Part shown: piece by piece, positions 1 to 64,000 of the stretch
How the letters are laid out: each line of letters starts with the position of its first letter
How positions within the stretch are numbered: the first letter of the stretch is position 1
NCBI GenBank assembly: GCA_963668315.1
Contig: OY764216.1
Span: forward strand, 4,992,001-5,056,000
Direction: 5' to 3'
From: Spirochaetia bacterium
GTDB lineage: Bacteria > Spirochaetota > Spirochaetia > DSM-2461
Length of the DNA stretch: 64,000 nt
Program-made: the position numbers and the translations under genes
The notes under the pieces: model-generated
Told to the model about the DNA's origin: nothing
Databases searched by the model: none
What the model saw: the letters and a program-made list of their open reading frames with translations, nothing else

Positions 1-812
1 ACAGCTTCTTTATCCCTGGCAGGAAGATGGGACAGGATGTTCCTCATAAAATGAATTTTACAGCGTTGCCAGGAGCAACCGATGAGTTCCTTTCTTATGG
101 CGGCTTGAAGTCCCAGATGGGCATCAGAGACACAGAGCCAGGCATTTTTAAATCCTCTTGCTTTAAGAGACCTGAACAGTTCGGTATAAGTGCTTTCTGA
201 TTCTTCCTGCATTGGTTCAACAGCAAGGATTTCTTTGAATCCTTGTGAATTAACACCAGATACAACCATCACAGCCATATTTCTCACTCTTCCGTTATAC
301 CGGATCTTTTCATAGAGGGCATCAACCCAGATGACAGGATATTCTGAATCAAGAGATCGATAGCGGAATTCATCTACCTGTTCATCAAGTCCCTTATTGA
401 TTTCAGAGACCTGGCTGGCTGAAATATTTTCAATGCCCAGACTCATAGCCAATTTCTCAATCTTTCTGGTTGAAACACCGTTGATAAATGCTTCCTGGAC
501 AACCTGAATCAGAGCTTGCTCGGATCTCTTCTTTTCTGTTACAAAGAAGGGAATATATCCGCCTTTTCTGAGCTTGGGGACAAGGAGATACAGTGTTCCA
601 AGACGAGTATCAAATCGGCGTGGTCGATATCCAGAAAAATGGGTGGATCTTCCCATAGAATGAGACCCCTTTTGAGCTCCTACTTTATTCGCCGCTTCTA
701 TTTCCATAAGCTTTTCCAGTAGCCATTGCAATAAGCTGAAAATGGGATCCGGCTCCGATATGAATTGGAGTAGCATTTTTTCCAGATTCCCATTATCATT
801 TTCCTTAGCCAT
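1..812 (-). CDS. IS256-family transposase (3' end outside the window)
   Basis: Manual translation from ATG at 812: MAKENDNGNLEKMLLQF...SGYRPRRFDTRLGTLYLLVPKLRKGGYIPFF...QEAFINGVSTRKIE, typical Mutator/IS256 motifs. Not in the ORF track because it has no stop in the window. Confidence 0.85.
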   Translation of the reverse strand, partial: MAKENDNGNLEKMLLQFISEPDPIFSLLQWLLEKLMEIEAANKVGAQKGSHSMGRSTHFSGYRPRRFDTRLGTLYLLVPKLRKGGYIPFFVTEKKRSEQALIQVVQEAFINGVSTRKIEKLAMSLGIENISASQVSEINKGLDEQVDEFRYRSLDSEYPVIWVDALYEKIRYNGRVRNMAVMVVSGVNSQGFKEILAVEPMQEESESTYTELFRSLKARGFKNAWLCVSDAHLGLQAAIRKELIGCSWQRCKIHFMRNILSHLPARDKEA

Positions 813-909
813 CGTTTTTCTCCTTGTGGTTTTAGTAGTGCATTACCATTCTGGAGAATTCGATGGCTTCTTTCAATAATTAAAATTGCGAACTTGATTG
901 TACGCTATC
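1..909 (-). mobile_element. IS256-family insertion sequence (partial, runs off the window start)
   Basis: Terminal IR on the - strand, GATAGCGTACAATCAAGTTCGCAATTTT, ends at 909 and resembles the GATAGTGTACAATAGTGTCTG end of the IS256 at 51922-53221. Contains an IS256-like transposase. Confidence 0.85.
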
Positions 910-951
910 ATATCCCATCGGCATAAACATAAACAATTATACCTCTTTTTC

Positions 952-980
952 TTGACTCCCTGAACATCCGGTGCTACACT
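952..980 (+). promoter_or_regulatory. sigma70-like promoter of the esterase gene
   Basis: TTGACT-17bp-TACACT. Confidence 0.55.
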
Positions 981-994
981 TTTTTCATATAATT

Positions 995-1010
995 ATGTTT
1001 GCGCAAACAT
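995..1010. promoter_or_regulatory. LacI-family operator
   Basis: Perfect palindrome ATGTTTGCGCAAACAT with central CG, just downstream of the promoter. A related site lies at 5983-6000. Confidence 0.7.
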
Positions 1011-1088
1011 AGCTCGTCTTCGCGCTAGCTTTTCCCTCTGGGGATAAGGATATAGGAGTTTATCAAATGGAAGAAAACGGGAGGTTTT

Positions 1089-2744
1089 ATGAGAAAAATA
1101 CGAACCATGACATTGACGGCAGGGATCTGGCTGCCTATTCTGCTTTTTAGCCTGATGGCCTGCGCCACGGGAAAAACGGAAGTTGCCATGGGCTCGGGGG
1201 GATTTGTTCTCCCCGATGTCATCCAACTGGAAGAAGGACAGATCCGGGGAATACCGGTCGGAGATTCAACGGCCATGGCCTACCTGGGGATCCCCTATGC
1301 CGCCCCGCCGGTGGGAGATCTTAGATGGAAAGCCCCCCGGCCGGTCGATCCCTGGGAGGGAGTATTCGCCGCCGATTCTTTCGGTAACAGCGCCGTACAG
1401 CCTCCCCAGGAACCCTTTCGCATGTGGTCTACCGAATTCATTATCAGCAATAAAAACTACAGCGAAGACTGCCTCACCCTTAATGTCTGGACTGACAGGA
1501 ATTCCTCAACGGAAAAAAGGCCCGTTATCGTCTACATACACGGAGGGGGACTGACCACCGGCGGATCTTCCTGCGAAGTCTATTTCGGCGATAAAATCGT
1601 ACAGAAAGACGTGGTTTACGTCTCCATTAATTACCGGTTGGGGATCTTCGGATTCTTTGCCCATCCCGAGCTGTCCGGGGAAGGACCTGACGGTGCCAGC
1701 GGCAATTACGCCCTGATGGACGCGGTGGAAGCCCTTAAATGGGTGAAGAGAAATATTGCGGCCTTCGGGGGAGATCCGGATAACGTCACGATCATGGGAC
1801 AGTCTGCCGGCTCGCGGATGGTCCACGCTCTTATGATCAGCCCCCTGGCGGCCGGTCTGATAGACAGGGCGGTGGCGGAAAGCGCCAACCCTATCAGTCT
1901 TTCTCCTGCCATGGGTATGGTATCCCAGGAGACTCAGAACAAGATGGGTACCGCCTTTATGGAGTTCTGCGGCGCCGGCTCGCTGGCCGATTTACGGGCC
2001 ATGGATGCTCAGGAGATTTTCACCTGTGCCGTTAATCCGGATTTTCCCGGGGGCGGCCGGCGGCCGGGCTACAATACGGCCCTGACGGTGGACGGTTACG
2101 CCCTGACCGGCAGCGATCTGGATGTATACCGTAAAGGCTCCCAAAACGATATTCCCCTGATGACAGGAAGCGTCACCGGTGATACCGGTCTTTTCGGCCC
2201 GATAAACCTCACCACCCTGGAAGCCTACGGCGATTTCGCCGAGGATCTGGGGGATTTTTCAGAACAATTCCGCAGGGCCTACCCCGTCACTACCGATGCC
2301 GAGGTTGCCGCAGCGGCGGACGTACTGGCCGTGGATCAGATGAATATGCTTATCCGGGAGCTGGGAAAATCCCGGGCGATTAAGGGGAAATCCGATACAT
2401 ACCTCTATTATTTCACCAGGGAAATGCCGGCGGCCGGGGGTGTGGATTTTGCCGGAGCTTTCCACACGGCCGACGTCCCCTACTTCCTGAACTACTTCTA
2501 CGACGATCCCACCCGCCCCTGGAAGCCGGCGGATTTCGGTCTGGGAGAGATCATGTCCGACTATCTGGTTAATTTTGCCGGGACCGGAAATCCCAACGGC
2601 CCGGGACTGCCCCGCTGGGAGGCTTATGAAAACGGATTACTCCAGCTGCAGGAACTGGGAGACAGGGTCGCCCGCTATGAAGAAATGACGGCTGAACAGA
2701 TTGCGTTCTGGAGTGATTATCTCGACGCGATGCTGAACCTTTAA
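1089..2744 (+). CDS. Type-B carboxylesterase/lipase (para-nitrobenzyl esterase-like), probable lipoprotein
   Basis: GIPYAAPPVGDLRW, SEDCLTLNVW, HGGG oxyanion hole, GQSAG nucleophile elbow, GAFHTADV. N-terminal signal ending in LMAC. Confidence 0.9.
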   Translation: MRKIRTMTLTAGIWLPILLFSLMACATGKTEVAMGSGGFVLPDVIQLEEGQIRGIPVGDSTAMAYLGIPYAAPPVGDLRWKAPRPVDPWEGVFAADSFGNSAVQPPQEPFRMWSTEFIISNKNYSEDCLTLNVWTDRNSSTEKRPVIVYIHGGGLTTGGSSCEVYFGDKIVQKDVVYVSINYRLGIFGFFAHPELSGEGPDGASGNYALMDAVEALKWVKRNIAAFGGDPDNVTIMGQSAGSRMVHALMISPLAAGLIDRAVAESANPISLSPAMGMVSQETQNKMGTAFMEFCGAGSLADLRAMDAQEIFTCAVNPDFPGGGRRPGYNTALTVDGYALTGSDLDVYRKGSQNDIPLMTGSVTGDTGLFGPINLTTLEAYGDFAEDLGDFSEQFRRAYPVTTDAEVAAAADVLAVDQMNMLIRELGKSRAIKGKSDTYLYYFTREMPAAGGVDFAGAFHTADVPYFLNYFYDDPTRPWKPADFGLGEIMSDYLVNFAGTGNPNGPGLPRWEAYENGLLQLQELGDRVARYEEMTAEQIAFWSDYLDAMLNL

Positions 2745-2755
2745 GGAGCTCGACT

Positions 2756-2788
2756 AAAAAAAACAGCCCGTTGATCGGGCTGTTTTTT
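2756..2788. terminator. Bidirectional rho-independent terminator
   Basis: A-tract, CAGCCCG-ttgat-CGGGCTG stem, T-tract, between convergent genes. Confidence 0.8.
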
Positions 2789-2792
2789 GTCT

Positions 2793-4493
2793 TTACAGCC
2801 TCGTATCCCAGCGCTTGCAGAAGGGATCGACCGGGCTCTTTCCCTTGAATTCCGATCGGCCCATCAGTTTTTCCACCAGGGCGTCCACATTATCCCGGGT
2901 ATTGGAATAGGTGTTTATGTAGGTCTTGACCATGGGAACATCCAGAAGATGGTAGGGGTTTTCCATGGAGATAAATACAGTAGGCACTCCGGCGACATAG
3001 GCCGGCGCGTTCGCCCCTATGGGTTCCAGCCACTCGATTCTGACGGTGGTCTGGTTGCTCTTTGTCGCCAGAGCACAGAAATAGATGATGTAATCGTAAT
3101 CATCCATCACATCCTGATACTTTCTGACGCGCATTTCAAAAACCATGGAAGGTTCGAATACCTCTACTTCGTAACCCTCTTTCTCCAGTTTTTCTCTGAA
3201 GTAGCCGAAGTTCCCTCCCGAGACGCTGTGGGCCCCGGCGTTATCCCCTATCTTGTGCAGCAGAATTTTCTTGCCCTTCCCCGGCATGAGCGGCAGAGTT
3301 CCGTCGCTCTTCACCAGGGTGATGCTCTGATCGGCCACTTCTCTCGCCCACTGCCGGTACTCTTCGTTATTAATGATTTCCATCTCCCGGGACTCGGTCA
3401 GCAGGGTATTGTTTTTCTGTTTTTCGTGCAGTCCCAGGGCGGCCTTTGTCGCCAGGATTCTCGTGACTGCCTCATCCAGACGCTCCCCGGTGATCCTTCC
3501 GTCCTTCACGCCGTCCATCATGAGTTGAAAATCTTCCTCCAGATTTCTTGAATAGAGGAAAATATCACAGCCTGCGGCAATGATCTGAGGAACGGCGGCC
3601 GCTCTGGGCAGTTTCGTCATCATCCCCACCATGGTCGTCGCATCGGATACAATCATGCCGTTAAACCCCAGCTTCCCCCTGAGAAGATCGTTCAGAAGCT
3701 CGTAAGAAAGGGTGGCCGGCATAATCTCGCTGTCCTTGATCCCCGGCCGGAAGTGGCGTGAGTAGGCGGGATGCATGATATGCCCGGGCATGACGGAAAG
3801 CGCACCGGCGTCTATGCAGGTCTTATATACTTTCCCATAGGTTTCATCCCACTCTTCGCAGGACATGCTATTATAAGTGGTAACCACATGCTGGTCTCTC
3901 TCATCGGTGCCGTCCCCGGGGAAATGCTTGATGGACGTCAGGACCCCTTCGCTCTGCATCGCCTCCACATAGGCTTTGCCCATGGCCGCAACCCGGTCGG
4001 GATCGGAGCCGAAGGTCCTCGTGTTCGTAATGGGGCTTCTGAAATTGTAATCGATATCAATGCAGGGGGAAAATCCCCAGTTGGCGCCCACGGCCTTCGC
4101 CTCTTTCGCGCAGACCAGTCCCAGCCTCCTGGCGTTCTCCACGTCATCGGTCGCGGCGATCTGCATATTAGAACCGATGTTGGTCCCCTCGGTGATGATC
4201 CCGGAACCGCCCTTTTCCAGGTTGCCCGATATGAGCATGGGGACCTTACTTTTTCCCTGATAGTAATTACTTACCGTCCAGCAGCTCTCCCCTTTCATAG
4301 GACGGTATCCCGTACCTCCCGGCTGGAATTTCAGAACGAAGTCCGCTTCCTCCCGCCACTCTTCCTCATTTCTATGGATGAGACAGAACAGCTGCCCGAC
4401 CTTTTCTTCCGTAGATAGTCCTGCCAGAGTCTTGTTCACCCACTCTATATCATCATCCTTCAGAGAAAAAGGATTTCCCTTAAGATCGATCAT
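2793..4493 (-). CDS. GH3 glycoside hydrolase (NagZ/BglP-like; possibly a beta-glycoside phosphorylase)
   Basis: KHFPGDG-x-DERDQH, RTFGSDP, LRGKLGFNGMIVSDA and C-terminal GKSPVDPFC. Confidence 0.85.
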   Translation of the reverse strand: MIDLKGNPFSLKDDDIEWVNKTLAGLSTEEKVGQLFCLIHRNEEEWREEADFVLKFQPGGTGYRPMKGESCWTVSNYYQGKSKVPMLISGNLEKGGSGIITEGTNIGSNMQIAATDDVENARRLGLVCAKEAKAVGANWGFSPCIDIDYNFRSPITNTRTFGSDPDRVAAMGKAYVEAMQSEGVLTSIKHFPGDGTDERDQHVVTTYNSMSCEEWDETYGKVYKTCIDAGALSVMPGHIMHPAYSRHFRPGIKDSEIMPATLSYELLNDLLRGKLGFNGMIVSDATTMVGMMTKLPRAAAVPQIIAAGCDIFLYSRNLEEDFQLMMDGVKDGRITGERLDEAVTRILATKAALGLHEKQKNNTLLTESREMEIINNEEYRQWAREVADQSITLVKSDGTLPLMPGKGKKILLHKIGDNAGAHSVSGGNFGYFREKLEKEGYEVEVFEPSMVFEMRVRKYQDVMDDYDYIIYFCALATKSNQTTVRIEWLEPIGANAPAYVAGVPTVFISMENPYHLLDVPMVKTYINTYSNTRDNVDALVEKLMGRSEFKGKSPVDPFCKRWDTRL

Positions 4494-4521
4494 ACGTTCT
4501 CTCCTGTTACGCTTTGTTTAA

Positions 4522-5280
4522 TCAGCCTTTCCCCAGCGCCTCTTCCGCCTCATTCACACACTGAAGAGCATTCAATGTTCTCGGATAGCCGATATAGGGC
4601 ATGGCCTGGGATACGACCTTGATAAGAAAGGCCTTGTCGTTACCCATCTTCATATTCGCCCCGGCATGGGCTCTCAGCTGGGACTCGCACCCTCCCTGGG
4701 CGGAGAGCAGGCAGAAAGTGATCATTTCCCTCTGCTTCAGGTCCAGACCGCCCCGGGTGTAGTAATCTCCGAAGCAGTTCGCCGCAAGCCACCTGTTGAT
4801 ATGGCGCCGCTCTTCCGGACCGGACTTGTAGAACTCTTTCATGTGGGGGCCGAAGATTTCCGCCTGGGTATCCGCCCCTTTGAGGAGCCTCGTCTCCTCC
4901 GTCGTGACGGACTGGCTTTCCAGGGGCAGCTTTATCCCCATGTCAGTCATGACCTCATTGGTCGCATGGAAAATATCCAGAGTCCGTCCCATTCCCATAT
5001 AGGCGACGGCCTGGTAGACGATCTCCTTCGCTTCAACCGGGGTAACTCCGGAATTCAGGGCCCCTTCGAGCATTATTTTATACACCTCGGTTCCCTGACA
5101 GCCGATAAGGGTTGCCAGAATGGCGAGAAACCTTGTTTTGTCATCCAGATCATCTTCGTTAACAACTTCATCAAAGATAAAATTGTCAAAAAAGGCTGTG
5201 AAATCGGGATCCGTCCTTTCCAGGGGATCGGCCTGACGGGAATACATTCTATTTTTATAATCCCGGGAGAATTCGCTCAT
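4522..5280 (-). CDS. Carboxymuconolactone decarboxylase (CMD/AhpD) family protein, two domains
   Basis: FGDYYTRGGLDLKQREMITF, PYIGYPRTLNAL, duplicated CMD pattern. Confidence 0.85.
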   Translation of the reverse strand: MSEFSRDYKNRMYSRQADPLERTDPDFTAFFDNFIFDEVVNEDDLDDKTRFLAILATLIGCQGTEVYKIMLEGALNSGVTPVEAKEIVYQAVAYMGMGRTLDIFHATNEVMTDMGIKLPLESQSVTTEETRLLKGADTQAEIFGPHMKEFYKSGPEERRHINRWLAANCFGDYYTRGGLDLKQREMITFCLLSAQGGCESQLRAHAGANMKMGNDKAFLIKVVSQAMPYIGYPRTLNALQCVNEAEEALGKG

Positions 5281-5306
5281 ACCTCATACGCTCCTTATTT
5301 AATTTT

Positions 5307-5948
5307 CTATTTCGTCAACTCATCCAGAGGAAAATGATCCAGCCCGGATATACGGTAATCGGCTTTCCGATAGTTCGAAGCATCCCCTACCCCGACGGCA
5401 ACCATTCCCGCGGCCAGGGCGGCATCGATTCCCGCTTCGGCATCTTCCACGACGACACACTCGGCCGGCTTTATCCCCAGTTTGCGGGCCGCGATGAGAA
5501 ATACTTCCGGGTCGGGCTTGCTCCGGGAGATATCATTGCCGTCCGCCACGGCATCAAAACTTTTATCCAGGCCGATTTTTTCCAGGATTACCGGGGTATT
5601 CTTACTGGACGAACCGATGGCGATTTTGATGTTTCTTTCTCTCAGACTGTCCAGCAGGGGGTAAACGCCGGGAAGTATCTCATCGGGGGTAAGGTCATTC
5701 AGGGATTCACGGTAATAGCGGTTTTTTCTTTCGGCCAGTTCCCGCTTCTCTTCAGGCGTATAAGATTTGTCCCCGTGGCGCAGTACGACTTCCAGACTCT
5801 CCATCCTGCTGACGCCCCTCAGGTATTTATTCGATTCCCTGCCGAAGGAAATCCCCTCATCATCGGCCATCCGCTTCCAGGCATGATAATGGTAGTCATC
5901 GGTGGAAACGATAACCCCGTCCAGATCAAATATAACGCCTTTCATCAC
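5307..5948 (-). CDS. pgmB: Beta-phosphoglucomutase (HAD superfamily)
   Basis: IFDLDGVIVSTDDYHYHAWK, LRGVSRMESL, SSSKN, KPDPEVF, VEDAEAGI. Confidence 0.9.
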   Translation of the reverse strand: MMKGVIFDLDGVIVSTDDYHYHAWKRMADDEGISFGRESNKYLRGVSRMESLEVVLRHGDKSYTPEEKRELAERKNRYYRESLNDLTPDEILPGVYPLLDSLRERNIKIAIGSSSKNTPVILEKIGLDKSFDAVADGNDISRSKPDPEVFLIAARKLGIKPAECVVVEDAEAGIDAALAAGMVAVGVGDASNYRKADYRISGLDHFPLDELTK

Positions 5949-5982
5949 TCTGCTTTCCCGCCCTTCTGATTATTTTCATCAA

Positions 5983-6000
5983 AATGTTAACGCAAACATT
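5983..6000. promoter_or_regulatory. LacI-family operator upstream of the pgmB operon
   Basis: AATGTTAACGCAAACATT, an imperfect palindrome between pgmB and the divergent lacI. A - strand TTGACA lies at 6062-6067. Confidence 0.65.
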
Positions 6001-6176
6001 TTGATCTTCGAAAAAGGAAAAATAAACTATCCACTCCCAAATTACCATGGTATATTACAGCTGTCAACCTGAAATTACAGCCCGGTATTTCCCTCCCCGG
6101 TGACAATCATGGCCCTTTTGTTTTATGATGTTTCCCGGCGGGCATCAAATGACAGGATCAAAACCCCGGGAGAGTT

Positions 6177-7202
6177 ATGGCAAATCAGAAAGAGGTGGCA
6201 AAATTAGCAGGAGTCTCCTTTATGACCGTATCGAGAGTTATCAATAATACGGGAAATATAAGGGAGGAGACCAGAGAACGGGTTCTTGATGCCATAGAGA
6301 AGCTCAATTACCATCCGAACAGTATGGCCCGAGGCCTGAACAACAACAGAATCCACTCCATTGGAGTCGCCACCTCCCTCAGCTCATCCCATATCCTTGT
6401 AGCCTCCAGCCCCTTTTTTCACGGCCTGCTGAACGGGATAGAGTCCTCCCTGATGAAGCACCAGTCCGATCTGGTCATATCCACAAGACGCGGTCATAAG
6501 GGGACTTCGGATTATTTCAGGCTCTTCTATGAGCGGAAGGTGGACGGCATCATTCTGATAAGCACCTATCTCGACTCCTCCGATGTGGAAGAGATGCTGG
6601 CCAACAATATTCCCTGCGTCGTCATAGGAACCCGGACCGATTCGGACAGAATTGTCTGCATCGATTCGGACAATTTTCAGGCGGGGAAGGAGATCACCGA
6701 AAGGCTGATTGAGAAGGGCCACAGGAAAATCGGCTTTATCAGAGTAAGCGAGCAGAACAGTAATGTGGAAGAGCGGTACAGGGGATTCGGGGAGGCCATG
6801 AAAGCTCACGGACTGGAACCTGGGGAAGAGCACGTTTTTTCGGTAAGAATGGAAGAAGAGGAAGAGGCGGGCCGCCGGGTCATGAAGGCCGTCGCCGCCA
6901 TGGCCGATCCGCCGACCGCCGTCATTGCCTCCAACGACTTTCTGGCCATAGGCATGATCAGGGAAGCCCAGCGTCTGGGAATACCTATCCCCGGGGAACT
7001 TTCCGTCGTGGGATTTGATGCCATGGAAACGGGAAGGGTCATTCAGCCGTCCCTCTATTCGATGCGCCAGCCCCTGGGCGAAATGGGCTTCCTCGCCGCG
7101 GAAACCCTCATGCGGCTCATAGAGGATCCCCATGACGCGGGAAGCTCCCGGATATTTCCCATGGAACCGGTCCCGGGAGACAGCATGGCCCCGCCGAAAT
7201 AA
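6177..7202 (+). CDS. LacI-family transcriptional regulator
   Basis: HTH KEVAKLAGVSFMTVSRVIN, YHPNSMARGL hinge helix, periplasmic-binding-protein-like C-domain. Confidence 0.95.
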   Translation: MANQKEVAKLAGVSFMTVSRVINNTGNIREETRERVLDAIEKLNYHPNSMARGLNNNRIHSIGVATSLSSSHILVASSPFFHGLLNGIESSLMKHQSDLVISTRRGHKGTSDYFRLFYERKVDGIILISTYLDSSDVEEMLANNIPCVVIGTRTDSDRIVCIDSDNFQAGKEITERLIEKGHRKIGFIRVSEQNSNVEERYRGFGEAMKAHGLEPGEEHVFSVRMEEEEEAGRRVMKAVAAMADPPTAVIASNDFLAIGMIREAQRLGIPIPGELSVVGFDAMETGRVIQPSLYSMRQPLGEMGFLAAETLMRLIEDPHDAGSSRIFPMEPVPGDSMAPPK

Positions 7203-8984
7203 TCAATTCGCCTGGGGACTTCCGAACTGCTTCCGGTATAAGGCGCTGTAACGGCCTCCCCTCTCCAGAAGTTCCCTGTGATTTCCCTCTTCCTTCAGCT
7301 CCCCTTCCTCAATCACCATGATCCTGTCGGCATTCTGGATAGTCGAGAGGCGGTGGGCGATAATCAGGCAGGTCCGCCCCTTCTGCAGGCTGTCCATGGC
7401 TTTCTGAACCATGGCTTCGCTTTCCGTATCAAGGGCGCTGGTGGCTTCATCAAAAATCAGTACCGAAGGATTCTTCAGAAAAGCCCGTGATATGGCGATG
7501 CGCTGTCTCTGGCCTCCCGAGAGGAGCAGTCCCCTCTCTCCCACCACCGTATCCAGCCCGTCGGGCAGTTTTTCTATGAAATCCATGGCAAAAGCCTGTC
7601 TCGCCGCTTCCTCCACCTCCTCGTCGGCGGCCTCCGGTCTTCCGTAAAGAATATTCTCCCTTATGGTGCCGGAGAATAGGATCGGATCCTGGGGAACCAG
7701 GGCGATCTGCTGTCTCAGGGAGGCGATCGTGAAATTTCTCAAATCCTCCCCGTCTACCAGCACGGCCCCCGACTGGACATCGTAGAAGCGGCTGATCAGT
7801 TTGACAACGGTGGACTTGCCTCCTCCCGACTCCCCGACAAGGGCGGTGGTTTTCCGGCAGGGTATGGTCAGGTTCATCCCTTTCAGCACCGGTTTATTCT
7901 CTTGACCGTAACAGAAGTCCACATCCCGGAACCGGATATTCTCCCCGATTCCCCTAAGAATCACGGCATTGTCCCTGTCTTTCACATCCGGCTCCGTATC
8001 AAGAAGCTGAAATACCCGTTCCAGAGATCCCAGAGCCTCTGCGGTGACAATGATGGTTTCGCTCAGATAGGCAAAGGGATTATACAGCTGCTTCTGCATC
8101 ATCATAAACTGCACCAGCACGCTCAGACCGACAAGCTGAGGCTTATAAAGGGCCATGGCCGTTCCCACAGCCAGCAGGACAAGGGGGGCCAGGTTATTAA
8201 TCAGCTGCAGAGTCATCTGGCTCAGGCCCGACCAGTGGCCGGCCCGGGAATACTCCACCATCAGATTTTCCGAGATACTGTCGAATTTCTTGATCTCCTT
8301 GTCTTCCCCGTTGAAGGATTTCACCACGGTCATACCGGCGAATCGCTCCTGGGATCGGCCGGCCATCTCGGCGGTCATTTTTCTTATGTCGTGGGATATC
8401 CCTTTCATCCTTGTTCCCAGCTTGAAAAAGATATAGACCTGGGCGGGAATGAAAATGACGGAGACCAGCGTCAGAAGGGGGCTGAGCATAAACAGATAGA
8501 CCGCGATGACGAGAAAAGTCCCCATATGCATCCAGACGGTAATAGCCGCGGTGCTCAGAAAATTTTTCGCGCTGTCGATATCCCCGATGAGGCGGCTCAC
8601 CAGAGATCCGGTCTGGGCCGAATCGAAAAAGGTATGGGAGAGCTTGTAAACATGGCGGTAAAGATCGCAGCGGAGGGACATGATACTCTTCGCCGTTCCC
8701 TTCTGCGCCATCTGGCTCCTCAGGTAAATGGGCAGGGGACTGATCAAGATGAAACCGAGAACAACGAGAACAAGTCTCAGAATCTCCTGCCAGGCCTCAG
8801 CTTCGCCTATGTTCCCCCCCATCCTCGCCTGGAGCACTTCAATGGCCTTTCCGAAATAGCCGATGATAATTACGGGAACGAGAAATTTGTACAACCCGCA
8901 CAGGATGGCCCCTATATAGTAGGGCCAGTGGGGCTTCACATAGGCGAAAATCCGTATGAGCAGCGATTTTTTCTGGTTTTTCAT
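7203..8984 (-). CDS. ABC exporter, fused permease/ATPase (Sav1866/MsbA-like)
   Basis: N-terminal TM domain, GESGGGKS Walker A, LSGGQRQR signature, DEATSALD. Confidence 0.92.
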   Translation of the reverse strand: MKNQKKSLLIRIFAYVKPHWPYYIGAILCGLYKFLVPVIIIGYFGKAIEVLQARMGGNIGEAEAWQEILRLVLVVLGFILISPLPIYLRSQMAQKGTAKSIMSLRCDLYRHVYKLSHTFFDSAQTGSLVSRLIGDIDSAKNFLSTAAITVWMHMGTFLVIAVYLFMLSPLLTLVSVIFIPAQVYIFFKLGTRMKGISHDIRKMTAEMAGRSQERFAGMTVVKSFNGEDKEIKKFDSISENLMVEYSRAGHWSGLSQMTLQLINNLAPLVLLAVGTAMALYKPQLVGLSVLVQFMMMQKQLYNPFAYLSETIIVTAEALGSLERVFQLLDTEPDVKDRDNAVILRGIGENIRFRDVDFCYGQENKPVLKGMNLTIPCRKTTALVGESGGGKSTVVKLISRFYDVQSGAVLVDGEDLRNFTIASLRQQIALVPQDPILFSGTIRENILYGRPEAADEEVEEAARQAFAMDFIEKLPDGLDTVVGERGLLLSGGQRQRIAISRAFLKNPSVLIFDEATSALDTESEAMVQKAMDSLQKGRTCLIIAHRLSTIQNADRIMVIEEGELKEEGNHRELLERGGRYSALYRKQFGSPQAN

Positions 8985-9109
8985 AGTCCTTCATTTCCTT
9001 TCGGAGGATTATCCTAGCACTTTTCAAGGGGATGGATATGACAGAATCGCTCATGAAGACCTGATTAGTGTGCAGAAAGAAGCATGGTATATAATTTTGC
9101 CCGCCGTTC

Positions 9110-10087
9110 CTACAGGAGGGGAACGACAAGGCTTAGAAGAGGAACGATCAGGGCCAGCCCCATGGTTGTCACGAACCAGCAGGTATTGGCCAGATTCAGG
9201 TCCAGATCATACATGGTGGGGGGAACCAGGGCGGTAAATCCGACCGGCATGGCTCCGAGGATCAGTACGACTTTCAGAGCAAGACCGCCCGCCACGTCTC
9301 CCAGTCCCATGAAATAACCGGCTGCGACGCCGAACAGGGGCAGGAGGATTCCCTTGATTCCCCACATGGTAAATGCCGCCTTGAGGTAATGCTTCATGGG
9401 GCCGAAATGCATGGCCAGGCCGATGGATATCATGAGGAGAAAAGAGTTGGCCGGTATGATGATCCGGTTCATCTGCCCGAAAAAAGCCGGCCTTTCCACC
9501 GTCAGGTTCAGGATAATCCCCAGGAGGGTACTGAGAATCGTGGCGAATACGAAGGGATCCAGAAGTATCGTCATGACCCGTTTTCTCCGGCTGCGCCTGT
9601 CCTTGTCCTTGTCCTTATCTTCGGCGTGGGCGCTGACGCTTTTCGCCACGGGGAAACCTACCAGGAAATACCAGAATCTCTCGAAAAGCCCGTAGAAAGG
9701 AACCAGGGCGTATCCCGCTTCCCCCAGAAGAATAAAGGAGATCAATCCCCCCAGAGACCCCATATTGGTAAAGCCGCCGCAGACAAAGTAGACACCCCGC
9801 TGTTCCCGGTCAAGGCCCAGTTTTTTTGCCAGAAAGAGAGCCGTAAATGCGCCCAGCATCAGGGAGAAGAGACAGATAAAGGGAAGGGAAAACATCTCCC
9901 AGTGCTTCCAGGGAGCTACCCAGACACTGGAAACGATCGTGACCGGTCCGGCAATGACCATGCTGAAAAACTGAATATTCTGTCTCAGCTTCCTGTAGCT
10001 TCCCGGTCTGATGCGGTGAATGGAGTACCCTACCGTCAACCCGGTAAAGACAAGAAAAAGGGAAAAAAGCATGGACGCCACGATCAA
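9110..10087 (-). CDS. AEC (auxin efflux carrier)-family membrane transporter
   Basis: About 10 TM segments, FTNMGSLG and GAMPVG motifs. Confidence 0.7.
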   Translation of the reverse strand: MIVASMLFSLFLVFTGLTVGYSIHRIRPGSYRKLRQNIQFFSMVIAGPVTIVSSVWVAPWKHWEMFSLPFICLFSLMLGAFTALFLAKKLGLDREQRGVYFVCGGFTNMGSLGGLISFILLGEAGYALVPFYGLFERFWYFLVGFPVAKSVSAHAEDKDKDKDRRSRRKRVMTILLDPFVFATILSTLLGIILNLTVERPAFFGQMNRIIIPANSFLLMISIGLAMHFGPMKHYLKAAFTMWGIKGILLPLFGVAAGYFMGLGDVAGGLALKVVLILGAMPVGFTALVPPTMYDLDLNLANTCWFVTTMGLALIVPLLSLVVPLL

Positions 10088-10827
10088 ACCTCCCCTGTGT
10101 TCCCGAGCCAGTCAAGAAAGACGGGGATATTTCTGTCCCAGGCATCCCAGTCGTGAATACCCCTTTCTTCCCGGAAGGTCACCGGGAGAGAGAGACCGTT
10201 CAGATGGTCCCGAAAGCGAAGATTATCCTTATAAAGGAAATCCTCGGTTCCGCAGAACTGGAAGAGCCGGGGGAGAGGACGGCCCTCCTCTTTTCTGAGG
10301 GCGGCCAGAGCGAAAAGATCATCCTGCGCCCCGGGGGTCTCCCCGAATATCAGCCCGAAGGTATCATTGCGCCTCTTCATAACGGGACTCTGTATATCGA
10401 CCGCCCCGGCAAAGGATCCGGCCGCGGCGAAGGAGTCGGGGAGGCGCAGGGCCAGCTTAAAAGCCCCGTATCCTCCCATGGAATCGCCGGCGACGAAATT
10501 ATCCTCCCGTTTATCGGAAAGGGGAAAAAAAGAGCGGGCCAGCCGGGGCAGTTCGTCGGAGACGAAGTCCCAGTAGGGACGGCCCTGCCTCATATTGGTA
10601 TAGTAACTGTTTTCCCCCTGGGGCATGACCACGGCCAGTCCCCTTTCGGCCACATACCGCTCCAGTGAAGTTTTCCTGCACCAGGCCGTGTGATCCTCGG
10701 TATAACCGTGAAGCAGCCAGAGGACGGGGCATTTACCTCCCGGGGGAATGTTATCCGGCAGGAGAACCGACATCGCGGTGGAGAGCTTTAAGGTTTCTGA
10801 GAAGAAACGGCAGGTAATGTGGGCCAA
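10084..10827 (-). CDS. Esterase-family alpha/beta hydrolase (tributyrin esterase / FrmB-like)
   Basis: LWLLHG, GDSMGGYGA, CGTEDFL, HDW. Confidence 0.88.
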   Translation of the reverse strand: MAHITCRFFSETLKLSTAMSVLLPDNIPPGGKCPVLWLLHGYTEDHTAWCRKTSLERYVAERGLAVVMPQGENSYYTNMRQGRPYWDFVSDELPRLARSFFPLSDKREDNFVAGDSMGGYGAFKLALRLPDSFAAAGSFAGAVDIQSPVMKRRNDTFGLIFGETPGAQDDLFALAALRKEEGRPLPRLFQFCGTEDFLYKDNLRFRDHLNGLSLPVTFREERGIHDWDAWDRNIPVFLDWLGNTGEV

Positions 10828-10980
10828 GGGATTCTCCTTTCGTTGCTTGGGAATGGGATTCTTTTCCCGGAAAGCATTCTACCATAACCGGATAATTATG
10901 AATACAAGTTTTTCACGGCACCATATTGCCATGAAATTATCTCTTATGACATAATTGTTAAAAATCAGAGGGGAAAAGGA

Positions 10981-12438
10981 ATGATATTTAAAAAAAAAGA
11001 GAAAACAGATGAAAAACCGGCCGGTTTGACAGGGGAAAAACGTTCCCCCGAACAGGACGAATCAGTATATCTTTCCCAGATAGTCGAGCACTTCAGGGAG
11101 ATAACCGGCGAGAATCCCGATCTATGCCGTCTGCTTTCCCGGGAGAATCCGGCTGCCGGAAACATCAATGACCATCTGGAAACGATGGAAGCCCGCTTCC
11201 GCCATCTTCTTGAAAATATGATACAGATAATCGGGAATGAAAAGGAGCTCTCCGGAACGGTGGGCCGCCTGGATGGAGAAGCGAAATCACAGCGGAGGAG
11301 CAGCTCCGAAATACTTAAAGAGGCTTCCTCCTTTTCAGACAGCCTCAAAGCCCTTCACCGCCATACTTCGGAAACGGCCAGAACGGCGGAGGAAGCCGTT
11401 CAGACCGCCGATGAAGGAGAGAAAGAGCTGACCGTGCTTCTGGGCCATATCGAGTCCATCGATTCCAATATGGATCAGACCTGGAGGGACATGGAGAAGC
11501 TGAACGAAGCCTCCTCTTCCATTAACGAACTGACGGCCATGATCAGCGATACGGCAGAGAGACTTCATCTTATCTCGATCAACACGGCCATAGAAGCGTC
11601 TAAGTCCAATAACAAAAGCTTTCAGGTCATCGCCAGGGAGATTCAGAAAATGGCGGGGGAGACATCGCAAACCGTTACCAGGGTGGACAGCATGATCCAG
11701 AATATCCTGGAAAGGACGAAAGAAGTGGAATCGGCCCTTCTGTCATCGAAGGACTCCACAAAAGTCTGCCTGGACCGGTCGGAAAATGTCAAAGATGCCT
11801 TCGGGGAAATCAACAGGACGAACGGCTGCCTGAAGAACGATACGGAGAAGATCCGGGACGAACTGGAAAGGGGAAACGAGTCGGTAGGAATTTTATTCGA
11901 TACATCGAAGCATATCTCTTCATCGGCGGAAGGGATCTCCGCCGAAGCGGATAAAGCCGCCGCCCTGTCGGAAAACCTGGTTGCCGTGGTGAATTCGGTT
12001 ATCACCGAAATCGGCTCCTACCGTCTTAAGTGGCACGGCCGGATAAAAAGCTACTGCGAGGAAGGTTCAGTCGATTTTACGTCGCTGAGCGACTACAGCC
12101 GGGAGAGTCTCGACCGTTTTCTGGAAAATTTTCTCTCCACCCGCCCCGGTTTTGAACTGGGCTATATCCTTGACAAGAACGGCCGTCAGGTCAGTTCCAA
12201 CGTGCAGCTGGCCGAAGGGGGCCATCTTACCCGGGAAGAAGGCTTCGGCATAGACAGAAGGGATAAAAACTATTTCATCCGCGCTATGGAGGAAAAGAAA
12301 GCCTATCTGACTGACATCTATCTCTCCTCCGCCACGGAAGAACTCTGCGTGACCGCGGCCATTCCGGCCGAAGCCGGAACAGATACTTACGTCATCGCCG
12401 TTGACGCCAATCTCAAGGGTCTGATAAAAACTGCCTGA
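10981..12438 (+). CDS. Soluble methyl-accepting chemotaxis protein with C-terminal Cache/PDC-like domain
   Basis: MCP hairpin LISINTAIEASK...FQVIAREIQKMA, no TM segments, C-terminal YLSSATEELCVT. Confidence 0.82.
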   Translation: MIFKKKEKTDEKPAGLTGEKRSPEQDESVYLSQIVEHFREITGENPDLCRLLSRENPAAGNINDHLETMEARFRHLLENMIQIIGNEKELSGTVGRLDGEAKSQRRSSSEILKEASSFSDSLKALHRHTSETARTAEEAVQTADEGEKELTVLLGHIESIDSNMDQTWRDMEKLNEASSSINELTAMISDTAERLHLISINTAIEASKSNNKSFQVIAREIQKMAGETSQTVTRVDSMIQNILERTKEVESALLSSKDSTKVCLDRSENVKDAFGEINRTNGCLKNDTEKIRDELERGNESVGILFDTSKHISSSAEGISAEADKAAALSENLVAVVNSVITEIGSYRLKWHGRIKSYCEEGSVDFTSLSDYSRESLDRFLENFLSTRPGFELGYILDKNGRQVSSNVQLAEGGHLTREEGFGIDRRDKNYFIRAMEEKKAYLTDIYLSSATEELCVTAAIPAEAGTDTYVIAVDANLKGLIKTA

Positions 12439-12694
12439 AGGTAGGAATAGGCAATCCCGGACCATACGCTCCCGTATGATTTGGAAAAAACGATGAGTGC
12501 AAGCAATCAAAGCAAGGCTCGTTTTTTTCTACCATGTAAATAATTATTTCTTTTGCAAAATGAGGTTATTTTCACTTTTACGATATTCGTAAATTTAAAG
12601 TTTTTTATTGGCATTATCCTTGCTTACATGTATAATGCAAAAAAATCAATTTATGTCCGTCTCCTATACAACATAGATGGACAAGGAGAAAACT

Positions 12695-14290
12695 ATGAAA
12701 AAAGCACTATTGATGCTGCTGGCCGTACTCTTGTGCAGTACCGGTCTTTTCGCCAACGGTAAAAGTGACGACAGCTCCTCCGCTGCCGATTCCAAATCTG
12801 GCGGCGTACTCGTTTTCGGTCGTTCCAATGACGCCGTCAGCCTCGATCCGGGCTGCGAAGACGACGGGGAATCCTTCTACCCCATCAGACACATCTACCA
12901 GGGTCTTGTATCCTTTAAGGCCGGAACAACCGAACCCGAACCCTGCCTGGCAGAAAGCTGGGACGTTACCGAGGGCGGACTGGTTTATACCTTCCACCTG
13001 AGAGAAGGGGTAAAATTCTCCGACGGTACCGACATGAATGCCGACGCCGTTGTTTTCTCCTTTGAAAGACAGTTCAAAGAGGACAATCCCGCCTTCAGCC
13101 AGGGCCCCTGGAAATACTGGGGCTACATGGATATGGACAACATCATCGACAGCGTTGTCGCCGTTGACGATCTGACCGTTAAGATGACCCTCAAGAAAGT
13201 GGAAGCCCCCCTTCTCAACAACCTCTGTATGGAGTTTGCCTCCATCGTTTCTCCCGCCGCTTCCGATAAATACGGCGATGACTTCAGAAACAACCCCGTG
13301 GGAACCGGTCCCTTCATGCTGGCCTCCTGGACCAAGGGTGATTCCATTGTCGTAGAAAGAAACCCCTACTACTGGGGAGAAGGCATACACCTGGACAGAA
13401 TCATCTTCAAGGTTATCCCCGATGCCACCGCCCGCTGGCTGGCCCTTCAGAAAGGCGAAGTTGATGTCATCGACCTCCCCTCCCCCGAAGATCTGGACGC
13501 CATCAGAGCCAACGCAGATGTGGATCTCGTTTCCGGCGCCGGCCTTAACGTAGGCTACCTGGCCCTCAATACCGCCAAGAAACCCTTCGACAACAAGCTG
13601 GTCCGCCAGGCCATCAACTACGCCATCAACAAAGAAGACATCATCAAGGGTGTTTACGGCGATTCCGGACAGGCTGCCAAGAACCCCATTCCCCCGACCA
13701 TGTGGGGATACAACGATGACATCGTACCCTATGAGTACAACCCCGCCAAAGCCAAGGAACTCCTGGCCGAAGCCGGTTACCCCAATGGTTTCGACACGGA
13801 ACTCTGGGCCATGCCCGTTGTCCGTTCCTACAACCCCAACGCCAAGAAAATGGCCGAGATCATGCAGGCTCAGCTGAAGGAAGTAGGCATCAACTGCGAT
13901 ATCGTATCCTACGAATGGGGTACCTACCTGGACAAAACCGACGTGGGCGAGCACGAAATGGCTCTCCTCGGATGGGGTGGAGACAATGGTGACCCGGACA
14001 ACTTTCTGTGGGTTCTCCTCTCCGAGCCTGCCGCTACTCCTCCCGCCGGAAACATCGCTTTCTGGAAAAATGCCGAGTTTACCGCTCTCTGTAAGGAAGC
14101 CAAGGAAACCGCCGACATGGCCAAGAGAACCGAGCTTTACAAACAGGCTCAGGTAATCTTCCACGAAGAGTGCCCCTGGGTTCCCGTAGCCCACTCCACC
14201 GACTACGTAGCCATGAAAAAGAACGTAAAAGGTTTCGTCATGAGCCCCCTGGCCAGACGCGAACTCTACCGCTGCTACCTGGAAGACTAA
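12695..14290 (+). CDS. dppA: Dipeptide/oligopeptide ABC transporter substrate-binding protein
   Basis: Family-5 SBP motifs LAESWDV, YTFHLREGVKFSDG, PVGTGPF, WAMPVVRSYNPNA. Start moved to MKKALL, after an AGGAG RBS. Confidence 0.9.
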   Translation: MKKALLMLLAVLLCSTGLFANGKSDDSSSAADSKSGGVLVFGRSNDAVSLDPGCEDDGESFYPIRHIYQGLVSFKAGTTEPEPCLAESWDVTEGGLVYTFHLREGVKFSDGTDMNADAVVFSFERQFKEDNPAFSQGPWKYWGYMDMDNIIDSVVAVDDLTVKMTLKKVEAPLLNNLCMEFASIVSPAASDKYGDDFRNNPVGTGPFMLASWTKGDSIVVERNPYYWGEGIHLDRIIFKVIPDATARWLALQKGEVDVIDLPSPEDLDAIRANADVDLVSGAGLNVGYLALNTAKKPFDNKLVRQAINYAINKEDIIKGVYGDSGQAAKNPIPPTMWGYNDDIVPYEYNPAKAKELLAEAGYPNGFDTELWAMPVVRSYNPNAKKMAEIMQAQLKEVGINCDIVSYEWGTYLDKTDVGEHEMALLGWGGDNGDPDNFLWVLLSEPAATPPAGNIAFWKNAEFTALCKEAKETADMAKRTELYKQAQVIFHEECPWVPVAHSTDYVAMKKNVKGFVMSPLARRELYRCYLED

Positions 14291-14402
14291 TTCTCACCAA
14301 TTCAGACGGCTGTCCCCGGGACGGCCGTCTTTCTTATGAAAGGGGTATGCCTTCCCGCAAGGAAGCCGCCTATCCCTTTCTTTCATATAAAAAGGTTAAG
14401 AA

Positions 14403-15416
14403 ATGCTACGTTTTATAATAAAAAGACTGGCCCTCCTGTTTCCCACGGTTTTCGGAGTGGTGACTCTGGTATTCTTCATGATTGCCCTGACACCGGGAGA
14501 TCCGGCGCGAGTCATGCTGGGAGAACGGGCCAGCGAAAAACAGCTGACCGAACTGCGCGCACAGCTGGGACTGGATAGACCTCTTACCGAACAGTACGGT
14601 CTCTATCTCAAAAGAATCGTCAGACTGGACTTCGGAAAGTCCATCCGCTCGGGTCAGAAAGTCGCCGAGGAAATCAAGACTTACTTCCCCGCCACCATAG
14701 AATTGACAATTTTCGCCATGATCATCGCCTCCATCCTGGGAATATGGATAGGGGTGCTCTCGGCTACTCATAAAAACACCTGGATTGACGTTGGCTCCAT
14801 GATGGGGGCCCTTGTGGGGGTCTCCATGCCCATATTCTGGCTGGCCCTGGTCATGATCATGATTTTTTCCGTGGGCCTGGATATCTTTCCCACGGGGAGC
14901 CGGATGAATGTGCGCTACTACTTCACTCCCAATACCAACTTCTACCTGATAGACACCTTCCCCTATCTTTTCAAGGGACATCCGGAGTATTTTCTTTCCG
15001 CCCTGCACCATCTGGTGCTTCCCTCCGTCTGTCTTGCCACCATCCCCCTGGCCATCATCGCCCGGACCACCCGTTCCTCCATGCTGGAAGTGCTGAAGCA
15101 GGACTACATCAAGACCGTCCGGTCCGCCGGAGTGAAGGAAAGCCGTGTCATCTACCGCTACGCCCTGCGAAATGCCCTTCTGCCGGTTATTACCGTCATA
15201 GGACTGCAGTTCGGCTACCTTCTGTCCGGAGCGGTGCTTACCGAGACGATCTTTGCCTGGCCGGGCATAGGAAAATGGCTCTATACGGCCATACAGGCCC
15301 GGGATTACCCCGCCGTACAGGGAGGTATTATCTTCATTTCCACCTCTTTCATTCTCATTAACCTGGTGGTGGATCTGCTTTACTCCCTCATCAATCCCAA
15401 AATCAGGCTATCCTAG
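14403..15416 (+). CDS. dppB: Peptide ABC transporter permease
   Basis: PGDPA, DFGKS, RSSMLEVLKQDYIKT, ETIFAWPGIG. Confidence 0.9.
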   Translation: MLRFIIKRLALLFPTVFGVVTLVFFMIALTPGDPARVMLGERASEKQLTELRAQLGLDRPLTEQYGLYLKRIVRLDFGKSIRSGQKVAEEIKTYFPATIELTIFAMIIASILGIWIGVLSATHKNTWIDVGSMMGALVGVSMPIFWLALVMIMIFSVGLDIFPTGSRMNVRYYFTPNTNFYLIDTFPYLFKGHPEYFLSALHHLVLPSVCLATIPLAIIARTTRSSMLEVLKQDYIKTVRSAGVKESRVIYRYALRNALLPVITVIGLQFGYLLSGAVLTETIFAWPGIGKWLYTAIQARDYPAVQGGIIFISTSFILINLVVDLLYSLINPKIRLS

Positions 15417-15425
15417 GAGGAATCG

Positions 15426-16313
15426 GTGTCATCAACAGCAGCACAGTCAACAGCAAAAGCACTGCCCAAAGACCATCCCATGGCGGAGCTTTTTTATCAG
15501 ATAAGACATAACAGAAGCGCCTCGATAGGCCTTTCTATCATCGTTTTTTTCATTCTCGTCGCCTTTTTCGCCCCCCTGCTGGCCCCCCATGATCCCATCG
15601 TGCAGGATATTTCCATGCGAAAGACCCCGCCTATGACGGCGGGCTATATTCTGGGAGCGGACGACCTGGGCAGGGATATACTGTCCCGCATTATCTACGG
15701 TTCCCGGGTTTCCATGATGATAGGAGTGGTGGCCGTGGGTATCGCCATCATATTCGGCTCCCTCATCGGAATCGTCTCGGCTTATTACGGCGGCTGGATA
15801 GACGTGATCATTATGAGGATCATAGACATCATGCTGGCCTTCCCTTTCATCATCCTGACCATCATCATCGTCTCCATAATGGGGCCCTCCCTTTTTAACG
15901 CCATGATCGCCATCGGCGTTTCCCAGGTGCCCCGATACGCCCGGGTTGTCCGGGCCTCGGTTCTCGCCGAAAAGGAGAACGACTACGTACTGGCCGAACG
16001 CTCCCTGGGAACGGGCGATCTGGAGCTGATGTTCCGGTCCATCTTCCCCAACTGTCTGGCACCCGTATCGGTCCAGGCCACTCTGGGAATCGGCTCGGCC
16101 ATCCTCGAATCGGCCGCTCTCTCCTTCCTGGGGCTGGGCGCCCAGCCGCCCACACCGGAATGGGGACTCATGATCTCCGACGGAAAGGAATTCATCACGA
16201 ACGCCTGGTGGATAGTCACCATGCCCGGTATCGCCACCCTGCTGGCCGTACTGGGGTTCAACCTGCTCGGCGACGGTCTCAGGGACATACTGGATCCCCG
16301 GCTTAAGGATTAG
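15426..16313 (+). CDS. dppC: Peptide ABC transporter permease
   Basis: LGADDLGRDILSRIIYGSR, LSFLGLGAQPPTPEWG. Confidence 0.9.
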   Translation: MSSTAAQSTAKALPKDHPMAELFYQIRHNRSASIGLSIIVFFILVAFFAPLLAPHDPIVQDISMRKTPPMTAGYILGADDLGRDILSRIIYGSRVSMMIGVVAVGIAIIFGSLIGIVSAYYGGWIDVIIMRIIDIMLAFPFIILTIIIVSIMGPSLFNAMIAIGVSQVPRYARVVRASVLAEKENDYVLAERSLGTGDLELMFRSIFPNCLAPVSVQATLGIGSAILESAALSFLGLGAQPPTPEWGLMISDGKEFITNAWWIVTMPGIATLLAVLGFNLLGDGLRDILDPRLKD

Positions 16314-16324
16314 GGAGGAAAGAC

Positions 16325-17323
16325 ATGTCAGACAAACCATTTATCAGCATCGAAAATCTGGAAGTCCAGTTCAAAACGCGCCGGGGCATCGTCAAGGCTG
16401 TCCGGGGCATCTCCTTCTCCATGGAAAAGGGCGAGACCCTGGCCCTCGTCGGCGAATCGGGCTGCGGAAAATCGGTTACGGCCCACTCCATCAATCAGCT
16501 TATCCCCATGCCTCCCGGCGAGATTACCGGAGGGAAGATCTTCTTCAAGGGGAAGAACCTGCTGGAAGCCGGTAAAAAAGAGATGGAGGCGATTCGGGGC
16601 CAGGAGATCACCATGATTTTCCAGGAACCCATGACCAGTCTGAATCCGGTCTTTCCCATAGGAGAGCAGATAGCGGAAGTCTTTATGACACACCAGGGCA
16701 TGAAGAAGAAAGAAGCCCTTAAAAAAGCGGTGGAGCTGCTGGATCTGGTCAAAATCCCCTCCCCGGCAAAACGGGCCCGCGACTACCCCCACCAGCTCTC
16801 CGGCGGTATGCGCCAGCGTGCCATGATAGCCATGGCCCTCGCGTCACCCGAGCCGGGGCTCCTGATTGCCGACGAGCCCACCACAGCCCTGGACGTGACG
16901 ATACAATCCCAGATCCTGGATCTACTCTCGGACCTGAACAAGAGGGTGGAAATGGCCCTGCTGCTCATTACACACGACATGGGCGTCGTCGCCGAAACGG
17001 CCGACAAGGTGGTCGTCATGTACGCCGGGAGGATCATGGAAGAGGGAACGGTCCATCATATATTCGACAATCCTTCCCATCCCTACACCCTGGGGCTTCT
17101 TAATTCCCTGCCTTCCAACAAAAAATACGAAGGCGCGACACGGCTGGAAGCGATAGAAGGCAGCGTTCCCGATCTTCTGACTCTGGGAGACGGATGTCCC
17201 TTTGCCAACCGCTGCCCCTATGCGGATGAAATATGCGAAGAAAGCTTTCCCGAACGGACGGTTCTTGAAGGAGATCACGCCCTCTCCTGCCATCACCATG
17301 AAAAAGCGGCGCGAGGTAAATAA
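16325..17323 (+). CDS. dppD: Peptide ABC transporter ATP-binding protein
   Basis: [30 protein letters not shown]. Confidence 0.9.
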   Translation: MSDKPFISIENLEVQFKTRRGIVKAVRGISFSMEKGETLALVGESGCGKSVTAHSINQLIPMPPGEITGGKIFFKGKNLLEAGKKEMEAIRGQEITMIFQEPMTSLNPVFPIGEQIAEVFMTHQGMKKKEALKKAVELLDLVKIPSPAKRARDYPHQLSGGMRQRAMIAMALASPEPGLLIADEPTTALDVTIQSQILDLLSDLNKRVEMALLLITHDMGVVAETADKVVVMYAGRIMEEGTVHHIFDNPSHPYTLGLLNSLPSNKKYEGATRLEAIEGSVPDLLTLGDGCPFANRCPYADEICEESFPERTVLEGDHALSCHHHEKAARGK

Positions 17324-17325
17324 TC

Positions 17326-18294
17326 ATGAGCATACTGACAGTTAAAGATCTGAAAAAATACTATACGGTCACCTCCGAAACGGGGGCCGAGAAAAAGACA
17401 CTGAAAGCGGTGGACGGGGTTAGCTTTACCCTGAAAAAAGGCGAAATCCTGGGCGTGGTGGGCGAATCGGGCTGCGGCAAATCCACACTGGGCAAAACCA
17501 TTCTCCGCCTTCACGACAAAAATGAAGGAGAAGTGATCCTCCAGGATCAGGATCTTTTCAATCTCTCCCCGGGTGAACTGAAAAAAACCCGCTTGAAAGC
17601 ACAGATGGTCTTTCAGGATCCCTTTTCCTCCCTCAATCCCCGGAAAAGGGTCAAGGACCTTATCGGCCAGCCCCTGCGTATTCACGGCTGGGGCAGCAAG
17701 GCAGAAATAGATGAGCGGGTTTCCTCCCTGATGGAGGAGGTAGGTCTCAACCCCCAGTACCGCACCCGCTTCGCCCACCAGTTCTCCGGCGGCCAGAGAC
17801 AGAGAATCGGCATAGCCCGCGCACTGGCCCTTAACCCGGAATTCATCGTATGCGACGAGGCGGTTTCCGCCCTTGACGTCTCGGTTCAGGCCCAGATCAT
17901 CAATCTTCTGCTGGATCTGCGGGAGAAATATAACCTGACATACATGTTCATCGCCCATGACCTTTCAGTGGTAGAGTTCATCTCCACCCGCATCATCGTC
18001 ATGTATCTGGGACGCATCGTCGAAATGGCCGATAAGGAGGAGCTGGTCAAATCCCATGTTCACCCCTATACCAGGGCCCTTTTTCAGGCGTTCCCCGCCG
18101 CAGACCCCTCTCAGAGGGAAAAGAAAGAGAAAGTGGTGGTAGGAGATGTCCCCTCTCCCATCGATCCGCCCTCGGGCTGTCATTTCCATCCCCGGTGCCC
18201 CTTTGCAGACGAAAAATGCCGCACCCAGTACCCTCCTTTGGAGGAAGTTGCGCCGGGTCATTTCTCGGCCTGCTGGAAGAACAAAACTTTTTAA
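17326..18294 (+). CDS. dppF: Peptide ABC transporter ATP-binding protein
   Basis: [29 protein letters not shown]. Confidence 0.9.
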
Positions 18295-18313
18295 TTTTTT
18301 TTTGCGATAGCTG

Positions 18314-18342
18314 TTGACAGAAAAAATCCTTTTCTGTATTAT
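18314..18342 (+). promoter_or_regulatory. sigma70 promoter of the tRNA pair
   Basis: TTGACA-17bp-TATTAT. Confidence 0.75.
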
Positions 18343-18369
18343 AGCCAAGCACATTGAGAGTGCCCCCGA

Positions 18370-18443
18370 GCCCCGGTAGCTCAGTAGGATAGAGCAACTG
18401 CCTCCTAAGCAGTAGGTCATGCGTTCGAATCGCGTTCGGGGTA
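18370..18443 (+). tRNA. tRNA-Arg(CCT)
   Basis: Cloverleaf: GCCCCGG/TCGGGGT acceptor, ACTGC-CTCCTAA-GCAGT anticodon arm, TTCGAAT T-loop. No encoded CCA. Confidence 0.95.
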
Positions 18444-18465
18444 AAGCTCAAAGTAGCAAAAAAAT

Positions 18466-18539
18466 GGAGGCGTAGCGAAGCTGGTTATCGCGCCGGCCTG
18501 TCAAGCCGGAGATCGCGGGTTCGATCCCCGTCGCTTCCG
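18466..18539 (+). tRNA. tRNA-Asp(GTC)
   Basis: GGAGGCG/CGCTTCC acceptor, CCGGC-CTGTCAA-GCCGG anticodon arm, TTCGATC T-loop. Confidence 0.95.
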
Positions 18540-18542
18540 CAC

Positions 18543-18575
18543 AAGAGACTATCCCTGGATAGTCTCTTTTTTTTT
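18543..18575 (+). terminator. Rho-independent terminator after the tRNAs
   Basis: AAGAGACTATCC-ct-GGATAGTCTCTT followed by a T-run. Confidence 0.85.
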
Positions 18576-18730
18576 GCCCCCATAGTTTTGGGGAAATCCC
18601 CTCACTCCGCTTCTGCGGGGTCAGCCTTCGGCTCCCCTCCAATCCCTTTTCCTCCCTCATGAAAAGCCCCGAGTAAACAGTCTTAAGTCAAAACGATTAT
18701 ACACTATCGCCTAATGTTATTATAACGAAT

Positions 18731-19531
18731 TCATAAAGGACTCCTTATCCGGCTTAATCGGCTCTCTGCCATATGCAGGTAAACCATAGTCGAGCTAACC
18801 GACGAATGCCCCAGCATCTTCTTTATCGTCTTTACATCAGTCCCATTCTCCAGAAGATGGGTGGCAAAAGAGTGGCGTAAGGTATGACAAGTCGCTTTCC
18901 CTTCCAATCTCGATTTAAGGCAGGCCTTTTCAAATACTATCTGCAGCGTTCTAATGCTGTACTTCCTACCGTTTATCGACTTGAACAAATATTCTCGGGG
19001 CGATCTGTCGCCCATAAGATAAATAAGATCCTCCTTTAACGAGCGGGATATCAGCGTCACGCGGTCTTTCCTCCCCTTCCCCCTCCTCACGGTTAGAGTG
19101 AAACTTGCAAGATCCACGTCACGCACCCGTAAATCGACGACTTCGCTAACCCTGAGTCCGGACCCATATAGCATGGCAATCATCGTCCTATGCCTCAAAT
19201 TTTGCACAGAGGATAGGATAATCAGAATCTCTTCCCTCGAGAGAACGCGGGGCAGTTCTTTATTTCTTCTGGGTCTGTCAAGAACATAGGGACAATCCCT
19301 GTGAATAACCAACCTGTAAAAAGTTTTAATGCAGGCATAACATACCTTCACCGTAGCCGGCTTATCCTCATAAAGTTTCAGAAATCGGAAAATTTGCTCC
19401 CCGGGCTCATAATTATGTCTTCCCGCGAAAGACTCGAATTTATGGAAATAAAACAGATAAGCTCTAATCGTCTTAGCACTGTAATTGCGGATTTTCATCT
19501 CCGCCTCAAAGCGTTCCCCGTATTTAGTCAT
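18731..19531 (-). CDS. Integron-associated tyrosine recombinase (short, lacks the IntI-specific insertion)
   Basis: N-terminal RNYSAKTIRAY SAM-like domain. Catalytic R (GSGLRVSE), K (GKGRKDR), HxxR (HTLRH), H (LGHSS), Y (TMVY). Divergent from and adjacent to the cassette array. Confidence 0.9.
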   Translation of the reverse strand: MTKYGERFEAEMKIRNYSAKTIRAYLFYFHKFESFAGRHNYEPGEQIFRFLKLYEDKPATVKVCYACIKTFYRLVIHRDCPYVLDRPRRNKELPRVLSREEILIILSSVQNLRHRTMIAMLYGSGLRVSEVVDLRVRDVDLASFTLTVRRGKGRKDRVTLISRSLKEDLIYLMGDRSPREYLFKSINGRKYSIRTLQIVFEKACLKSRLEGKATCHTLRHSFATHLLENGTDVKTIKKMLGHSSVSSTMVYLHMAESRLSRIRSPL

Positions 19532-19580
19532 ATAAACTCCTGTTTTATTAAGCGCAGTTTTTTTGCTATTTCATGCAAAA

Positions 19581-19641
19581 TAACTGCGAACAGGAATATA
19601 ATATTGAAGGATTAATGAAATTCGCATAAGATACGTTAGAT
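19581..19641 (+). other. Putative attI-like primary recombination site (core GTTAGAT at 19635-19641)
   Basis: First GTTRRRY upstream of cassette 1. It is complementary to GCATCTAAC (20045-20053) at that cassette's end. Confidence 0.65.
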
Positions 19642-19662
19642 GCAACTTTTTTGAAGGATTGA

Positions 19663-20052
19663 ATGAGAAAAATAGACATTATACAAGAACTTAAAAATTC
19701 CAATTTAGACCTATCGAAGGTATGGACTTTATGTGGAACAGCAATGGTTTTACATGAATTGCGGGAAACAACATCTGACATTGATTTAGGGTGTTCATCT
19801 CAATATTTCAATGAACTTCTTAAAAATAACTTTCCTGTTAAAACCTGGGAGAATGGCGACCGTTCGATACATTACACTGGAAATATTGAGATATTTGAAG
19901 AATGGAATATAAACGAGAAAAATTATTTTGATGGCATTGCAACTTCATCTGTAAATGATCTAATAGAACAAAAAGAATCTTTAAACAGAGAAAAAGATAA
20001 AAAAGATCTAGAAGTTCTTTATGCTAAACGTCTCCAAAAAAGCAGCATCTAA
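19663..20052 (+). CDS. Cassette 1: small nucleotidyltransferase-fold-like hypothetical protein
   Basis: GTAMVLHELRETTSDIDL resembles the NTase G-x-A...DxD motif. The stop TAA lies inside the inverse core ATCTAAC. Confidence 0.6.
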   Translation: MRKIDIIQELKNSNLDLSKVWTLCGTAMVLHELRETTSDIDLGCSSQYFNELLKNNFPVKTWENGDRSIHYTGNIEIFEEWNINEKNYFDGIATSSVNDLIEQKESLNREKDKKDLEVLYAKRLQKSSI

Positions 20053-20137
20053 CAGACAATATATGCTCCGCTTCGCTGCGGTCTTCGACAAATCTATCAC
20101 TGCGTGATAGACTTCATATATCGTCGGAACGTTATAC
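20047..20137 (+). repeat. attC-like site 1 (short type)
   Basis: ATCTAAC...GCTTCGC...ACTTCATATATCGTCGGAACGTTATAC. Confidence 0.85.
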
Positions 20138-20176
20138 ACAATTTCTTTTTTGAAGATTTTTTTGGAGTATTTGTTG

Positions 20177-21094
20177 ATGAATAAATTATGGCTTTTTGTA
20201 TCAATCATGACCGTTTTTTTGTTTTTTTCTTGCTCTTCTACACCCTATTCAGGAATGGAAATCATTTCAGAAAGTGACGGATATAATTATTACATTGAAA
20301 ATAGTGAATCGAACTCTTTGATCATTTATATTGATGGTAGTGGATATCAATCAGTTTTAGGTCAACGAGATGATTCTGAGAAATGGACCACTACCACCTT
20401 ATCCAATCCACTATCACAGCATTTTAGGAAGAGTTATAATATTCTCATCCCTGAGAAGTTAGATTTTTCTCCTGGAGAAATATATCTTGATAATTCTGAA
20501 GTCCTGAGTAAATCAACGGTTCAGGCTCTTGGATTAAGTTATTCCCAGAAAATAGATAACTTTTTAAGTAATCATAATTTTACTGAAATTATTTTAATAG
20601 GCGCATCAGAAGGAGGTGCCCTTTTACCTTATATTTATAACAATCTGTTACATATAGGTGAAATCAATAAACTAGTAATTTGGAGTGGAGGAGGTCTTAG
20701 TCAACTGAAAGAGTTTCAAATCCTAGGTAATTCGTCAGTTTTAATGCCTGATCAATATCGTGATCTTTGCAAGCAAGTTGATGAAATGGCTGAAGCTATC
20801 AACTCAGAACCTGAAGCTATTGATAAATTTTACCTAGGGCATCCATATATTCGTTGGAGTAGTTTTTTTAAATATGAGCCTATAGATTATATTAGGCAAA
20901 TAGATATTCCCATTTTGTTTATTCACGGAGAGATGGATTGGTCAACACCTGTTGAATCAACACGTATTATTGAAGAATCAAATATTTCTGATCAATTTGA
21001 TTTTATTTATTATCCTAAGATGGAACATAGTCCTTCGTCTTTTGCTGAATTGAAAAGAGTTTTAAAAGACATTGAGGAATGGATACTTGGTTGA
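20177..21094 (+). CDS. Cassette 2: alpha/beta hydrolase lipoprotein
   Basis: Lipobox FFSC, GASEGG, HGEMD, H. Start set to the ATG after a GGAG RBS. Confidence 0.8.
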   Translation: MNKLWLFVSIMTVFLFFSCSSTPYSGMEIISESDGYNYYIENSESNSLIIYIDGSGYQSVLGQRDDSEKWTTTTLSNPLSQHFRKSYNILIPEKLDFSPGEIYLDNSEVLSKSTVQALGLSYSQKIDNFLSNHNFTEIILIGASEGGALLPYIYNNLLHIGEINKLVIWSGGGLSQLKEFQILGNSSVLMPDQYRDLCKQVDEMAEAINSEPEAIDKFYLGHPYIRWSSFFKYEPIDYIRQIDIPILFIHGEMDWSTPVESTRIIEESNISDQFDFIYYPKMEHSPSSFAELKRVLKDIEEWILG

Positions 21095-21117
21095 ACACCG
21101 TTCAAAAAAGAAACTGT

Positions 21118-21262
21118 GTATAACAGAGAATATACGGCTCCGCTTCGCTCCGGCCCAAATTGTTTCTTTGACAAATCTCAAAAAAAGTAGTTATACTTTT
21201 TCCGAGATTTATCAACCCCACAAGGGGGCGAAACAACTTCGTATATTCTCGAAACGTTATAG
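21118..21262 (+). repeat. attC-like site 2 (promoter-containing type)
   Basis: GTATAAC-AGAGAATATACG...CGTATATTCTC-GAAAC-GTTATAG, with internal TTGACA-18-TATACT. Confidence 0.88.
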
Positions 21263-21291
21263 GAAATTTACAATATGCGTATAAGGAAAAC

Positions 21292-21606
21292 ATGGTGGAA
21301 TTAACCTCAGAAGAATTCGACAATACATTTACATCCAATTTCAATGAAGTTACTGAAACGGCAGAAAATTTTAATGGCAAAGATTTTGATCAATATGTTA
21401 AGTCGAATTTAATTGATGAACTTGGTGTTATGCAAATTGAATATATCTATGATACTAAAGATGGAAATTGGAGACATGTCATATTCAAAACACAACTGAA
21501 AAACATTAATTATGTGGTTGTCATAGATATAAATAAGAAAACTATTCTCGGGCACCATGTTTTAGATTTAAACGAAAAATATGGATTAAACGCTTTGGGA
21601 TTGTAA
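21292..21606 (+). CDS. Cassette 3: hypothetical protein
   Basis: ORF with AAGGA RBS that fills the cassette. Confidence 0.7.
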   Translation: MVELTSEEFDNTFTSNFNEVTETAENFNGKDFDQYVKSNLIDELGVMQIEYIYDTKDGNWRHVIFKTQLKNINYVVVIDINKKTILGHHVLDLNEKYGLNALGL

Positions 21607-21611
21607 ACTTC

Positions 21612-21757
21612 CTATAACAGCAAATGATGCGGTTACGGCTTTGCCTTCTCCCAAATTGCCTTTGACAAATACAGAAAAAAGTATGTTATACTTTTCCCTG
21701 TATTTATCAACCCCTTCGGGGTACCAGGCAACTTCGCATATTTGCGAAACGTTATGT
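21612..21757 (+). repeat. attC-like site 3
   Basis: CTATAACAGCAAATGATGCGG...ACTTCGCATATTTGCGAAACGTTATGT. Confidence 0.88.
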
Positions 21758-21817
21758 TCAATGCCCATTTTTAAAAGCTTGTTGTAGCCTCGCCCTTCCA
21801 TGGGCTCGGAGAAGATT

Positions 21818-23320
21818 ATGAAGAAACAAATATTTTCATATATAAATCTACTTAAAGAGTATATGATCCAGTGCGAAGGCAAAATAATAATTTCCCCTTA
21901 TCATTCAGATGTAAAAAAAATAAGATCAGTCGTAAAAAATGAAAGTGCTTTATTTAATAATGTTGTGTTTCGATGTTCAGATAGCGTTGAAATAAAAGAG
22001 CAAAATGAAAAAGAGACATTATTGTTTTCAATCATTTCCGAAGCACTACACAAACCCGATGATTATTATGAAAAATACAAACCAGAATTATTCCGAATAA
22101 AAAACAATCTGCAAGAAGTTTTATCAAAGGTTTTTCAAGAATATAAAAAGAATAGATCTTTCTGTAAAATAATAGCTGATTCTATTGGGTACAAGACATA
22201 CTCAATTCCAGAATCCATAGATTCATTTTTAGGCAAGGAACATTCATATATCTTCTTTTATATTTTTTTAAACCATATTTTTATTGATTTTTTGAAAGCG
22301 AATAATTGTTATGATATAGATACATTTTTAGAGATAGAATCCAATAAATGGTATGATTTTCATAGAAAAAAGTTTGAAGGGATAAAAAATCGGAAAAACT
22401 ACGAATATGAAATTTGTTATTATCTCAATTCGCCTATATGCACTTCTGAAAATGGAACAAAATTAGGAATCTTTAAATACTATGATAAGAATATCTCGTT
22501 ACAAACATCTTACGTTAATGATGATGAATTGGGGACATTAACATATGATTTTTCAGAAAAAGATTACTTAAAATATGTTAACACTAAAATTTCATATAAT
22601 GCTAAAATCCCCATAGAAGCTGAAGTCTCAACTTTTGAGGACTTATATAAAGAAGCAGAAGATATCGGTAAGAGGTTATTGACGAATCTACGATTAGCTT
22701 ATGAATTTGAAATTGGTGTATTAACTTTAAAAATCAAATCAAGGGATCAGTTTACTCCAGATATCAGATCTGGGAACAATATTGAATTTAGTAACAAATA
22801 TACAGCATATTTACCGAAAAGGTTTATTTTTTTTACAGATACACCAATAGATATCCAAGAGACTGACTGCTTAAGACTTTTTAAAAGATTGAACAAAGTT
22901 CAGGAAATAGATGATTGGTTAAAAATTGCCTGTAAAAGGTTTAATCTTTCGATAGATAACTATTTTGTTTATAACCATGACAGATTATTGGATATTGCAA
23001 TCGCATTTGAAGCAATTTTTTTAAATGACAATGAATCGACGAAAGAATTAACATATAGGTTAAGTGTCCGTGCAGCTAAGTTTTTAGGTAAAAATAAGAA
23101 TGAAAAAGAGAATATATTTAAAATTGTAAATGATTTATACAAGTATCGATCAAAGATAGCGCATGGTGTAGATATAAACTCTATGAAACCAAAAGATAGA
23201 GATAGAATTAATGAAATAAATATAGAAGCCCCGATTTTACTTAAACTTTCAATTGTTAAGTCGATTTTTATGAAAAGCAATGATTGGAGAAATTATTGGC
23301 AAACGTTAACTTTAAATTAA
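21818..23320 (+). CDS. Cassette 4: HEPN-domain protein (ApeA-like), candidate defence RNase
   Basis: C-terminal LLDIAIAFEAIF...ELTYRLSVRAAKFLG...LYKYRSKIAHG with an RxxxxH motif. Confidence 0.72.
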   Translation: MKKQIFSYINLLKEYMIQCEGKIIISPYHSDVKKIRSVVKNESALFNNVVFRCSDSVEIKEQNEKETLLFSIISEALHKPDDYYEKYKPELFRIKNNLQEVLSKVFQEYKKNRSFCKIIADSIGYKTYSIPESIDSFLGKEHSYIFFYIFLNHIFIDFLKANNCYDIDTFLEIESNKWYDFHRKKFEGIKNRKNYEYEICYYLNSPICTSENGTKLGIFKYYDKNISLQTSYVNDDELGTLTYDFSEKDYLKYVNTKISYNAKIPIEAEVSTFEDLYKEAEDIGKRLLTNLRLAYEFEIGVLTLKIKSRDQFTPDIRSGNNIEFSNKYTAYLPKRFIFFTDTPIDIQETDCLRLFKRLNKVQEIDDWLKIACKRFNLSIDNYFVYNHDRLLDIAIAFEAIFLNDNESTKELTYRLSVRAAKFLGKNKNEKENIFKIVNDLYKYRSKIAHGVDINSMKPKDRDRINEINIEAPILLKLSIVKSIFMKSNDWRNYWQTLTLN

Positions 23321-23397
23321 ACCTGCTACATAATGCCGTCCATGGCATTATGTAGAATTTATACGCACACATTTAAAAATGGGCACTAAACATAACA

Positions 23398-24967
23398 CAT
23401 ATTAGGACCCCATCTGTCAAGGACAAATTTTCCCCTGTTCTATCTAGGTAGAACATTTTTATATGAAGATGAACCGGACCGATAAAGAATGAAGCATTCT
23501 GTCTTGTTTCTCAAACGGGCTGCAGAAAAGATCTGCTCCAAACACACATAGACACTTTAACTCCGTAATTTTACGGCATTATAGAAATACATCCGTACCC
23601 AATCCTGTCATAATCAATGAAAACGGATTTCTTGGGGAATCCAGTTATTTTCGTGATCAGGCTGGTGCAGAATTCTTCCAGACTTTCTCAATCCTGGTTA
23701 TTTAAAACAGGTCGAAGCAGATATCCAATCAGCGAACGCATAATTCTTCTTTCAAATGATAAATACGAATGATAGTCATGCTATAAAAAGCCGTATTTAC
23801 GGTCATTATCTTTTTATGATTATAGTTATACGTTAGGCTTATCTGCTCCACCTGTTATGAACAAAAACGGTCTATATCAAAGGCTTTCCTCCTTTTGAGA
23901 ACATAATATACAGCTCTGGCTAATTTATGGGCCATGATGGAATAGGCTTTCCCGTTTCCAAACTTTTGCACTAATCTCTGATGATATGATTTTATCTCCG
24001 GGCAATAGCGGATGAACATGACGGCCGCTTCGGAGAAAGCCCACTTGAGATTAGCATTGCCGATTTTGGTATTTTTGGATGCATACTGCTTTCCTCCCGA
24101 TTCCCTCTGACACTTGACTACGCGGCAATAGGAAACGAAGTTCTGTACACGAGGAAAACGGTTAATGTCTTCAATTTCATAGAGAATAGTCAGGGCAAGC
24201 ACATCACCTATCCCGGGAATAGATTTCAACAAAGAAAATGCTAGAGGATCAGAATGATTTGCTGCCTTCAAAACACGAGATTCTATCTTCCGGATCTGTT
24301 CGGTTAACGCATCAACGACGGCTATGTCGACTTCCATATTCATTTTGACCGCCGGATCATCAAACCGTTCGAGTAATTCAGTCTTCGAAGCAATCGTAAG
24401 AGAATTGATCCCCTTCTTTATGGTATCGAAATTGTATTGGGTATTGGTATTCTGGATATGAGAAAGAAGATCTGATCTCCTGCGAACAAGATATATTCGC
24501 CGTCTGAAGAGGTCTCGAATAGCTCTGGTTTTCTGTGGGTAGACATAGGCTTGAGGGATCAGGCCACCTTTTAGCAATGCCGCTATCTTCTGGGAATCGA
24601 TTTTATCGTTCTTGGTTTTTCCTCCGCTTATAGCCTTCATGTAGAGGGCGTGGCCAAGGACAAAGGGAATACTGTTTAGCTGGCAGTAATCGGCAATCCA
24701 GTACCATGTGAAAATACACTCGACACAGATGACGATATCATTAAGAAAGGGGGCGATCGCTTGTTGAAGGTGAACCGGATCAGCGATCATGTTTTTATGA
24801 TAGACGATTTCGCCATCCTGGTTCATAATGCAGATATACATCTTTTTCGTGTGGAGATCGATTCCGCAGTAAAAGTTGTGTTGTTGGGTATAAAATTTCA
24901 TAAGGGCTCCTTTGGTTAAGGTTGTTGGAAATTTTAACATAACCACTAGGGGTCCTTATGATTATCA
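23398..24967 (-). mobile_element. IS110/IS1111-family element, copy 1 (1570 bp)
   Basis: Sub-terminal IR AGGACCCC/GGGGTCCT, CA core at both junctions, no TSD, about 460 bp of non-coding sequence downstream of the transposase. Confidence 0.92.
23855..24901 (-). CDS. IS110-family (DEDD) transposase/recombinase
   Basis: GIDLH, VECIF, KNDKIDS, SIPGIG, RESGGK. Start set to MKFYTQ, after an AAGGAG RBS. Confidence 0.93.
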   Translation of the reverse strand: MKFYTQQHNFYCGIDLHTKKMYICIMNQDGEIVYHKNMIADPVHLQQAIAPFLNDIVICVECIFTWYWIADYCQLNSIPFVLGHALYMKAISGGKTKNDKIDSQKIAALLKGGLIPQAYVYPQKTRAIRDLFRRRIYLVRRRSDLLSHIQNTNTQYNFDTIKKGINSLTIASKTELLERFDDPAVKMNMEVDIAVVDALTEQIRKIESRVLKAANHSDPLAFSLLKSIPGIGDVLALTILYEIEDINRFPRVQNFVSYCRVVKCQRESGGKQYASKNTKIGNANLKWAFSEAAVMFIRYCPEIKSYHQRLVQKFGNGKAYSIMAHKLARAVYYVLKRRKAFDIDRFCS

Positions 24968-25139
24968 GCGAATATACGCTGCGGCTTCGCCTTGGCCTTC
25001 GGCAAATAAACCCTTTGAAAATATTCTAAAAAATTATGATATAATTTCCCAGAATATTTTCAAGCCCGCAAGGGGCTGGGTTTACTTCGTATATTCGCGG
25101 AACGTTATAGGAAACATATTTTTGGAGATTATTTCGCAA

Positions 25140-25661
25140 ATGAAGAATATACTTGAAATGATAAAGAAAGATGCACGATTGTCATTCTGGAGCGAAGAAA
25201 AATTGGAACTGGAAGGCTTTGAGAGGATTTCAGCGACATTGACAACAATTCATAGATTCATTCTCAGCCCTCTCATTGCATATGTCTTCATTGCAGGTAT
25301 AACCAACATGTTACTAAATGTCTCATCAGTAGAAACATACATGATTATTCTCAGTTTTGTACTTGCCATATTCGTCTTTTACTTTTATGGCTATAGGTTT
25401 CTATCTGCTAATCATGCTTTTTTCGATAGAAAAAGTCGAATTGTTCTAATTTTTCTCCCATATAAGTATAGAATTATAAGTGTAAATAAAGACAACATTT
25501 ATTCAGTCGATGGTACAACATTTAATCCTATTGATTTCGTTACAATTAGAGTTAGAGAAGGAGACAAAGTAAGAAAATATCATTTTGTCTCTTCATTTAG
25601 ATTTTTCAAAGCATACACGGAGCATCCTATTGTTAAAAATATTAGGGAATACCTTAGATAG
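25140..25661 (+). CDS. Cassette 5: hypothetical membrane protein
   Basis: Two hydrophobic segments. ATG after GGAG at 25124; the ORF-track start at 24912 is read-through across the attC. Confidence 0.7.
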   Translation: MKNILEMIKKDARLSFWSEEKLELEGFERISATLTTIHRFILSPLIAYVFIAGITNMLLNVSSVETYMIILSFVLAIFVFYFYGYRFLSANHAFFDRKSRIVLIFLPYKYRIISVNKDNIYSVDGTTFNPIDFVTIRVREGDKVRKYHFVSSFRFFKAYTEHPIVKNIREYLR

Positions 25662-25694
25662 AACCACGTGCCAAAAAATATGCATCCTATAACA

Positions 25695-27264
25695 CATATT
25701 AGGACCCCATCTGTCAAGGACAAATTTTCCCCTGTTCTATCTAGGTAGAACATTTTTATATGAAGATGAACCGGACCGATAAAGAATGAAGCATTCTGTC
25801 TTGTTTCTCAAACGGGCTGCAGAAAAGATCTGCTCCAAACACACATAGACACTTTAACTCCGTAATTTTACGGCATTATAGAAATACATCCGTACCCAAT
25901 CCTGTCATAATCAATGAAAACGGATTTCTTGGGGAATCCAGTTATTTTCGTGATCAGGCTGGTGCAGAATTCTTCCAGACTTTCTCAATCCTGGTTATTT
26001 AAAACAGGTCGAAGCAGATATCCAATCAGCGAACGCATAATTCTTCTTTCAAATGATAAATACGAATGATAGTCATGCTATAAAAAGCCGTATTTACGGT
26101 CATTATCTTTTTATGATTATAGTTATACGTTAGGCTTATCTGCTCCACCTGTTATGAACAAAAACGGTCTATATCAAAGGCTTTCCTCCTTTTGAGAACA
26201 TAATATACAGCTCTGGCTAATTTATGGGCCATGATGGAATAGGCTTTCCCGTTTCCAAACTTTTGCACTAATCTCTGATGATATGATTTTATCTCCGGGC
26301 AATAGCGGATGAACATGACGGCCGCTTCGGAGAAAGCCCACTTGAGATTAGCATTGCCGATTTTGGTATTTTTGGATGCATACTGCTTTCCTCCCGATTC
26401 CCTCTGACACTTGACTACGCGGCAATAGGAAACGAAGTTCTGTACACGAGGAAAACGGTTAATGTCTTCAATTTCATAGAGAATAGTCAGGGCAAGCACA
26501 TCACCTATCCCGGGAATAGATTTCAACAAAGAAAATGCTAGAGGATCAGAATGATTTGCTGCCTTCAAAACACGAGATTCTATCTTCCGGATCTGTTCGG
26601 TTAACGCATCAACGACGGCTATGTCGACTTCCATATTCATTTTGACCGCCGGATCATCAAACCGTTCGAGTAATTCAGTCTTCGAAGCAATCGTAAGAGA
26701 ATTGATCCCCTTCTTTATGGTATCGAAATTGTATTGGGTATTGGTATTCTGGATATGAGAAAGAAGATCTGATCTCCTGCGAACAAGATATATTCGCCGT
26801 CTGAAGAGGTCTCGAATAGCTCTGGTTTTCTGTGGGTAGACATAGGCTTGAGGGATCAGGCCACCTTTTAGCAATGCCGCTATCTTCTGGGAATCGATTT
26901 TATCGTTCTTGGTTTTTCCTCCGCTTATAGCCTTCATGTAGAGGGCGTGGCCAAGGACAAAGGGAATACTGTTTAGCTGGCAGTAATCGGCAATCCAGTA
27001 CCATGTGAAAATACACTCGACACAGATGACGATATCATTAAGAAAGGGGGCGATCGCTTGTTGAAGGTGAACCGGATCAGCGATCATGTTTTTATGATAG
27101 ACGATTTCGCCATCCTGGTTCATAATGCAGATATACATCTTTTTCGTGTGGAGATCGATTCCGCAGTAAAAGTTGTGTTGTTGGGTATAAAATTTCATAA
27201 GGGCTCCTTTGGTTAAGGTTGTTGGAAATTTTAACATAACCACTAGGGGTCCTTATGATTATCA
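25695..27264 (-). mobile_element. IS110/IS1111-family element, copy 2
   Basis: Same ends and same transposase as copy 1, offset 2297 bp. Confidence 0.92.
26152..27198 (-). CDS. IS110-family transposase
   Basis: Protein identical to copy 1. Confidence 0.93.
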   Translation of the reverse strand: MKFYTQQHNFYCGIDLHTKKMYICIMNQDGEIVYHKNMIADPVHLQQAIAPFLNDIVICVECIFTWYWIADYCQLNSIPFVLGHALYMKAISGGKTKNDKIDSQKIAALLKGGLIPQAYVYPQKTRAIRDLFRRRIYLVRRRSDLLSHIQNTNTQYNFDTIKKGINSLTIASKTELLERFDDPAVKMNMEVDIAVVDALTEQIRKIESRVLKAANHSDPLAFSLLKSIPGIGDVLALTILYEIEDINRFPRVQNFVSYCRVVKCQRESGGKQYASKNTKIGNANLKWAFSEAAVMFIRYCPEIKSYHQRLVQKFGNGKAYSIMAHKLARAVYYVLKRRKAFDIDRFCS

Positions 27265-27436
27265 GCGAATATACGCTGCGGCTTCGCCTTGGCCTTCGGC
27301 AAATAAACCCTTTGAAAATATTCTAAAAAATTATGATATAATTTCCCAGAATATTTTCAAGCCCGCAAGGGGCTGGGTTTACTTCGTATATTCGCGGAAC
27401 GTTATAGGAAACATATTTTTGGAGATTATTTCGCAA

Positions 27437-27958
27437 ATGAAGAATATACTTGAAATGATAAAGAAAGATGCACGATTGTCATTCTGGAGCGAAGAAAAAT
27501 TGGAACTGGAAGGCTTTGAGAGGATTTCAGCGACATTGACAACAATTCATAGATTCATTCTCAGCCCTCTCATTGCATATGTCTTCATTGCAGGTATAAC
27601 CAACATGTTACTAAATGTCTCATCAGTAGAAACATACATGATTATTCTCAGTTTTGTACTTGCCATATTCGTCTTTTACTTTTATGGCTATAGGTTTCTA
27701 TCTGCTAATCATGCTTTTTTCGATAGAAAAAGTCGAATTGTTCTAATTTTTCTCCCATATAAGTATAGAATTATAAGTGTAAATAAAGACAACATTTATT
27801 CAGTCGATGGTACAACATTTAATCCTATTGATTTCGTTACAATTAGAGTTAGAGAAGGAGACAAAGTAAGAAAATATCATTTTGTCTCTTCATTTAGATT
27901 TTTCAAAGCATACACGGAGCATCCTATTGTTAAAAATATTAGGGAATACCTTAGATAG
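27437..27958 (+). CDS. Cassette 6: duplicate of the cassette 5 membrane protein
   Basis: Translation identical to 25140-25661. Confidence 0.7.
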   Translation: MKNILEMIKKDARLSFWSEEKLELEGFERISATLTTIHRFILSPLIAYVFIAGITNMLLNVSSVETYMIILSFVLAIFVFYFYGYRFLSANHAFFDRKSRIVLIFLPYKYRIISVNKDNIYSVDGTTFNPIDFVTIRVREGDKVRKYHFVSSFRFFKAYTEHPIVKNIREYLR

Positions 27959-27991
27959 AACCACGTGCCAAAAAATATGCATCCTATAACA

Positions 27992-29561
27992 CATATTAGG
28001 ACCCCATCTGTCAAGGACAAATTTTCCCCTGTTCTATCTAGGTAGAACATTTTTATATGAAGATGAACCGGACCGATAAAGAATGAAGCATTCTGTCTTG
28101 TTTCTCAAACGGGCTGCAGAAAAGATCTGCTCCAAACACACATAGACACTTTAACTCCGTAATTTTACGGCATTATAGAAATACATCCGTACCCAATCCT
28201 GTCATAATCAATGAAAACGGATTTCTTGGGGAATCCAGTTATTTTCGTGATCAGGCTGGTGCAGAATTCTTCCAGACTTTCTCAATCCTGGTTATTTAAA
28301 ACAGGTCGAAGCAGATATCCAATCAGCGAACGCATAATTCTTCTTTCAAATGATAAATACGAATGATAGTCATGCTATAAAAAGCCGTATTTACGGTCAT
28401 TATCTTTTTATGATTATAGTTATACGTTAGGCTTATCTGCTCCACCTGTTATGAACAAAAACGGTCTATATCAAAGGCTTTCCTCCTTTTGAGAACATAA
28501 TATACAGCTCTGGCTAATTTATGGGCCATGATGGAATAGGCTTTCCCGTTTCCAAACTTTTGCACTAATCTCTGATGATATGATTTTATCTCCGGGCAAT
28601 AGCGGATGAACATGACGGCCGCTTCGGAGAAAGCCCACTTGAGATTAGCATTGCCGATTTTGGTATTTTTGGATGCATACTGCTTTCCTCCCGATTCCCT
28701 CTGACACTTGACTACGCGGCAATAGGAAACGAAGTTCTGTACACGAGGAAAACGGTTAATGTCTTCAATTTCATAGAGAATAGTCAGGGCAAGCACATCA
28801 CCTATCCCGGGAATAGATTTCAACAAAGAAAATGCTAGAGGATCAGAATGATTTGCTGCCTTCAAAACACGAGATTCTATCTTCCGGATCTGTTCGGTTA
28901 ACGCATCAACGACGGCTATGTCGACTTCCATATTCATTTTGACCGCCGGATCATCAAACCGTTCGAGTAATTCAGTCTTCGAAGCAATCGTAAGAGAATT
29001 GATCCCCTTCTTTATGGTATCGAAATTGTATTGGGTATTGGTATTCTGGATATGAGAAAGAAGATCTGATCTCCTGCGAACAAGATATATTCGCCGTCTG
29101 AAGAGGTCTCGAATAGCTCTGGTTTTCTGTGGGTAGACATAGGCTTGAGGGATCAGGCCACCTTTTAGCAATGCCGCTATCTTCTGGGAATCGATTTTAT
29201 CGTTCTTGGTTTTTCCTCCGCTTATAGCCTTCATGTAGAGGGCGTGGCCAAGGACAAAGGGAATACTGTTTAGCTGGCAGTAATCGGCAATCCAGTACCA
29301 TGTGAAAATACACTCGACACAGATGACGATATCATTAAGAAAGGGGGCGATCGCTTGTTGAAGGTGAACCGGATCAGCGATCATGTTTTTATGATAGACG
29401 ATTTCGCCATCCTGGTTCATAATGCAGATATACATCTTTTTCGTGTGGAGATCGATTCCGCAGTAAAAGTTGTGTTGTTGGGTATAAAATTTCATAAGGG
29501 CTCCTTTGGTTAAGGTTGTTGGAAATTTTAACATAACCACTAGGGGTCCTTATGATTATCA
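27992..29561 (-). mobile_element. IS110/IS1111-family element, copy 3
   Basis: Same ends and same transposase as copy 1. Confidence 0.92.
28449..29495 (-). CDS. IS110-family transposase
   Basis: Protein identical to copy 1. Confidence 0.93.
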   Translation of the reverse strand: MKFYTQQHNFYCGIDLHTKKMYICIMNQDGEIVYHKNMIADPVHLQQAIAPFLNDIVICVECIFTWYWIADYCQLNSIPFVLGHALYMKAISGGKTKNDKIDSQKIAALLKGGLIPQAYVYPQKTRAIRDLFRRRIYLVRRRSDLLSHIQNTNTQYNFDTIKKGINSLTIASKTELLERFDDPAVKMNMEVDIAVVDALTEQIRKIESRVLKAANHSDPLAFSLLKSIPGIGDVLALTILYEIEDINRFPRVQNFVSYCRVVKCQRESGGKQYASKNTKIGNANLKWAFSEAAVMFIRYCPEIKSYHQRLVQKFGNGKAYSIMAHKLARAVYYVLKRRKAFDIDRFCS

Positions 29562-29853
29562 GCGTCTATATGCTCCGCTTCGCTCCGGGCTTCGCCAAAT
29601 TTAAATCAAAAAGAATTACAGCGAAAATAACAAATAGTACGCTATAATAGATTCTATACAACAATAAAATGCTACGGTCATGGCTATCGTCACGGTTTCT
29701 GCTTGCGCACAAACCGCGCCAACTTCACGCCATGCCGCAGATTTTGGCGTTGTATAGAAATCGGATATGCAAGCACGTGTTTTTGATTTAAACTTCATAT
29801 AAACGCGAAACGTTAGGTGTAATGTTCTTTTTATACAGCGTAAAGGATAAGAA

Positions 29854-30303
29854 ATGAAAACAAAATTTTCACATGTAAATATTATTAGTAGTGATTGGAA
29901 AAAATTAGCAGATTTTTATATTAGAGTTTTTGATTGTAAACCAAAACTTCCGGAGAGAAATCTTTCAGGTGATTGGGTTGATAAATTAACTGATTTATCA
30001 AATGCTAGAATAAAAGGGATGCACTTAATCCTCCCGGGTTATGACACCGATGGTCCCACTTTAGAGATCTTTGAATACAATGCAAATATAAGTAATAATG
30101 GTAAAAATATAAATCTGGAAGGGTTTGGTCATATTGCTTTTGCGGTAGAGGATGTTGAGGAAAAGTTAAATCTTTTATTGGATAACGGTGGATCTTCAGT
30201 CGGTCAATTGATTGACGCTGAAATAGATGGAGTCGGCAAAATCTCAGTTGTTTATGCAAAAGATCCAGAAGGCAATATTTTAGAAATTCAAAAGTGGGAA
30301 TAA
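29854..30303 (+). CDS. Cassette 7: VOC/glyoxalase-family protein
   Basis: HVNIIS...FY, LEIFEY, GFGHIAFAVEDV, YAKDPEGNILEI. Confidence 0.88.
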   Translation: MKTKFSHVNIISSDWKKLADFYIRVFDCKPKLPERNLSGDWVDKLTDLSNARIKGMHLILPGYDTDGPTLEIFEYNANISNNGKNINLEGFGHIAFAVEDVEEKLNLLLDNGGSSVGQLIDAEIDGVGKISVVYAKDPEGNILEIQKWE

Positions 30304-30315
30304 AAAGAACACTAC

Positions 30316-30459
30316 ACCTAACAGCAAATGATGCGGTTCCGCTCCGCTTCACCCAAATTGCCTTTGACAAATACCCGTTCAATTATGATATAATTGAACA
30401 GCCATTTATCAACCCCTATTGGGGTACAGGCAACTTCGCATATTTGCGGAACGTTACCC
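30316..30459 (+). repeat. attC-like site 7
   Basis: ACCTAACAGCAAATGATGCGG...ACTTCGCATATTTGCGGAACGTTACCC. Confidence 0.88.
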
Positions 30460-30523
30460 ATTATTATTTGGCTTATAATATTTTTTTTCATCATTCGCCA
30501 TCCTTGGCTCATTAGGGGAAATT

Positions 30524-30994
30524 TTGGATTTATCTGAATATAGTGTTAAAGAATTACTGATACTAATCTCTGATATCATGAAAGAGCTGATCTCAAGAAG
30601 AATTATTAGAACATTTAATAATCCTGTTGGTGATTATACGGAGTGGCTTGTTTCATCACGGTTAAATTATACGCTTGAAAATAATTCAAAAGCTGGTTTC
30701 GATGCAACTTCCAGTACCGGACAAAGGGTTCAGATAAAGGGAAGAAGAGTCACTCCATGGAATAAATCTCACCAGTTAAGTGCAATCAGAAATCTTGATT
30801 CAAAGGATTTTGATACACTAGCAGCTGTTATTTTTGATGAAGATTACAACGTAATTGAAGCGAAAATGATTCCTCAGGAAATCATTCATGAGTATGCAAA
30901 TTACCGAGAGCATGTTAATGCACATATTTTAATCTTACAAGGTGATATTCTCAACGACAATCGAGTAAAAGATATCAAAAAGGATTTGATATAG
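30524..30994 (+). CDS. Cassette 8: small PD-(D/E)XK-like nuclease-fold protein
   Basis: NNPVGDYTEWLV...GFDAT...RVQIKGRR gives an E...D...QxK pattern. Confidence 0.6.
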   Translation: MDLSEYSVKELLILISDIMKELISRRIIRTFNNPVGDYTEWLVSSRLNYTLENNSKAGFDATSSTGQRVQIKGRRVTPWNKSHQLSAIRNLDSKDFDTLAAVIFDEDYNVIEAKMIPQEIIHEYANYREHVNAHILILQGDILNDNRVKDIKKDLI

Positions 30995-31057
30995 ATCGTG
31001 TTTAAAAGTACATCCTTGTACTTTTAAAGAACCTATACGCTGTCGCCAAATAACAAC

Positions 31058-31201
31058 GGGTAACAGCGAATTATGCGGTTTCGCTTCGCTCCACCAAAAT
31101 TGCCTTTGACAAATACCCGTTCAATTATGATATAATTGAACAGCCATTTATCAACCCCGGTGGGGTACCAGGCAACTTCGCATATTCGCGAAACGTTATA
31201 T
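31058..31201 (+). repeat. attC-like site 8
   Basis: GGGTAACAGCGAATTATGCGG...ACTTCGCATATTCGCGAAACGTTATAT. Confidence 0.88.
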
Positions 31202-31215
31202 TCAATAGCCAATTC

Positions 31216-32031
31216 ATGAAAATCTTTTTTAAATTTGGAGAAAATCCTTTGAAAGATTATGGGGAATCAAAACAATTACAGTTTCTCAACAAAACTTACA
31301 GTTTTATAAAAGACTGTATTGGAGAATCTCCAGCAGATGTTTTTATTCTAGACAATAGAAAGACATCTGAAAAATTGTTCCTTAAAATCAGCTCTAAAGA
31401 TTTTTCCTTCACTACATATTCTGTTGAACGGGAAATGCTTGTCTTGAAATGGCTAGCAGACAAAACGGATGTACCAACTGTTGTAGACTATTTTGAAAAT
31501 GAGGATTATCAATTTCTTCTGATGAAAAGCATTATTGGATTGCCAATTCTGGACACCGCACCTTCTGGAAATACTATCGTTGATTCTTTTGTCAATGGAA
31601 TAAAGACCTTTCAATCCATCAATGTTGATGATTGCCCTTTTGATAGTTCTATGAAAAAACGATTAAAGGAACTGAAATACCTGGTTAATAAAAATTTGGC
31701 AGCATTTGATGACTTTTATGAAAGTGAGTTGCCATTTGATTCCCCTGAGGATTTAATCAGTTATTTAGAAAATAATATGCATCCAGAGGAAATTGTTTTT
31801 TCCCATGGAGATTTTCAAGAAAGTAATATTTTCATCTCTAAGAAATTAGGTTTCATAGATTGGGGGCGTGGGGGAAAGGCTGATAAATGGTGTGATATTG
31901 CTCATGCTTATCAAAACATTAAAGAGCAATTGGAAGATCAGAAATATATAAACCGATTCTTTGAAAAACTAGAATTAGAACCTGATTGGGACAAGATAAA
32001 TTTCCATTTATGGCTCGATGAATTGTTCTGA
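31216..32031 (+). CDS. Cassette 9: aminoglycoside 3'-phosphotransferase, APH(3')-like
   Basis: GESPADVF, LFLKIS, YSVERE, CPFD, FSHGDFQESNIF, GFIDWGRGGKADKWCDIA and C-terminal LDELF, as in APH(3')-III-type enzymes. The true start may be TTG at 31249. Confidence 0.85.
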   Translation: MKIFFKFGENPLKDYGESKQLQFLNKTYSFIKDCIGESPADVFILDNRKTSEKLFLKISSKDFSFTTYSVEREMLVLKWLADKTDVPTVVDYFENEDYQFLLMKSIIGLPILDTAPSGNTIVDSFVNGIKTFQSINVDDCPFDSSMKKRLKELKYLVNKNLAAFDDFYESELPFDSPEDLISYLENNMHPEEIVFSHGDFQESNIFISKKLGFIDWGRGGKADKWCDIAHAYQNIKEQLEDQKYINRFFEKLELEPDWDKINFHLWLDELF

Positions 32032-32055
32032 CACCGTTCATGAATTGGCTACTGA

Positions 32056-32201
32056 ATATAACAGCCAATATACGGCTCCGCTTCGCTCCGGCCCAAATTA
32101 ACCCTTTGACCAATTCTGAAAAAAGTATGATATACTTTTCCCGAAATTGCTCAACCCCACAAGGGGCCGGGTTTACTTCGTATATTGGCGAAACGTTAGC
32201 A
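32056..32201 (+). repeat. attC-like site 9
   Basis: ATATAACAGCCAATATACG...CGTATATTGGCGAAACGTTAGCA. Confidence 0.88.
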
Positions 32202-32269
32202 AAATTTTTGTTTTCGGCTTCGTTATCGGTTTTCTGACCATCCGTGGTCAGAAAAAATGAAGGAGTAAC

Positions 32270-33055
32270 ATGGAAATTCAACATCTTGAGAAATACTATA
32301 ATAATATTGATGAGGATGGAAGGCTCCTTTCAAAATATGGTTCAGTCGAATTTTTAACCACTATGAAATATATTCAAAAATATCTTACGCAGGATATGAA
32401 GATTTTGGATATTGGGGCTGGAACAGGTATTTACAGCCTGGCTTTAGCTGATAAGTGTCATCATGTTGATGCCGTAGAGCTGATACAGAAAAATATTGAC
32501 ATATTCAAATTAAAAATAGAAAAGCATAAGAATATTACAGTGCAAAAAGGAAACGCTCTAGATTTGAGTTTTCTGGAAGATAATTTCTATGATATTACGT
32601 TGTTATTTGGCCCTATGTACCATCTTTATACAGAAGAGCATAAACTCAAAGCTCTTTCAGAAGCAATAAGGGTAACAAAACCAAAAGGCTATATTCTAAT
32701 AGCATACTGTATGTCGGATGCAACTATTTTAAATTATGGGTTTGTAAAGAAAAATATTGTGGATCTTATTGAAAAAGAGATGTTAGATACGGAGGAATTT
32801 AAGCCCCGGTCAGAACCGATAGATCTATTTGAACTTCATAGAAAGGAAGATATAGACCGCCTAAATAATAAATTTAATGTAAAAAGATTAAACTATGTAG
32901 CTACAGATGGTTTTACAAATCATTTTAGAGAAACCGTGAATAATATGAGTGACAAAGAATTTGAGATTTATATGAAATACCATTTTTTCACGTGTGAACG
33001 AGAAGATATGCAAGGAATAACTCATCATAGTCTGGATATATTACAAAAACAATAA
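32270..33055 (+). CDS. Cassette 10: class I SAM-dependent methyltransferase
   Basis: ILDIGAGTG, GNALDL, GPMYHL. Confidence 0.88.
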   Translation: MEIQHLEKYYNNIDEDGRLLSKYGSVEFLTTMKYIQKYLTQDMKILDIGAGTGIYSLALADKCHHVDAVELIQKNIDIFKLKIEKHKNITVQKGNALDLSFLEDNFYDITLLFGPMYHLYTEEHKLKALSEAIRVTKPKGYILIAYCMSDATILNYGFVKKNIVDLIEKEMLDTEEFKPRSEPIDLFELHRKEDIDRLNNKFNVKRLNYVATDGFTNHFRETVNNMSDKEFEIYMKYHFFTCEREDMQGITHHSLDILQKQ

Positions 33056-33125
33056 AAGAATGAGGAAATACTATACATCCCTGTATAGTATTATCTTCTA
33101 TCAGAAAATCCGAAAACAAAACTTC

Positions 33126-33326
33126 AGCTAACAGCGTTTATATGCTCCGCTACGCTCCGGGCTTCGCCAAATTTAAATCAAAAAGAATTATTTTAAAAAA
33201 AGAACAACAATTACGCTATAATAGATTCTATACAACAAGGATTTGCTACGGATTTGCCTATGTCACATTTCTTGTTTTCACAAGAAATTCGCCAATTACG
33301 GCAAACCGCAGAAATCGTCGTTCTAA
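33126..33326 (+). repeat. attC-like site 10 (long type, ends at the inner GTT)
   Basis: Left arm matches site 6; the sequence diverges right after the inner CGTT at 33319-33322. Confidence 0.75.
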
Positions 33327-33346
33327 AGACAAAGAAGGGGGGGGGA

Positions 33347-33871
33347 ATGAGACTAGTTATACGATTAGCCACAAAAGAAGATTCATCAAGTATTCTTAGA
33401 GTAATTAATCAATCATATAATCCATATAAAAACTTAATACCAGCTAATTGTGGATTTGTAACTTCTATAGAAGAAATAATCAAAATTATGAAAGATGAGA
33501 GCTCCTCATGTTGGGTAGCTGAAAATAATGATAGTGTTATTGGTGTTGCTACTGGAATTACAATTGCTCCAAGAGCATATCATCTTAAGCTTTTATTTAT
33601 CGCAGAACATGCGCAACGCAAAGGTATAGCTTCGAACTTATTATCAACTTATGAAAATTCAGGCAAAAAAAAAGGGTATAAATTATTAACTACCAATTAT
33701 CAGAAATGGGCTCCATGGTCAAGAAACTTCTATCTTAAGCAAGGATATAAGGAATATATTGAGGGGGATGAATTAGATTTTCCAGATTTGCATGAAACGA
33801 TTTCTTTTTATAGAAGGATTGGTAAGTTAAATAATGATCGAAAATGTTTTATATGGAAAAAGACATGCTAA
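33347..33871 (+). CDS. Cassette 11: GNAT-family acetyltransferase
   Basis: IRLAT, AQRKGIASNLL acetyl-CoA motif A, FYLKQGY. Confidence 0.85.
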   Translation: MRLVIRLATKEDSSSILRVINQSYNPYKNLIPANCGFVTSIEEIIKIMKDESSSCWVAENNDSVIGVATGITIAPRAYHLKLLFIAEHAQRKGIASNLLSTYENSGKKKGYKLLTTNYQKWAPWSRNFYLKQGYKEYIEGDELDFPDLHETISFYRRIGKLNNDRKCFIWKKTC

Positions 33872-33944
33872 GGTTACGGGTAAGGAGCACTAAATGCCAT
33901 CCGTGGCATTTACTGGACATACAGACAATAGGAATGGGCACTAA

Positions 33945-34090
33945 ACATAACAGCAAATGATGCGGTTATGGCTTTGCCTTCACCCAAATTGCCTTTGACA
34001 AATCCAAGAAAAAGCACGTATACTTTTCCTTAGATTTATCAACCCCTAAAGGGGTACCAGGCAACTTCGCATATTTGCAAAACGTTAAAT
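33945..34090 (+). repeat. attC-like site 11
   Basis: ACATAACAGCAAATGATGCGG...ACTTCGCATATTTGCAAAACGTTAAAT. Confidence 0.88.
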
Positions 34091-34093
34091 GAA

Positions 34094-34585
34094 ATGTTTT
34101 GGGAGAAGATTTTTTTACAAGGAATTATTTTGAAACAACCAAGAATTGTAACTGTTTGCGGAGCTTTAGTTATTAACAATAATCAAGTTCTCATAATTCA
34201 GGAAGCTAATAAAAAGGCTTTTGGGAAATTTAATATTCCTGGAGGTCATGTTGATTTAGATGAAGATCTGAAGGAAACGGCTATCCGAGAAGTTAAAGAA
34301 GAGACGGGAATTCCCATCATTGTTGAAGATTTTCTTGGAGTCTATACTCATCAAGCACAAGATAAATCAACAATCATCAAAATAATATTTGTTGGAAAAC
34401 CCTGTGATTTTGAAATCAATTTTCCTAAGGATGAGATACTAAACGCTACTTGGATGAACATTGATGATTTTCTGAAAATCGAAGCTGATAAGTTACGTTC
34501 ACAAGATTTATTTTCAATAATTACAGATTATAGAAACAAGAATCAATGTAATTTATCATTAGTGAAAGATATTGTTAGAGTATAA
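34094..34585 (+). CDS. Cassette 12: NUDIX hydrolase
   Basis: Nudix box GGHVDLDEDLKETAIREVKEETG. The true start may be TTG near 34130. Confidence 0.9.
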   Translation: MFWEKIFLQGIILKQPRIVTVCGALVINNNQVLIIQEANKKAFGKFNIPGGHVDLDEDLKETAIREVKEETGIPIIVEDFLGVYTHQAQDKSTIIKIIFVGKPCDFEINFPKDEILNATWMNIDDFLKIEADKLRSQDLFSIITDYRNKNQCNLSLVKDIVRV

Positions 34586-34617
34586 TTTTATTCTGACCCA
34601 TTCTCCCAAAACACTTC

Positions 34618-34761
34618 ATCTAACAGCAAATGATGCGGTTACGCTTCGCTTCACCCAAATTGCCTTTGACAAATCCAGAAAAAAGTATGATATACTTTTC
34701 CCTGTATTTATCAACCCCTGCGGGGTACAAGGCAACTTCATATATTCGCGAAACGTTAAAT
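34618..34761 (+). repeat. attC-like site 12
   Basis: ATCTAACAGCAAATGATGCGG...ACTTCATATATTCGCGAAACGTTAAAT. Confidence 0.88.
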
Positions 34762-34818
34762 ATAATTCAGGTTAGATGGATACTTGATTCAGCCATCCGT
34801 GGCCTCGAAGGAGAATGC

Positions 34819-35648
34819 ATGAGCAAAGATCACACTCCTATTTTAAGAAATTACAGGAATAATTGGTACAATGAAGATTATCTCTTGATTTAATTGCAAA
34901 AAGAATTGATCTTTATTCATGTGTAGACATTTTAGATGTTGGCTGTGGTGAATTTCATTGGACCCTATTACTTGCAAAATACTTTCCAGATAATTTTCAT
35001 TTAGTAGGTATTGATTTGAATGAGATAACTTTCTCAAAACTCACAGATATTAAAGAATTATATCCCAATTGGAATTTTATAAAAGGTGATATTAAGAGAT
35101 TGCCTTTTGAGGATAATTCATTTGATCTTGTTACATGTCAGACATTACTTATCCATCTAGACTCTCCGATTTTAGCTGTAAAAGAGATGTTCAGAGTACT
35201 AAAGCCAGGCGGAAAAGTACTCATTTCAGAACCTAATAATTTTTCTCAATCGACATTTAGAAATAGCTGGAATATAGATCATAGTACCCAGAAAAGATTG
35301 GATAGTATAACTGAAAAATTGAAAAGTGATGAGAAGAAAAAGAAAAATGGCCATGGTGATAATTCAATAGGAGAAATTGTTCCCATTCATCTCAGAAAAA
35401 ACGGTTTCTCAGAAATTAGAACCTATATGAATGATAAGGTTACCTCTCTTGTTCCTCCATATTCAACAATAGAAGAACAACAAAAAATTGATATGCTAAC
35501 TCATTTCTCAGAAAACTATCCATTTGAAATGTCAGAACAAGATAAAGAAGAATTAAATGATGAAATCCAAATGATCAGTCGAGAAGAGTATATTGCATAT
35601 AATCCAACAATGTTATTCCTGACTATGGGAGTCAAACCTCAGATATAA
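34819..35648 (+). pseudogene. Cassette 13: frameshifted SAM-dependent methyltransferase
   Basis: The frame from ATG 34819 (after AAGGAG) stops at 34893. The other frame continues ...ILDVGCGEFHW...GDIKRLPFEDNSFDLV. Consistent with a +2 (CT) duplication near 34883. Confidence 0.75.
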
Positions 35649-35700
35649 AAGTACGTCCTTGTACTTTTATTCAATCTTTTCCGTAATAACCTGGAACTAC

Positions 35701-35893
35701 ATTTAACAGCGAATGATATGCTCCACTTCGTTTCGGGCTTCGCCAAATTTCTATCAAAAAGAATTAGTTCCGAAATAGAGAATTTGTATGCTACAATGAA
35801 CAACAATATAACCAAGATTTGCTACTGTCACATTTCTTGTTTTCACAAGAAATCCGCCAGCTTCACGGTCTGCAGCAGAAATCGACGTTATCT
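35701..35893 (+). repeat. attC-like site 13 (long type, ends at the inner GTT)
   Basis: ATTTAACAGCGAATGATATG...AATATAAC...GAAATCGACGTTATCT. Confidence 0.75.
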
Positions 35894-35923
35894 TGACTAA
35901 ATATTTTTGAGGAGAAAATAAAA

Positions 35924-36319
35924 ATGTTAGGATTAACTTTATATATAGAAAATTCTAATGAAGCTTTAGATTTTTATTGTAATGCCTTCAAATTGGAATT
36001 GGGATATAATGTTAAAAATGATAATGGAACATATTTACATGCTGAACTTTTTAGACAAGGTTTTGGTGGTTTTGCAATAAGTGAATCAGATGATAAAATA
36101 ATTCAAAATGCAATGCTTGCAGCTAAACAGCCAACAATAAGTTTAGGGATGAATTTTGAAAGCAATGATGAATTAGATCATGCTTATGAAGTACTAGGAG
36201 AAGAAGGTCATATCCTACGTCCAATTGGTTCTCTTCCTTGGTCTCCATATTCAGCAGATGTTGTAGATAAGTTTGGGGTTTGTTGGTATTTATATGTAAC
36301 TCAGCATAAACCTGAATAA
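35924..36319 (+). CDS. Cassette 14: VOC/PhnB-family protein
   Basis: EALDFYCNAF, HAEL, PWSPYSADVVDKFGVCW. Confidence 0.85.
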   Translation: MLGLTLYIENSNEALDFYCNAFKLELGYNVKNDNGTYLHAELFRQGFGGFAISESDDKIIQNAMLAAKQPTISLGMNFESNDELDHAYEVLGEEGHILRPIGSLPWSPYSADVVDKFGVCWYLYVTQHKPE

Positions 36320-36382
36320 TATTTGTTTCTTAACCATTCGGCTCAATGCCTCATTAAAGGCTTTTTCAGGGCGTTTACTGCC

Positions 36383-36501
36383 TTATAATAGCAAGTGAAT
36401 ATTTGATCCGAAATGTTCAATCCTTCAACTGTAGTCGTTCGGCATCCGTGCCTCACTACTTGGTAAATCCCGACGCATACTACTTATAACAGACGATATA
36501 T
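36383..36501 (+). repeat. Degenerate attC-like site 14
   Basis: TTATAATAGC...AGACGATATAT with the core mutated GTT to GAT. The downstream GATATATGTAATGATTTTTTG still complements the end of cassette 15. Confidence 0.55.
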
Positions 36502-36536
36502 GTAATGATTTTTTGAGATTTATACAGGAGGGACAT

Positions 36537-36905
36537 ATGCCTGATTTTGATACAATTGACGATTATATCAATTCCCAACCAGAGGGTACAAAAGAAGCTC
36601 TATTTAAATTGAAGGATTGTATACTCAAAGCTGCTCCTGATGCAAAAGAATTATTCAATTATAGTATTCCTGCATTTGCTTTAGTAGAAAATGGGAAAAG
36701 AGAACAACAGATAATGATCGCAGGATACAAAAAGCATGTTGGGTTTTATCCACATCCAACAACTATTGAAAAATTCGCTAATAAATTAACTATATATAAA
36801 CAAGGTAAAGGATCTATTCAATTTCCAATAAACAAACCAATTCCTTGTGAACTGGTAATTGAAATGGTTAAGTATAGAAGAATGCGTGTTAAGGCTGGTA
36901 AATAA
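36537..36905 (+). CDS. Cassette 15: DUF1801/YdhG-like protein
   Basis: TIDDYI, NYSIPAF, AGYKKHVGFYP, KGSIQFP. ATG after GGAGG. Confidence 0.82.
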   Translation: MPDFDTIDDYINSQPEGTKEALFKLKDCILKAAPDAKELFNYSIPAFALVENGKREQQIMIAGYKKHVGFYPHPTTIEKFANKLTIYKQGKGSIQFPINKPIPCELVIEMVKYRRMRVKAGK

Positions 36906-36933
36906 ATGACGCAAAAAGTCACTACATATAACA

Positions 36934-38503
36934 CATATTAGGACCCCATCTGTCAAGGACAAATTTTCCCCTGTTCTATCTAGGTAGAACATTTTTATAT
37001 GAAGATGAACCGGACCGATAAAGAATGAAGCATTCTGTCTTGTTTCTCAAACGGGCTGCAGAAAAGATCTGCTCCAAACACACATAGACACTTTAACTCC
37101 GTAATTTTACGGCATTATAGAAATACATCCGTACCCAATCCTGTCATAATCAATGAAAACGGATTTCTTGGGGAATCCAGTTATTTTCGTGATCAGGCTG
37201 GTGCAGAATTCTTCCAGACTTTCTCAATCCTGGTTATTTAAAACAGGTCGAAGCAGATATCCAATCAGCGAACGCATAATTCTTCTTTCAAATGATAAAT
37301 ACGAATGATAGTCATGCTATAAAAAGCCGTATTTACGGTCATTATCTTTTTATGATTATAGTTATACGTTAGGCTTATCTGCTCCACCTGTTATGAACAA
37401 AAACGGTCTATATCAAAGGCTTTCCTCCTTTTGAGAACATAATATACAGCTCTGGCTAATTTATGGGCCATGATGGAATAGGCTTTCCCGTTTCCAAACT
37501 TTTGCACTAATCTCTGATGATATGATTTTATCTCCGGGCAATAGCGGATGAACATGACGGCCGCTTCGGAGAAAGCCCACTTGAGATTAGCATTGCCGAT
37601 TTTGGTATTTTTGGATGCATACTGCTTTCCTCCCGATTCCCTCTGACACTTGACTACGCGGCAATAGGAAACGAAGTTCTGTACACGAGGAAAACGGTTA
37701 ATGTCTTCAATTTCATAGAGAATAGTCAGGGCAAGCACATCACCTATCCCGGGAATAGATTTCAACAAAGAAAATGCTAGAGGATCAGAATGATTTGCTG
37801 CCTTCAAAACACGAGATTCTATCTTCCGGATCTGTTCGGTTAACGCATCAACGACGGCTATGTCGACTTCCATATTCATTTTGACCGCCGGATCATCAAA
37901 CCGTTCGAGTAATTCAGTCTTCGAAGCAATCGTAAGAGAATTGATCCCCTTCTTTATGGTATCGAAATTGTATTGGGTATTGGTATTCTGGATATGAGAA
38001 AGAAGATCTGATCTCCTGCGAACAAGATATATTCGCCGTCTGAAGAGGTCTCGAATAGCTCTGGTTTTCTGTGGGTAGACATAGGCTTGAGGGATCAGGC
38101 CACCTTTTAGCAATGCCGCTATCTTCTGGGAATCGATTTTATCGTTCTTGGTTTTTCCTCCGCTTATAGCCTTCATGTAGAGGGCGTGGCCAAGGACAAA
38201 GGGAATACTGTTTAGCTGGCAGTAATCGGCAATCCAGTACCATGTGAAAATACACTCGACACAGATGACGATATCATTAAGAAAGGGGGCGATCGCTTGT
38301 TGAAGGTGAACCGGATCAGCGATCATGTTTTTATGATAGACGATTTCGCCATCCTGGTTCATAATGCAGATATACATCTTTTTCGTGTGGAGATCGATTC
38401 CGCAGTAAAAGTTGTGTTGTTGGGTATAAAATTTCATAAGGGCTCCTTTGGTTAAGGTTGTTGGAAATTTTAACATAACCACTAGGGGTCCTTATGATTA
38501 TCA
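36934..38503 (-). mobile_element. IS110/IS1111-family element, copy 4
   Basis: Same ends and same transposase as copy 1, with independent flanks. Confidence 0.92.
37391..38437 (-). CDS. IS110-family transposase
   Basis: Protein identical to copy 1. Confidence 0.93.
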   Translation of the reverse strand: MKFYTQQHNFYCGIDLHTKKMYICIMNQDGEIVYHKNMIADPVHLQQAIAPFLNDIVICVECIFTWYWIADYCQLNSIPFVLGHALYMKAISGGKTKNDKIDSQKIAALLKGGLIPQAYVYPQKTRAIRDLFRRRIYLVRRRSDLLSHIQNTNTQYNFDTIKKGINSLTIASKTELLERFDDPAVKMNMEVDIAVVDALTEQIRKIESRVLKAANHSDPLAFSLLKSIPGIGDVLALTILYEIEDINRFPRVQNFVSYCRVVKCQRESGGKQYASKNTKIGNANLKWAFSEAAVMFIRYCPEIKSYHQRLVQKFGNGKAYSIMAHKLARAVYYVLKRRKAFDIDRFCS

Positions 38504-38651
38504 GCGAATATGCGGTTCCGCTGCGCTTCACCAAAATTGCCCGTTGGGCAACTTCACCTATTCGCGAAACGTTATCGGCAATAAGCGCCAAAGCATTTAT
38601 TATTCAAAGGAAAATCCGGCGTTCTGCCGGATAAAATGGAGGAAATTAAAA

Positions 38652-39071
38652 TTGGATTTACCAATATTGAAAGATAAAGATATTTTTCCTGATAGTAATG
38701 TTTTAAGAAAAGCTTTGAATGATGATTTTAAAATATTTCAAGAATTTGAAACAACAATTACAAATGGTGAACACAAGTTAGTTGGCGAATGGAGATATTA
38801 CAATGATGGTAAAGCTTGGATTTATAAAGCTCAATATAAAAAGAAAACAGTATTTTGGCTATCAGTCATATCAACCGGATTTACTGTAACATTTTATTTT
38901 AATGGAAAAAATTATGAAGGTGTTTTTGACTTGTCAATTGAAGAGTCAATTAAAGATGATTTCAAAAAAATGGAATTAGTTGGAAAATTACATCCTCTAC
39001 AAATCAGTGTAAATAATACGAATCAAATACCAGACATACTAGACATTATTGAGTATAAGAAAAAGTCATAA
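38652..39071 (+). CDS. Cassette 16, gene A: DUF3788-like protein
   Basis: EWRYYNDGKAWIYK...KKKTVFWLS. TTG start after GGAGG. Confidence 0.7.
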   Translation: MDLPILKDKDIFPDSNVLRKALNDDFKIFQEFETTITNGEHKLVGEWRYYNDGKAWIYKAQYKKKTVFWLSVISTGFTVTFYFNGKNYEGVFDLSIEESIKDDFKKMELVGKLHPLQISVNNTNQIPDILDIIEYKKKS

Positions 39072-39099
39072 TGTAAGTCGCAAGAATTTTTGGGGAAAA

Positions 39100-39582
39100 A
39101 TGAGAAAAGACAAAAAGAAAATGATATATTTTTCTGGACCTCCCTGTTCTGGTAAATCAACGATTTGTAAAGAATTGACTAAAAAAATAAGAAATGTTGA
39201 ATATGTTCTTGGTGATAAATATTGGATAAAGAATGATGATTGTGACTTTAATAGACGAAGAGTGAGAACTAATGAAGATATATTAAAATCACTTTGGAAT
39301 AAAACATCAAAGTCATTACTTTTAGAATGGGTTCCATATAATGGATCATTCATATCAGAACTAAAAAAGATCTGTGAAGAACAAAGATTGGAATTCAATC
39401 ATGTCGTTATTTATGCTCCAAAGGATATACTTGAACAAAGAAAATTACTTCGAGATAAAAATAAAGAATTGGGTCCAATAAATTTCGAGGAAATTAAAAA
39501 ACTGGAAAATGTTTTACTTTTTGACTCTAGTATTGAGTCGTTAAAATCAATTGTTCTAGAATGTGAAAAGTTATTTGATTGA
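39100..39582 (+). CDS. Cassette 16, gene B: small P-loop kinase (AAA_33-like)
   Basis: YFSGPPCSGKST Walker A. Confidence 0.75.
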   Translation: MRKDKKKMIYFSGPPCSGKSTICKELTKKIRNVEYVLGDKYWIKNDDCDFNRRRVRTNEDILKSLWNKTSKSLLLEWVPYNGSFISELKKICEEQRLEFNHVVIYAPKDILEQRKLLRDKNKELGPINFEEIKKLENVLLFDSSIESLKSIVLECEKLFD

Positions 39583-39935
39583 GTTCTATTTAGTCGAAAA
39601 ATGGTATCCGGATATTTTTCTATAAATTGTGCCCGTTCGTCGTCCTGGCCATAAAAGGATACCCGTCCCCATTTCACCACGATTGCCGATTTTATCTCCT
39701 CCCGTCAGGAGGAGATTACTTCCCTCTTCACCATGATCCTGTCCGTCTGTTACAAAGGCATTCCCGCTGATATGATAGAAAAAGGCACAGGATTATTCCA
39801 TTATAGAATAATGAGCTATCGAGGAGGCGTGAGGCCATATCTCTGGAACGGGGCTCCCCTGGCCATCCGCCAATAAAAAGCCCGGGGAAACCACGGGCCG
39901 ATGTTATGTCTTGGAAATAATCTTGTTTATCCGGA

Positions 39936-42908
39936 TCAGGGATGATTATTGGTCAGATACGGAAACCCGTTGTTTTCATCAATGGACCAGACCGGCTGCC
40001 CGGAGGTAAAATCAAATCCTGAAAAATTTGATTGATGAGTCATTTCCTCTTCCGTTCGAGGGGTAACGCCGGTAACTGTTGAAACGGCCGCGCCATCCGG
40101 ATCGCAGTAGACAGCGGTTAAGCTGGATGCATCGGAATTATAGTAACAGTTTTCAATGATTGGTAAATCACTACCGTATCTGCCAAGCATTGTTCCTGAC
40201 TCTACGGAGGCGGTTATTCCGCAGGATGAATAACTGTTTGATAGGGTCAGATTAGCTCCGCTTGCTCCGATTAACCCGCCTACGCTCTCGGAACTGCTGT
40301 TTCCAAGGGTTCCGATGGAGTAGCAATCCGTAATCGTACTATCAGCGGTTAGAGCGCCCAGCAGTCCTCCAACACACGTTATTCTGCCTGCTGTGGGGGT
40401 TACAGTAATATTTGAATAACAGGATGATACGTTAAGAGAGGAACTTGTATACATGCTATGTGCGTCCCCGATTATACCGCCCAGGCATGATCCGCTTCCT
40501 GTGCATTTAATGGTCACTTCAGCAGAACTGTTGCTTATATCGGATATTGTTTCAGAGTCTCCAATATTAAGATATCCAATTAGCCCCCCAATCTTGTTGC
40601 CGTATCCGCTGAAAGTTGTTGATGAGACATGGCAGTCTGAAACAACTATGCTGCCTTTGGCTAACCCTATAAGGCCGCCCATAGCCTGCTCGCCATAGCT
40701 GTCAAAGGAACCCGAGACGGTGCATGCGTTTATTGTTCCGCTTACCATCTCGCCGACAATAGTCCCTAGATAATAACTAGAAGGACATTTCATGCTGACA
40801 TTTACAAAGTTTATATTCGTTATAGTGATATTGTCTGCATAGCCCAGGAGCCCCTGATCATAGTTATTAGATGTGATTTTCAGGTTGCTGATAGTATGGC
40901 CCTGCCCGTCTATGATACCGGTGAACTTAGACCATGCGTCAGGTCCTACGGGTGTCCATTCTTTGGTATCATCATCGATAGAAAGATCAATATCCGCGGA
41001 GATAAGGTAGAAACCGCTTCGATCATCCGACATGTCGGCCAGTTGATCCGGTGTTGCAGGATAATAAACATTTCTTGATACATCATCGTAGAGGCAAATG
41101 TTGACCCCTTCACCGTTTGCTGATTCATTGCCCGCCGCATCCACAGCTACAAGCAGTGGGAGATAAGTTCCTCCGGTCGCAAGTCCATTGAATGTATAGG
41201 TTGTTTCTCCGTTTTCCAGTTTCACCTGTGCGCTGCTGTTGTAACTTACAAGAACGTGGTCAAAACTTGGATCATCTGAAGGGGTACTCCAGTTTATCGT
41301 AATTTTTCCGCCTCCGGCTTTAGTAATTACCGGATTTATCGTTTGAGGTTTACTTGAGTCATAAATGACTGTACAGCTGGTTTCTTTGGAAGTAATACCA
41401 TAGACATCTGAAGCCGCCCCGTTCCGGACTGTAACGGTAACGTCTTTTTCTACATTTGCTTCTGCGGTTACTATGATCTCGGCAGTATACGTTTTGTCGC
41501 TTCCGGTTATTTCGGATAGTCTTCCGTTTGTTACAGCTATGTCGTCGCTGTCCAAACCTGATACATTCTTATTAAAGCTGAGATTAATCGTAAAGATCTC
41601 TGCACTAGTGTAGCCCCTGTTAACATCATCGGGCGTCATTATTAGGATTACTTCTGCAGACCACATGGCATACAGTGTTATATCTGAAGTTACGATCTGT
41701 ATGGAACTTCCGGTTCTGTAAGAGGTTCCGCTGCCGTCGGCCGCTGTGTTCCATCCGGCAAAACCGTTTCCTTCAAGGGTAAACTCACAGCTCGGCAGTG
41801 TTATCGTCGCGCCCTCTGCCACGGACCTGGACGCCATCGTCCCATCCCCTCCGTTGGCGTCAAAGCTCAGGGTATGCATAATCTGCAACCATACCGCATA
41901 TAGGGTTATGTCTGACGAGGCCATAGTAAATGTACTGCCCGCGGCGTATGTCTCTCCGCTGCCGTCGGCCGCCGTGTTCCATCCGGCAAAACTGTATCCT
42001 ACAAGAGTAAAATCACAACTAGGCAGTGTTACCGTCGCGCCCTCCGCCATGGTCCTGGACGCCATCGTCCCATCCCCGGTGTTGGCGTCAAAGCTCAGGG
42101 TATGCATATTCTGCGACCATACCGCATAGAGGGTTATGTCTGAAGCGGCCATAGTAAATGTACTGCTCGCGGCGTATGTTGTTCCGCTGCCGTCGGCCGC
42201 CGTGTTCCAGCCGGCAAAACTGTATCCTACAAGGGTAAAATCACAACTCGGCAGTATCTCAGGAGCGCCCTCAGCTACGATTCGGGACGCCATTGTCCCT
42301 TCTCCGCCGTTGGCGTCAAAGCTCAGGGTATGCACATTCTGTGACCATACCGCATAAAGGGTTATGTCTGCCGTGGCCATAGTGAATGCACTGCCCGCGG
42401 CGTATATCGCTCCGCTGCCGTCGGCCGCCGTGTTCCATCCGGCGAAACTGTATCTTTCAAGGGTAAAATCACAACTCGGCAGTGTTACCGTCGCGCCCTC
42501 TGCCACGGTCCCGGACGCCATTGTCCCTTCCCCGCCGTTGGCGTCAAAGCTCAGGGTATGCACATTCTGCGACCATACCGCATAGAGGGTTATGTCTGCC
42601 GCGGCCATAGGAAATGTACTGCCCTCGGCGTATGTCGTTCCGCTGCCGTCGGCCGCCGTGTTCCAGCCGGCGAAGGAGAAATTTGTTTTTGCCAATCCTC
42701 CCGTATTGCCCCGAACCGTAACGGAAGCCCCGCTAAGGTAAGATGTGCTGTCGACCGGTACTGTTCCGGACGTGGTGCCGTTGCCATCGTAGATGACCAT
42801 GAAGGTTCTACTAGCCGGTGAATCCATTGGGCATCCGCTAACAAGGGCCGCGAGAGTTATCATCAAGATAACCGCAAACGCCCTTAGCATATTTGTTGTC
42901 TTTTTCAA
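39936..42908 (-). CDS. Surface lipoprotein with five InlB B-repeats (Listeria-Bacteroides repeat), Ig/FN3-like domains and GLUG-like repeats
   Basis: Lipobox VSGC, 5x F(D)ANGG...FAGWNTAADGSG...ITLYAVW, then GGLIG repeats and a C-terminal GFPYL. Confidence 0.82.
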   Translation of the reverse strand: MKKTTNMLRAFAVILMITLAALVSGCPMDSPASRTFMVIYDGNGTTSGTVPVDSTSYLSGASVTVRGNTGGLAKTNFSFAGWNTAADGSGTTYAEGSTFPMAAADITLYAVWSQNVHTLSFDANGGEGTMASGTVAEGATVTLPSCDFTLERYSFAGWNTAADGSGAIYAAGSAFTMATADITLYAVWSQNVHTLSFDANGGEGTMASRIVAEGAPEILPSCDFTLVGYSFAGWNTAADGSGTTYAASSTFTMAASDITLYAVWSQNMHTLSFDANTGDGTMASRTMAEGATVTLPSCDFTLVGYSFAGWNTAADGSGETYAAGSTFTMASSDITLYAVWLQIMHTLSFDANGGDGTMASRSVAEGATITLPSCEFTLEGNGFAGWNTAADGSGTSYRTGSSIQIVTSDITLYAMWSAEVILIMTPDDVNRGYTSAEIFTINLSFNKNVSGLDSDDIAVTNGRLSEITGSDKTYTAEIIVTAEANVEKDVTVTVRNGAASDVYGITSKETSCTVIYDSSKPQTINPVITKAGGGKITINWSTPSDDPSFDHVLVSYNSSAQVKLENGETTYTFNGLATGGTYLPLLVAVDAAGNESANGEGVNICLYDDVSRNVYYPATPDQLADMSDDRSGFYLISADIDLSIDDDTKEWTPVGPDAWSKFTGIIDGQGHTISNLKITSNNYDQGLLGYADNITITNINFVNVSMKCPSSYYLGTIVGEMVSGTINACTVSGSFDSYGEQAMGGLIGLAKGSIVVSDCHVSSTTFSGYGNKIGGLIGYLNIGDSETISDISNSSAEVTIKCTGSGSCLGGIIGDAHSMYTSSSLNVSSCYSNITVTPTAGRITCVGGLLGALTADSTITDCYSIGTLGNSSSESVGGLIGASGANLTLSNSYSSCGITASVESGTMLGRYGSDLPIIENCYYNSDASSLTAVYCDPDGAAVSTVTGVTPRTEEEMTHQSNFSGFDFTSGQPVWSIDENNGFPYLTNNHP
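41650..42800 (-). repeat. Intragenic tandem repeats (about 228 bp, 76 aa, x5)
   Basis: Near-identical CCGCTGCCGTCGGCCGCCGTGTTCCA blocks at about 228-bp spacing. Confidence 0.85.
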
Positions 42909-43583
42909 TTAGGGAATCTCTCCTTCCATATTGTATAATATAGGTGGAATATATACGAAGCAGAGTTCCCCGTCGTCCGGATATATATTTTGGGACTTTT
43001 TTGGAGAAAAAAGTTCATGTTTCTTTAATCGGTCCCGGAGGATCGGCTGTTCAATTCAAATACGGTGATACTGTAAGGCATAAGCTCATATTTAAAATTC
43101 TCAGAGGCGAGAGTCAATTCTTCTATATACTTGACCTCCGCGGAAGATGAATCAAAGTATAAACCTTCGCTTTGCCGTTATGGGGTTCATAGTCTCCCTT
43201 TGAATCAAAAGCGTCATTCAATTTTCCGTCCCGTTTATTTATCCCTATGACCACCATTCTGTCTTGATTAATCGAATCCCGACTTGCGAAGACCGAACAT
43301 AGCTCCTTATCCGTGGAATGGGCGGGGATGAAAAAACTGAACAGATTCATCCTGAGGAGCAAATCGAGAGTGAATCCCCAATGGCTTTTGTACGGCATGG
43401 TTCATAATATCGGAAAGATTCAGAGGTATGGGGGAAGATAGGAGATGATAAAATGGGAGAATGATAGGGATTTGAGACGAAGGCTTTAATGCCCGGAGGC
43501 GTGATTCTGCTGGATGCGGGTTATTCTACAGTCTCGTTATGCCTACAGAAGGTTTGATTTAATCAAGAATAGGTAGCGCGAAG

Positions 43584-43829
43584 ATGACGACTGTTAGGTT
43601 AAATGATGAAATTGAGACTAAATTATCAATGCTGACAGATATAGAAAAATCATCTAAATCAGAGGTGATTAAAAAGACAATTGCAGAATATTATGAATCC
43701 CATTACCAAGATAAAACTCCCTATGAACTGGGTGAGAGTCTATTCGGAAAATATGGAGCAGATGAGAATTTATCGCTGAATTATAAAGAAAAGCTTAAGG
43801 ATATGCTTAATGAAAAATACTCTCATTGA
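43584..43829 (+). CDS. RHH/CopG-family antitoxin
   Basis: MTTVRLND...SKSEVIK; overlaps a PIN gene. Confidence 0.75.
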   Translation: MTTVRLNDEIETKLSMLTDIEKSSKSEVIKKTIAEYYESHYQDKTPYELGESLFGKYGADENLSLNYKEKLKDMLNEKYSH

Positions 43830-44046
43830 TGCTGGTCCATTAATTGCCCTGTTTAATAAGAACGATAAATATAATCGACAAATAACAACATTCCTGAAAA
43901 ATTATACTGGCCGATTACTTAGCAGTTGGCCCGTAATTACAGAAATTTCCCATATGTTGAGCTTCAATGTACAAACTCAGATTGATTTTTTAACGTGGGT
44001 CAAACGGGGAGGAATACGCAAGCGAAAAAGACAGAATGAGATATAG
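43810..44046 (+). pseudogene. Truncated PIN-domain (VapC-like) toxin
   Basis: LIDAGPLIAL...D...WPVITE. Only 78 aa, and the C-terminal acidic residues are missing. Confidence 0.65.
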
Positions 44047-44317
44047 GGTTTATTTTTAAAAGTAACGGGTGTAGGGTTATGATGGTTGGAGGAGACGATT
44101 CCTACGATACTGGTGAGATTCTCTGCGATAGAATCTCATTTAGAAAGGAGGATCATTGAAACTCCATGGGACGGACGGTTTCGTCCAAATTCACCGCCTA
44201 TCTGCTCGCGCAGAGATGGACGGCTAAGAGTTATACGATATTTAAAGCAGTAACACAAAAGATGCAAAATAATGTTTCAATATAGTAGAATAAATGATTT
44301 TTATTTTGGAGAGTTAA

Positions 44318-45142
44318 ATGAAAGAGAAATTCCCGCTAAGGTTTTTCATCATTGCATTTGCATGGTCGTGGATAATTTGGTTACCTTTAATACTTGCTGG
44401 CTTTGGAATAATTCCAATAAATAAAGAATTATTAGCTTCGATTGAAACTCCAGTATCAATTGTCGCTGCATTTGGACCAGCTATTGGTGCATTTGTTTCA
44501 TTGCGAACTCTCGATGGTAAAGGAGCTGTTGCTTCTTATATTAGGTCATTTCTTAATCTTAAATTTGGATTAAAAGTCTGGATTTGGATCTTTTTTGTAT
44601 TAGGTCTAAGTACTGTTGCTTCTTGGTTTTTACCAGAATTATTTGGGGAACCCCGTCTAGCAATGCTATTACCAAATATTTATATTTTTCCAATATATTG
44701 GTTAATCATGGTATTCTTTGGGGGAGGGCAAGAAGAAATAGGATGGAGGGGTTATATTTTAACTTTTCTTGAAAGACGCTTTGGACTCTTTTGGGGTTCC
44801 TGCGTTTTAGGATTGATTTGGGCCTGTTGGCATATTCCCCTGTGGTTTATTCCTGGAACAAGTCAAACATATATGAACTTTTTCGGATTTATAATGCTAA
44901 CTACAGGTTACTCCTTTTTCTTTTCTTGGATAATGAAAGCTTCCGGGAATCGTCCGTTAGCGGGGTTGATTGCCCATGGAACAGCAAATGCATTTATTCC
45001 CCTTTTTCCGGTTTTAATAATGAAGCTTGAAGTGCCGCAAGTTAGATTCTGGATTTGGACATCATTAACTTTAATTATTGGTATTATCTTTATATTTGTA
45101 AAAATCAATAATCCTAATGGTTCTCACAAGCAAAGCACATAA
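44318..45142 (+). CDS. CPBP (CAAX/Abi) intramembrane metalloprotease
   Basis: EEIGWRG, WACWHIP, HGTAN, multiple TMs. The stop lies inside ACATAAC. Confidence 0.9.
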   Translation: MKEKFPLRFFIIAFAWSWIIWLPLILAGFGIIPINKELLASIETPVSIVAAFGPAIGAFVSLRTLDGKGAVASYIRSFLNLKFGLKVWIWIFFVLGLSTVASWFLPELFGEPRLAMLLPNIYIFPIYWLIMVFFGGGQEEIGWRGYILTFLERRFGLFWGSCVLGLIWACWHIPLWFIPGTSQTYMNFFGFIMLTTGYSFFFSWIMKASGNRPLAGLIAHGTANAFIPLFPVLIMKLEVPQVRFWIWTSLTLIIGIIFIFVKINNPNGSHKQST

Positions 45143-45260
45143 CAGTGGTTCCGCGGTCTGCAGATTCGCCTTCTATGCGTCATTACTTCACCCAGATGCC
45201 CTTTGACAAATCCCCGCATTAAGATGATATAATTAAACAATATTTCATCAATCTATCGGG
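45137..45260 (+). repeat. Relic attC-like site retaining its promoter
   Basis: ACATAACAG...CTTCACCCAGATGCCCTTTGACAAATCC...TGATATAATT...TCATCAA, homologous to sites 7 and 8. The right arm has decayed. Confidence 0.6.
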
Positions 45261-45321
45261 ATTGCTGACTTTACGGAAGCATAAAACAACATTTGTAGAT
45301 CATGTATTAGAGGAGAATCCA

Positions 45322-45687
45322 ATGAGCGAAATAATCAGAGGTGATGTTAACGAGGAATGGGCACATTCAGGCTATGTAGTAGCTGGGGATTTTGTGTTCC
45401 TGAATTACTGTGTTGGTAATGTGGGGAAATCAGTAAAAGAGCAGATTGAAGGAGCTCTTGATAATATGGAAAAACGCCTGAAAGAAGTAAATCTTACTCT
45501 GGAAAATGTAGTAAAGGTGGACGTTCTTTTCAGAGATGTTTGGAATATTCCTGTTATGGAAGAAGTATTTAAGAGGCGGTTCAAGGGAAAATATCCGGCG
45601 AGGAAAACTATTTCGACTGATTTTGCCCATGCCGGGGGCCCGGACGGCCTTGAATTCCAAATCGATGGAATTGCTTACAAAGGATGA
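45322..45687 (+). CDS. RidA/YjgF-family protein
   Basis: LENVVKVDV...YPARKT...FQIDGIAY. ATG after GAGGAG. Confidence 0.85.
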   Translation: MSEIIRGDVNEEWAHSGYVVAGDFVFLNYCVGNVGKSVKEQIEGALDNMEKRLKEVNLTLENVVKVDVLFRDVWNIPVMEEVFKRRFKGKYPARKTISTDFAHAGGPDGLEFQIDGIAYKG

Positions 45688-46208
45688 ATGATCAACGCCA
45701 TCGATTAAGGAATATTTGCTTCGCTTCAATTCGGGCCCGAATTGGCCTGGGGTAATCGTTGTATGATTTTATTAATTCCCAACAAACAAGCCGACACCAT
45801 GTGAATTAATAATTGGAATGGTTCAATAGAAACGGAAACTTGTCAGAGAGAACAAGTAGACGACTATGATAGTCACGATAAATTACAGCAAATATACGGA
45901 TATAAAGAATGTTTTGATAAGCTGCTTCTTCAGGAACCATAGCTAAAGGACAATTTTTATGGGTTGTGGATCTGAATAAAGATAGGGATCCCCCTGACAG
46001 CTTAACAATGGCAGGCCGACAGGAAACATTCCCGGTTCTCCCCTTTCATTTCTGGGGTATGTGGTTCATGACATGTATTTTAATGCGTAAGGCAAGCATA
46101 CTTTTCAGAGAGTTATCAAACCGGATGTAAACGGCCGGTTGCAGAGAAGTAACCCCGGGTTGATTGCCTGATCTCCGGGTTAGGGTAAAATACTCGCAAG
46201 GAGTAATT

Positions 46209-46880
46209 ATGGATTTCGGAAACAGAATACATGAATTAAGAAATAATGCAGGTCTGACCCAGGAGCAGCTGGCGGAGAAACTGGATATCTCAAGACAGTC
46301 GGTAACGAAATGGGAAAAGAATCTCTCCCTCCCCGATATAGATAAACTGATAGAATTAAGCCTCATTTTCGGTGTATCCATAGATTATCTGATAAAAGGG
46401 AGAAGCAAATATTCAGATTATGATAACTCAGAAACTGAGGATTATGAAATAATAAAATCCTTTCTCTGTACGGCGAAACAAAATACATACGCCGCCCATG
46501 GCGCGGAAGTGGCATCCTCAAGATCACACTCCCATGACCTCTCTTTTCAAGATGGGATTTTTTCCTATTTGGATTCCTATTTTGGCGGTGAAAGCTTCAT
46601 AGGAGAAGAGGTCCTATATGTGGGTGGAGAGCCCTTCTGGGCTATGAATTATTCGGGACGTGTTCTTGATGGTAATTTTTCAGGTGATTTTCTCAAAGAG
46701 TGTTTATCGGCCGTAAAGATTGAGAGACCATTCAGGGGACCGGAAATCCATAAAAACGGCAATTTCACTTATCATTCCAGCGTGAGGGGGGATTTTGGTT
46801 GGTTCACCGGCGAAGAAGATATCTTTTTTCAAACAGAGAAAGTTTATGAGTGCATTTTTCACGGGGGAAGGATAAAATAG
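46209..46880 (+). CDS. XRE-family HTH regulator fused to a DUF5680-like domain
   Basis: LTQEQLAEKLDISRQSVTKWE; TYA...YLDSYFGG...PFRGP...FHGG. Confidence 0.82.
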   Translation: MDFGNRIHELRNNAGLTQEQLAEKLDISRQSVTKWEKNLSLPDIDKLIELSLIFGVSIDYLIKGRSKYSDYDNSETEDYEIIKSFLCTAKQNTYAAHGAEVASSRSHSHDLSFQDGIFSYLDSYFGGESFIGEEVLYVGGEPFWAMNYSGRVLDGNFSGDFLKECLSAVKIERPFRGPEIHKNGNFTYHSSVRGDFGWFTGEEDIFFQTEKVYECIFHGGRIK

Positions 46881-46915
46881 ATCCTTGCTTCGGCCATGGC
46901 AAAAGGACGGGACAG

Positions 46916-47539
46916 ATGAAAGAGAAGAGCTGTAAAACACAGGCTATCCTCGAAGAGTCGGGAAATAACCATTCCAGGGCGCTCCGGATAATCGAAGAAT
47001 TGCACATAGTCGAGGCTTGGGAAAGGTATCACTCACAGGCGAACCTTGTCGGTTCGGTTGCCACCAATCTCCTTATGAATCATCTGGATATCGATTTTCA
47101 TATCTATTCAGAGAGATTCAGCATAAAAGACAGTTTTTCTGCGGTGGGCGAAATAGCGTCATCTGAGAGGGTGAAAAAAGTTACCTATAGTAATAATATT
47201 AACCGGGAAGACAGGTGTGTGGAATGGCATCTTGAATACGAAGACGAAGGGGCAGAAATCTGGCAGATTGACCTGATTCACCTTCTTAACGATTCGCCCT
47301 ATGTGGGAAAATTTGAGCGGGTTGCTGAAAAAATACAGAAAGCCCTGGATTCCGAATCAAGAAGCAGGATACTGGAAATCAAATGGGAACTTTCAAAGCA
47401 GAATAAAAAGGTCATGGGAATTGAAGTCTGCCGGGCTGTCCTCGAAGGCGGAGTTCATTCATACAGAGATTTTCTGAAATGGCAGCAGGAGAATCCCGTT
47501 ACGGGTATTGTCCTGTGGGAACCACTCCTCGGCAGCTGA
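46916..47539 (+). CDS. Hypothetical protein, nucleotidyltransferase-like motif
   Basis: LVGSVATNLLMNHLDIDFHI (GS...DxD). Confidence 0.65.
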   Translation: MKEKSCKTQAILEESGNNHSRALRIIEELHIVEAWERYHSQANLVGSVATNLLMNHLDIDFHIYSERFSIKDSFSAVGEIASSERVKKVTYSNNINREDRCVEWHLEYEDEGAEIWQIDLIHLLNDSPYVGKFERVAEKIQKALDSESRSRILEIKWELSKQNKKVMGIEVCRAVLEGGVHSYRDFLKWQQENPVTGIVLWEPLLGS

Positions 47540-47583
47540 CCGAGTTTGCTTATTCAGATCTATCCGTTATTTTAAGGAGTTTT

Positions 47584-48036
47584 ATGAACGTATCGATTCT
47601 GCCGGAATCCCCGGAGAGCAGAGAAGCGGCCATGCTTATGGGGGAATTATCCGCCATACTTGAGTCCATAACAGGAGACAGCGGTCAATCATCCTTCAGC
47701 AATGAAGATGTCGCAAACAACAGATCGGTCTTTCTTATCGCCCGTGATCAGAGGAATTCACCCGTCGGCTGCGGAGCCATTCGCCCCTTGGATGATCATT
47801 GCGGAGAGATTAAGAGAATGTACTCAAAATTACCGGGATTAGGCTCCCGTATTTTGACCTGCCTGGAAGAGAGGGCCGGGACCTTAGGCTATCGGATTCT
47901 CAGACTGGAAACAAGAAAGATTAATGAAAGGGCGGTTAGTTTCTACTTGCGCAACGGATACGATATAATTGAGAATTATGGAAAGTACCGGGGAAACGAA
48001 AAGGCTGTCTGCTTTGAGAAAAAGCTGGTCGGATAG
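47584..48036 (+). CDS. GNAT-family acetyltransferase
   Basis: PVGCGAIR, EIKRMY, LETRKINERAVSFY. Confidence 0.85.
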   Translation: MNVSILPESPESREAAMLMGELSAILESITGDSGQSSFSNEDVANNRSVFLIARDQRNSPVGCGAIRPLDDHCGEIKRMYSKLPGLGSRILTCLEERAGTLGYRILRLETRKINERAVSFYLRNGYDIIENYGKYRGNEKAVCFEKKLVG

Positions 48037-48041
48037 ATAAA

Positions 48042-48584
48042 ATGGATTTCACTCTTTACCACTATTTTGAAGAGTCGGAGGGACCTCTCAGAAATTTATC
48101 GGCCCTCCCCATTGATGAGAGCGCCCATATACTCGAACAGATGAAAAAAGACTCATCCCGCCGATACGCCGCACAGAGACCTGACGGCTATATGAAGCGG
48201 AGAATCGAACTTGAAGGAATTATCCGCAATCTTTTTATAGAAAAGGGGGGAAAACCGGAAAAAACCTATCCCCACTATTTTGTCGTGGGAAAATGCCCCT
48301 GGTTCGATGAGTGGTATATCCATACATCTTCCCTTACAAAACAGATATGGGAGATTGACCCCGATACGGTCTCATTCACATACGGCGACTCCTTCCCCAC
48401 TTTCAGCGACAGGGTGAATGACGGCAGGGAATACAGAAAAAAAGTCTATACATACGATGAGATTTGCCGGCTGATTGAAAAATACGGCTATCCCCAGATA
48501 TGGAACCCCGATGGACGGCTCGGTCCGGAGCGTTATATAGAAGCCCATATCTGGAGCGATCGGGACTTATTGAATTTCCTATAA
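48042..48584 (+). CDS. Conserved hypothetical protein
   Basis: 180-aa ORF in an operon; SFTYGDS and YIEAHIW motifs. Confidence 0.7.
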   Translation: MDFTLYHYFEESEGPLRNLSALPIDESAHILEQMKKDSSRRYAAQRPDGYMKRRIELEGIIRNLFIEKGGKPEKTYPHYFVVGKCPWFDEWYIHTSSLTKQIWEIDPDTVSFTYGDSFPTFSDRVNDGREYRKKVYTYDEICRLIEKYGYPQIWNPDGRLGPERYIEAHIWSDRDLLNFL

Positions 48585-48718
48585 ACAGCCCTGTCCCACG
48601 GAGAGATCACGGCGATGCTCCGGATCATCCGATCTCCCGGGAGATCGGGCAGGTTCCCGCAGGAACTGAGGGAGCGGCTCTTTTTTTTGTAAAAATGTTA
48701 TTTTCCCATAAAATGCAT

Positions 48719-48747
48719 TTGACAGAGATTATGACATTATCTATTAT
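48719..48747 (+). promoter_or_regulatory. sigma70 promoter of the NUP gene
   Basis: TTGACA-17bp-TATTAT. Confidence 0.65.
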
Positions 48748-48774
48748 TCTGTAATTTTTAAAAAAGGAGCATTT

Positions 48775-49776
48775 ATGCATCAATTGAAAAAGTCTGTCCT
48801 GATTCTGGCGGTTCTGTCTTTCGCGGCTGCCGGAATCTTTGCCAAAGGCTCTGCCGATCCTGTCAGTGTGAAAGTCCTCGAGATTTCCCTCTTCGAAGTG
48901 GGAGAATATGAAGGCGATTTCGCCGGAGAATTCCAGCACTGGTATGAAAAATACTTTTCCGGAACCGATTCCTATGAAATCAAGGGAATCCCCCATCCCC
49001 TGTTTGTCAACGAAGAGGGTGTAGCGGGAACCGTAGCGGGAATGGGAAAAGCCCAGGCCGCGTCGACTCTGACAGCCATTCTCTCCGACAGCCGGTTTGA
49101 TTTTTCCGAAACCTATATCGTTATATCCGGCTGCAGCGGAGCGACTCCCGACCGGGCCACTCTGGGAGATGTCATCATCGCCACCCAGCTGGTGGATTAC
49201 GAGCTGGGTCACGGCTGGACAGAATCGGACACACCCGCCGGCACCGAGGGAACCTTTCTCAAGGACGACAGCTATACCGACTCGGGTTTTATTCCCCTGA
49301 ACAGCAATCTGGTAAGCTGGGCCTTTGAGCAGACCATCGGCGTGGAACTTACCGATGATCCCAAAGCGGCGGACTACCGGGCACTTTATCCCCAGGAAGC
49401 GGCAAGAGCCCTCCCCTCCGTCAAGACCGGTGTCTCCATGACAGGAGACAATTACTGGCACGGTCCGGGATCTTCTGCCAGGGCCGATGAGGTCTGTGCC
49501 GACTACGACGCCGACAGATATATGGTCACCCAGATGGAGGATAACGGCTTCGGCGTTGTTGCCAAAAGATTTGATATGCTCGAAAGACTCCTCGTTATCC
49601 GCGACGTGGTGAACTTTGACCAGCCCCATCCCGGTCAGACGGTCCTGGAAAGCCTTGATACCAGCTCCGGCGGTTTTTCCATCGGCATGACAAACGGATT
49701 CCTCGTCGGATCCGCCATTGTCGATCAGATTCTTGCCAACTGGGAGTCCATGGAAGACTTGACTTCCGTTGAGTAA
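48775..49776 (+). CDS. Purine nucleoside permease (NUP)-family exported protein
   Basis: FEVG...GEFQHW, GMGKAQAA, DSRFDFSETY, YWHG, QMEDN, NFDQP; signal peptide. Confidence 0.82.
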   Translation: MHQLKKSVLILAVLSFAAAGIFAKGSADPVSVKVLEISLFEVGEYEGDFAGEFQHWYEKYFSGTDSYEIKGIPHPLFVNEEGVAGTVAGMGKAQAASTLTAILSDSRFDFSETYIVISGCSGATPDRATLGDVIIATQLVDYELGHGWTESDTPAGTEGTFLKDDSYTDSGFIPLNSNLVSWAFEQTIGVELTDDPKAADYRALYPQEAARALPSVKTGVSMTGDNYWHGPGSSARADEVCADYDADRYMVTQMEDNGFGVVAKRFDMLERLLVIRDVVNFDQPHPGQTVLESLDTSSGGFSIGMTNGFLVGSAIVDQILANWESMEDLTSVE

Positions 49777-49806
49777 AGTCTCCTTCCCGGAATCATATCT
49801 AACTTA

Positions 49807-49851
49807 AAAAAAGGCAGCTGTTGTCGAGAGACGAATTCAGCTGCCTTTTTT
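49807..49851 (+). terminator. Rho-independent terminator
   Basis: AAAAAAGGCAGCTG...CAGCTGCCTTTTTT. Confidence 0.75.
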
Positions 49852-49929
49852 GCATATTTTTCCCCCGTATATTAAAATTATTATATCGCCGCTTTACCGC
49901 GATGAACTCTTGCTGGGGATGTAAAAAAA

Positions 49930-51920
49930 ATGCTGTTCCATAGGAAAGGATCAAAAAAAAAGAAACCGTCCAAGGGGGAGGCTTTTCCCGCTTCCCGGGG
50001 AGATACGGGCTTTAAAAAGGAAATGTGGCGCAATGATGAAGCTCAGAGGATTGCCCACTTCGGATATTGGGAATGGCATATAGCAAGCGGAAAAATCATC
50101 TGGTCCGATGAAATCTACCGCATATACGGACTCTCAAAAGAGGATTTCACCCTTGACCTGGATAACATATTTGACCATATCCATGAGAGAGACCGGGATA
50201 TGTGCATGGAAATTCTCAATAACACCATGGAGAACCATAAGCCGGGATGGTTTGAGATTCGTATAATCCGCCCGACCGGAGAGATACGCTGGTACGAATC
50301 GAGTGTTAAGCCTTTCTATGATGAAAAGGGAAATATCGATTACATTCTCGGGACCGGCCACGACATAACAGAGCGTAAGCGTGCCGAAAACCTGGCGGCG
50401 GAACGGGAGAGGCATCTGCGGGTTACATTGAACTCCATCGGTGACGGGGTCATCTCAACCGATGTCAATGGTGTTATAACGGATTTGAACCCTGTAGCGG
50501 AGGCACTTACCGGCTGGAACCGGTCAGAAGCCTCCGGAAAAGAGTTGAACCGGGTGTTTACGATATTCAATTCAGAAAAGGATAATAAACCGGTAGATCC
50601 CTCCCAGACCGTTCTTTCCGGGGGAAAACCGGTAAGATTCGCCCGGGGAATGACATTGAAAAAAAGGGAAGAAGGCACCCTTAAGATAGCCTGTAACGCC
50701 GCCCCGATTTTTGATGATGAAAATATACTCATCGGAACGGTGCTGGTATTCAGGGATATCAGCGAAGAGATCTCCCTCCAGGAGAAACTGCAGCAGAGCC
50801 AGAAACTGGAGGCCATCGGACAGCTTGCGGGAGGCATAGCCCATGATTTTAACAATGTCCTCGGAGGAATTATCGGAGCGGCGGATATCCTAGCCGCCCA
50901 TGTCGGGGATAAGGGGATAGTGAAAAATATATCAAACTGATTATTGAAGCCGCCGAACGCGCCTCGGAACTGACCAAGAACTTACTTCTTTTCGCACGAA
51001 AGCACCAGCAGACCCTGCAAGTTGTGGATATCCATGAAGTGATACAGGACACCTTGACGCTGCTGAAGAACACCACTGACCCCAGAGTAGAGATACGACA
51101 GAATCTTAAGTCGGAATCCTGGAAAACCGTCGGTGATTCATCCCATCTCCAGAGCGCCCTTCTTAACCTCTGCATTAATGCCGTTCATGCCATGCCCGAA
51201 GGCGGAACTCTTAGCATTGACACCCGGAACCGGGCCCTTGACGACGCTTACTGCCGGGCCAGTACCTTTGATGTGGTTCCCGGTAATTTCATTCAGATAG
51301 GGATAAGCGATACGGGATGCGGGATTTCCCCGGAGAACCTTTCCAGAATATTCGATCCTTTTTTCACCACCAAGAAAGTCGGTATGGGAAGCGGACTGGG
51401 ACTGGCCATGGTCTATGGAACAGTAAAGCAGTACGGCGGGGCGGTTACGGTTGAAAGCGAGCTATCCTCAGGAACCCGTTTCAAGATACTGCTTCCCGTG
51501 GCCGAAGAGAAGGACAATGCCGTTCGTAATCAGCCGGAAGAACCCGTGCCGGGTCAGGGAAGAATTCTCCTTATAGATGACGAACCCATGATGCGGGCGA
51601 CAGGAAGGAATATCCTGTCCGAGCTGGGCTATTCGGTAATTGAGGCGGCAGACGGGAAAGAAGGTCTTGATAAGTACCGCCGGGAATTTGAGACCCTGGA
51701 TCTCGTGATACTCGATATGATTATGCCTGTCATGAACGGGTTCGACTGTTTCCGCGGAATAAAAGAGATCAATCCCAACGCCCGCGTTCTCCTTTCGTCG
51801 GGATACACCCGTGACGAGAATGTGGAGCAGATGTTTGCAGAAGGCCTTTCGGGTTTTATCAGAAAGCCCTTCCGCATGGGGGAACTGAGTCACAAGATCA
51901 GCGATAGCCTGCACAGATAA
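49930..51920 (+). pseudogene. Frameshifted hybrid sensor kinase (2 PAS, HisKA, HATPase, REC)
   Basis: ORF 49930-50940 ends just after the H-box AHDFNN. The other frame resumes DSEKYIKLIIEAAERASELTKNLLLFAR into ORF 51024-51920. Consistent with one G missing from GGGG at 50913-50916. Confidence 0.8.
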
Positions 51921-51921
51921 T

Positions 51922-53221
51922 GATAGAGCAACCCCTTTGTCTGTAAAATCAAAAAAGTTAATCAGTCTCCATATTTAAATACCGCTTACCTGTGAACCAT
52001 TGTTCATCTATTTCCATTAACAGAGCGGAAACCAATCTATCGACAGATTCCTTATTTGGAAATATCATAGCCACCTTCGTTCTTCTTTTAATTTCCCTCA
52101 TCTGACGTTCTGCCAGATTTGAAGTCCTTAACCTTCTCCAATGTGACTTTGGCATTTTAAAGATCGTGAGCGCTTCAGGAACATTCTGATCCATCCAACT
52201 GCTTAGTTCTGGCGCAGTTTTCTCATACTTCTTCACCGCCATAGAAAGAAAACGGTTAGCCTCCTCTCCATTGGGAGCGTTAAAAATGGTTCTTATATCC
52301 TCCGCGACCTCTTTATCCATACTTTTCTTTGGCACATGATGTCCCGCATTCTGTTGCAGATGGAACTGGCACCGCTGCCAGGGAACTGTTGGAAAAACCG
52401 ATTCTATTGCTGATCTCAGGCCGCTATGAGCATCGGAAGTTATCATCTTCACGCCATGGAGCCCCCGATCTACCAGACCGGAAAGAAAACCTCTCCAGTG
52501 TACATCGGCCTCACTGAGTTCTGTAGAAATACCCAATACTCGTCTCATCCCATTATTATCAACACCATAGGCAATTAGAACGGCTGCAGAAACAACAGTT
52601 CTATTCACTCGAGCCTTCTCATAAGTGGCGTCAACGACAAGATAAGGAAAAGCTCCCAGAGGACGATTACGCCATTTGGTGATCTCTTCATCAAGGAGAG
52701 CTGCCGCTTCTGAAACCTGCGATTGGGAAACTTCGAAGCCGCAGAGCTGTTCTACTATTTTGGTCACTCTGCGAGTTGATACGCCTTGGATGTACATCTG
52801 AGCTATGGCCATTTTCAGGGCTCTTTCGCTGCGGCACCCCTTTTCAATGCTGCCAGGATAGAATTCCATCCCACGGACCTGTGGGATCTCGATGGGAATT
52901 TCGCCGACTCGAGTCCGGATCTTTCTGCTCTTGTACCCATTCCTATGCCCAATACGATCATCGTTCCGTTCATAATGACTGGCTTGAATTGCCTTCTCCT
53001 GCTCTAACCGCATAGATAAATTCATTATTGAACTTATGACTTTTGTTAATCCTTCTCTATTCTCTGCCTGGAGGTCTTCAATCATTTGATCGAAAACGCT
53101 ATAGTAATCCTCGTTAGTCATGATGCCTTCTTTTGTTTTTCGTCGAACTAATCGAAGACTGATTGGCTAACTTTTTCAAGCCCCCTTTATTTCTAATTTA
53201 CAGACACTATTGTACACTATC
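51922..53221 (-). mobile_element. Complete IS256-family element (1300 bp) with 8-bp TSD CAGATAAT
   Basis: Imperfect terminal IRs GATAG...TGTCTGTAAA. CAGATAAT occurs at 51914-51921 and 53222-53229. Confidence 0.92.
51958..53121 (-). CDS. IS256-family transposase
   Basis: RNGYKSR, GVSTRRV, VDATYEK, SDAHSGL, WQRCQFH, RTSNLAER. Confidence 0.93.
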   Translation of the reverse strand: MTNEDYYSVFDQMIEDLQAENREGLTKVISSIMNLSMRLEQEKAIQASHYERNDDRIGHRNGYKSRKIRTRVGEIPIEIPQVRGMEFYPGSIEKGCRSERALKMAIAQMYIQGVSTRRVTKIVEQLCGFEVSQSQVSEAAALLDEEITKWRNRPLGAFPYLVVDATYEKARVNRTVVSAAVLIAYGVDNNGMRRVLGISTELSEADVHWRGFLSGLVDRGLHGVKMITSDAHSGLRSAIESVFPTVPWQRCQFHLQQNAGHHVPKKSMDKEVAEDIRTIFNAPNGEEANRFLSMAVKKYEKTAPELSSWMDQNVPEALTIFKMPKSHWRRLRTSNLAERQMREIKRRTKVAMIFPNKESVDRLVSALLMEIDEQWFTGKRYLNMETD

Positions 53222-53264
53222 CAGATAATCCTTTCCATTACGTATATACCCAGGTAATACTCCC

Positions 53265-55382
53265 CTATTCCAGCGCTTCCGGTCGGGAGAAAAGAAATCC
53301 CTGAATGATTCTCAGCGAAGTGGTTTTTATTTTTTCCAGCTGCCGTTCCGTCTCCACTCCTTCCGCCACGATCTCATAGTTGTATATCCGTGCGATATTG
53401 CAGAATACTTCAAATAGCTGGAAGGCTTTGGGATCCTCCAGTATCTTGCTTATAAAGGATTTGTCAATTTTCATCTCGTCGAATCTCATTTTGGTAAGAT
53501 AGTTCAGTGAGGAGTAGCCCGTACCGAAATCATCAATCGATATCCGTATTCCCAGGTCATGAAGATTATCGATAATACGGTTTATCCTCTCCGAGTCGGA
53601 AATAAAGACATCTTCGGTGATTTCCAGAATCAGCTTTCCCGGGGGGATCTCATGACGCTCGAACTGACCTTTCAGATATTCGTAACAGCCTGTATCAATG
53701 AAATAGGCCGGGGATATATTAACCGACAGGGATATATCTCGGTTGTATTTCTTCTTCAGCTTCTCATAATCGGCCAGGACTTTTTCAATCATATAATGGC
53801 TGAACTCCGTCACCATGTTCTGGCTGTCTATGGCGGGGATAAACACGGCGGGAGAGACAAAGCCCAGCTCCTTCGAATTCCACCTGGCCAGGGCTTCCAC
53901 CCCGATAACCCGCCCGGTTCGGCAATCAACCTGGGCCTGGTAATAGGCGGTCATTTCCCTCTCCTTCAACGCCTTGGCAAGATAGCGCTTCATGGCCAAT
54001 TCGTTCTCCAGGGAGATCCGGATATCCTCATGGTACTCCTGCATTCCCATCATCTTCCCATCTTTGCCGAATTTCATGGCCATGCTGACCTTCTCGTACA
54101 GTTCCCCGAAGGAGCTGCCCTGGGAGGGATAGGATACCATGGCAAGCTGAAGATCGATAATCTGCCCGTATCCCTTGCGGTGGATGTAATCCTTGACCGA
54201 CTGCCTCAGGCCATAAACAAGGTCGATGACCTCCCCATGGCTGACATTTTCCATCCAGAGGGTGAATTCGTAGCTGCTCGTCCGGGCAATATACAAATCG
54301 GTCTCTCTCAGCTGCTGGAAGTAGGTCCCGATGATTTTCAGGAGACGGTCACCCTGCCTGTATCCCAGGGTGGAGTTGATGATTTTCAGACCCTGGATAT
54401 CTATCTGGACCATATAACCGGTGATACTCCGGCGGGAGATCCTCTTCTTGATATAGTTTTCAAGACCGTGTCTGTTGGGTAGTCCCGAAAGATCGTCATG
54501 GAAGGCAAGATAGCTGATATACTTCTCTTTCTTTTCGAGATTCTCCCTGGCCCCCTTCAGGGAACTGATCATGTGGTTGTACCCCTCGACCAGGAGGGCT
54601 ATTTCATCTTTGTGATAACTCTTCTCAACCGGTTCATAAATATCGGAGGCGACCTTCCCCATCCCCCGGGCGACGGAAACTACCGGCGCAGCCACTTTTC
54701 TTACGTAAATAATGATGACCCAGGATACAATCAGTATGAGAAGGCTTATGGTCACTCCCAGCACCAGCAGGATCATATTGGCGGCCTGATTGAAATCGAT
54801 CTCGTAGGCCGTGGCCACGACAATCCAGTCCCAGGGTTCATAATAGCGGCTGTAGGAGATTTTCCTGGCCACCCGTTCCGAATGGGGAAGCCACCATGAA
54901 TAATAGACAAAACCTCCCCCGCTCTTCCCCGTCTCTATCTGCTCCCGAACCAGAAAACGCTCGCTGTTTTCCAGGTCGGTCACATCCAGAACATTCTGAC
55001 CTTCCAGTGAGGGATGGAGGATCTCATTGCCCGAGGAATCATAGATGATGAAGTAGCCGTGGCGGCCCAGATCAATCCTGCCGTGCAATGTACGCGTACC
55101 GTCCGCTTCATTCAAGGACCCCATCAGCAGCTCTTTAATATGTTCCTGTGATAACTCCCGGCTTACGAGGCCCGAATCCACCTTGCCGTATTCCGACTCG
55201 ATCAAATCGACCGCCTGAAAGACACTGTTTTTTAATATCTGCTCTCCCCTCTTGTTCAAGCCGTTCCTGGCAATGAAGTATCCGGCGAAACCGATAATAA
55301 GGCTGGAGAGACTGAGAAGAATTATATAAATAAGAATCAGCTTTTTCGCATAATTTGAACCTTTCGGTGTAATTCTTTTCAT
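53265..55382 (-). CDS. Membrane c-di-GMP phosphodiesterase (Cache, HAMP, degenerate GGDEF, EAL)
   Basis: Two TMs flanking a Cache domain, HDDLSGLPNR, GGDEF replaced by SSYEF, EALARW, DDFGTGYSSL. Confidence 0.88.
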   Translation of the reverse strand: MKRITPKGSNYAKKLILIYIILLSLSSLIIGFAGYFIARNGLNKRGEQILKNSVFQAVDLIESEYGKVDSGLVSRELSQEHIKELLMGSLNEADGTRTLHGRIDLGRHGYFIIYDSSGNEILHPSLEGQNVLDVTDLENSERFLVREQIETGKSGGGFVYYSWWLPHSERVARKISYSRYYEPWDWIVVATAYEIDFNQAANMILLVLGVTISLLILIVSWVIIIYVRKVAAPVVSVARGMGKVASDIYEPVEKSYHKDEIALLVEGYNHMISSLKGARENLEKKEKYISYLAFHDDLSGLPNRHGLENYIKKRISRRSITGYMVQIDIQGLKIINSTLGYRQGDRLLKIIGTYFQQLRETDLYIARTSSYEFTLWMENVSHGEVIDLVYGLRQSVKDYIHRKGYGQIIDLQLAMVSYPSQGSSFGELYEKVSMAMKFGKDGKMMGMQEYHEDIRISLENELAMKRYLAKALKEREMTAYYQAQVDCRTGRVIGVEALARWNSKELGFVSPAVFIPAIDSQNMVTEFSHYMIEKVLADYEKLKKKYNRDISLSVNISPAYFIDTGCYEYLKGQFERHEIPPGKLILEITEDVFISDSERINRIIDNLHDLGIRISIDDFGTGYSSLNYLTKMRFDEMKIDKSFISKILEDPKAFQLFEVFCNIARIYNYEIVAEGVETERQLEKIKTTSLRIIQGFLFSRPEALE

Positions 55383-55467
55383 ACTGAATTAATCATAATT
55401 CATGGAAGCCGGGCTATGCAAATTCTCTTTCTTTGCTATTCCTTACCAATTATATTACAATTCCACT

Positions 55468-56511
55468 ATGATGAGTTCATTTGAAAAACCCACAGTGCTC
55501 GTGGTTGACGATATGCCCGATAATATTTCCCTCCTAACCGGCATCCTTTCCAGGGATTACAGGGTAAAAGCTTCCAATAACGGCAAGTCCGCCATAAGCC
55601 TGGCCCTGAAGGCGCCTCCCCACATCATTCTGCTGGATGTGATGATGGGGGGGATGGACGGCTACGAAGTCTGCCGCCAATTGAAAGCCGATCCCAGGAC
55701 CCGGAATATCCCGGTTATATTCGTGACGGCCCTGGGAAATATGCAGGACGAACAGCGGGGATTCGAAGCGGGAGCCGTTGATTATATAACCAAGCCTTTC
55801 AGCCCCTCCATTGTTCTCGCCCGAGTAAATACCCATCTCTCCCTGCACAGGCAGAACAGTATTCTGGAAGGGGAAGTCAAAGCCAGGACACAAGAGCTGG
55901 AGCAGAGCCGTTTCGAGATTATCTACAGACTGGGCCTGGCCGCCGAATTCCGGGATAACGAGACGGGAAAGCATGTTCTCCGCATCGGGTACATAACAAG
56001 GATTCTGGCTCTGGCCATGGGGCTTGACCGCAAGGAAGCGGATATTATCCTCAACGCCGCCCCGATGCATGACGTGGGGAAAATCGGGATTCCGGACAGC
56101 ATACTCCAAAAGCCCGGCCCTCTGACGAAAATGGAACGGGACATTATGAAACGCCATGCCCGCCTGGGGGCCGATCTCATAGGCGAGCATAGGGACAGCC
56201 TTCTTTCGACGGCCGCGTCGGCTGCACTCAATCATCATGAAAGATGGGACGGAGAGGGATACCCCAGGGGATTGAAGGAGGAGGAGATTCCCCTGATTGG
56301 ACGTCTGACGGCCATAGCCGATGTGTTTGACGCTCTGACCAGCAAAAGGCCTTATAAAGACCCCTGGCCGGAAGAGAGGGCCATTGATTATATCAAGGAT
56401 GAATCGGGCAGACAGTTTGATCCGAATCTCGTCCCCCTGTTCACAGAGAATATTGAAGAGATTCTCGAGATACGAAAAGCCAACTCCGACGAAGGAGAAA
56501 TGGATTACTAG
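55468..56511 (+). CDS. Response regulator with HD-GYP domain (RpfG-like)
   Basis: REC domain (VVDD, LLDVMM, KPF), MHDVGKIG, HHERWDGEGYP. Confidence 0.92.
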   Translation: MMSSFEKPTVLVVDDMPDNISLLTGILSRDYRVKASNNGKSAISLALKAPPHIILLDVMMGGMDGYEVCRQLKADPRTRNIPVIFVTALGNMQDEQRGFEAGAVDYITKPFSPSIVLARVNTHLSLHRQNSILEGEVKARTQELEQSRFEIIYRLGLAAEFRDNETGKHVLRIGYITRILALAMGLDRKEADIILNAAPMHDVGKIGIPDSILQKPGPLTKMERDIMKRHARLGADLIGEHRDSLLSTAASAALNHHERWDGEGYPRGLKEEEIPLIGRLTAIADVFDALTSKRPYKDPWPEERAIDYIKDESGRQFDPNLVPLFTENIEEILEIRKANSDEGEMDY

Positions 56512-59500
56512 ATGAAACTCCGAACTTTCTTTACCGGGGCCCTGCTCCTCTCCCTTTCTCTCTTCTTCACGGGACAGTACTTGATAACGGACAGATTTAT
56601 GAGCAGGGGCCTCACAGAAATGGAAAATATGGATCTTGAGGAAGAGATTATTCAGATTCAGAAAGGCCTCACGGACCGGATGGTGCTGTTGGATATTCTT
56701 CTGAAGGAGTATGCCACCAGAGCGGATATCGGCCGGTTCATAGAGGGCACGAGCGGGATTTCTCCCGATGAGATCCTTGACCCGGGTAATCTGGCTCCTT
56801 CGGATATCCTGTCCGAAGTCATTCTGGACAGGGAGGGCAATACTCTATTCACCGGGGGGGAGACTCTACCGGATATTCCCCGGCAGATCTCCTCGTTTCC
56901 CCTGATGAATCGGGAGACGGGAATGCGGGGAGGAATGATCTCCCTGGGAGATAAACCGGGGCTTCTTCTGATACGGCCCGTGCCGGGGTCTTACGGAGAA
57001 GAGCCTCCCCAGGGTTCGCTGATCTTCCTTTGCTCCCTTTTCCGGGAAGGCCCCCTCTCCGGGGAAGAGAGCGGACATTCACAGGTGAAAGTTGACATGC
57101 TCACTCCTTCCGAAAGGGAAAATTATGCCGGGAAGAGGGATATTTTCTTTACCCGGGCAGGCAGTGTCATTACCGGTTCACTCCCCCTCGTTGATATCTA
57201 CGGAACGCCGATTGCTCTGATTTCCGCTGAAAAGCCCTGGCTGTATTCCCGGTACCATGACATTGTCCTCAGAAAAAGCCATATCGCCCTGGTCATCTAT
57301 CTGGTGATCATGGGGGCCGCCATCTATCTCTCCTTCAGCCGTATTCTCTTCTCACGGCTAGAGAGGTTTCTCGGGCAGATCAGGGAGATTTCCAGAACGG
57401 GCAGCCACCGCGGAAGAACCAGACTCACCGGTGACGATGAAATTGGGGAACTGAGCACCACGGTGAACGAAATGCTGGACAGCCTGGAAAGATCCGAAAA
57501 GGTTATAAGGCAGAGCGAGAATTACCTTTCCCGCCTGACCAATGCCGTCCCCACGGGTATCTATCTGATTGATCCTGAAACCCGGACTCTCGCCGAGATG
57601 AATGATTACGCCCTGAATCTGCTGGGACGGAACAGGAAAGATGTGATAGGCAAGAGATGTAAGGACGTGGTCTGTTCCCCCGAGTACTGCTGCCTCGAAA
57701 GTGAGTTTGATTCCGAGCATACCTTTATGAAGAGGTACGTCATATCAAAAGACGGCCGAAGAATTCCCGTGTTGAAATCCTATTCGAGAATTGAAAAGGA
57801 CAATAAGGAATATATTCTGGAAACGATCACCGATATCTCCGATCTCGAGAAACTGACCGGTGAATTAATGGAAGCCCGGGAAAATCTGGAGAGAAAAGTC
57901 AAGGAGAGGACAGCCCGCCTGGAGGCTGTTATCAATACGGCCATCAACGGGATCGTTGTCTTTGACAGGGAGGGGACAATAACCGACTTCAGCAGTTCCG
58001 CCGAAGAAGTCCTGCTCTACAGAGCCGACGATATCATAGGAAAGAAGATTGATATATTCATAGCTCCGCCCCACAGGGACAGAATATCCGAGGGACTGGC
58101 CAATTTCCTGGGAGCGGATCCGCTGAATTTTCTGGGGAAACGCCATCGCATCAAGGGCATAAAAGAGGGGGGAGAGATATTCCCCATGGAAATAGCCGTC
58201 AATAAAATGGTTAATGGGGATGATGTCTTTTTTGTCTCCGTTCTTAGGGATATAACGACGGAGCAGGAGTTCCAGAATTCCATAAAAAGAGAGAAGGAGC
58301 AGCTTGAGAGGATACTGGAAACAAGCCCTATTGGAGTAGGTATATATGTGGGCTATGAGGCAAAATATCTGAACACGGCCATGAAAAGGATGGGACTTTC
58401 CGAAGGTTCAATTCTGAAGGACCCCTGCATTTCCGGGGAAAGGGAAAAGGAACTGGCAGAGCTTTTTGCCCGGGATGGTTTTTTCTTCAATCAGAATGTC
58501 CATTTCCATGGGAAGGAGAAGCCCCTGGATCTGCTTCTGTCGGCCTACCGCCTGGAATATGACGGGGAAGAGGCCGTCGTCGGGTGGAATGTTGACATTA
58601 CCGACTGGAAAAGTCTGGAAGGCGAACTGAACCAGAGCAGGCAGAAGTATAAGGATCTTCTCGAAAACCTGGGCAGGAATTTCCTTATTTACAGCCATAC
58701 CGGTGAAGGGGAATTCCTGTTCATCAGCGAGGGGGTCTCCTCAGTTTTCGGCATGAAAAGCGACGATGTGATCGGCAGAAAATGGCAGGAAGTATTCGAG
58801 TGGACATCCGGTTCGGTGGAAAGGACGGAAAAGCACTTTGAAGCCTTTGCCCGGGGGGAGACGGACTTTATACAGATTGAGATGGAGTATAAACATCCCG
58901 ACGGCTCAATCCGCACCATACTGAACTCCTGCCACCCGGAAAGGGATGACAGAAACCGCATTCTCTCAATAGAAGGTCTGGTCGAAGATATCACCGAGCG
59001 GAATTTTATGGAGAGGGAGATCGAGCAGAGCCGGTTGAGATACAGGCAGCTGGTGGAGGAACTGGGAAATAAGTTTCTCATCTACAGCCATGATCTTGAA
59101 GGGATCTTTCTGTTCGGAAGCGAGGGCTTCAAAACGATCTTTGCCAGGGAGCCCGATTCGGTGGTGGGCCGGGAGTGGATGTCCTTTATAGAATGGCTCC
59201 CCGGCTCGGTGGAACGGGCGGCGGCTAATGTGCAGTCCTTCGTGGATGACAGAAATCACAACTTCAACCAGTTCGAAATGAGCTTTCTCCTTCCGGACGG
59301 ATCGGAAAAAACGATCATGGTGTCCCACCACCCCGTCAGGGATAAATGGGGAAAGGTACTGAGAGTAGACGGTCTGGCGGAAGATATCACGGACCGTAAA
59401 AAAGCCGAGGAGGAACTCGCCCAGGCCAGGGAAGCCGCCGAGAAGGCCTCCCGCATCAAATCGGAATTCCTCGCCAATATGTCCCATGAGATAAGAACCC

Positions 59501-61641
59501 CGATGAATGCCATCATCGGCCTGACCCATCTGGCCCTCCAATCGGGACTCACCGCCAGACAGTACGACTATATATCCAAAGTCAGACGATCCGCCGATAA
59601 TCTGCTCGGCATCATCAATGACATTCTGGATTTCTCAAAAATCGAAGCGGGGAAAATCATACTGGAGCATGTGGATTTTTACCTGGAGGATGTTCTCGAG
59701 CATATTTCCGTGATGGTGAAGCATCAGCTGGACGAATCGGAGCTGGAACTGCTCTTTGATATACCCGAGAACATCCAGACCGCCCTCGTGGGTGACCCTC
59801 TGAGACTGAGTCAGATCCTTCTGAATTTCAGCTCCAACGCCGTGAAGTTTACCGAAAAGGGAGAAATTATCCTGGCCGTACGCTTCGAGGAACGACGGGG
59901 GAATACAGGGCGCTATCATTTCTGGGTAAAAGACACGGGCATCGGAATATCGGAACAGCAGATGGCGGTTCTGTTCAGTGAATTCAGTCAGGCAGACAGC
60001 TCGACGACACGAAAATACGGAGGAACCGGCCTGGGACTTGCCATATCCAAAAAAATTGTGGAGCTGATGGGAGGAGAGGTCTGGGTCGAAAGCGAAGTGG
60101 GCATGGGAAGCACTTTCCATATGAGGGTCGACCTGGAACTTCAGGAGAAGGAAAACGGGCTTGTCTATAACAGGGATGAGCTCCGGAATATCCGCCTGCT
60201 GGTGGTGGATGACAACCCCGCGGCCCTTCAGATAATGGAGGAGATGCTCCGGTCCTTCGGATTTACGGCCGAACTGTGCAAAACGTCGGACGAAGCGGTC
60301 CGGAAGCTGCTGGAGCCTCCTGAGGCGGGCTGGGACCTGGTCCTCATGGACTGGAATCTTCCCGGGAAAAGCGGCATTGAAATCTGCCGGGAGATAAATA
60401 ATATGTCCGGTGCCCCCGCCCTTCCGGGGGTTATCCTGCTCACGGCCTATGCCGAGGAAGATGCCCGGAAAGCCGGAGAGGATATACCGCAGATTAAGAA
60501 GTATCTTTCCAAACCGGTTCTGCCGTCCGTTCTGCTTGACAGCATCATGACCTCCCTCGGCAAAAAGACCATGCAGAAGCCCAGAAAGATACGCCATGAC
60601 GGGAAGCTGGAAGAGATCAAACAGAAACTGGCGGGGGCAAGGATTCTTCTGGTGGAGGACAATAAAATCAACCAGGAAGTCGCCGTCGAACTGCTGGAGA
60701 GCAGCGGGATCACGGTGGCCCTTGCCGAGAACGGTCTGGAAGCCCTGGAAGCACTGGACAGGGAGGAGTTCGACGGGGTTCTTATGGATTGCCAGCTTCC
60801 CCTGATGGACGGTTACGAAGCGACGGAGAAGATCAGGGAGCAGTCCCGTTTCAGCGATCTGCCGGTTATCGCCATGACGGCGAATGTCCTCTCCGGGGAC
60901 CGGGAGAAAGCCATGAGACACGGGATGAACGACCATATAGGAAAACCGATTAATCCTGTGGATTTCTTCACGACAATAGCGAAATGGGTGACCCCGGCAA
61001 ATCCCCTTCCCTCCGCCGGAAGGCTCCCCTCCGCCTCCTTGCCTGAGAAGGAGATTCCCGAACTGGCCCATCTTGACAGGGATAGGGGACTAAAGGTCGT
61101 ACAGAACAGTAAATCGGCCTACCTGAAAATCCTCAGCCAGTTTGCCGGTCTCTACAGAGATTTCGGGAAAGCCTTTTCCGAAGCTCTCGGGAGCACTCAG
61201 CCGGAAGAAGCCGTCCGTCTGGCCCACTCCCTGAAGGGATCGGCGGGAAATATCGGAGCCGATGCCCTGCACGGGGAAGCCTCTCTCCTGGAAGCGGTCT
61301 GCCGGGAAAGCCCCGGTTCCCCCGCCGCGGAAGAGCAGTTTCATCGGGTGGCAGAGCTCCTGGAACCTCTTGTGGAAGAGATCCTCCAGAAAATTCCCTC
61401 CCCTCCCCCCGAAGGGAAGGAGACAACGCTTAAAGCTGATGTCAACCTCAGAGGAGAGCTTATGGAACGGATCAGGCAGCTCCTTAAGGAGAGCGATACG
61501 GAAGTTCTCTCCCTGGTGAACGAACTGGCCGAATCCCTTGGAAAGGACAGGTTCAATCTCCCCTTCAGGAAATTCGCCAGCTCGGTGGAAAATTACGAAT
61601 TCGAAACAGCCCTGGAGGAACTGGAGAAACTCGATCTCTAG
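56512..61641 (+). CDS. Large hybrid histidine kinase (periplasmic sensor, HAMP, multiple PAS, HisKA, HATPase, 2 REC, Hpt)
   Basis: [21 protein letters not shown], two REC domains, [13 protein letters not shown]. Confidence 0.92.
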
Positions 61642-62672
61642 TTCCGGCCGGCCATAGCCTTCCTGACGGCTTCCCGGGCATTCAGGTCGGCTTTAATCAC
61701 CTCGTCGCACCAGATGTCGAATTCCCGGTCCTCCCTCTGCAGCTCTTCATGGGCCAGGACATATTCCACGGTTCTGGCGATCCCCTGGTCGAAACGGACG
61801 GCGGCGGAGAACCCGGGGACAAGCCGCTTGAGCTTGGCGTTGTCAAAAACGACGCTGTTCGCCTTGTCTCCCATCAGTCCGCCGGTAAAGTCGTACACAC
61901 CGCCGGCAGCCAGAAACTCGCTGGAAATATGAACGGCCCTGAGCTCCCGCCCCAGCGCCCCGGCAATGGCCTTATAAATCTGATTCCAGGTCAGGCTCTC
62001 GTCACTGGTAATCTGCACCGCTTCACCCAGGGCATGAAGATTCCCCATCAATCCGATAAACGCCCGGGCGAAGTCGCTGTTATGAGTCATGGTCCAGAGA
62101 GAAGTTCCGTCGCCGTGGATAATGACTCTCTTCCCCTCAAGTATCCTCCGGGCAATCTGCCAGCTGCCGTTCCGCCCGTGTACTCCCAGGGGAATGGACC
62201 GTTCGTCATAGGTATGGCTGGGCCTGATAATGGTCACGGGAAAGCCTTTTTCCCGGTACTGTTTCATAAGATAATCTTCGCAGGCGATCTTGTTGCGGGA
62301 ATACTCCCAGTAAGGATTGGCCAGGGGCGTCCCCTCGGTGATGCGGAAGTCGGAGAGGGGCTTCTGGTAGGCCGAAGCGGAACTGATGAACATGAACTGC
62401 TTTGTCCGACCGGCGAAGAGTTCATAATCCCTCTCAAGCTGTTCAGGGGTAAAGGCGATGAAATCCGCCACCACGTCAAAATCCCTGTCACCCAGCAGCT
62501 CCCGCACCCGGGGCAGATCATTTATGTCCGCAATAAGCTGATGGAGATTCTCTCCCGAAAATACCCCGCGGGTTCCCCGGTTTATCAGATAGAGCTCATG
62601 GCCCTCCTCAAGAAGCTGCCGGGAAATGGCCGTGCTGATTGTACCGGTTCCCCCGATGAATAAAATTCGCAT
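61638..62672 (-). CDS. NAD-dependent epimerase/dehydratase (extended SDR)
   Basis: [21 protein letters not shown]. Confidence 0.88.
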
Positions 62673-62817
62673 GATATGCCTCCTCGCTCTCCTATCTTAA
62701 CATGGAATCCCTTTAAGGCCAAATCATCGGATAAACCCGGATAATCCCGTAAAATGCAAAACCGTTGATTATTACCGCCGTCTGTGCCATAATGGCTCAA
62801 AATATTCTCATTATTCA

Positions 62818-62906
62818 AGGCAAAGTAGAAACACAGCCCCGTAGGTAGTCCGGGCGGTCTTTCACAGAAAGATCCAGTAACCGTCTTATGATGTCCGTCT
62901 TTGCCT
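62818..62906 (+). ncRNA. yjdF riboswitch (azaaromatic-sensing)
   Basis: P1 AGGCAAAG/CTTTGCCT encloses AAACAC...GGTAGTCCGG...CAGTAACC...GATGTCC, the conserved yjdF-motif blocks as I recall them. Lies directly upstream of a YjdF-family gene, after a TTGATT-17-CATAAT promoter. Confidence 0.85.
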
Positions 62907-62934
62907 CTAGGTAAGTTATATCTGGAGGTATAAT

Positions 62935-63318
62935 ATGTCACAGGTGGTTTCTACCATTCTTTACAACGGCCAGTTCTGGATAGCTCTGGTGGAAAAGTAC
63001 GAAGATGACGGTTCCCTATATATAGGAAAGCACACATTCGGGCCGGAACCTAACAATTCGGATATTCTTGATTTTTACCGCGACAGGTATGAACGGTTGA
63101 AATTTTATCCCGTTGATATCCCGGTCCGGATTAAAAAGCAGTACTCCCGGAAAGAGCTGGAGAGAAACAGAGGAAAATCTTTTGCCGGTTTCAAGGCGGA
63201 ACAGAAAAAATACCTGATGGAAAAGAAAAGGGACCGGAAAATCCTGGAAAAAGAGTCTCAGGAAGAGAAGTACCGTAAAAAGGCGGTCAGGAAGAAGGAA
63301 AAAAAACGCGGCCGCTGA
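62935..63318 (+). CDS. yjdF: YjdF/DUF2992-family protein
   Basis: GQFWIALVE...TFGPEP, basic C-terminus ending KKEKKRGR. Confidence 0.85.
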   Translation: MSQVVSTILYNGQFWIALVEKYEDDGSLYIGKHTFGPEPNNSDILDFYRDRYERLKFYPVDIPVRIKKQYSRKELERNRGKSFAGFKAEQKKYLMEKKRDRKILEKESQEEKYRKKAVRKKEKKRGR

Positions 63319-63461
63319 TTATAATGGAAACATTGAAAAAAAAGGCCGGAAGCTTCCCCGGGCGGGACTGTCCCGGGACAAGTTGATTTTCAGATACTAT
63401 AGGGCACTCCTTGGTACTTTTCATCTAATTAAAGGACTTTTAACATTTTTGAACTTTTTCT

Positions 63462-63490
63462 TTGACAGATCAAAAAAACCGTTATAGAAT
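63462..63490 (+). promoter_or_regulatory. sigma70 promoter
   Basis: TTGACA-17bp-TAGAAT. Confidence 0.65.
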
Positions 63491-63533
63491 ACTCATAAAT
63501 AATTATAGTATAACCATAGGAGGTGCCTATTCT

Positions 63534-64000
63534 ATGGCCGAGGTAATACTCAAAAACATTTGTAAGGTGTACGACGGCGGAGTAAAAGCTGTTGATAACG
63601 CCAACATCCACATTAATGACAAAGAATTTGTTGTTCTTGTAGGACCTTCCGGATGTGGTAAATCTACCACTCTCAGAATGGTTGCCGGTCTTGAAGACAT
63701 CACGGACGGCGATCTTTTCATCGACGGCAAGAGAGTAAATGACGAAGCTCCCAAAGACAGGGACATCGCCATGGTATTCCAGAACTACGCTCTGTATCCC
63801 CACATGACCGTATACGACAACATGGCGTTCGGTCTCAAGATCAGAAAGTATGCCAAGGATGAAATCGAAACCCGTGTTAACGAGGCGGCCAGAATTCTGG
63901 ACATTGAAGAGCTTCTCGCCAGAAAGCCCAAAGCTCTCTCCGGTGGACAGAGACAGCGTGTAGCCGTAGGACGTGCTATCGTTCGTAAGCCCAAGGTATT
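63534..64000 (+). CDS. Sugar ABC transporter ATPase (MsmX/UgpC/MalK-like), partial
   Basis: Manual translation: [13 protein letters not shown]...[18 protein letters not shown]...[11 protein letters not shown]...[10 protein letters not shown]. Confidence 0.9.

Follow-up and report, generated by a model that had tools for sequence, protein, structure and literature searches.

The 64-kb stretch of spirochaete chromosome analysed here (the window) holds a cassette array together with an IntI-related enzyme lacking the IntI insertion. This enzyme probably moves cassettes by exchanging a single strand between attI and a cassette site folded from its bottom strand. Judged from sequence, the system would then be a second, overlooked class of integron in which cassettes are swapped through a hairpin type of their own. 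No description of such an array combined with an insertion-less recombinase was found in the literature searched.

The recombinase and its attI-like site

18370..18540, plus strand: tRNA-Arg(CCT) and tRNA-Asp(GTC), 190 bp from the 3' end of the recombinase gene
18731..19531, minus strand: tyrosine recombinase, 266 aa, of an IntI-related group, without the IntI insertion, C-terminal SPL
19619..19646, plus strand: attI-like site, two inverted arms with a 6-bp spacer, crossover inferred at G|TT (G = 19635)

The recombinase is made up of Phage_int_SAM_4 and Phage_integrase domains (Pfam). Its residues R127, K152, H216, R219, H242 and Y251, which we take to be the catalytic residues of the tyrosine recombinase family, are invariant across 42 aligned homologues, in agreement with the preliminary description of a 266-aa tyrosine recombinase with all catalytic residues. 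That description also held that the IntI insertion is missing, and the closer comparison bears this out. The insertion near patch III that is specific to IntI (helix I2) is absent, only 58 residues separate the K.K.R and H..RH motifs as against 100 in the genome's own IntI, and the alignment to IntI4 falls into two pieces, with the break at query 166/195 and IntI4 174/246. The IntI model TIGR02249 gives a score of 183.5, below the cut-off of 265 and split over two stretches. The tree places seven IntI rows in one clade (100/100) with the recombinase outside it, and groups the recombinase with IntI against Xer (100/99). The scores and the tree thus sustain the proposal that this is a distinct integron-like class and not canonical IntI. 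The AlphaFold model has a pLDDT of 88.7, and the best fold match of the recombinase is IntI4 (2A3V; Z 23.5, rmsd 4.4, 260 residues aligned of a 313-residue chain).

Two other identities were ruled out. A XerC/XerD dimer resolvase is excluded by scores of 157 and 152 bits with the XerC and XerD models (cut-offs 335 and 330) and by a XerC/XerD clade separate from this protein; the genome's own XerC/D-like pair is encoded elsewhere. The wider family of short recombinases includes IS91-linked members, but here tRNA genes follow and there is no cysteine-motif transposase gene. The genome's gene at C1:4638252, presumably IS91-type, encodes a distinct protein. The tRNA neighbourhood is not shared by the recombinase loci of relatives, and an Rfam scan returned just the two tRNAs and one chance match. 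Hundreds of homologues keep a length of 266-277 aa with intact catalytic residues, so the short protein is not a decayed one. A nesting of IntI inside the short enzymes, seen in a quick tree, was left undecided by a careful one, and a single clade of short enzymes remained acceptable in an AU test (p 0.219).

The attI-like site adjoins the recombinase gene, and the cassettes that follow are co-oriented with a GTT core and an AAC inverse core. A TATAAT just upstream is a candidate Pc. Scanning 18500-22000 for promoters gave no more matches than chance (11, with 12.4 expected). Similar attI-like sites with a 6-nt spacer occur in G015, G016, G019, L036 and G332 and in two orphan arrays. A 13-bp match between the 3' flank of the recombinase gene and the start of orphan array 1 was dropped, being absent from orphan array 2.

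The cassette array

19635..20130, plus strand: unit 1, hypothetical protein of 129 aa (19663-20052); intact site 20050-20134
20131..21255, plus strand: unit 2, 314-aa protein with weak alpha/beta-hydrolase matches; intact site 21121-21259
21256..21750, plus strand: unit 3, hypothetical protein of 104 aa; intact site 21615-21754
21751..25103, plus strand: unit 4, 506-aa protein without family match, with a C-terminal RxxxxH motif that we take to be HEPN-like; site IS-split
25104..27400, plus strand: unit 5, hypothetical protein of 173 aa, membrane-like; site interrupted by IS copy 2 (25693-27262)
27401..29811, plus strand: unit 6, exact tandem duplicate (2297 bp) of unit 5; site interrupted by IS copy 3 (27990-29559)
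29812..30452, plus strand: unit 7, glyoxalase-family gene; intact site 30319-30456
30453..31194, plus strand: unit 8, DUF6998 / PADLOC type II methyl-directed restriction enzyme (E 1.4e-67); intact site 31061-31198
31195..32194, plus strand: unit 9, aminoglycoside phosphotransferase gene of the APH(3') family (NF033068 208, against a cut-off of 205); intact site 32059-32198
32195..33319, plus strand: unit 10, methyltransferase gene; ends in a left arm plus canonical attC (33129-33322)
33320..34083, plus strand: unit 11, GNAT gene; canonical-like start, intact new-type site at the end (33948-34087)
34084..34754, plus strand: unit 12, NUDIX gene; intact site 34621-34758
34755..35886, plus strand: unit 13, methyltransferase gene; ends in a left arm plus canonical attC (35704-35889)
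35887..36494, plus strand: unit 14, glyoxalase-like gene; then a left arm only (36487)
36495..38570, plus strand: unit 15, DUF1801 gene; site split by IS copy 4 (36932-38501)
38571..39690, plus strand: unit 16, two genes, DUF3788 and AAA_18; inverse core truncated at about 39690

The 16 units occupy 19635 to about 39690, all in one orientation and pointing away from the recombinase gene, and have a GC content of 32.9% (IS copies left out) against 51.3% for the genome. The preliminary count of about 16 co-oriented, AT-rich cassettes therefore stands, but their description as palindrome-bounded holds only in part: an intact TAAC...GTTA is present at 8 of the 15 junctions, the others being split by an IS (4), hybrids ending in canonical attC (2) or reduced to a left arm (1). 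The stop codon of cassette 1 (TAA, 20050-20052) does lie within the TAAC inverse core, as first reported. At unit 10 the outer right arm is missing, and a 94% copy of its gene lies in an orphan array. The unit 13 gene appears to be frameshifted close to its start. The ends of unit 11 are not complementary to each other, nor are those of unit 14, which joins unit 15 at a GAT. In the orphan-array copy of unit 16, the two genes are separated by a canonical attC.

23396..24965, minus strand: IS110-family element with IS1111-type layout, copy 1, 1570 bp; 363-aa transposase at 23855-24946

The inserted element shows IS1111 features, with a DEDD transposase, a 459-nt non-coding region downstream of the transposase gene and subterminal inverted repeats. 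It splits four sites of the array, and all five copies in the genome are 100% identical. The attC-targeting IS1111-family elements ISKpn4 and ISPst6, as PMC11187229 describes them, likewise have an IS110-family transposase, downstream non-coding region and subterminal inverted repeats, and, as here, lie at one end of the cassette site in the orientation opposite to that of the cassettes. Whereas those elements target attC, every copy in this genome sits in the left arm of a new-type site and none lies in its canonical attC array. Guide-RNA candidates in the 459-nt region are 6-7-mer matches only, have no control and are too short to count.

Architecture of the cassette sites

The left arm of each site has the 6-nt register of attI and the right arm has 10 nt, so the predicted hairpin would be a dif-like duplex whose spacer carries a 4-nt bulge. 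This +4 offset is found in 7 of the 8 matches in the window, all seven inside the array. The genome's canonical sites have a register of 7 nt, and the canonical attC geometry of equal 5-nt spacers and an extrahelical base in the L box is not seen in the new-type sites, although 13 of 46 strong ones have an extra left-arm base. Stem covariation was not equalled in any of 500 shuffles on any of five measures, and compensatory changes occur at 8 of 10 inner-stem pairs. The bottom strand has the lower folding energy in all eight intact sites. Outer-stem mismatches in 12 window cassettes form G-T pairs 17 times on the bottom strand and once on the top; the corresponding counts in 32 cassettes drawn from relatives and from orphan arrays are 35 and 2, with one wobble at position 11 recurring in 27 of the 32. 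Covariation, energy and wobble bias all point to the bottom-strand hairpin as a candidate substrate; the core-plus-bulge hairpin is the minimum-energy fold in just four of the eight intact sites. Cassettes are also marked by their own ends: the 5' and 3' ends of the same cassette match at 13.7 of 16 positions (11 cassettes), compared with 6.1 for 110 non-self pairs, and this cassette-specific complementarity spans about 20 bp. Most long sites contain TTGACA...TATA(A/C)T with a spacing of 18-19 nt.

A canonical IntI in the same genome

29557..29815, plus strand: composite site, with new-type outer arms inside which lie TATAAT (29643) and, at about 29654-29762, a complete canonical attC

The genome also encodes a canonical IntI (C1:3134145-3135380; TIGR02249 360.9) with its own array. 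We located canonical attC with a separate detector and with a profile built from the genome's attC sites. The IntI array gives no new-type and five canonical matches, the window seven new-type and three canonical ones, and all three of these are nested within array sites; within this genome, the two site types sort by integrase. In the window the attC profile matches just the three nested sites, and the recombinase is below the TIGR02249 cut-off; as proxies, these results agree with the earlier expectation that IntI/attC models could miss the array. In the composite site, the two flanks of the canonical attC are complementary. Two of the three sites that enclose an attC have apparently been recut by canonical IntI, which thus seems to have acted inside this array.

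Distribution and cassette mobility

The same sites stand beside the recombinases of relatives, as expected if homologues are linked to such arrays. New-type sites lie beside a short enzyme in three genomes in which no IntI was found: G015 (96% complete), G033 (93%) and G332 (100%, one contig). G033 has 55 site matches over 154 kb, the first of them 1.5 kb from the short-enzyme gene. Among metagenome contigs, 9 of 41 short, non-IS91 loci have a site (8 of 22 at >= 5 kb), with 18 sites against 3.25 expected, a partial association of enzyme and site. The site pattern is family-specific, matching 5 of 301 genomes across the phylum, so this count carries no information on Leptospira or Bacteroidota. 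A single-protein search for related loci in genome contigs yielded one useful locus of three, and no plasmid record matched at E 1e-45.

Related cassettes have different neighbours in the window, the two orphan arrays, G015 and G020, and the neighbours switch at the G|TT core. A relative of the unit 8 cassette (81% identical) sits first at attI in G015, and a 77% cassette corresponding to unit 15 (DUF1801) is present in G020. The assembled contigs of the source sample, which drop rare variants, gave no clear excision circles: novel joints at full depth were repeat-derived, and those at low depth (3-4 against 75-240) carried foreign letters and were not taken as excision.

Proposed mechanism and alternatives

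We propose that the double-stranded, dif-like attI would recombine with the folded bottom strand of the enzyme's own hairpin sites, where the bottom-strand cut by the short enzyme would fall at AA|C. The partners would match in the core pair alone, and the second exchange would be blocked by the bulged spacer, which lacks homology, and not by helix I2 reading extrahelical bases. The junction would then be resolved by replication, as described for XerC on CTX phage attP(+), the precedent being XerC-mediated integration at attP(+) x dif (PMC3442271). Nested canonical attC would additionally let canonical IntI cut within this array, and cassettes could in that way pass between the two systems.

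It is improbable, in our judgement, that the sites are unusual attC worked in trans by canonical IntI, with the short recombinase a bystander or a decayed IntI. The preliminary description had named a canonical IntI elsewhere as a possible account of the array, and one does exist here, as it does above the TIGR02249 cut-off in 24 of 38 family genomes. Its footprints at nested attC, the GTT/AAC core and bottom-strand bias common to both site types, and new-type arms within or next to the canonical IntI loci of G002 (one contig, 95%; no short enzyme found) and G036 speak for such a role. Missing extrahelical bases do not exclude IntI, as IntI1 still recombines some attC sites from which they have been deleted (PMC5027507). 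However, IntI's own array has five canonical sites and none of the new type, the registers differ (6 and 7 nt), the three genomes with such sites beside the short enzyme and no IntI found are 93-100% complete, the short protein is conserved across hundreds of homologues, and in G009 and G034 remnants of short-enzyme genes adjoin sites of this type.

A classical double-strand, two-exchange reaction of the short enzyme between dif-like sites, with the palindromes serving as promoters or RNA structures, would suit the Xer size of the recombinase, the resemblance of attI and left arms to 6-bp-spacer dif/loxP-type sites, and the promoter-like hexamers. We think this unlikely: neighbours switch at the right arm, where a double-stranded spacer would be 10 nt and not 6; attI and site spacers differ, which leaves no spacer homology; wobble pairs form on the bottom strand and not on the transcribed top strand; and the arms covary. 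That the repeats are MITE- or REP-like, with an array built by IS activity and homologous recombination and no cassette recombinase, is very improbable. Four IS copies, the exact tandem duplication and several truncated sites would fit such a history, but each gene has one site in a single orientation throughout, cassette ends are specifically complementary, an attI-like site adjoins the recombinase in many genomes, and neighbours switch at one same core.

Relation to known systems and implications

Sedentary chromosomal integrons, including the genome's own, likewise have a recombinase divergent from attI and co-oriented one-gene cassettes, a GTT/AAC core, a stop codon in the inverse core and sites targeted by IS elements, and theirs is the nearest fold and tree neighbour of this recombinase. 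They also show a bottom-strand G-T bias (PMC5027507). In contrast, the system described here lacks the insertion and helix I2, uses a 6-nt and not a 7-nt register, has a core-side 4-nt bulge in place of a conserved extrahelical base, and is set apart by about 20 bp of cassette-specific complementarity, a conserved position-11 wobble and hexamers within most long sites. CTX phage exploits the XerC/XerD of its host at dif to integrate in one direction only (PMC3442271), whereas here one dedicated enzyme, placed outside the XerC/D clade, lies beside an array of many cassettes. In the 'Integron-like subgroup' (Smyshlyaev 2021, PMC8138268; NCBIfam NF040815), the insertion is called essential for integron function, and the available text of that source gives no cassette arrays or sites for the insertion-less members.

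A wider reading of these results is possible, although we would not yet favor it: a second widespread integron class, built on folded single strands, a Xer-like enzyme and dif-like 6-bp sites, could be a living pre-I2 state ancestral to IntI, and in genomes with both systems attC nested in new-type hairpins would act as adaptors passing cassettes, including resistance and defence genes, between two recombination codes.

The genome suits tests of specificity and cross-talk because both systems and hybrid sites are present in it. If our proposal is true, surveys that depend on finding the IntI domain and attC geometry count too few cassette reservoirs, whose contents would include resistance-like genes (APH(3') family) as well as genes for defence (restriction enzyme). 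An I2-less enzyme running large cassette arrays would supply an intermediate or a sister solution for the origin of integron chemistry, and that origin would become testable by standard conjugation assays.

The recombinase is related to IntI and distinct from it

The recombinase was described in preliminary form as a 266-aa tyrosine recombinase with a motif gap of 58 residues that is not a canonical IntI, and each element of that description holds. The two integrases of the genome (G000, contig C1) are:

18731-19531, minus strand: tyrosine recombinase, 266 aa, Pfam Phage_int_SAM_4 and Phage_integrase (the short enzyme)
C1:3134145-3135380: canonical IntI, 411 aa, 360.9 bits

The motifs stand 58 residues apart in the recombinase versus 100 in the genome's own IntI, and its alignment with IntI4 falls into two pieces, with query residues 167-194 opposite IntI4 175-245. 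No variation is seen at R127, K152, H216, R219, H242, Y251 or the C-terminal SP across 42 aligned homologues, which were picked among 120 listed of 659 matches. The protein scores 183.5 on TIGR02249 (cut-off 265), 202.6 on NF040815 (cut-off 220) and 157 and 152 on the XerC and XerD models (cut-offs 335 and 330); its closest named relative, at 69%, is from a Spirochaetaceae MAG. An AlphaFold model built from the alignment (pLDDT 88.7) has as its top fold match IntI4 (2A3V; Z 23.5, rmsd 4.4, 260 aligned, chain 313), followed by archaeal XerA (Z 22.1, rmsd 14.2). In a tree of 44 rows (picked out of 93, curated references and archaeal XerA not among them) and 276 columns, insertion columns being removed by a 50% fill rule, the IntI rows form a 100/100 clade that excludes the window recombinase. 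IntI and the short enzymes are united at 100/99 against five Xer-like rows, and the window recombinase groups at 96/85 with the enzymes of G015, G016 and G033. A single clade of short enzymes is not rejected by an AU test of IntI nested versus sister (p 0.219).

The array and its cargo

Sixteen units were read between 19635 and about 39690, in agreement with the number of cassettes first estimated, but only part of their proposed boundaries stood: the 15 junctions comprise 8 intact TAAC...GTTA sites, 4 split by an IS element, 2 hybrids and 1 left arm alone. With IS copies excluded, array GC is 32.9% versus 51.3% for the genome. In the assembled sequence, unit 6 repeats unit 5 exactly and in tandem (2297 bp). 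The cargo families are glyoxalase-like, GNAT, NUDIX, two methyltransferases, DUF1801, DUF3788 and AAA_18, together with an APH(3')-family gene scoring barely above its cut-off, a methyl-directed restriction enzyme (PADLOC) and five proteins with no firm family assignment. A 506-aa cassette protein (21800-23320) with a C-terminal RxxxxH motif has no match in Pfam, NCBIfam or PADLOC and is a candidate defence nuclease; seawater contigs cover a relative of its gene. Directly past the array, a gene on the minus strand (39936-42908) encodes a 990-aa surface protein with Listeria-Bacteroides repeats, Ig-like and GLUG domains. Some 5 kb beyond the array, a second AT-rich stretch contains a CAAX-protease gene (44318-45142) and, 3' of it, a lone decayed new-type site (45170-45260).

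Five identical 1570-bp copies of an IS110-family element with an IS1111-type layout occur in the genome, four in the window array and the fifth in orphan array 1; each lies inside the left arm of a site, right behind TAA, in opposite orientation to the cassettes. PMC11187229 describes members of the IS1111 group that target attC.

Anatomy of the sites

A scan for paired AAC...GTT motifs, in which the arm offset could vary (score at least 10), found 8 matches in the window, all 7 within the array being at offset +4. Genome-wide it found 87 matches across seven offsets, 19 of them at +4, and 12 of these 19 fall in the window array and two orphan clusters. The inner stem shows compensatory change in 8 of 10 pairs across 17 aligned sites, a level reached by 0 of 500 shuffles and 0 of 6 slid structures, the structure having been derived from the very sites tested, which are related. 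When ends were compared in 14 units (15 and 16 omitted), 12 had complementary ends, the exceptions being units 11 and 14; in 11 distinct cassettes the ends match at 13.7 of 16 positions versus 6.1 for 110 non-self pairs.

In the 12 complementary units, 17 mismatches are bottom-strand G-T, 1 is top-strand G-T and 9 are others. A set of 32 cassettes, drawn from relatives and one orphan array and retained by a filter on matching ends, has 35 bottom versus 2 top G-T mismatches, and the same wobble at position 11 is present in 27. Because the top strand is the transcribed one, this bias would point to single-stranded DNA rather than mRNA; PMC5027507 reports a like bias for attC sites. In every one of the 8 intact sites the bottom strand gives the lower-energy fold; among their minimum-energy folds, 4 of 8 combine core and inner stems with a 4-nt bulge. 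An additional left-arm base is not conserved, since just 13 of 46 strong sites have it. Hairpin sites beside other short enzymes (L028, L030, L036, L039, L040, L049) lie at offsets +1, +3 and +5, so bulge size may differ by subfamily.

Seven long window sites each contain TTGAC(A/C) and TATA(A/C)T, 18-19 nt apart:

21121-21259
21615-21754
30319-30456
31061-31198
32059-32198
33948-34087
34621-34758

The -10 hexamer sits at the inner-hairpin tip, preceded by TG in five, and judging by these motifs each long site may promote its next cassette.

attI and cassette movement

The attI (19619-19646) consists of two inverted arms around a 6-bp spacer, an arrangement that presumably resembles dif (11-6-11). 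Its left arm is another copy of the L element that the sites carry in their right arms, there 10 nt from the core. The 6-nt register adjoins the short enzyme in G015, G016, G019, L036 and G332; the attI-like site of G033 is less clear, and at L028 and L030 the register reads as 7 nt, with sites at offset +3. For the canonical attC sites of this genome the register is 7 nt. In G332, the stretch from the stop codon of the short enzyme to attI contains a long, seemingly perfect palindrome whose core is TAAC...GTTA (L131:3440-3500).

Two orphan arrays elsewhere in the genome are also headed by the 6-nt register:

C1:3437766-3445290: orphan array 1 (L108)
C1:4546820-4549463: orphan array 2 (L109)

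Both open with an attI-like site behind one common 77-aa ORF; the short enzyme is absent near both, and we infer that they are served in trans. A 459-aa phage-type integrase gene stands near orphan array 1, so a mobile element may carry the enzyme-less attI platform. Copies of unit 10 (94%, in orphan array 1) and of unit 16 (87-92%, in orphan array 2) follow cassettes other than those that precede them in the window; a relative of unit 8 (81%) occupies first place at the attI of G015, the match beginning at the G of GTT, and G020 holds a relative of unit 15 (77%). These changes of neighbour place the crossover at the core. At 36487-36510 a left arm is fused to unit 15 at GAT within the L element, where the G020 relative begins with a normal GTT; secondary-core recombination or deletion could account for this joint.

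Linkage of enzyme and sites

Recombinase matches at E 1e-45 occur in 7 of 38 family genomes and IntI above cut-off in 24 of 38. The right-arm pattern, one mismatch allowed, occurs in 18 of 38 genomes, mostly with 1-3 matches each, and the reversed control gives at most 1 per genome. The expected association of homologues with such arrays was recovered. G033 has 55 site matches on a single strand over 154 kb, beginning 1.5 kb upstream of the short-enzyme gene; in G015, 5 of 6 adjoin the enzyme; G332 has 4 exact matches 3' of a co-oriented enzyme; and each of three site clusters in G020 has a short enzyme next to it. Remnants of the enzyme lie next to sites in G009 and G034. Among 80 metagenome loci (41 short non-IS91, 26 IS91-flagged, 3 canonical, 10 unclassified), sites occur at 9 of 41 short non-IS91 loci (18 sites versus 3.25 expected from pair shuffles), at 3 of 26 IS91-linked loci, the flag being a crude motif, and at 0 of 3 canonical loci; all such counts treat related genomes and loci as separate, and kin are not independent. 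Against linkage stand G002 and G036 (described in the next section), G021 (71% complete), which has sites and in which the short enzyme was not found, and G019, G022 and G026, with the enzyme on short contigs and 0-1 matches. The sequences themselves show the geometry of the sites, the strand bias, where the crossover falls, and the linkage.

Canonical IntI as a less likely agent, and nested sites

One alternative, which we consider unlikely, is that canonical IntI accounts for the array. The genome does encode one, with a divergent array of its own, but none of the new-type sites was detected in that array: a profile from the window sites finds zero matches there, and the two detectors return 0 new-type and 5 canonical sites in it, versus 7 and 3 in the window. 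A profile from the five canonical sites has 37 genome matches, only 3 in the window and each nested within a new-type site, which together with offset +4 bears out the distinct site architecture originally proposed. IntI was not found in G015, G033 or G332 (96%, 93% and 100% complete). In favour of IntI, G002 carries new-type arms, one within its IntI array, and the short enzyme was not found there; G036 has a site 40 bp ahead of a canonical IntI gene. This gene (322 aa, L126:4722-5870) starts about 40 bp past the site core, co-directionally, as if it were cassette cargo. IntI1 also recombines some attC sites even without extrahelical bases (PMC5027507), a point against exclusivity of the short-enzyme mechanism.

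The nested sites suggest contact between the two systems. The site at 29557-29815 contains TATAAT and an entire canonical attC with complementary flanks; this frame recurs, around three different attC bodies, in G015 and both orphan arrays, and G020 has one nested site with differing flanks. Two sites have lost their outer right arm, and a foreign start is fused to the inner attC at G|TT (33320 and 35887); both joints are bridged by short-read contigs of the same sample, and the start at 33320 has 15 nt in common with that of a canonical cassette at C1:3342523. The IntI array of G002 carries the complementary half (inner right flank, outer right arm, new-type cassette), preceded by an IS rather than an attC body. 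We infer that IntI probably excised at the inner attC and that cassettes traffic between arrays.

The canonical array (C1:3135380-3162000) is full of other IS elements and has long 7-nt tandem repeat runs (C1:3142940-3143140 and 3153290-3153420) after two copies of a toxin-antitoxin-like cassette. More canonical attC clusters lie at C1:3310000-3350000, 4639000-4644400 and 4865000-4872000.

Proposed mechanism

We consider it quite probable that the short enzyme recombines folded bottom strands; the catalysis, strand use and resolution described here are proposals. Most likely, the short enzyme brings double-stranded attI together with a site's folded bottom strand. Cleavage would occur at AA|C with one strand exchanged, a second exchange would be blocked by the bulged, non-matching spacer, and replication would resolve the junction. 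XerC acts in this way on CTX attP(+), whose overlap region has unpaired bases (PMC3442271).

Cury 2016 reports 21 recombinases without intI_Cterm near attC, 4 of them between IntI and Xer, and dismisses them; members of the short-enzyme family may be listed in Figure S1 of that study and in the Smyshlyaev datasets. Literature searches, at the level of listings and the openings of abstracts and with most subscription papers outside this scope, showed no description of such arrays; PMC4889954, PMC8138268, PMC7790495 and PMC2426708 were also consulted. The array is real; it fails the tests that define IntI and attC, and by every sign that sequence can give it is integron-like.

Follow-up and report, generated by a model that had tools for sequence, protein, structure and literature searches.

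The cassettes of this array carry terminal inverted repeats that are private to each of them. Our main reading, to which we give a probability of about two in three, is that this repeat likely forms the outer arm of a site which, folded from the bottom strand, mimics a Xer dif duplex, and that the G.T wobble within the repeat likely marks the strand to be cut. Private repeats of 14 to 26 bp were found in 13 of the 15 cassette slots of the window (the whole stretch of 64,000 nucleotides that was analysed). The preliminary description had given one to every cassette and made no mention of C11 and C14, which have none.

Terminal inverted repeats of the cassettes

The cassettes all lie on the forward strand, with foldable AAC...GTT sites between them. 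Their limits were taken from the inner attC motifs and not from the repeat, the attI-proximal start being set by hand. The end pairs were found at the places, and with the matches, described before for C1 (19635..20053; arms 19635-19656 and 20032-20053, 19/22), C2 (hydrolase-like, 20131..21124; arms 20131-20154 and 21101-21124, 23/24), C4 (21751..23396; arms 21751-21775 and 23372-23396, 23/25), C7 (glyoxalase family, 29812..30322; arms 29812-29834 and 30300-30322, 22/23), C8 (30453..31064; arms 30453-30472 and 31045-31064, 18/20), C9 (APH(3') family aminoglycoside phosphotransferase, 31195..32062; arms 31195-31220 and 32037-32062, 25/26) and C12 (NUDIX, 34084..34624; arms 34084-34107 and 34601-34624, 22/24). 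The repeats of C3 (21256..21618; arms 21256-21274 and 21600-21618) and C10 (methyltransferase, 32195..33132; arms 32195-32220 and 33107-33132) were also recovered, their lengths being 18/19 and 22/26 on re-measuring. C5 (25104..25693; arms 25104-25123 and 25674-25693, 18/20) and C13 (methyltransferase, 34755..35707; 12/14 ungapped and longer with one gap) are similar, as had been said. C15 (DUF1801, 36495..36932) has a repeat of 18/21, but its start is damaged and has lost the GTT.

C6 (27401..27990) is an exact duplicate of C5 flanked by IS copies, and C16 (DUF3788 and AAA, 38571..39582) has a normal start but has lost its end. C11 (GNAT, 33320..33951) and C14 (35887..36490) begin at attCs of canonical geometry nested in the long sites (33228..33322, after C10, and 35805-35889, respectively); the own site of C14 has been lost in a deletion that reaches the start of C15. 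A third nested attC (29654..29757, forward strand), in the loop of the long site that precedes C7, is empty, as is that of a second C10 copy elsewhere in the genome. An IS110-family element (IS1111-like, with subterminal inverted repeats; 23398..24965, reverse strand) sits one base past the AAC of the C4 site, which it splits; further copies lie at 25695-27262, 27992-29559 and 36934-38501, and the C15 site is also split by IS110. Rfam hits in the whole window were limited to two tRNAs and one riboswitch, and the overall promoter scan gave 72 hits against 77 in shuffles, i.e. not above them.

The 11 distinct intact cassettes (C1 to C15 without C6, C11, C14 and C15) have repeats of at least 14 bp, with a median of 23 bp. 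Pairing the start of one cassette with the end of a different one gave a median of 4, with 5 of 110 combinations reaching 14; among arbitrary GTT..AAC pairs within the array, 17 of 10,964 did so, the true pairs being counted in. Position 11 was mismatched in all 11 cassettes, with C on the end side in 11/11 and A on the start side in 10/11 (T in C8), as previously described. The statement that most other mismatches are A.C on the top strand (G.T on the bottom strand) also held, for six of ten, none being the reverse and four neither. That the sequence differs between cassettes is true only of positions 5-9 and 13 onward, whereas positions 1-4 and 10-12 are common to them (cross-pair match of 0.67 at positions 10 and 12). 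Judged by its sequence, the mismatch at position 11 is the AAT/ACT outer motif of putative Xer-type 11-bp arms, conserved and mirrored in the inner arm, and not an accident of the individual cassette.

Transposon ends were rejected: in place of shared repeats with a target duplication and a transposase, we found private repeats abutting recombination sites. Terminators and an assembly artefact were likewise ruled out by the private sequence, the position at the sites and the presence in other genomes. Contigs from public runs showed even depth over part of the array and unchanged cassette ends in the longest pieces; they probably represent the source sample and are therefore not independent confirmation. 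Neither circle junctions nor cassettes in a changed order were seen in the contigs of four of the eight listed runs, where the only joints lay in repeated site DNA, but contigs drop rare forms, so that missing circles are no evidence of absence. None of the public runs listed was an RNA run containing the array.

Other arrays and canonical cassettes

Ten arrays of this type in 8 genomes gave 57 distinct cassettes, of which 56 had repeats of at least 14 bp. Among 71 canonical controls, nine of them taken from a classical integron that this genome also carries, 1 had such a repeat. The A/C mark at position 11 was found in 47/57 and 0/71, respectively; the sites share descent, so that such counts overstate independence. 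Median end pairing was 20-23 bp in this array type and 8-11 bp in canonical cassettes, which agrees with the claim that the latter have no equally long ends; the earlier value of about 7 bp for their pairing was too low, the controls pairing over 8-12 bp. The end position 11 was not C in 8/57 cassettes and position 11 was paired in 5/57, so the wobble is not obligatory. Away from position 11, 17 of 42 mismatches were bottom-strand wobbles and 3 were top-strand wobbles. Selection need not be the cause of such an excess, which could instead reflect C-to-T damage while the bottom strand is single-stranded.

Most class 1 sites escaped the generic caller for canonical attCs, and 13 class 1 cassettes, from 7 of 10 plasmid regions, were therefore delimited by hand; the start of the IMP-13 control (5 bp) may be wrong. 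Five of nine further IntI loci (G132, G047, G092, G149 and G081) had no usable array, and G134 was left out of the site scan. C16 and five starts in relatives with no called end were also left out. Eight starts and about five ends were set by hand, in part with the help of the repeat scan, and this introduces a mild circularity.

Among 77 genome loci of I2-less relatives, 10 had cassette chains with the same mark next to the relative, as had 9 of 80 viral loci; the taxa were Bacteroidota, Bacillota, Gemmatimonadota and Spirochaetota. The remaining 67 and 71 loci, many of them short contigs, showed no chain. The A/C mark was present in 45/47 within these chains; as they were picked by repeat length, they are informative about the mismatch and the taxa and nothing else. 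Two false junctions were removed from this multi-phylum survey, together with five loci that were duplicates or in doubt. The published literature searched gave no description of the position-11 mark or of this integrase family.

The preliminary description had also offered the repeat as a footprint of cassette making. In one form of this reading, one end would be copied from the other at that time, or extended afterwards by template switching in the hairpin, with only the first few pairs mattering. End pairing of variable length (14 to 29), its private sequence from position 13 onward and arms that run into coding sequence in C1 (the last 21 nt of its ORF, in the 3' arm), C3, C7 and C9 would suit such a footprint, and the origin of cassettes is called unknown in passages of PMC4889954 and PMC5371416. 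Copying, however, would leave no mismatch shared by 47/57 cassettes, and none at the mirrored place in the inner arm, and canonical cassettes also pass through circles yet stop at 8-12 bp. The arms moreover stay paired between homologues 77-81% identical, while those of C7 homologues outside arrays were lost or decayed in 10/10, and in one more in this genome. Few homologous cassettes lie in arrays (401 genomes searched), so that a single two-sided change was seen, at position 8 between C15 and its G006 homologue. We consider the footprint the weaker reading and an unlikely one for the repeat as a whole, though it may still account for the origin of the part beyond position 12.

Architecture and folding of the sites

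The sites consist of an 11-bp arm, a centre of 6 nt on one side and 10 nt on the other with a 4-nt bulge, and a second 11-bp arm. The shortest type, after C1 (20054..20130, forward strand), has an A.C pair beside the AAC, the 4-nt bulge, an inner arm with a side hairpin and a mirrored A.C at 20092/20112. The arm motifs (ACT... on the left and ...AAT on the right) are dif-like and match the dif arms printed in PMC2731167. An 11-bp arm accounts for 12 pairs of the repeat, not for up to 26. In the inner arm, C stands opposite A in 44/51 sites, at a position that was not scored, and this mirror position is a G.T in 36/48 bottom-strand folds. Sites of other phyla had a G.T at offset 18-20 in 22/31 cases, and it was absent from the predicted fold in 9/31. 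The centre leaves 1 nt unpaired against 5 nt, with the A.C pair and the bulge, and an extra base occurs in some sites only; the 5-6 nt unpaired spacer per arm and the two or three extrahelical bases of an attC were not found.

The inner pairs covary (106/114 versus 43 in shuffles), as in a single-strand fold. The predicted bottom-strand fold was better than that of the top strand in 7/7 sites, in line with the view that the wobbles favour the bottom strand. Folding of the circle-junction sites on both strands, suggested in the preliminary description, predicted the circle form to be better than the array form by 8-21 kcal/mol in 7/7, the lowest-energy circle fold lacking the inner stem in three (C7, C8 and C12). 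The long stem does extend the attC, but by prediction not only in the circle: pairing of a cassette's own ends was also predicted in the single-stranded array (0.85-0.98 in 10/10), and one canonical control with a 15/17 repeat likewise folds on its own ends.

These data bear on a further reading, in which the enzyme acts on double-stranded DNA as Xer recombinases ordinarily do, the repeats are duplex binding arms and the hairpins are incidental. An enzyme with no I2, arm motifs conserved in sequence and an end-side half that by itself shows the 11-6-11 spacing would be expected of such sites. But the arm at the attI junction is the start-side one, whose duplex neighbour lies 10 bp off and not 6, the centre bases covary as within-strand pairs (the same 106/114), and the private pairing at positions 5-9 and 13-26 would be meaningless in duplex DNA, which makes duplex recombination highly improbable.

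If the repeat is instead the outer arm of a folded dif mimic, as we prefer, each subunit of the adjacent enzyme would bind about 11 bp of duplex, from which we infer that the whole arm must pair, clamped by a few more pairs; an IntI with I2 would manage on 7-9 pairs. Both outgoing arms would end in AGT on the bottom strand and neither on the top strand. Integration would take one strand exchange, with the folded circle and attI as partners, and replication would resolve the product. A tentative extension is that, in a single-stranded array, the own ends of a cassette pair and build a four-way junction together with the two inner stems, and that one exchange would turn this junction into a circle; excision would then, speculatively, need no I2.

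The adjacent recombinase and the attI-like site

The gene beside the array (18731..19531, reverse strand) encodes a 266-aa tyrosine recombinase that is related to IntI and has no I2 insert. All catalytic residues (R, K, HxxR, H and Y) are kept. The protein scored 183.5 bits against TIGR02249 (cut-off of 265), in a match split in two stretches, and has 28 residues where IntI4, its top fold match, has 71; the distance from the catalytic R to HxxR is 91 residues versus 133 in IntI, i.e. 42 shorter. It clustered with IntI, away from XerC/XerD (support of 97/94), in a tree that does not decide between a sister and a paraphyletic position of the I2-less enzymes relative to IntI. What marks integron integrases, the I2 insert near patch III, is thus missing, and the site geometry differs, so that the array is not a canonical integron. 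I2 is regarded as essential for cassette capture in passages of PMC7790495 and PMC8138268. A second I2-less relative elsewhere in the genome has no cassette chain beside it.

A candidate attI with dif geometry adjoins the recombinase gene (19619..19646, forward strand). Its left arm (11 bp, 19619-19629), centre (6 bp, 19630-19635) and right arm (11 bp, 19636-19646), the last being the start of C1, place the putative crossover G|TT at 19635. The left arm is identical to the XerC arm given for Bordetella dif in PMC2731167, and comparable candidate sites were seen at five other arrays. The 11-6-11 layout with XerC-like and XerD-like arms is that of Xer/dif, and the match of cassette starts to the XerD arm was 7.3 out of 11, compared with 5.7 for canonical cassettes. 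The site is nevertheless about 1.4 Mb off the skew terminus (skew maximum at 3.58 Mb), and its neighbour is not XerC/XerD.

The resemblance of attI and arms to dif, the xerC and xerD genes of this genome, and two further arrays that have their own attI-like site and no adjacent recombinase raise the question of whether host XerC/XerD integrate the cassettes, as they do CTX phage at dif, the adjacent enzyme not being the agent. We judge this quite unlikely: arrays adjoin the I2-less clade in many phyla, the clade is separate from the host Xer pair in the tree, arm positions 4-8 vary freely, which those of XerD arms do not, and a simple pattern search found no clear dif in the genome for comparison.

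The genome also holds a complete IntI, which might work in trans on unusual attCs, leaving the short recombinase a bystander. The crossover at G|TT would agree with this, as would the sites of canonical geometry that lie within three long sites and were apparently used (C11 and C14), and Cury et al. judged such recombinases near attC not to be IntI in the relevant passage of PMC4889954. Against it, the centre has 1/5 nt unpaired and not 5/5-6, with no regular extrahelical base, the genome's IntI arrays differ in their sites and show short end pairing, and the nested canonical sites would be redundant. We give action of IntI in trans very little credence.

Comparison with known systems

Passages of PMC4792948 and PMC7790495 on the origin of integrons describe the I2 domain and attC as a chicken-and-egg problem, with intermediates missing, and integron-finding software classes recombinases with no insert as non-integrons (a passage of PMC4889954). 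We regard it as possible, though short of probable, that this array is a living pre-I2 integron, with a Xer-like enzyme that is the closest relative of IntI, folded dif mimics of two-fold symmetry, a G.T strand code in each arm and ends that zip into a junction, its nested attCs admitting IntI cassettes. If the enzyme moves cassettes, the array would supply the missing intermediate, show strand choice without I2 and give a testable link between the Xer enzymes that split chromosomes and integrons; a widespread class of gene-capture arrays, here with an aminoglycoside-phosphotransferase cassette, would be escaping current screens. The long repeat and the position-11 mark make a simple search signature.

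With the integrons compared (IntI/attI/attC of class 1, Treponema-type and same-genome IntI arrays), the array shares a divergent recombinase gene, an attI, a single-gene cassette array and a crossover at G|TT, foldable sites with a bottom-strand G.T bias (as given in a passage of PMC5027507), and integrase-less arrays elsewhere and IS1111-like insertions in sites. It differs from them in the recombinase without I2, the 1/5 nt centre in place of 5/5-6, the side hairpin with no regular extrahelical bases, the 11-bp dif-like arms with a fixed wobble in both, and the end pairing of median 20-23 bp rather than 8-11 bp. Xer/dif and CTX-phage-type integration (IMEX) have in common with it the 11-6-11 site and the arm motifs, and IMEX also a single strand folded to mimic a duplex with no extrahelical bases, as described in passages of PMC4792948, PMC7790495 and PMC2731167. 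Unlike both, the array has a recombinase of its own, probably in place of host XerCD, many cassettes that each bring a private arm, and a site that adjoins the recombinase gene. The pdif modules of Acinetobacter plasmids carry accessory genes between dif-like arms, and their sites are duplex 28-mers for XerCD, whereas the sites of this array are long and foldable and its cassettes all face one way.

Results

An anchored scan recovered the private end-repeat pairs listed in the preliminary description, which had claimed one for each cassette. We then delimited the cassettes by the inner parts of their sites rather than by the repeat: the ends paired over 14-26 bp (median 23) in 11/11 distinct intact window cassettes, while start and end pairs taken from different cassettes had a median of 4, with 5/110 reaching 14. 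Position 11, the eleventh base of the repeat, had been called a fixed mismatch; it was mismatched in all 11, the end-side base being C in every case. The 11 leave out C6 (duplicate), C15 (18/21, start damaged), C16 (end lost), and C11 and C14 (no repeat). The repeat is thus present in 13 of the 15 slots C1-C15, since C6 and C15 carry it and C11 and C14 do not. At 36490-36500, a deletion, apparently via a short shared TATATG, has removed the site after C14 and runs into the beginning of C15.

The genome also encodes a canonical IntI (411 aa, above the family cut-off) with its own arrays. Canonical cassettes had been said to need about 7 bp of complementarity; they are indeed shorter-ended than those of the window's array type, here beside a recombinase without the I2 insert (short-type), but their ends really pair over 8-12 bp. 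Median end pairing was 11 bp for canonical cassettes of the same genome (n=9), 8 bp for class 1 cassettes (n=13) and 8 bp for 41 cassettes which we take to be of Treponema type. The claim of unusually long ends withstood this comparison, because 14 bp was reached by 1/71 canonical controls versus 56/57 short-type cassettes (median 20) from the genome of the window and seven others. A.C at position 11 was found in 0/71 canonical controls and in 47/57 short-type cassettes, with position 11 paired in 5. The repeat and its mismatch are real and specific. In another genome (G021, loci L025-L026), the repeats of 4/13 cassettes are perfect over 14-16 bp and lack the position-11 wobble.

The host genome is complete (5.6 Mb), and the organism is probably a spirochaete, since the best named relative of the adjacent recombinase comes from a Spirochaetes genome. 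Two tRNAs are followed by the tyrosine recombinase gene (18731-19531, minus strand) and then by the divergent array, a low-GC run of same-strand genes (19635 to about 39600) broken up by four identical IS110 copies. All five copies of this IS110 in the genome are located one base past the AAC of short-type sites (window 23398-29559 and 36934-38501; G000 C1:3441082-3442170), and C5 occurs as a tandem duplication between copies. Two further short-type arrays (G000 C1:3.438-3.4453 Mb, minus, and 4.5468-4.549 Mb, plus) each have an attI-like site without an adjacent recombinase, and both are preceded by a near-identical stretch with a small ORF. The window also holds an APH(3') family aminoglycoside phosphotransferase cassette (31216-32031; 208 bits, cut-off 205), a solitary gene of the CAAX protease family that resembles a cassette and has a degenerate short-type site, about 5 kb beyond the array (44229-45260), an azaaromatic (yjdF) riboswitch (62815-62914, 61.7 bits) and a small hairpin, its loop CATCC(G/T)TG-like, repeated in cassette leaders and trailers (noted at about 21790, 30500, 32240, 33895, 34790 and 36440).

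The recombinase scored under the integron-integrase profile cut-off, matching in two stretches. A stretch of 71 residues in IntI4 corresponds to 28 in this enzyme, which has 91 residues from the catalytic R to HxxR versus 133 in 13/14 IntI rows (182 in the other); the catalytic residues are invariant in a 7-row alignment. The best match of its predicted structure (pLDDT 88) was IntI4, followed by archaeal XerA. IntI formed, in a tree of 50 rows, a single clade (100/100) nested in a group of I2-less enzymes (97/94) separate from XerC/XerD, the branching order within that group having no resolution. Repeat-bounded cassette chains occurred near I2-less enzymes in 10/77 genome loci and 9/80 viral loci; no chain was seen in the others scanned, many of which are short. 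In the retained loci, 45/47 cassettes had A.C at position 11. An attI-like left half lies across the recombinase stop codon (18712-18740), resembling the attI-like sites of the two arrays without an adjacent recombinase.

The attI reads as an 11-6-11 layout. Against the dif arms of PMC2731167, its left arm shows full identity with the XerC arm of Bordetella dif, the attC-like sites agree in their inner arm with the XerC arm of Thiobacillus at 10/11 positions, cassette starts match the XerD arm at 7.3 of 11 (canonical, 5.7), and the Thiobacillus arms differ as ACT versus AAT, the same difference as in our sites. Among 38 distinct sites, the base following AAC is A and that preceding GTT is C in 34. 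Four bulged bases come after this position, and the pairs beyond covary (106/114; shuffles, mean 43, maximum 61). The inner arm has seven pairs, a side hairpin, then AAAT against ACTT. At the mirror position, itself unscored, C lies opposite A in 44/51 sites; G.T formed in 36/48 bottom-strand folds and, in other phyla, at offset 18-20 in 22/31 sites. Because C opposite A also occurs in the inner arm, we read position 11 as the outer-arm copy of a two-arm wobble. All these sites are related by descent, and their counts are therefore non-independent. The 130-bp sites carry a promoter-like -35/-10 pair (TTGACA, 18-19 nt, TATAAT/TATACT, often TG; spacing long) in the loop hairpin, pointing at the next cassette (21168-21197, 21661, 25014, 30363, 31105, 32105, 33995-34024, 34665, 45202).

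Circle-junction sites (cassette end joined to its own start) were folded on both strands, as had been proposed. The bottom strand was predicted to fold better in 7/7, by 5-11 kcal/mol, and circle-form folds to beat array-form by 8-21 kcal/mol; the lowest-energy circle-form fold lacked the inner stem in 3/7. The outer stem had been thought to form only in the excised circle. When the natural sequence of each cassette plus both flanking sites was folded, the predictions went against this: in 10/10 short-type cassettes, pairing of a cassette's own ends came to 0.85-0.98 and pairing of the array type to no more than 0.06; of three canonical cassettes, two showed the opposite pattern and the third paired its own ends. 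Mismatches apart from position 11 comprised 17 bottom wobbles, 3 top wobbles and 22 neither, an excess to be expected both from selection and from C-to-T damage to the bottom strand while single-stranded. In all three short-type arrays of the genome (a small number), GC skew assigns the bottom strand to the lagging-strand template, which is the orientation favouring folding in PMC5371416.

C8 and its homologue (81% identical) both keep paired arms, and between C15 and its homologue (77%) position 8 has changed in each of the two arms. In 10/10 loci outside arrays, C7 gene homologues had no intact repeat, with decayed remnants in some; one copy in the same genome outside arrays likewise lacks it. 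Since arms stay paired between homologues and are lost outside arrays, these thin sequence data speak for repeats maintained through use rather than left as an inert footprint of cassette formation. Off-array copies of the C7 gene at L229, L230, L231 and L239/L248 keep remnants of one or both arms, like domesticated cassettes.

Three long short-type sites harbour a nested attC of canonical geometry (29654-29757, 33228-33322, 35805-35889), and C11 and C14 each start at such a nested site. A second genome copy of C10 has its nested site empty where the window copy holds C11; an exact pattern located the empty form in 3/401 genomes. Entry by the classical route, then loss of their own site, would account for the missing repeat in both, and the nested attC may be an entry point for IntI cassettes into the array of the window.

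Discussion

The repeat, its mismatch, the mirror mismatch, the dif-like arms, the covariation and the association with I2-less enzymes are all present in the sequences. In the mechanism that we propose, the enzyme would bind 11-bp duplex arms, one of which the cassette's own ends would be needed to provide. It would choose the bottom strand, because only there do both arms end in AGT with the wobble pair. Integration would proceed via a single exchange, like that of CTX phage by XerC (PMC4792948, PMC7790495), and excision, more speculatively, via resolution of a self-folded four-way junction. Stems extend up to 14 bp beyond the arm, an excess of which the 11-bp model gives no account.

In the literature covered, most subscription journals being beyond its scope, we found no description of cassette ends with long private repeats, of a wobble at position 11 or of cassette arrays with I2-less enzymes. 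The supplements of PMC4889954 list 21 recombinases that lack the insert and lie near attC sites, which may bear on novelty. Integron and Xer background came from PMC5027507, PMC8138268, PMC9024848, PMC9892861, PMC11208160 (with Post and Hall 2009 as a reference title) and bioRxiv 10.1101/2022.02.06.479319.

The repeat is the signature of an integron-like system lying outside IntI membership. It shares the 11-6-11 layout and arm motifs of its attI and sites with Xer/dif. The canonical IntI of the genome scores above the family cut-off, whereas the window recombinase lies below it and lacks the I2 insert; canonical ends pair over 8-12 bp without A.C at position 11, whereas short-type arrays have longer private repeats, mostly with it.

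Follow-up and report, generated by a model that had tools for sequence, protein, structure and literature searches.

Predicted bottom-strand folding of branched attC-like sites in a spirochaete cassette array beside a tyrosine recombinase lacking the I2 insert

In the available excerpts of the integron papers, the I2 insert of IntI and single-strand cassette recombination are held to go together, and intermediates are lacking (PMC7790495, PMC4792948). The window analysed here, a 64,000-nucleotide stretch of a Spirochaetia bacterium contig (OY764216.1), raises the question of which strand an I2-less recombinase would use at attC-like sites, and what would mark it. The initial annotation had proposed the folded bottom strand as substrate, with a branched junction replacing the extrahelical bases read by IntI. 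Our literature search for I2-less integron arrays found no description of one.

The recombinase, its attI candidate and the array

The locus comprises the following features.

18370..18540, + strand: tRNA-Arg(CCT) and tRNA-Asp(GTC), just past the recombinase stop codon
18731..19531, - strand: 266-aa tyrosine recombinase without the I2 insert, divergent from the array
19619..19646, + strand: attI candidate, 11-6-11, AATTCGCATAA GATACG TTAGATGCAAC, crossover G^TT at 19635/19636
19636..39582, + strand: AT-rich array of 16 cassettes beside the recombinase
31216-32031: APH(3') family kinase, an array cassette gene

Other cassettes encode glyoxalases, methyltransferases, GNAT, NUDIX, DUF6998, DUF1801 and DUF3788 proteins. 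The catalytic R-K-H-R-H-Y set of the recombinase is intact (R127, K152, H216, R219, H242, Y251). The IntI-specific I2 insert is absent, with 28 residues against 71 across the VchIntIA alignment gap, and the R-to-H spacing is 89, as compared with 84-95 in I2-less recombinases and 131 in IntI. TIGR02249 scores the protein at 183.5, below its cut-off of 265; the best HMM match is NF040815 (202.6 bits, cut-off 220), and the predicted fold is closest to VchIntIA (2a3v) and XerA. Homologues occur in 96 of the 401 Spirochaetota genomes searched (E <= 1e-45), a count of enzymes, a minority of which were checked for arrays.

The attI candidate adjoins the integrase gene, as the primary site of an integron does, shares a 9-bp match with the end of the first cassette and is single-copy in the genome, allowing up to 7 mismatches. 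Its layout is the 11-6-11 architecture of Xer/dif sites, as the accessible part of PMC5357621 describes it, and similar sites with unrelated spacers accompany the arrays L015, L018, L114, L129, L131, L134 and L137. The two ends of a cassette jointly rebuild one site, which is an integron trait: when each cassette start was compared with the end of the same cassette, 65 of 78 bases matched, against 34.1 after shuffling, and none of 100000 shuffles reached this value.

Another enzyme, either host XerC/XerD or a second homologue at 4.64 Mb, might instead act on the folded sites in the manner of an IMEX. The genome holds eight further tyrosine-recombinase matches, and host Xer proteins are used by CTX phage on folded DNA. 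However, the start of this gene is about 90 bp away from the attI candidate, which, unlike a dif site, is about 1.4 Mb from the terminus (GC-skew maximum near 3.58 Mb, attI at 5.01 Mb), and the gene-attI-array layout recurs across phyla. We regard the participation of another enzyme as very improbable.

Architecture of the sites and choice of strand

The sites of the window, all on the + strand, are as follows.

20050..20134: site 1 (TAAC..GTTA), two side hairpins, heptamer at 20070
21121..21259: site 2; TAAC 21121-21124, A 21125, stem 21126-21136, side arm 21137-21156 (TCC-GC-TTC-GC-TCC), AAAT 21157-21160, variable part; right half ACTT 21236-21239, stem 21240-21250, GAAAC 21251-21255, GTTA
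21615..21754: site 3, extra G in stem, terminal hairpin GGC-TTT-GCC
23393..25107: site 4, split by an IS1111-type element (23396-24967, counting both CA cores)
25690..27404: site 5, duplicate of site 4, IS copy 25693-27264, heptamer 27281
27987..29815: site 6, IS copy 27990-29561, 259-nt hairpin, two GNA side arms
30319..30456: site 7
31061..31198: site 8, extra T in stem
32059..32198: site 9
33129..33172: site 10, left arm and side arms, right arm missing
33948..34087: site 11
34621..34758: site 12
35704..35748: site 13, left arm with compensatory AC-TTC-GT, right arm missing
36487..36502: remnant site, just TAAC and left stem
36929..38574: last site, IS copy 36932-38503, heptamer GCTGCGC at 38520

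The IS element encodes an IS110-family transposase (NF033542, 200 bits against a cut-off of 140). All five copies in the genome sit in attC-like sites, and the four in the window occupy the same CA. Together with the transposase, the sub-terminal inverted repeats, the downstream non-coding region and the fixed attC position place the element in the IS1111-attC group, an assignment based on features.

The asymmetric loop between the TAAC/GTTA box and the stem, 1 nt against 5, holds in all 12 complete window sites (GAAAC 7, GGAAC 4, AAAAC 1). The conserved ACTT was likewise found in each of these, although the view that it lies unpaired opposite the branch proved wrong: it pairs with the AAAT just past the side arm, the third pair being A·C on the top strand and thus G·T on the bottom strand in 9 of 9 non-redundant window sites. 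Through this bottom-strand G·T the pairing completes a Xer/dif-like 11-6-11 site matching attI. At position 11, A·C/G·T is present in 11 of 13 window circles. Each of the two 11-nt arms of the site then has a bottom-strand G·T, at arm position 10; one strand of the spacer carries 4 surplus nucleotides, the crossover is G^TT, and a side insert of TNC units separates left-arm positions 7 and 8.

For comparison, we assembled 65 non-redundant sites from 10 spirochaete arrays. The classical attC grammar, R''-5-L''(8, extra base)...L'(7)-5/6-R', in which extrahelical bases are obligatory, was not found, given the 1-vs-5 loop and an extra base in only 18 of the 65 sites, roughly where the first classical extrahelical base lies. 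In the window the left strand of the 11-bp stem has such a base in the sites at 21615, 30319, 31061 and 33948, and by eye also at 34621 and 35704, so that extrahelical bases do occur in them.

Over stem positions 2-12 the 65 sites contain 31 bottom-strand G·T pairs and no top-strand G·T; mismatches of other kinds number 11, and the columns include many pair types, though the sites are kin and the counts therefore overstate independence. The bottom strand has the lower predicted minimum free energy in 55 of the 65 (-32.4 against -28.5 kcal/mol at site 2). Mean stem pair probability is 0.83 for the bottom and 0.75 for the top strand, which also forms the stem. In the array L134 it is the top strand that has the lower energy at 7 of 9 sites, and 8 of 9 have a Watson-Crick third pair. 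The recombinogenic fold is not the minimum at 21615, 30319, 31061 and 34621 under a nearest-neighbour model that has no term for sheared G·A pairs or a GNA bonus. Purines make up 221 of 302 spacer-loop bases on the top strand, and stacking there would favour that strand. Preferential bottom-strand folding, a trait of classical integrons, is nevertheless well supported as a prediction from sequence and folding models. The proposal that the folded bottom strand is the likely substrate gains from these strand-specific wobbles, from the crossover and from the orientation of the triloops described below.

A plain duplex-by-duplex Xer-type exchange, with the hairpins incidental or acting in RNA, would suit the Xer-like length of the recombinase, the 11-6-11 attI, and the similarity of the window attI spacer GATACG to the GAAACG that precedes the attC crossover. 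A sigma70-like promoter in 8 of 13 sites examined indicates that transcription-related selection exists. In a duplex, however, the left arm is 4 nt out of register, and the attI spacers of other arrays do not match those of their own attC sites. A role in RNA is opposed by the A·C mismatches on the transcribed top strand and by the flanking C...C of the top-strand TNCG, which leaves no UNCG tetraloop; an Rfam search gave no family matching any site, and RNA mini-hairpins are far less stable in the part of PMC13037366 available (eight-mer, Tm 39 against 76.5 C). We consider this explanation very unlikely.

The GNA side arm: folding aid or recognition element

All 13 heptamers listed in the initial annotation were found at the coordinates given there, including each of the four N, both GCTTTGC exceptions and ACTTCGT as a compensatory change. 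One more, in the duplicated cassette (27281), had been missed. They all lie in the left arm, but their position is not strictly the same, the offset from the T of TAAC/TATC ranging from 20 to 23 nt. GCTNCGC is seen 35 times where 16.2 would be expected for the window, a count reached in 0 of 100 shuffles, and 18 times on the top but once on the bottom strand within 20065-38526. On the bottom strand, 11 of the 14 positions read GC-GNA-GC, the rest being two GCAAAGC and one ACGAAGT.

Triloops read on the top strand are TNC rather than GNA in 8 cases against 0 in the window and in 71 against 7 in relatives (11.7 against 8.5 when shuffled). Read on the bottom strand, GAA is the commonest (53 of 79) and, in the available portion of PMC13037366, the most stable in vitro; tandem mini-hairpins are also described there as binding SSB poorly. 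The terminal triloop is nonetheless not the better conserved motif. A junction-proximal T(N)C/T(N)C, which on the bottom strand is a GNA/G(N)A internal loop, is present in 52 of the 65 spirochaete sites (shuffled mean 3.2, maximum 8), and its opposite-strand version in 0 of 65.

The initial interpretation is supported in part. In classical attC sites the extrahelical bases lie on the same arm as the branch here. All 65 spirochaete sites have a stem that stops behind position 12, a fixed point in the left recombinase-binding arm; pairing drops at position 13 (Watson-Crick in 2 of 65) and resumes past the insert, where the third pair is a bottom-strand G·T in 44 of 65. G12 is invariant (65 of 65) and is followed by C-TNC-G in 43. 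Neither the fixed branch position nor the invariant G12 would be needed by a folding aid alone.

Such features would fit spirochaete enzymes that read the branch and its sheared G·A motif instead of extrahelical bases on the folded bottom strand, with the left-arm monomer silenced, as would the optional extra base near the first classical position and the nearly identical branch place in the Ignavibacteriota (L065) and Firmicutes (L027) arrays. As a general rule, however, the replacement of extrahelical bases by the branch is not supported. In five other I2-less arrays, from Flavobacteriaceae, phage and metagenomes, 16 of 20 sites are unbranched, and 15 of 20 non-spirochaete sites are unbranched with the same wobble. 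The L065 sites are branched without GNA loops (triloops 0 of 5), terminal GNA loops on the bottom strand are also seen in classical attC sites next to true IntI (6 against 0 in 28 sites), and the insert is highly variable in length (14-123 nt, best-score rejoin) and in its terminal loop. The recombinase has no insert for reading a branch. The integrase of the branched array L026 groups with that of the unbranched L168 (96/91), and no supported clade unites the enzymes of branched arrays on a tree with an unresolved backbone.

Judged from these sequences, the branch is not required by every I2-less system. Most likely it helps the bottom strand to fold; that the enzyme reads it instead of extrahelical bases is a possible but less probable alternative, to which we give a low probability. 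Our preferred reading, in which we place somewhat better than even trust, is that the repeats are the sites of an integron-type cassette array next to an I2-less recombinase, that the bottom strand probably folds as substrate, and that the GNA side arm is most likely a strand-specific folding aid and not an element read by the enzyme.

Under the folding-aid reading, the bottom strand would fold into a Xer/dif-like 11-6-11 substrate for the I2-less recombinase. Its GNA units, once single-stranded, may form sheared G·A pairs, as a triloop cap and a GNA/G(N)A zipper, stable on that strand only, which would allow early folding and resistance to SSB. The halves of the left arm would stack across a three- or four-way junction, and the right-arm monomer would cut AA^C and swap one strand with double-stranded attI. 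The junction would be left to replication to resolve, as in attC x attI and CTX phage, and a second exchange would be blocked by the bulged, non-homologous spacer, perhaps aided by the branch.

Known systems and implications

The locus resembles classical sedentary chromosomal integrons in its divergent tyrosine recombinase, primary site, co-oriented cassettes, AAC/GTT cores and G^TT crossover, and further in the predicted bottom-strand bias, the attC-targeting IS1111 elements, the GNA terminal loops and the best fold match. It differs from them in lacking the I2 helix, in its 11-6-11 geometry, in a spacer loop of 1 against 5 nt (5 against 5/6 in classical attC), in symmetric G·T wobbles at arm position 10 without an obligatory extrahelical base, in the branch inside the left arm, and in the 12-bp complementarity of the cassette ends.

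In the available parts of PMC4246890 and PMC4792948, XerC, which has no I2, recombines folded single-stranded CTX DNA: attP(+) mimics an 11-6-11 Xer site for XerC/XerD at dif, with unequal central regions (12 against 5-7 nt), one strand exchange and resolution by replication. The likeness here is predicted from sequence, and, unlike in CTX phage, there would be a dedicated single recombinase, its own attI, a multi-cassette array off the terminus and branched arms. Single-recombinase Xer modules (archaeal XerA/dif, XerS/difSL, XerH/difH) share the NF040815 match and a gene adjoining an 11-6-11 site, but not the position off the terminus or the cassette array with hairpin sites. The predicted bottom-strand structures repeat the triloop and the sheared G·A/intercalated-base patterns of d(GCGNAGC) mini-hairpins and the (GGA)2 guanine-zipper, whose settings in the portions of PMC13037366 and PMC11014236 available are phage and plasmid origins, the N4 promoter and satellite DNA, not recombination sites. 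The DUF1874 motif, which Weinberg 2017 proposes as an unusual attC, is also multistem and lies in consecutive intergenic regions; our sites, which match no Rfam family, may be remotely related to it.

Because the cassette architecture goes together here with strong signs that the bottom strand folds and with an I2-less enzyme, the question becomes testable on one enzyme with defined sites, for which the natural branched and unbranched variants are ready controls for what marks the strand. Integrase detection that relies on the IntI-specific domain would miss such enzymes, so that cassette pools, including the APH(3')-family gene, may be overlooked. It is a tentative proposal, which we think doubtful on present evidence, that a spirochaete I2-less, Xer-sized recombinase recognises a branched single-stranded junction of sheared G·A motifs in its binding arm, and that the DNA, not a protein insert, gives both strand choice and the block to a second exchange. 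If true, this would be a living alternative solution to, or an intermediate in, the chicken-and-egg problem of I2 and attC, and would show non-canonical G·A DNA motifs put to natural use at a recombination site.

The cassette array and its recombinase

Sixteen co-oriented, AT-rich cassettes are parted by attC-like sites, and a 266-aa tyrosine recombinase lies upstream of them in divergent orientation. The features concerned, with others observed around them, are:

18600-18640: sequence rich in TNC (CTCACTCCGCTTCTGCGG...GCCTTCGGC), lying between the terminator of tRNA-Asp and the stop codon of the recombinase; similar to the side-arm motifs of the sites, without an attC core
18731-19531, minus strand: tyrosine recombinase
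19636-39582: cassette array
23392-27985: 2297-bp unit (IS plus cassette) in tandem duplicate, 100% identical
31216-32031: cassette for an aminoglycoside phosphotransferase of the APH(3') family (208 bits; cut-off 205)
39936-42908, minus strand, beyond the array: large repeat protein with Listeria-Bacteroides repeats of 228-bp period
62815-62914: yjdF riboswitch ahead of a DUF2992 gene

The crossover is fixed at G^TT because cassette starts match the reverse complement of their own ends. In 13 cassettes, 65 of the 78 bases following GTTA match, while permuted starts and ends give a mean of 34.1 matches and none of 100000 permutations reaches 65.

The six catalytic residues of the recombinase are all invariant among 24 aligned homologues. 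The I2 insert of IntI is absent, with 28 residues where VchIntIA has 71, and the R-to-H spacing is 89, compared to 131 in five true IntI among the collected loci. The predicted fold is nearest to VchIntIA and XerA. Homologues were found in 96 of the 401 genomes of the phylum searched, and a close one is labelled Spirochaetales. The integrases of five spirochaete loci (L114, L129, L131, L134 and L137) have reading frames of 367-413 codons, and this length suggests an N-terminal extension that the window's enzyme lacks.

The window has four identical IS1111-type elements, all inserted at one CA position within TAAC-AG, and a fifth copy belongs to another array of the genome; according to the available part of PMC11187229, such elements target one end of attC sites. 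Each insertion parts TAAC from the remainder of its site. In the IS non-coding region (23396-23854, minus strand), TTCGCTG is followed 35 nt on by ATAAC, and the two match the sequences that flank the CA core in the attC target, an arrangement that would be expected, by analogy, of seekRNA/bridge-RNA guides. The other array (at 3440200-3444500 of genome G000, on the minus strand and beyond the window) has five similar sites, a transposase-like ORF beside it and a cassette protein that starts like the window's methyltransferase at 32270; no adjoining recombinase was found in the stretch read.

Geometry of the sites and the probable folded strand

The initial annotation had listed 13 heptamers, mostly GCTNCGC (GCGNAGC on the bottom strand), at one position in the left arms. 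All 13 are present where it placed them, with all four N, a compensatory AC-TTC-GT and two GC-TTT-GC exceptions, and a 14th copy occurs at 27281. All lie in the left arm, with a start that shifts between 20 and 23 nt past the T of TAAC (TATC at IS junctions) rather than keeping a single offset. GCTNCGC is enriched in the window (35 against 16.2 expected), and within 20065-38526 it occurs 18 times on the top strand and once on the bottom. The window holds 12 complete sites, two without a right arm (33129 and 35704) and one remnant (36487). Nested within the long site type is a further AAC...GTT hairpin (29652-29770, 33228-33330 and 35800-35895), whose loop is 3-versus-3. Both right-arm-less sites stop at about the inner GTT of this hairpin, and may have arisen by deletion or by use of the inner AAC...GTT site. 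The most frequent site type has, in its variable part, TTGACA-like and TATAAT-like boxes 18-19 nt apart, as seen in eight of the 13 sites examined (21168-21197, 21662, 25015, 30364, 31106, 32106, 33995 and 34666). They point toward the next cassette, TG often precedes the second box, and from these motifs a promoter built into each attC of this type is possible.

The candidate attI site, AATTCGCATAA GATACG TTAGATGCAAC, has an 11-6-11 layout like that of Xer/dif sites (PMC5357621, text available in part). Seven related arrays have such a primary site with unrelated spacers; the layout fits less well in L016 and in the Ignavibacteriota array L065, and none was found for locus L026. The folded attC repeats this geometry when counted on its short strand: the right arm is 11 nt long, the spacer 6 nt and the left arm again 11 nt, made up of 7 nt ahead of the side insert and AAAT behind it. 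The long strand has 4 surplus nucleotides in the spacer (2 in the L129 and L131 sites). ACTT, previously taken for an unpaired loop, is therefore none: it pairs with AAAT in all nine non-redundant window sites, where arm position 10 holds a wobble: G·T in the bottom strand, corresponding to A·C in the top. A wobble mirroring this one is found in the right arm of 11 of 13 window circles and of 61 of 69 circles from relatives, the latter count being inflated because the site filter rewarded those two bases. In locus L047, an Rfam DUF805 motif (15753-15819) lies directly behind an I2-less attC-like site, and may therefore be a cassette-borne element.

The strand was assessed on 71 non-redundant sites, 65 from ten spirochaete arrays including the window's and six from an Ignavibacteriota array. 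To reach this set, three false candidates were discarded, six sites were included from their coordinates, and copies with 90% or more similarity were collapsed. Watson-Crick pairing in the stem arises partly by construction of this set; the kind of mismatch is independent of it. Across stem positions 2-12, whose columns mostly hold three or four pair types each, 31 mismatches are G·T on the bottom strand, none is G·T on the top strand, and 11 are of other kinds. Pairing halts at position 13 (Watson-Crick in 2/65) and restarts past the side insert, where the third pair is bottom-strand G·T in 44 sites, Watson-Crick in 19 and top-strand G·T in one of 65, with the rejoin point placed by a best-score search that misplaced it in some long sites. 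Among triloops with three closing pairs, eight in the window have TNC on the top strand and none has GNA there; relatives give 71 versus 7 (shuffled, 11.7 versus 8.5). The MFE is lower on the bottom strand in 55 of 65 sites. Against bottom-strand folding, the spacer loop is purine-rich on the top strand (221 of 302 bases), the top strand is favoured in seven of nine sites of L134, and four window sites miss the recombinogenic fold as MFE. Weighed together, these sequence patterns indicate that the folded bottom strand is very probably the recombination substrate.

The branch and its proposed G·A motifs

The left arm had been described as carrying a conserved GNA mini-hairpin. The tip motif exists, and it is the base of the branch that is the more constant. 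There, 52 of 65 sites show a closing pair followed by T(N)C facing T(N)C and then a stem, compared with a mean of 3.2 and a maximum of 8 over 300 shuffled controls, and the opposite-sense version of this loop was never seen among the 65. The bottom strand reads GNA opposite G(N)A. By analogy with the pattern reported for (GGA)2 in the portion available of PMC11014236, we infer that the branch base would carry sheared G·A pairs around intercalated bases. The tip is variable: long stems with other loops lengthen the arm in L016, and a second GNA hairpin often creates a four-way junction. GAA is the commonest triloop (53 of 79). The accessible text of PMC13037366 describes GAA as the most stable triloop in vitro, mini-hairpins as formed by GNA loops only, and SSB binding by tandem mini-hairpins as poor, while attC hairpins are opened by SSB (PMC5737091, in excerpt).

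The proposal that the branch replaces the extrahelical bases read by IntI is weakened as a general rule by three controls. The left arm is unbroken in 16 of 20 sites from five other I2-less arrays (Flavobacteriaceae, phages and a metagenome contig; R-to-H spacing 84-90), and 15 of these 16 have G·T at position 15, as in branched sites. The Ignavibacteriota array has its branch one position later and without a GNA triloop, and a Firmicutes array is branched, with the TNC/TNC loop in two of the five sites shown. In 28 classical attC sites located next to true IntI, GNA terminal loops number six on the bottom strand and none on the top. The 3-nt terminal loop of attCaadA7 is presumably GAA. Its exchange between strands left recombination unchanged (PMC6393395, as far as available). 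In a tree whose backbone is unresolved, no supported clade unites the enzymes found with branched arrays. What speaks for replacement is the fixed place of the branch inside the binding arm, together with an invariant G12 and, in 18 of 65 sites, a single extra base close to where a classical one lies.

Proposed recombination and the place of the array among integrons

The following chain appears most likely, a reading we hold with moderate confidence and whose enzymatic steps are conjectural. The bottom strand would be exposed as the lagging-strand template and, helped by the G·A motifs, would fold into a mimic of a dif-like duplex; AA^C would be cut by the monomer on the right arm, one strand would be swapped with attI, and the junction would be resolved by replication. 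The available parts of PMC4246890 and PMC4792948 describe an I2-less enzyme, XerC, working on a folded single strand with unequal central regions in the CTX phage, and we propose that the present system acts alike. GC skew suggests that, in the two arrays of this genome alike (n=2), the lagging-strand template is the bottom strand; a median of 15 cassettes is given for classical arrays so oriented (PMC5371416, partial text).

Literature sources seen in part, covering few subscription journals, gave no description of I2-less cassette arrays and no report of GNA motifs in attC. By its I2 and attC grammar, as read from the sequence, the window array is no classical integron; it is a variant of the integron kind, not previously described in the literature searched.

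Follow-up and report, generated by a model that had tools for sequence, protein, structure and literature searches.

How genes lying deep in a large integron array can be expressed is the question raised by a chromosomal integron-like array of a Spirochaetia bacterium, studied here in a window of 64,000 nucleotides (contig OY764216.1, positions 4,992,001 to 5,056,000). In the standard integron model, there is one platform promoter, and distal cassettes are silent and have to be reshuffled in order to be used. In this array, the pattern TTGA(C/A)(A/C)-18/19-TATA(A/C)T was found on the cassette strand of nine attC sites and one relic. The terminal hairpins of the medium-length sites hold a -35 and an extended -10 sequence facing the next cassette, which probably act as a moderate housekeeping promoter of the sigma70 type, and each cassette would then be transcribed from the site that precedes it.

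The platform lies beside the genes of tRNA-Arg(CCT) and tRNA-Asp(GTC) (18370..18540, + strand), which have a normal promoter, TTGACA-17-TATTAT, at 18314; these two tRNAs were the only Rfam matches between 18 and 46 kb of the window at E<=1. A short IntI-like tyrosine recombinase of 266 aa is encoded divergently from the array (18731..19531, - strand). The Pc candidate TGCAAA-17-TATAAT (19574..19602, + strand) is only a weak consensus match, a point counted toward promoters inside attC. The likely attI crossover core, GTTAGAT (19635..19641, + strand), marks the start of cassette 1, a start that is complementary to the end of that cassette over 22 nt. The recombinase contains PF00589 and PF13495, the catalytic motifs SGLR, KGRKD, HTLRH and LGH..Y can be read, and its best aligned blocks match VchIntI4 (2A3V). 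The IntI-specific insertion is missing, with 28 residues between two aligned blocks as against 71 in 2A3V, and the score with TIGR02249 is 183.5 bits, below the cut-off of 265. Passages on an integron-like subgroup describe this insertion as not fully conserved, yet essential for integron function (PMC8138268). The attC sites end in RYYYAAC ... GTTRRRY, in 32 of 33 of them folding is more stable for the bottom strand (-4.5 kcal/mol on average), and cognate cassette ends are complementary in 12 of the 14 cassettes of the window. By alignment, the extra base in L'' is present in sites 3, 7, 8, 11 and 12 and absent from sites 1, 2, 4, 9 and 15. Four contig runs from one study agree with the assembly over 19400-38900; no clear cassette circle joint was seen in them, contigs being prone to drop rare forms.

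The original prediction had placed hexamer pairs in sites 2, 3, 4, 5, 7, 8, 9, 11, 12 and the relic, and every pair was recovered at its position, all on the + strand, with 10-12 of 12 matches to TTGACA/TATAAT. Two copies have an 18-bp spacer and no TG at -15/-14, namely site 2 (21118..21262; TTGACA 21168-21173, TATACT 21192-21197) and site 11 (33945..34090; TTGACA 33995, TATACT 34019-34024). The spacer is 19 bp in the other eight of the ten, and the TG claimed for these was present in all eight: site 3 (21612..21757; TTGACA 21662, TATACT 21687-21692), site 4 (24960..25110; TTGAAA 25015, TATAAT 25040-25045), site 5 (27257..27407; TTGAAA 27312, TATAAT 27337-27342), site 7 (30316..30459; TTGACA 30364, TATAAT 30389-30394), site 8 (31058..31201; TTGACA 31106, TATAAT 31131-31136), site 9 (32056..32201; TTGACC 32106, TATACT 32131-32136), site 12 (34618..34761; TTGACA 34666, TATACT 34691-34696) and the decayed relic (45137..45290), which stands before a Rid-family gene, has lost its right arm and holds a perfect TTGACA-19-TGa-TATAAT at 45203-45233. 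Site 5 is a tandem copy of site 4, and the contig depth of this repeated cassette is about twice that of a single copy.

Between 19.6 and 46 kb, the strict pattern gave ten matches on the + strand and none on the - strand. In the array proper (19.6-38.6 kb), nine were observed against a mean of 0.155 and a maximum of 2 in 200 second-order Markov simulations; the attC copies descend from one repeat, so these nine matches are not independent events. A generic scan for promoters with 16-18-bp spacers over the whole AT-rich region gave no excess (69 found versus 74.4 in shuffles). The attC promoter signal is positional and not a regional excess.

The remaining sites of the array, all on the + strand, are of other types. 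Site 6 (29554..29818) is a nested long type of 265 nt with outer attC arms, an unpaired TATAAT at 29643 and an inner hairpin, TATACAAC...GTTGTATA, with an inner GTT at 29749. The nested sites 10 (33126..33326) and 13 (35701..35893) end at an inner G|TT (33320 and 35887, respectively). The -10 elements expected in the long sites were all located, as TATAAT at 29643 and at 33217-33222 and as TG-c-TACAAT at 35792-35797; these sites have the -10 only and no good -35. As a separate observation, a further GTT crossover follows a -10 in the long sites. Only the left arm (R''/L'') of site 14 (36484..36502) was read directly in the sequence, the rest being missing. The short sites 1 and 15 had been proposed as free of the module. 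This holds for site 15 (38496..38577, 82 nt), which has no promoter match and carries an IS110 element at R'', but not for site 1 (20047..20137, 91 nt), in which a weak TCGACA-17-TGa-TAGACT lies at 20085-20113. Site 1 was rejected as a negative control, since it carries this promoter-like match, and short sites resembling it recur elsewhere. An IS110-family element (23397..24966, - strand) is inserted at R'' of site 4 and has an outward TTAACA-17-TATGAT on the + strand (24934) at its array-distal end; more IS110 copies precede sites 5, 6 and 15.

In duplex form, the module-bearing site reads TTGACA-19-TRTGnTAYAMT, with 57-60 nt between the end of its -10 and the G|TT crossover. The cassette leaders are only 21-75 nt long in the ten cassettes listed, leaving little room for promoters of the cassettes' own. 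RNA polymerase would begin about 7 nt downstream of the -10 and transcribe the side hairpin, L'/R', the short leader and then the gene. Following the geometry of integron recombination, the promoter would move with its own cassette and drive whatever is downstream in the array; in the excised circle, it would face its own cassette's gene, and a new cassette entering at attI would give its promoter to the cassette that it displaces. Folding for recombination would put the -35 and the -10 on opposite arms, and hence the folded state should be unable to act as a promoter. Strength would be damped in different ways, by a long spacer beside consensus hexamers here and by weaker hexamers with 16-17-bp spacers in related loop types. 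The proposal that an upstream attC drives the next cassette, and a circle its own gene, thus appears plausible in its geometry (the distance to the crossover and the short leaders) and is weakened by the spacer, which is off the optimum at 19 bp, and by the promoter-like match in the intended control, site 1.

The conservation of the module was followed in 38 different homologous cores whose loop is 3 nt long. In the unpaired loop, G-14 (36/38) and T-12 (38/38) are fixed around a variable -13 (22 A, 11 T, 3 G, 2 C). A-11 is kept in 38/38 and T-7 in 37/38, and the extended -10 element is kept at T-17 (36/38), R-16 (37/38) and T-15 (38/38); TRTG at -17..-14 is the extended -10 as described in passages of PMC12641261. 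Covarying pairs at the tip involve -10 (T/C with -16 A/G) and -8 (A/C with -18 T/G), so that within the -10 box covariation is confined to its weak positions; the middle of the spacer covaries freely. Conservation of the -35 is partly circular, because its pairing partner was part of the pattern by which the 38 cores were selected, and the -35 itself is partly inherited structure, since attC types without a -10 at a usable distance have TG(A/T)CA at the foot of their central stem too. In the relic, 0 of 14 promoter positions have changed versus 20 of 49 others (Fisher p=0.003, a post hoc comparison of one case). On this comparative evidence, the pattern seems to fit selection for a sigma70-type promoter better than a constraint on the hairpin only.

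Such a constraint is nevertheless the basis of a rival explanation, in which hairpin structure and descent produce the hexamers as a side effect: an AT-rich palindrome yields promoter look-alikes on both strands, and the motifs are kept for folding or for the binding of integrase or host factors. The stability of the bottom strand noted above speaks for it, as does the equal conservation of stem positions outside the promoter, for example -21..-19 and -6/-5. The mean column conservation of promoter positions, which at 0.88 is close to the 0.85 of their pairing partners, counts against the promoter reading. The palindrome also gives the bottom strand a weaker promoter of its own in mirror image (TTGATA-16-TATCAT or -19-CATAAT). 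The C.A mismatch that creates TTGACA corresponds to a G.T wobble in the bottom strand, which parts of PMC5027507 present as a known attC trait; this, too, is a point against the promoter reading. Three points speak against the by-product explanation: unpaired G-14 and T-12 are fixed around a variable -13, other types keep TAnnnT in their unpaired loops while its middle bases vary, and the relic retains its hexamers after the loss of the right arm. We consider the by-product explanation unlikely.

It draws further support from the spacer, which is fixed at 19 bp versus a host optimum of 17. In 41 cores, the spacer is 19 bp in 38, 18 bp in three and 17 bp in none. Host promoters with a perfect TTGACA and at least 5/6 of the -10 peak at 17 bp (6, 43, 13 and 8 at 16, 17, 18 and 19 bp, the 19-bp class including the attC sites), and TG is unenriched in 200 host sites with 17 bp. 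Most attC spacers, at 19 bp, lie outside the host optimum of 17 +/- 1 bp. The general range of spacers is given as 15-19 in passages of PMC12641261, and in E. coli, according to parts of PMC8695583, consensus promoters with spacers of 15 to 19 bp kept high expression. The near-consensus hexamers and the 19-bp spacer, never 17, would also suit a regulated MerR-like promoter kept silent until an activator or a change in supercoiling realigns the boxes. MerR-type promoters have a spacer of about 19 bp and an operator palindrome between -35 and -10. Here, a single dyad exists, with its centre at -13 (0.93 paired), and no centre from -32 to -14.5 exceeds 0.45, so that an operator palindrome is absent from the space between the boxes; moreover, the dyad sequence covaries instead of being fixed, and spacer length is described as having only a minor effect on supercoiling sensitivity (PMC8695583, in part). 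Regulation of this kind is thus quite improbable. It was also considered that translation starts at the conserved RTG at -16..-14 and that the resulting short leader ORF helps ribosomes to cross the attC hairpin, short ORFs in attC being described in part of PMC8876359 as aiding translation in class 1 integrons. ATG or GTG is present by the definition of TRTG, and in 19 of 31 sites the frame runs on beyond the crossover; in the other 12, it stops before the crossover, in seven of them after two codons because TATAAT supplies TAA. The distance to the crossover uses all three frames, and T-7 and the 17-bp types are left unexplained, which makes a leader ORF very improbable.

A promoter within attC is the reading preferred here, and sites from other genomes bear on its breadth. 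In G033, TGTGnTAnnnT occurs in a predicted unpaired loop in 10/10 sites of type B, with seven different middle triplets, and TRTGnTAnnnT likewise in 11/11 of type A. TT(G/A/T)Cnn-17-TAnnnT was found in 15/15 sites of G178/G227, again in a predicted unpaired loop, and TTGTCA-16-TAnnAT in 6/10 sites of a fourth group, the other four being without the loop. With promoter score weights that were set after the attC sites had been seen, the top strand outscored the bottom strand in 88 of 113 long sites (9 ties, 16 reverse), and shuffles were beaten at p<=0.05 by 47 top versus 7 bottom strands; counted by cluster, 20 of 30 favored the top strand and 9 the bottom, with 1 tie, the clusters being related. 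A convincing top-strand box was absent from the 134-139-nt type of G192, the 152-nt type of L026, L074/L080, L136/L141 and some singletons. The exact 19-bp type occurs in 2 of 401 genomes sampled from the phylum (G000 included), and 23 of 401 genomes of the class encode a close homologue of the integrase (E<=1e-55).

The locus resembles sedentary chromosomal integrons in its divergent tyrosine recombinase gene, attI, tandem cassettes, bottom-strand-folding attC sites with a G|TT crossover and IS110 insertions at attC, but differs in that the recombinase is without the IntI-specific insertion. According to parts of PMC8876359, sedentary integrons are Pc-driven with mostly promoterless cassettes, and their known internal promoters lie in cassette 5' UTRs, gene-less cassettes, introns or IS elements; none of those listed there belongs to the terminal structure of attC as a conserved element, unlike the module here. 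In the literature searched, with subscription papers mostly outside the search, no class of attC-internal promoters was found. In DAT722, a promoter at an attC likewise serves the following cassette, and transcript is about 40-fold more abundant downstream of it (Michael and Labbate 2010, PMC2945992); as described there, this is one junction-specific case, whereas here the putative promoter is contained entirely within the site, is repeated in most sites of medium length and recurs in several loop types. Gene-less promoter cassettes also alter downstream cassette expression from within the array (Blanco 2024, PMC11014356; Tansirichaiya 2019, PMC6557892). In the passages on these cassettes, a dedicated cassette carries the promoter as its cargo, unlike here, and the start sites inside the attC of cassette F2 are scattered and possibly spurious according to the authors. 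Group IIC-attC introns and IS1111-attC elements are described as having attC-associated outward promoters or attC-targeted insertion, comparable to IS110 at R'' here, but their promoter comes from the invading element. By description only, the OTH-22-1 attC-like motif, non-canonical and found in several phyla (Brewer 2021, PMC8632094), and the long Treponema sites of 115-132 bp, which are long attC forms in spirochaetes (PMC3607928), can be compared; the passages on either mention no promoter.

If the attC promoters are real, the expression gradient would be removed, output would be set by the upstream neighbour's site, and excised circles and integrase-less clusters could express their genes. 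Environmental resistance-type cassettes would be expressible anywhere in the array; an APH(3')-family phosphotransferase gene (31216-32031) forms the next cassette after site 8. Judging from the sequence, genes deep in the array are likely to be switchable on rather than stored silent, and attC promoters offer a simple, testable answer to the internal transcription of large arrays. A more tentative idea, possible although rather doubtful, is that of an integron lineage of its own, marked by a short integrase without the IntI-specific insertion, in which attC sites are self-contained expression modules that carry a promoter, switch between promoter duplex and recombinogenic hairpin, in some cases have a second insertion site behind the -10 (a portable Pc-attI), and are accompanied by inverted cassette ends of about 20 nt and CsrA-like hairpins at fixed distances. 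Arrays of such a lineage would be expressed libraries and not a silent memory.

The insertion-less recombinase, the second GTT crossover of the long sites, the inverted cassette ends and the CsrA-like hairpins are features beyond the original prediction. The CNTCCNTG hairpins gave no match to the TD-2 RNA motif (RF03162) at E<=1 in G000 or between 18 and 46 kb of the window. CsrA-like hairpins flank attC sites, and the cassette ends form inverted repeats of about 20 nt.

The promoter-like elements listed in the original prediction were all found inside the attC sites, while its statement that site 1 lacks such a module did not hold, TCGACA-17-TG-TAGACT being present there. The strict pattern gave 10 plus-strand and no minus-strand matches in the region, whereas a Markov model of the array predicts 0.155; four more matches, also on the cassette strand, lie in another attC cluster of the host genome. 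Since these matches are copies of one repeat, chance is excluded, and promoter function remains putative. Each palindrome also yields a weaker mirror match on the bottom strand. Inside its outer R/L arms, the medium attC (144–155 nt) has three hairpins: a side hairpin on the left, a long central one, and one with CCCC/GGGG on the right; the better fold is that of the bottom strand in 32 of 33 copies. In the central hairpin, the 5′ arm holds the −35 at its base, the 3-nt loop is formed by G-14, N-13 and T-12, and the 3′ arm starts with the remainder of the −10; the crossover is located 57–60 nt past the end of the −10. The side loops (e.g., 21140–21150) read CGCTTCGC or CCTTCGG on top and are of GAA type on the bottom strand; loops of this type form stable DNA mini-hairpins.

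The pattern of change was followed in 41 distinct cores from all loci, chosen by their right side branch and the geometry of the hairpin. A 3-nt loop was present in 38 of them; sites 2, 11 and 4 (the last mis-anchored) were left out. In these 38, G-14 was kept in 36 and T-12 in all, with all four letters at −13, and A-11 (38/38), A-9 (38/38) and T-7 (37/38) were fixed, while positions −10 and −8 varied with compensating partners and the mid-spacer covaried freely. Read from the sequences, this profile matches an extended −10, whose TRTG form is described in the accessible portion of PMC12641261.

A second comparison covered 201 distinct attC sites from metagenomes and from arrays adjoining homologous integrases; their interiors had not been used in finding them and none was dropped. 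Two types of 206–218 nt in genome G033 carry TRTGnTAnnnT in a predicted unpaired loop (11/11 and 10/10); among sites of the second type, the middle triplet of TAnnnT takes seven forms. TT(G/A/T)Cnn-17-TAnnnT occurs in 15/15 sites of G178/G227, and TTGTCA-16-TAnnAT in 6 of 10 sites of a further group, the other four having no loop. Among 113 long sites, a strand score with weights of our own was higher for the top strand in 88, equal in 9 and lower in 16; among 88 short ones the figures were 42, 13 and 33. Better than shuffles were 47 top vs 7 bottom strands of long sites and 16 vs 3 of short sites. By cluster, the top strand was favored in 20 of 30 and the reverse in 9, and several attC types have no box at all. 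As judged by these patterns, the box is recurrent across types but not universal. The relic, a decayed attC at 45137–45290, has lost its right arm and retains TTGACA-19-TG-TATAAT in front of a Rid-family gene; relative to the nearest intact core, 0/14 promoter positions and 20/49 others had changed (p = 0.003; one post hoc case).

The element is real, and comparison between sites argues well for a putative role as a promoter. The most likely reading, in which we have reasonable confidence, is that each medium attC would drive the next cassette constitutively, as a promoter of moderate strength; this fits the cassette leaders of 21–75 nt and the weak match of the candidate platform promoter (TGCAAA-17-TATAAT, 19574–19602). 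From the geometry, the promoter would drive the circle's own gene after excision and attC folding would disable it.

Spacer length speaks against promoter function. In 2246 crudely defined host upstream regions, attC sites included, the commonest spacer of consensus promoters is 17 bp (43 promoters; 18 bp has 13 and 19 bp has 8), and TG enrichment at these promoters was not found; of the 41 attC cores, 38 have a 19-bp spacer and none a 17-bp one. An E. coli consensus promoter is reported to retain high expression from 15 to 19 bp, with an optimum of 17 (PMC8695583, in the available text of section 11), so damped activity is plausible. That the hexamers serve structure only is unlikely, though mean conservation is barely higher at promoter positions (0.88) than at their pairing partners (0.85), in cores related by descent whose selection pattern included the partner of the −35; bottom-strand G.T wobbles, a known attC trait (PMC5027507, in part), could explain the C of TTGACA. 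An activator-dependent promoter is improbable, there being no dyad between the −35 and −10 boxes, and conservation through a leader ORF is hardly credible.

A conserved attC-internal promoter was not found in the literature searched, mostly without subscription papers. As far as the accessible parts of these papers go, the nearest known cases are a single promoter of Vibrio DAT722 that spans an attC (PMC2945992), scattered starts within one attC (PMC11014356), promoters borne by cassettes, introns or IS elements (PMC8876359), and the promoter cassettes of oral Treponema (PMC6557892). Excerpts of PMC7691350, PMC3607928, PMC8138268, PMC8632094 and bioRxiv 10.1101/2025.06.18.660453 give further background.

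The host genome is a single contig of 5.62 Mb (GC 51%). A tyrosine recombinase of 266 aa (18731–19531, minus strand) adjoins tRNA-Arg and tRNA-Asp and is followed by the plus-strand array, which starts with the GTTAGAT core (19635) and runs to about 38577, with glyoxalase, APH(3′)-family, methyltransferase, GNAT and NUDIX genes among its cargo. Compared with VchIntI4 (2A3V), the recombinase is similar at both ends, with 28 residues vs 71 between them; the IntI-specific insertion is absent and the score falls below the TIGR02249 cut-off. Hence, on sequence comparison, the locus is integron-like in anatomy, yet one defining IntI feature is missing. Homologues of similar length adjoin attC arrays in G033, G178 and G227, and titled records with the same attC family are mostly from Spirochaetia, some from other phyla. 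Further clusters or single sites of this family lie away from the integrase on the host contig (3436000–3446000, minus; 4546800–4549000, plus; 2186529, minus), and they carry the same module.

The long sites of the window are of a nested type. In site 6 (29554–29818), an outer attC encloses a TATAAT that stays unpaired, followed by an inner hairpin whose AAC/GTT ends are complementary to each other, and such a hairpin behind TAYAAT recurs at L007, L012, L024, L101 and L130. TAYAAT is present in all eight nested left halves, six of which run past the inner GTT; sites 10 (33126–33326) and 13 (35701–35893) break exactly there, and at L012 and L130 the right half is fused to foreign sequence at this point. 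Because breaks and joints fall at the inner GTT, and sites 10 and 13 also precede the window's two cassettes with non-matching ends, this GTT is likely a second crossover point behind a −10. Four identical IS110 copies (23392–29557 and 36928–38502) each lie at R″ (sites 4, 5, 6 and 15). A 2297-bp IS-attC-cassette unit is present as a tandem repeat; an outward TTAACA-17-TATGAT in the IS end faces the array direction.

Cassette start and end are complementary over a median of 20 nt, as imperfect inverted repeats beyond the 7-nt core; an A/G mismatch is frequent near position 11. At least 15 nt was reached by 59 of 61 cassettes from related loci, pre-selected for a matching 7-nt core, vs 4.7% of controls, and ends match in 12 of window cassettes 1–14. 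Hairpins with the core CNTCCNTG occur about 47 nt before R″ in 40/198 flanks and after R′ in 19/195, mostly at 30–45 nt; none of six control motifs, the reverse orientation among them, occurred in these flanks. In the window they lie at 20446, 21795, 23337, 30499, 31011, 32239, 33076, 33898, 34794, 35654 and 36443, always in a single orientation; most keep a fixed distance from att sites, and several stand between A and T tracts in a terminator-like manner. They were also considered as TD-2 RNA, described, in the available text of PMC1950547, only from Treponema denticola; the TD-2 model had no match in the host genome. Their bottom strand, CANGGANG, fits the CsrA consensus in the accessible part of PMC8668096, and two CsrA homologues are encoded in the genome. 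Of the 12 such hairpins in the genome with a stem of at least 6, 10 are at attC arrays.

Among the cassettes, the APH(3′)-family phosphotransferase gene (31216–32031; NF033068, 208 bits, cut-off 205) lies directly behind consensus site 8, and the methyltransferase gene of cassette 13 (34819–35648) seems broken near its 5′ end, with a stop at about 34891 and a longer frame from 35016. Site 14 (36484–36502) is a left arm alone, running straight into the leader of the next gene. Between array and relic lie an antitoxin/toxin-like small gene pair without Pfam match (43584–44046) and a surface protein in which Listeria-Bacteroides repeats occur five times (41700–42700).
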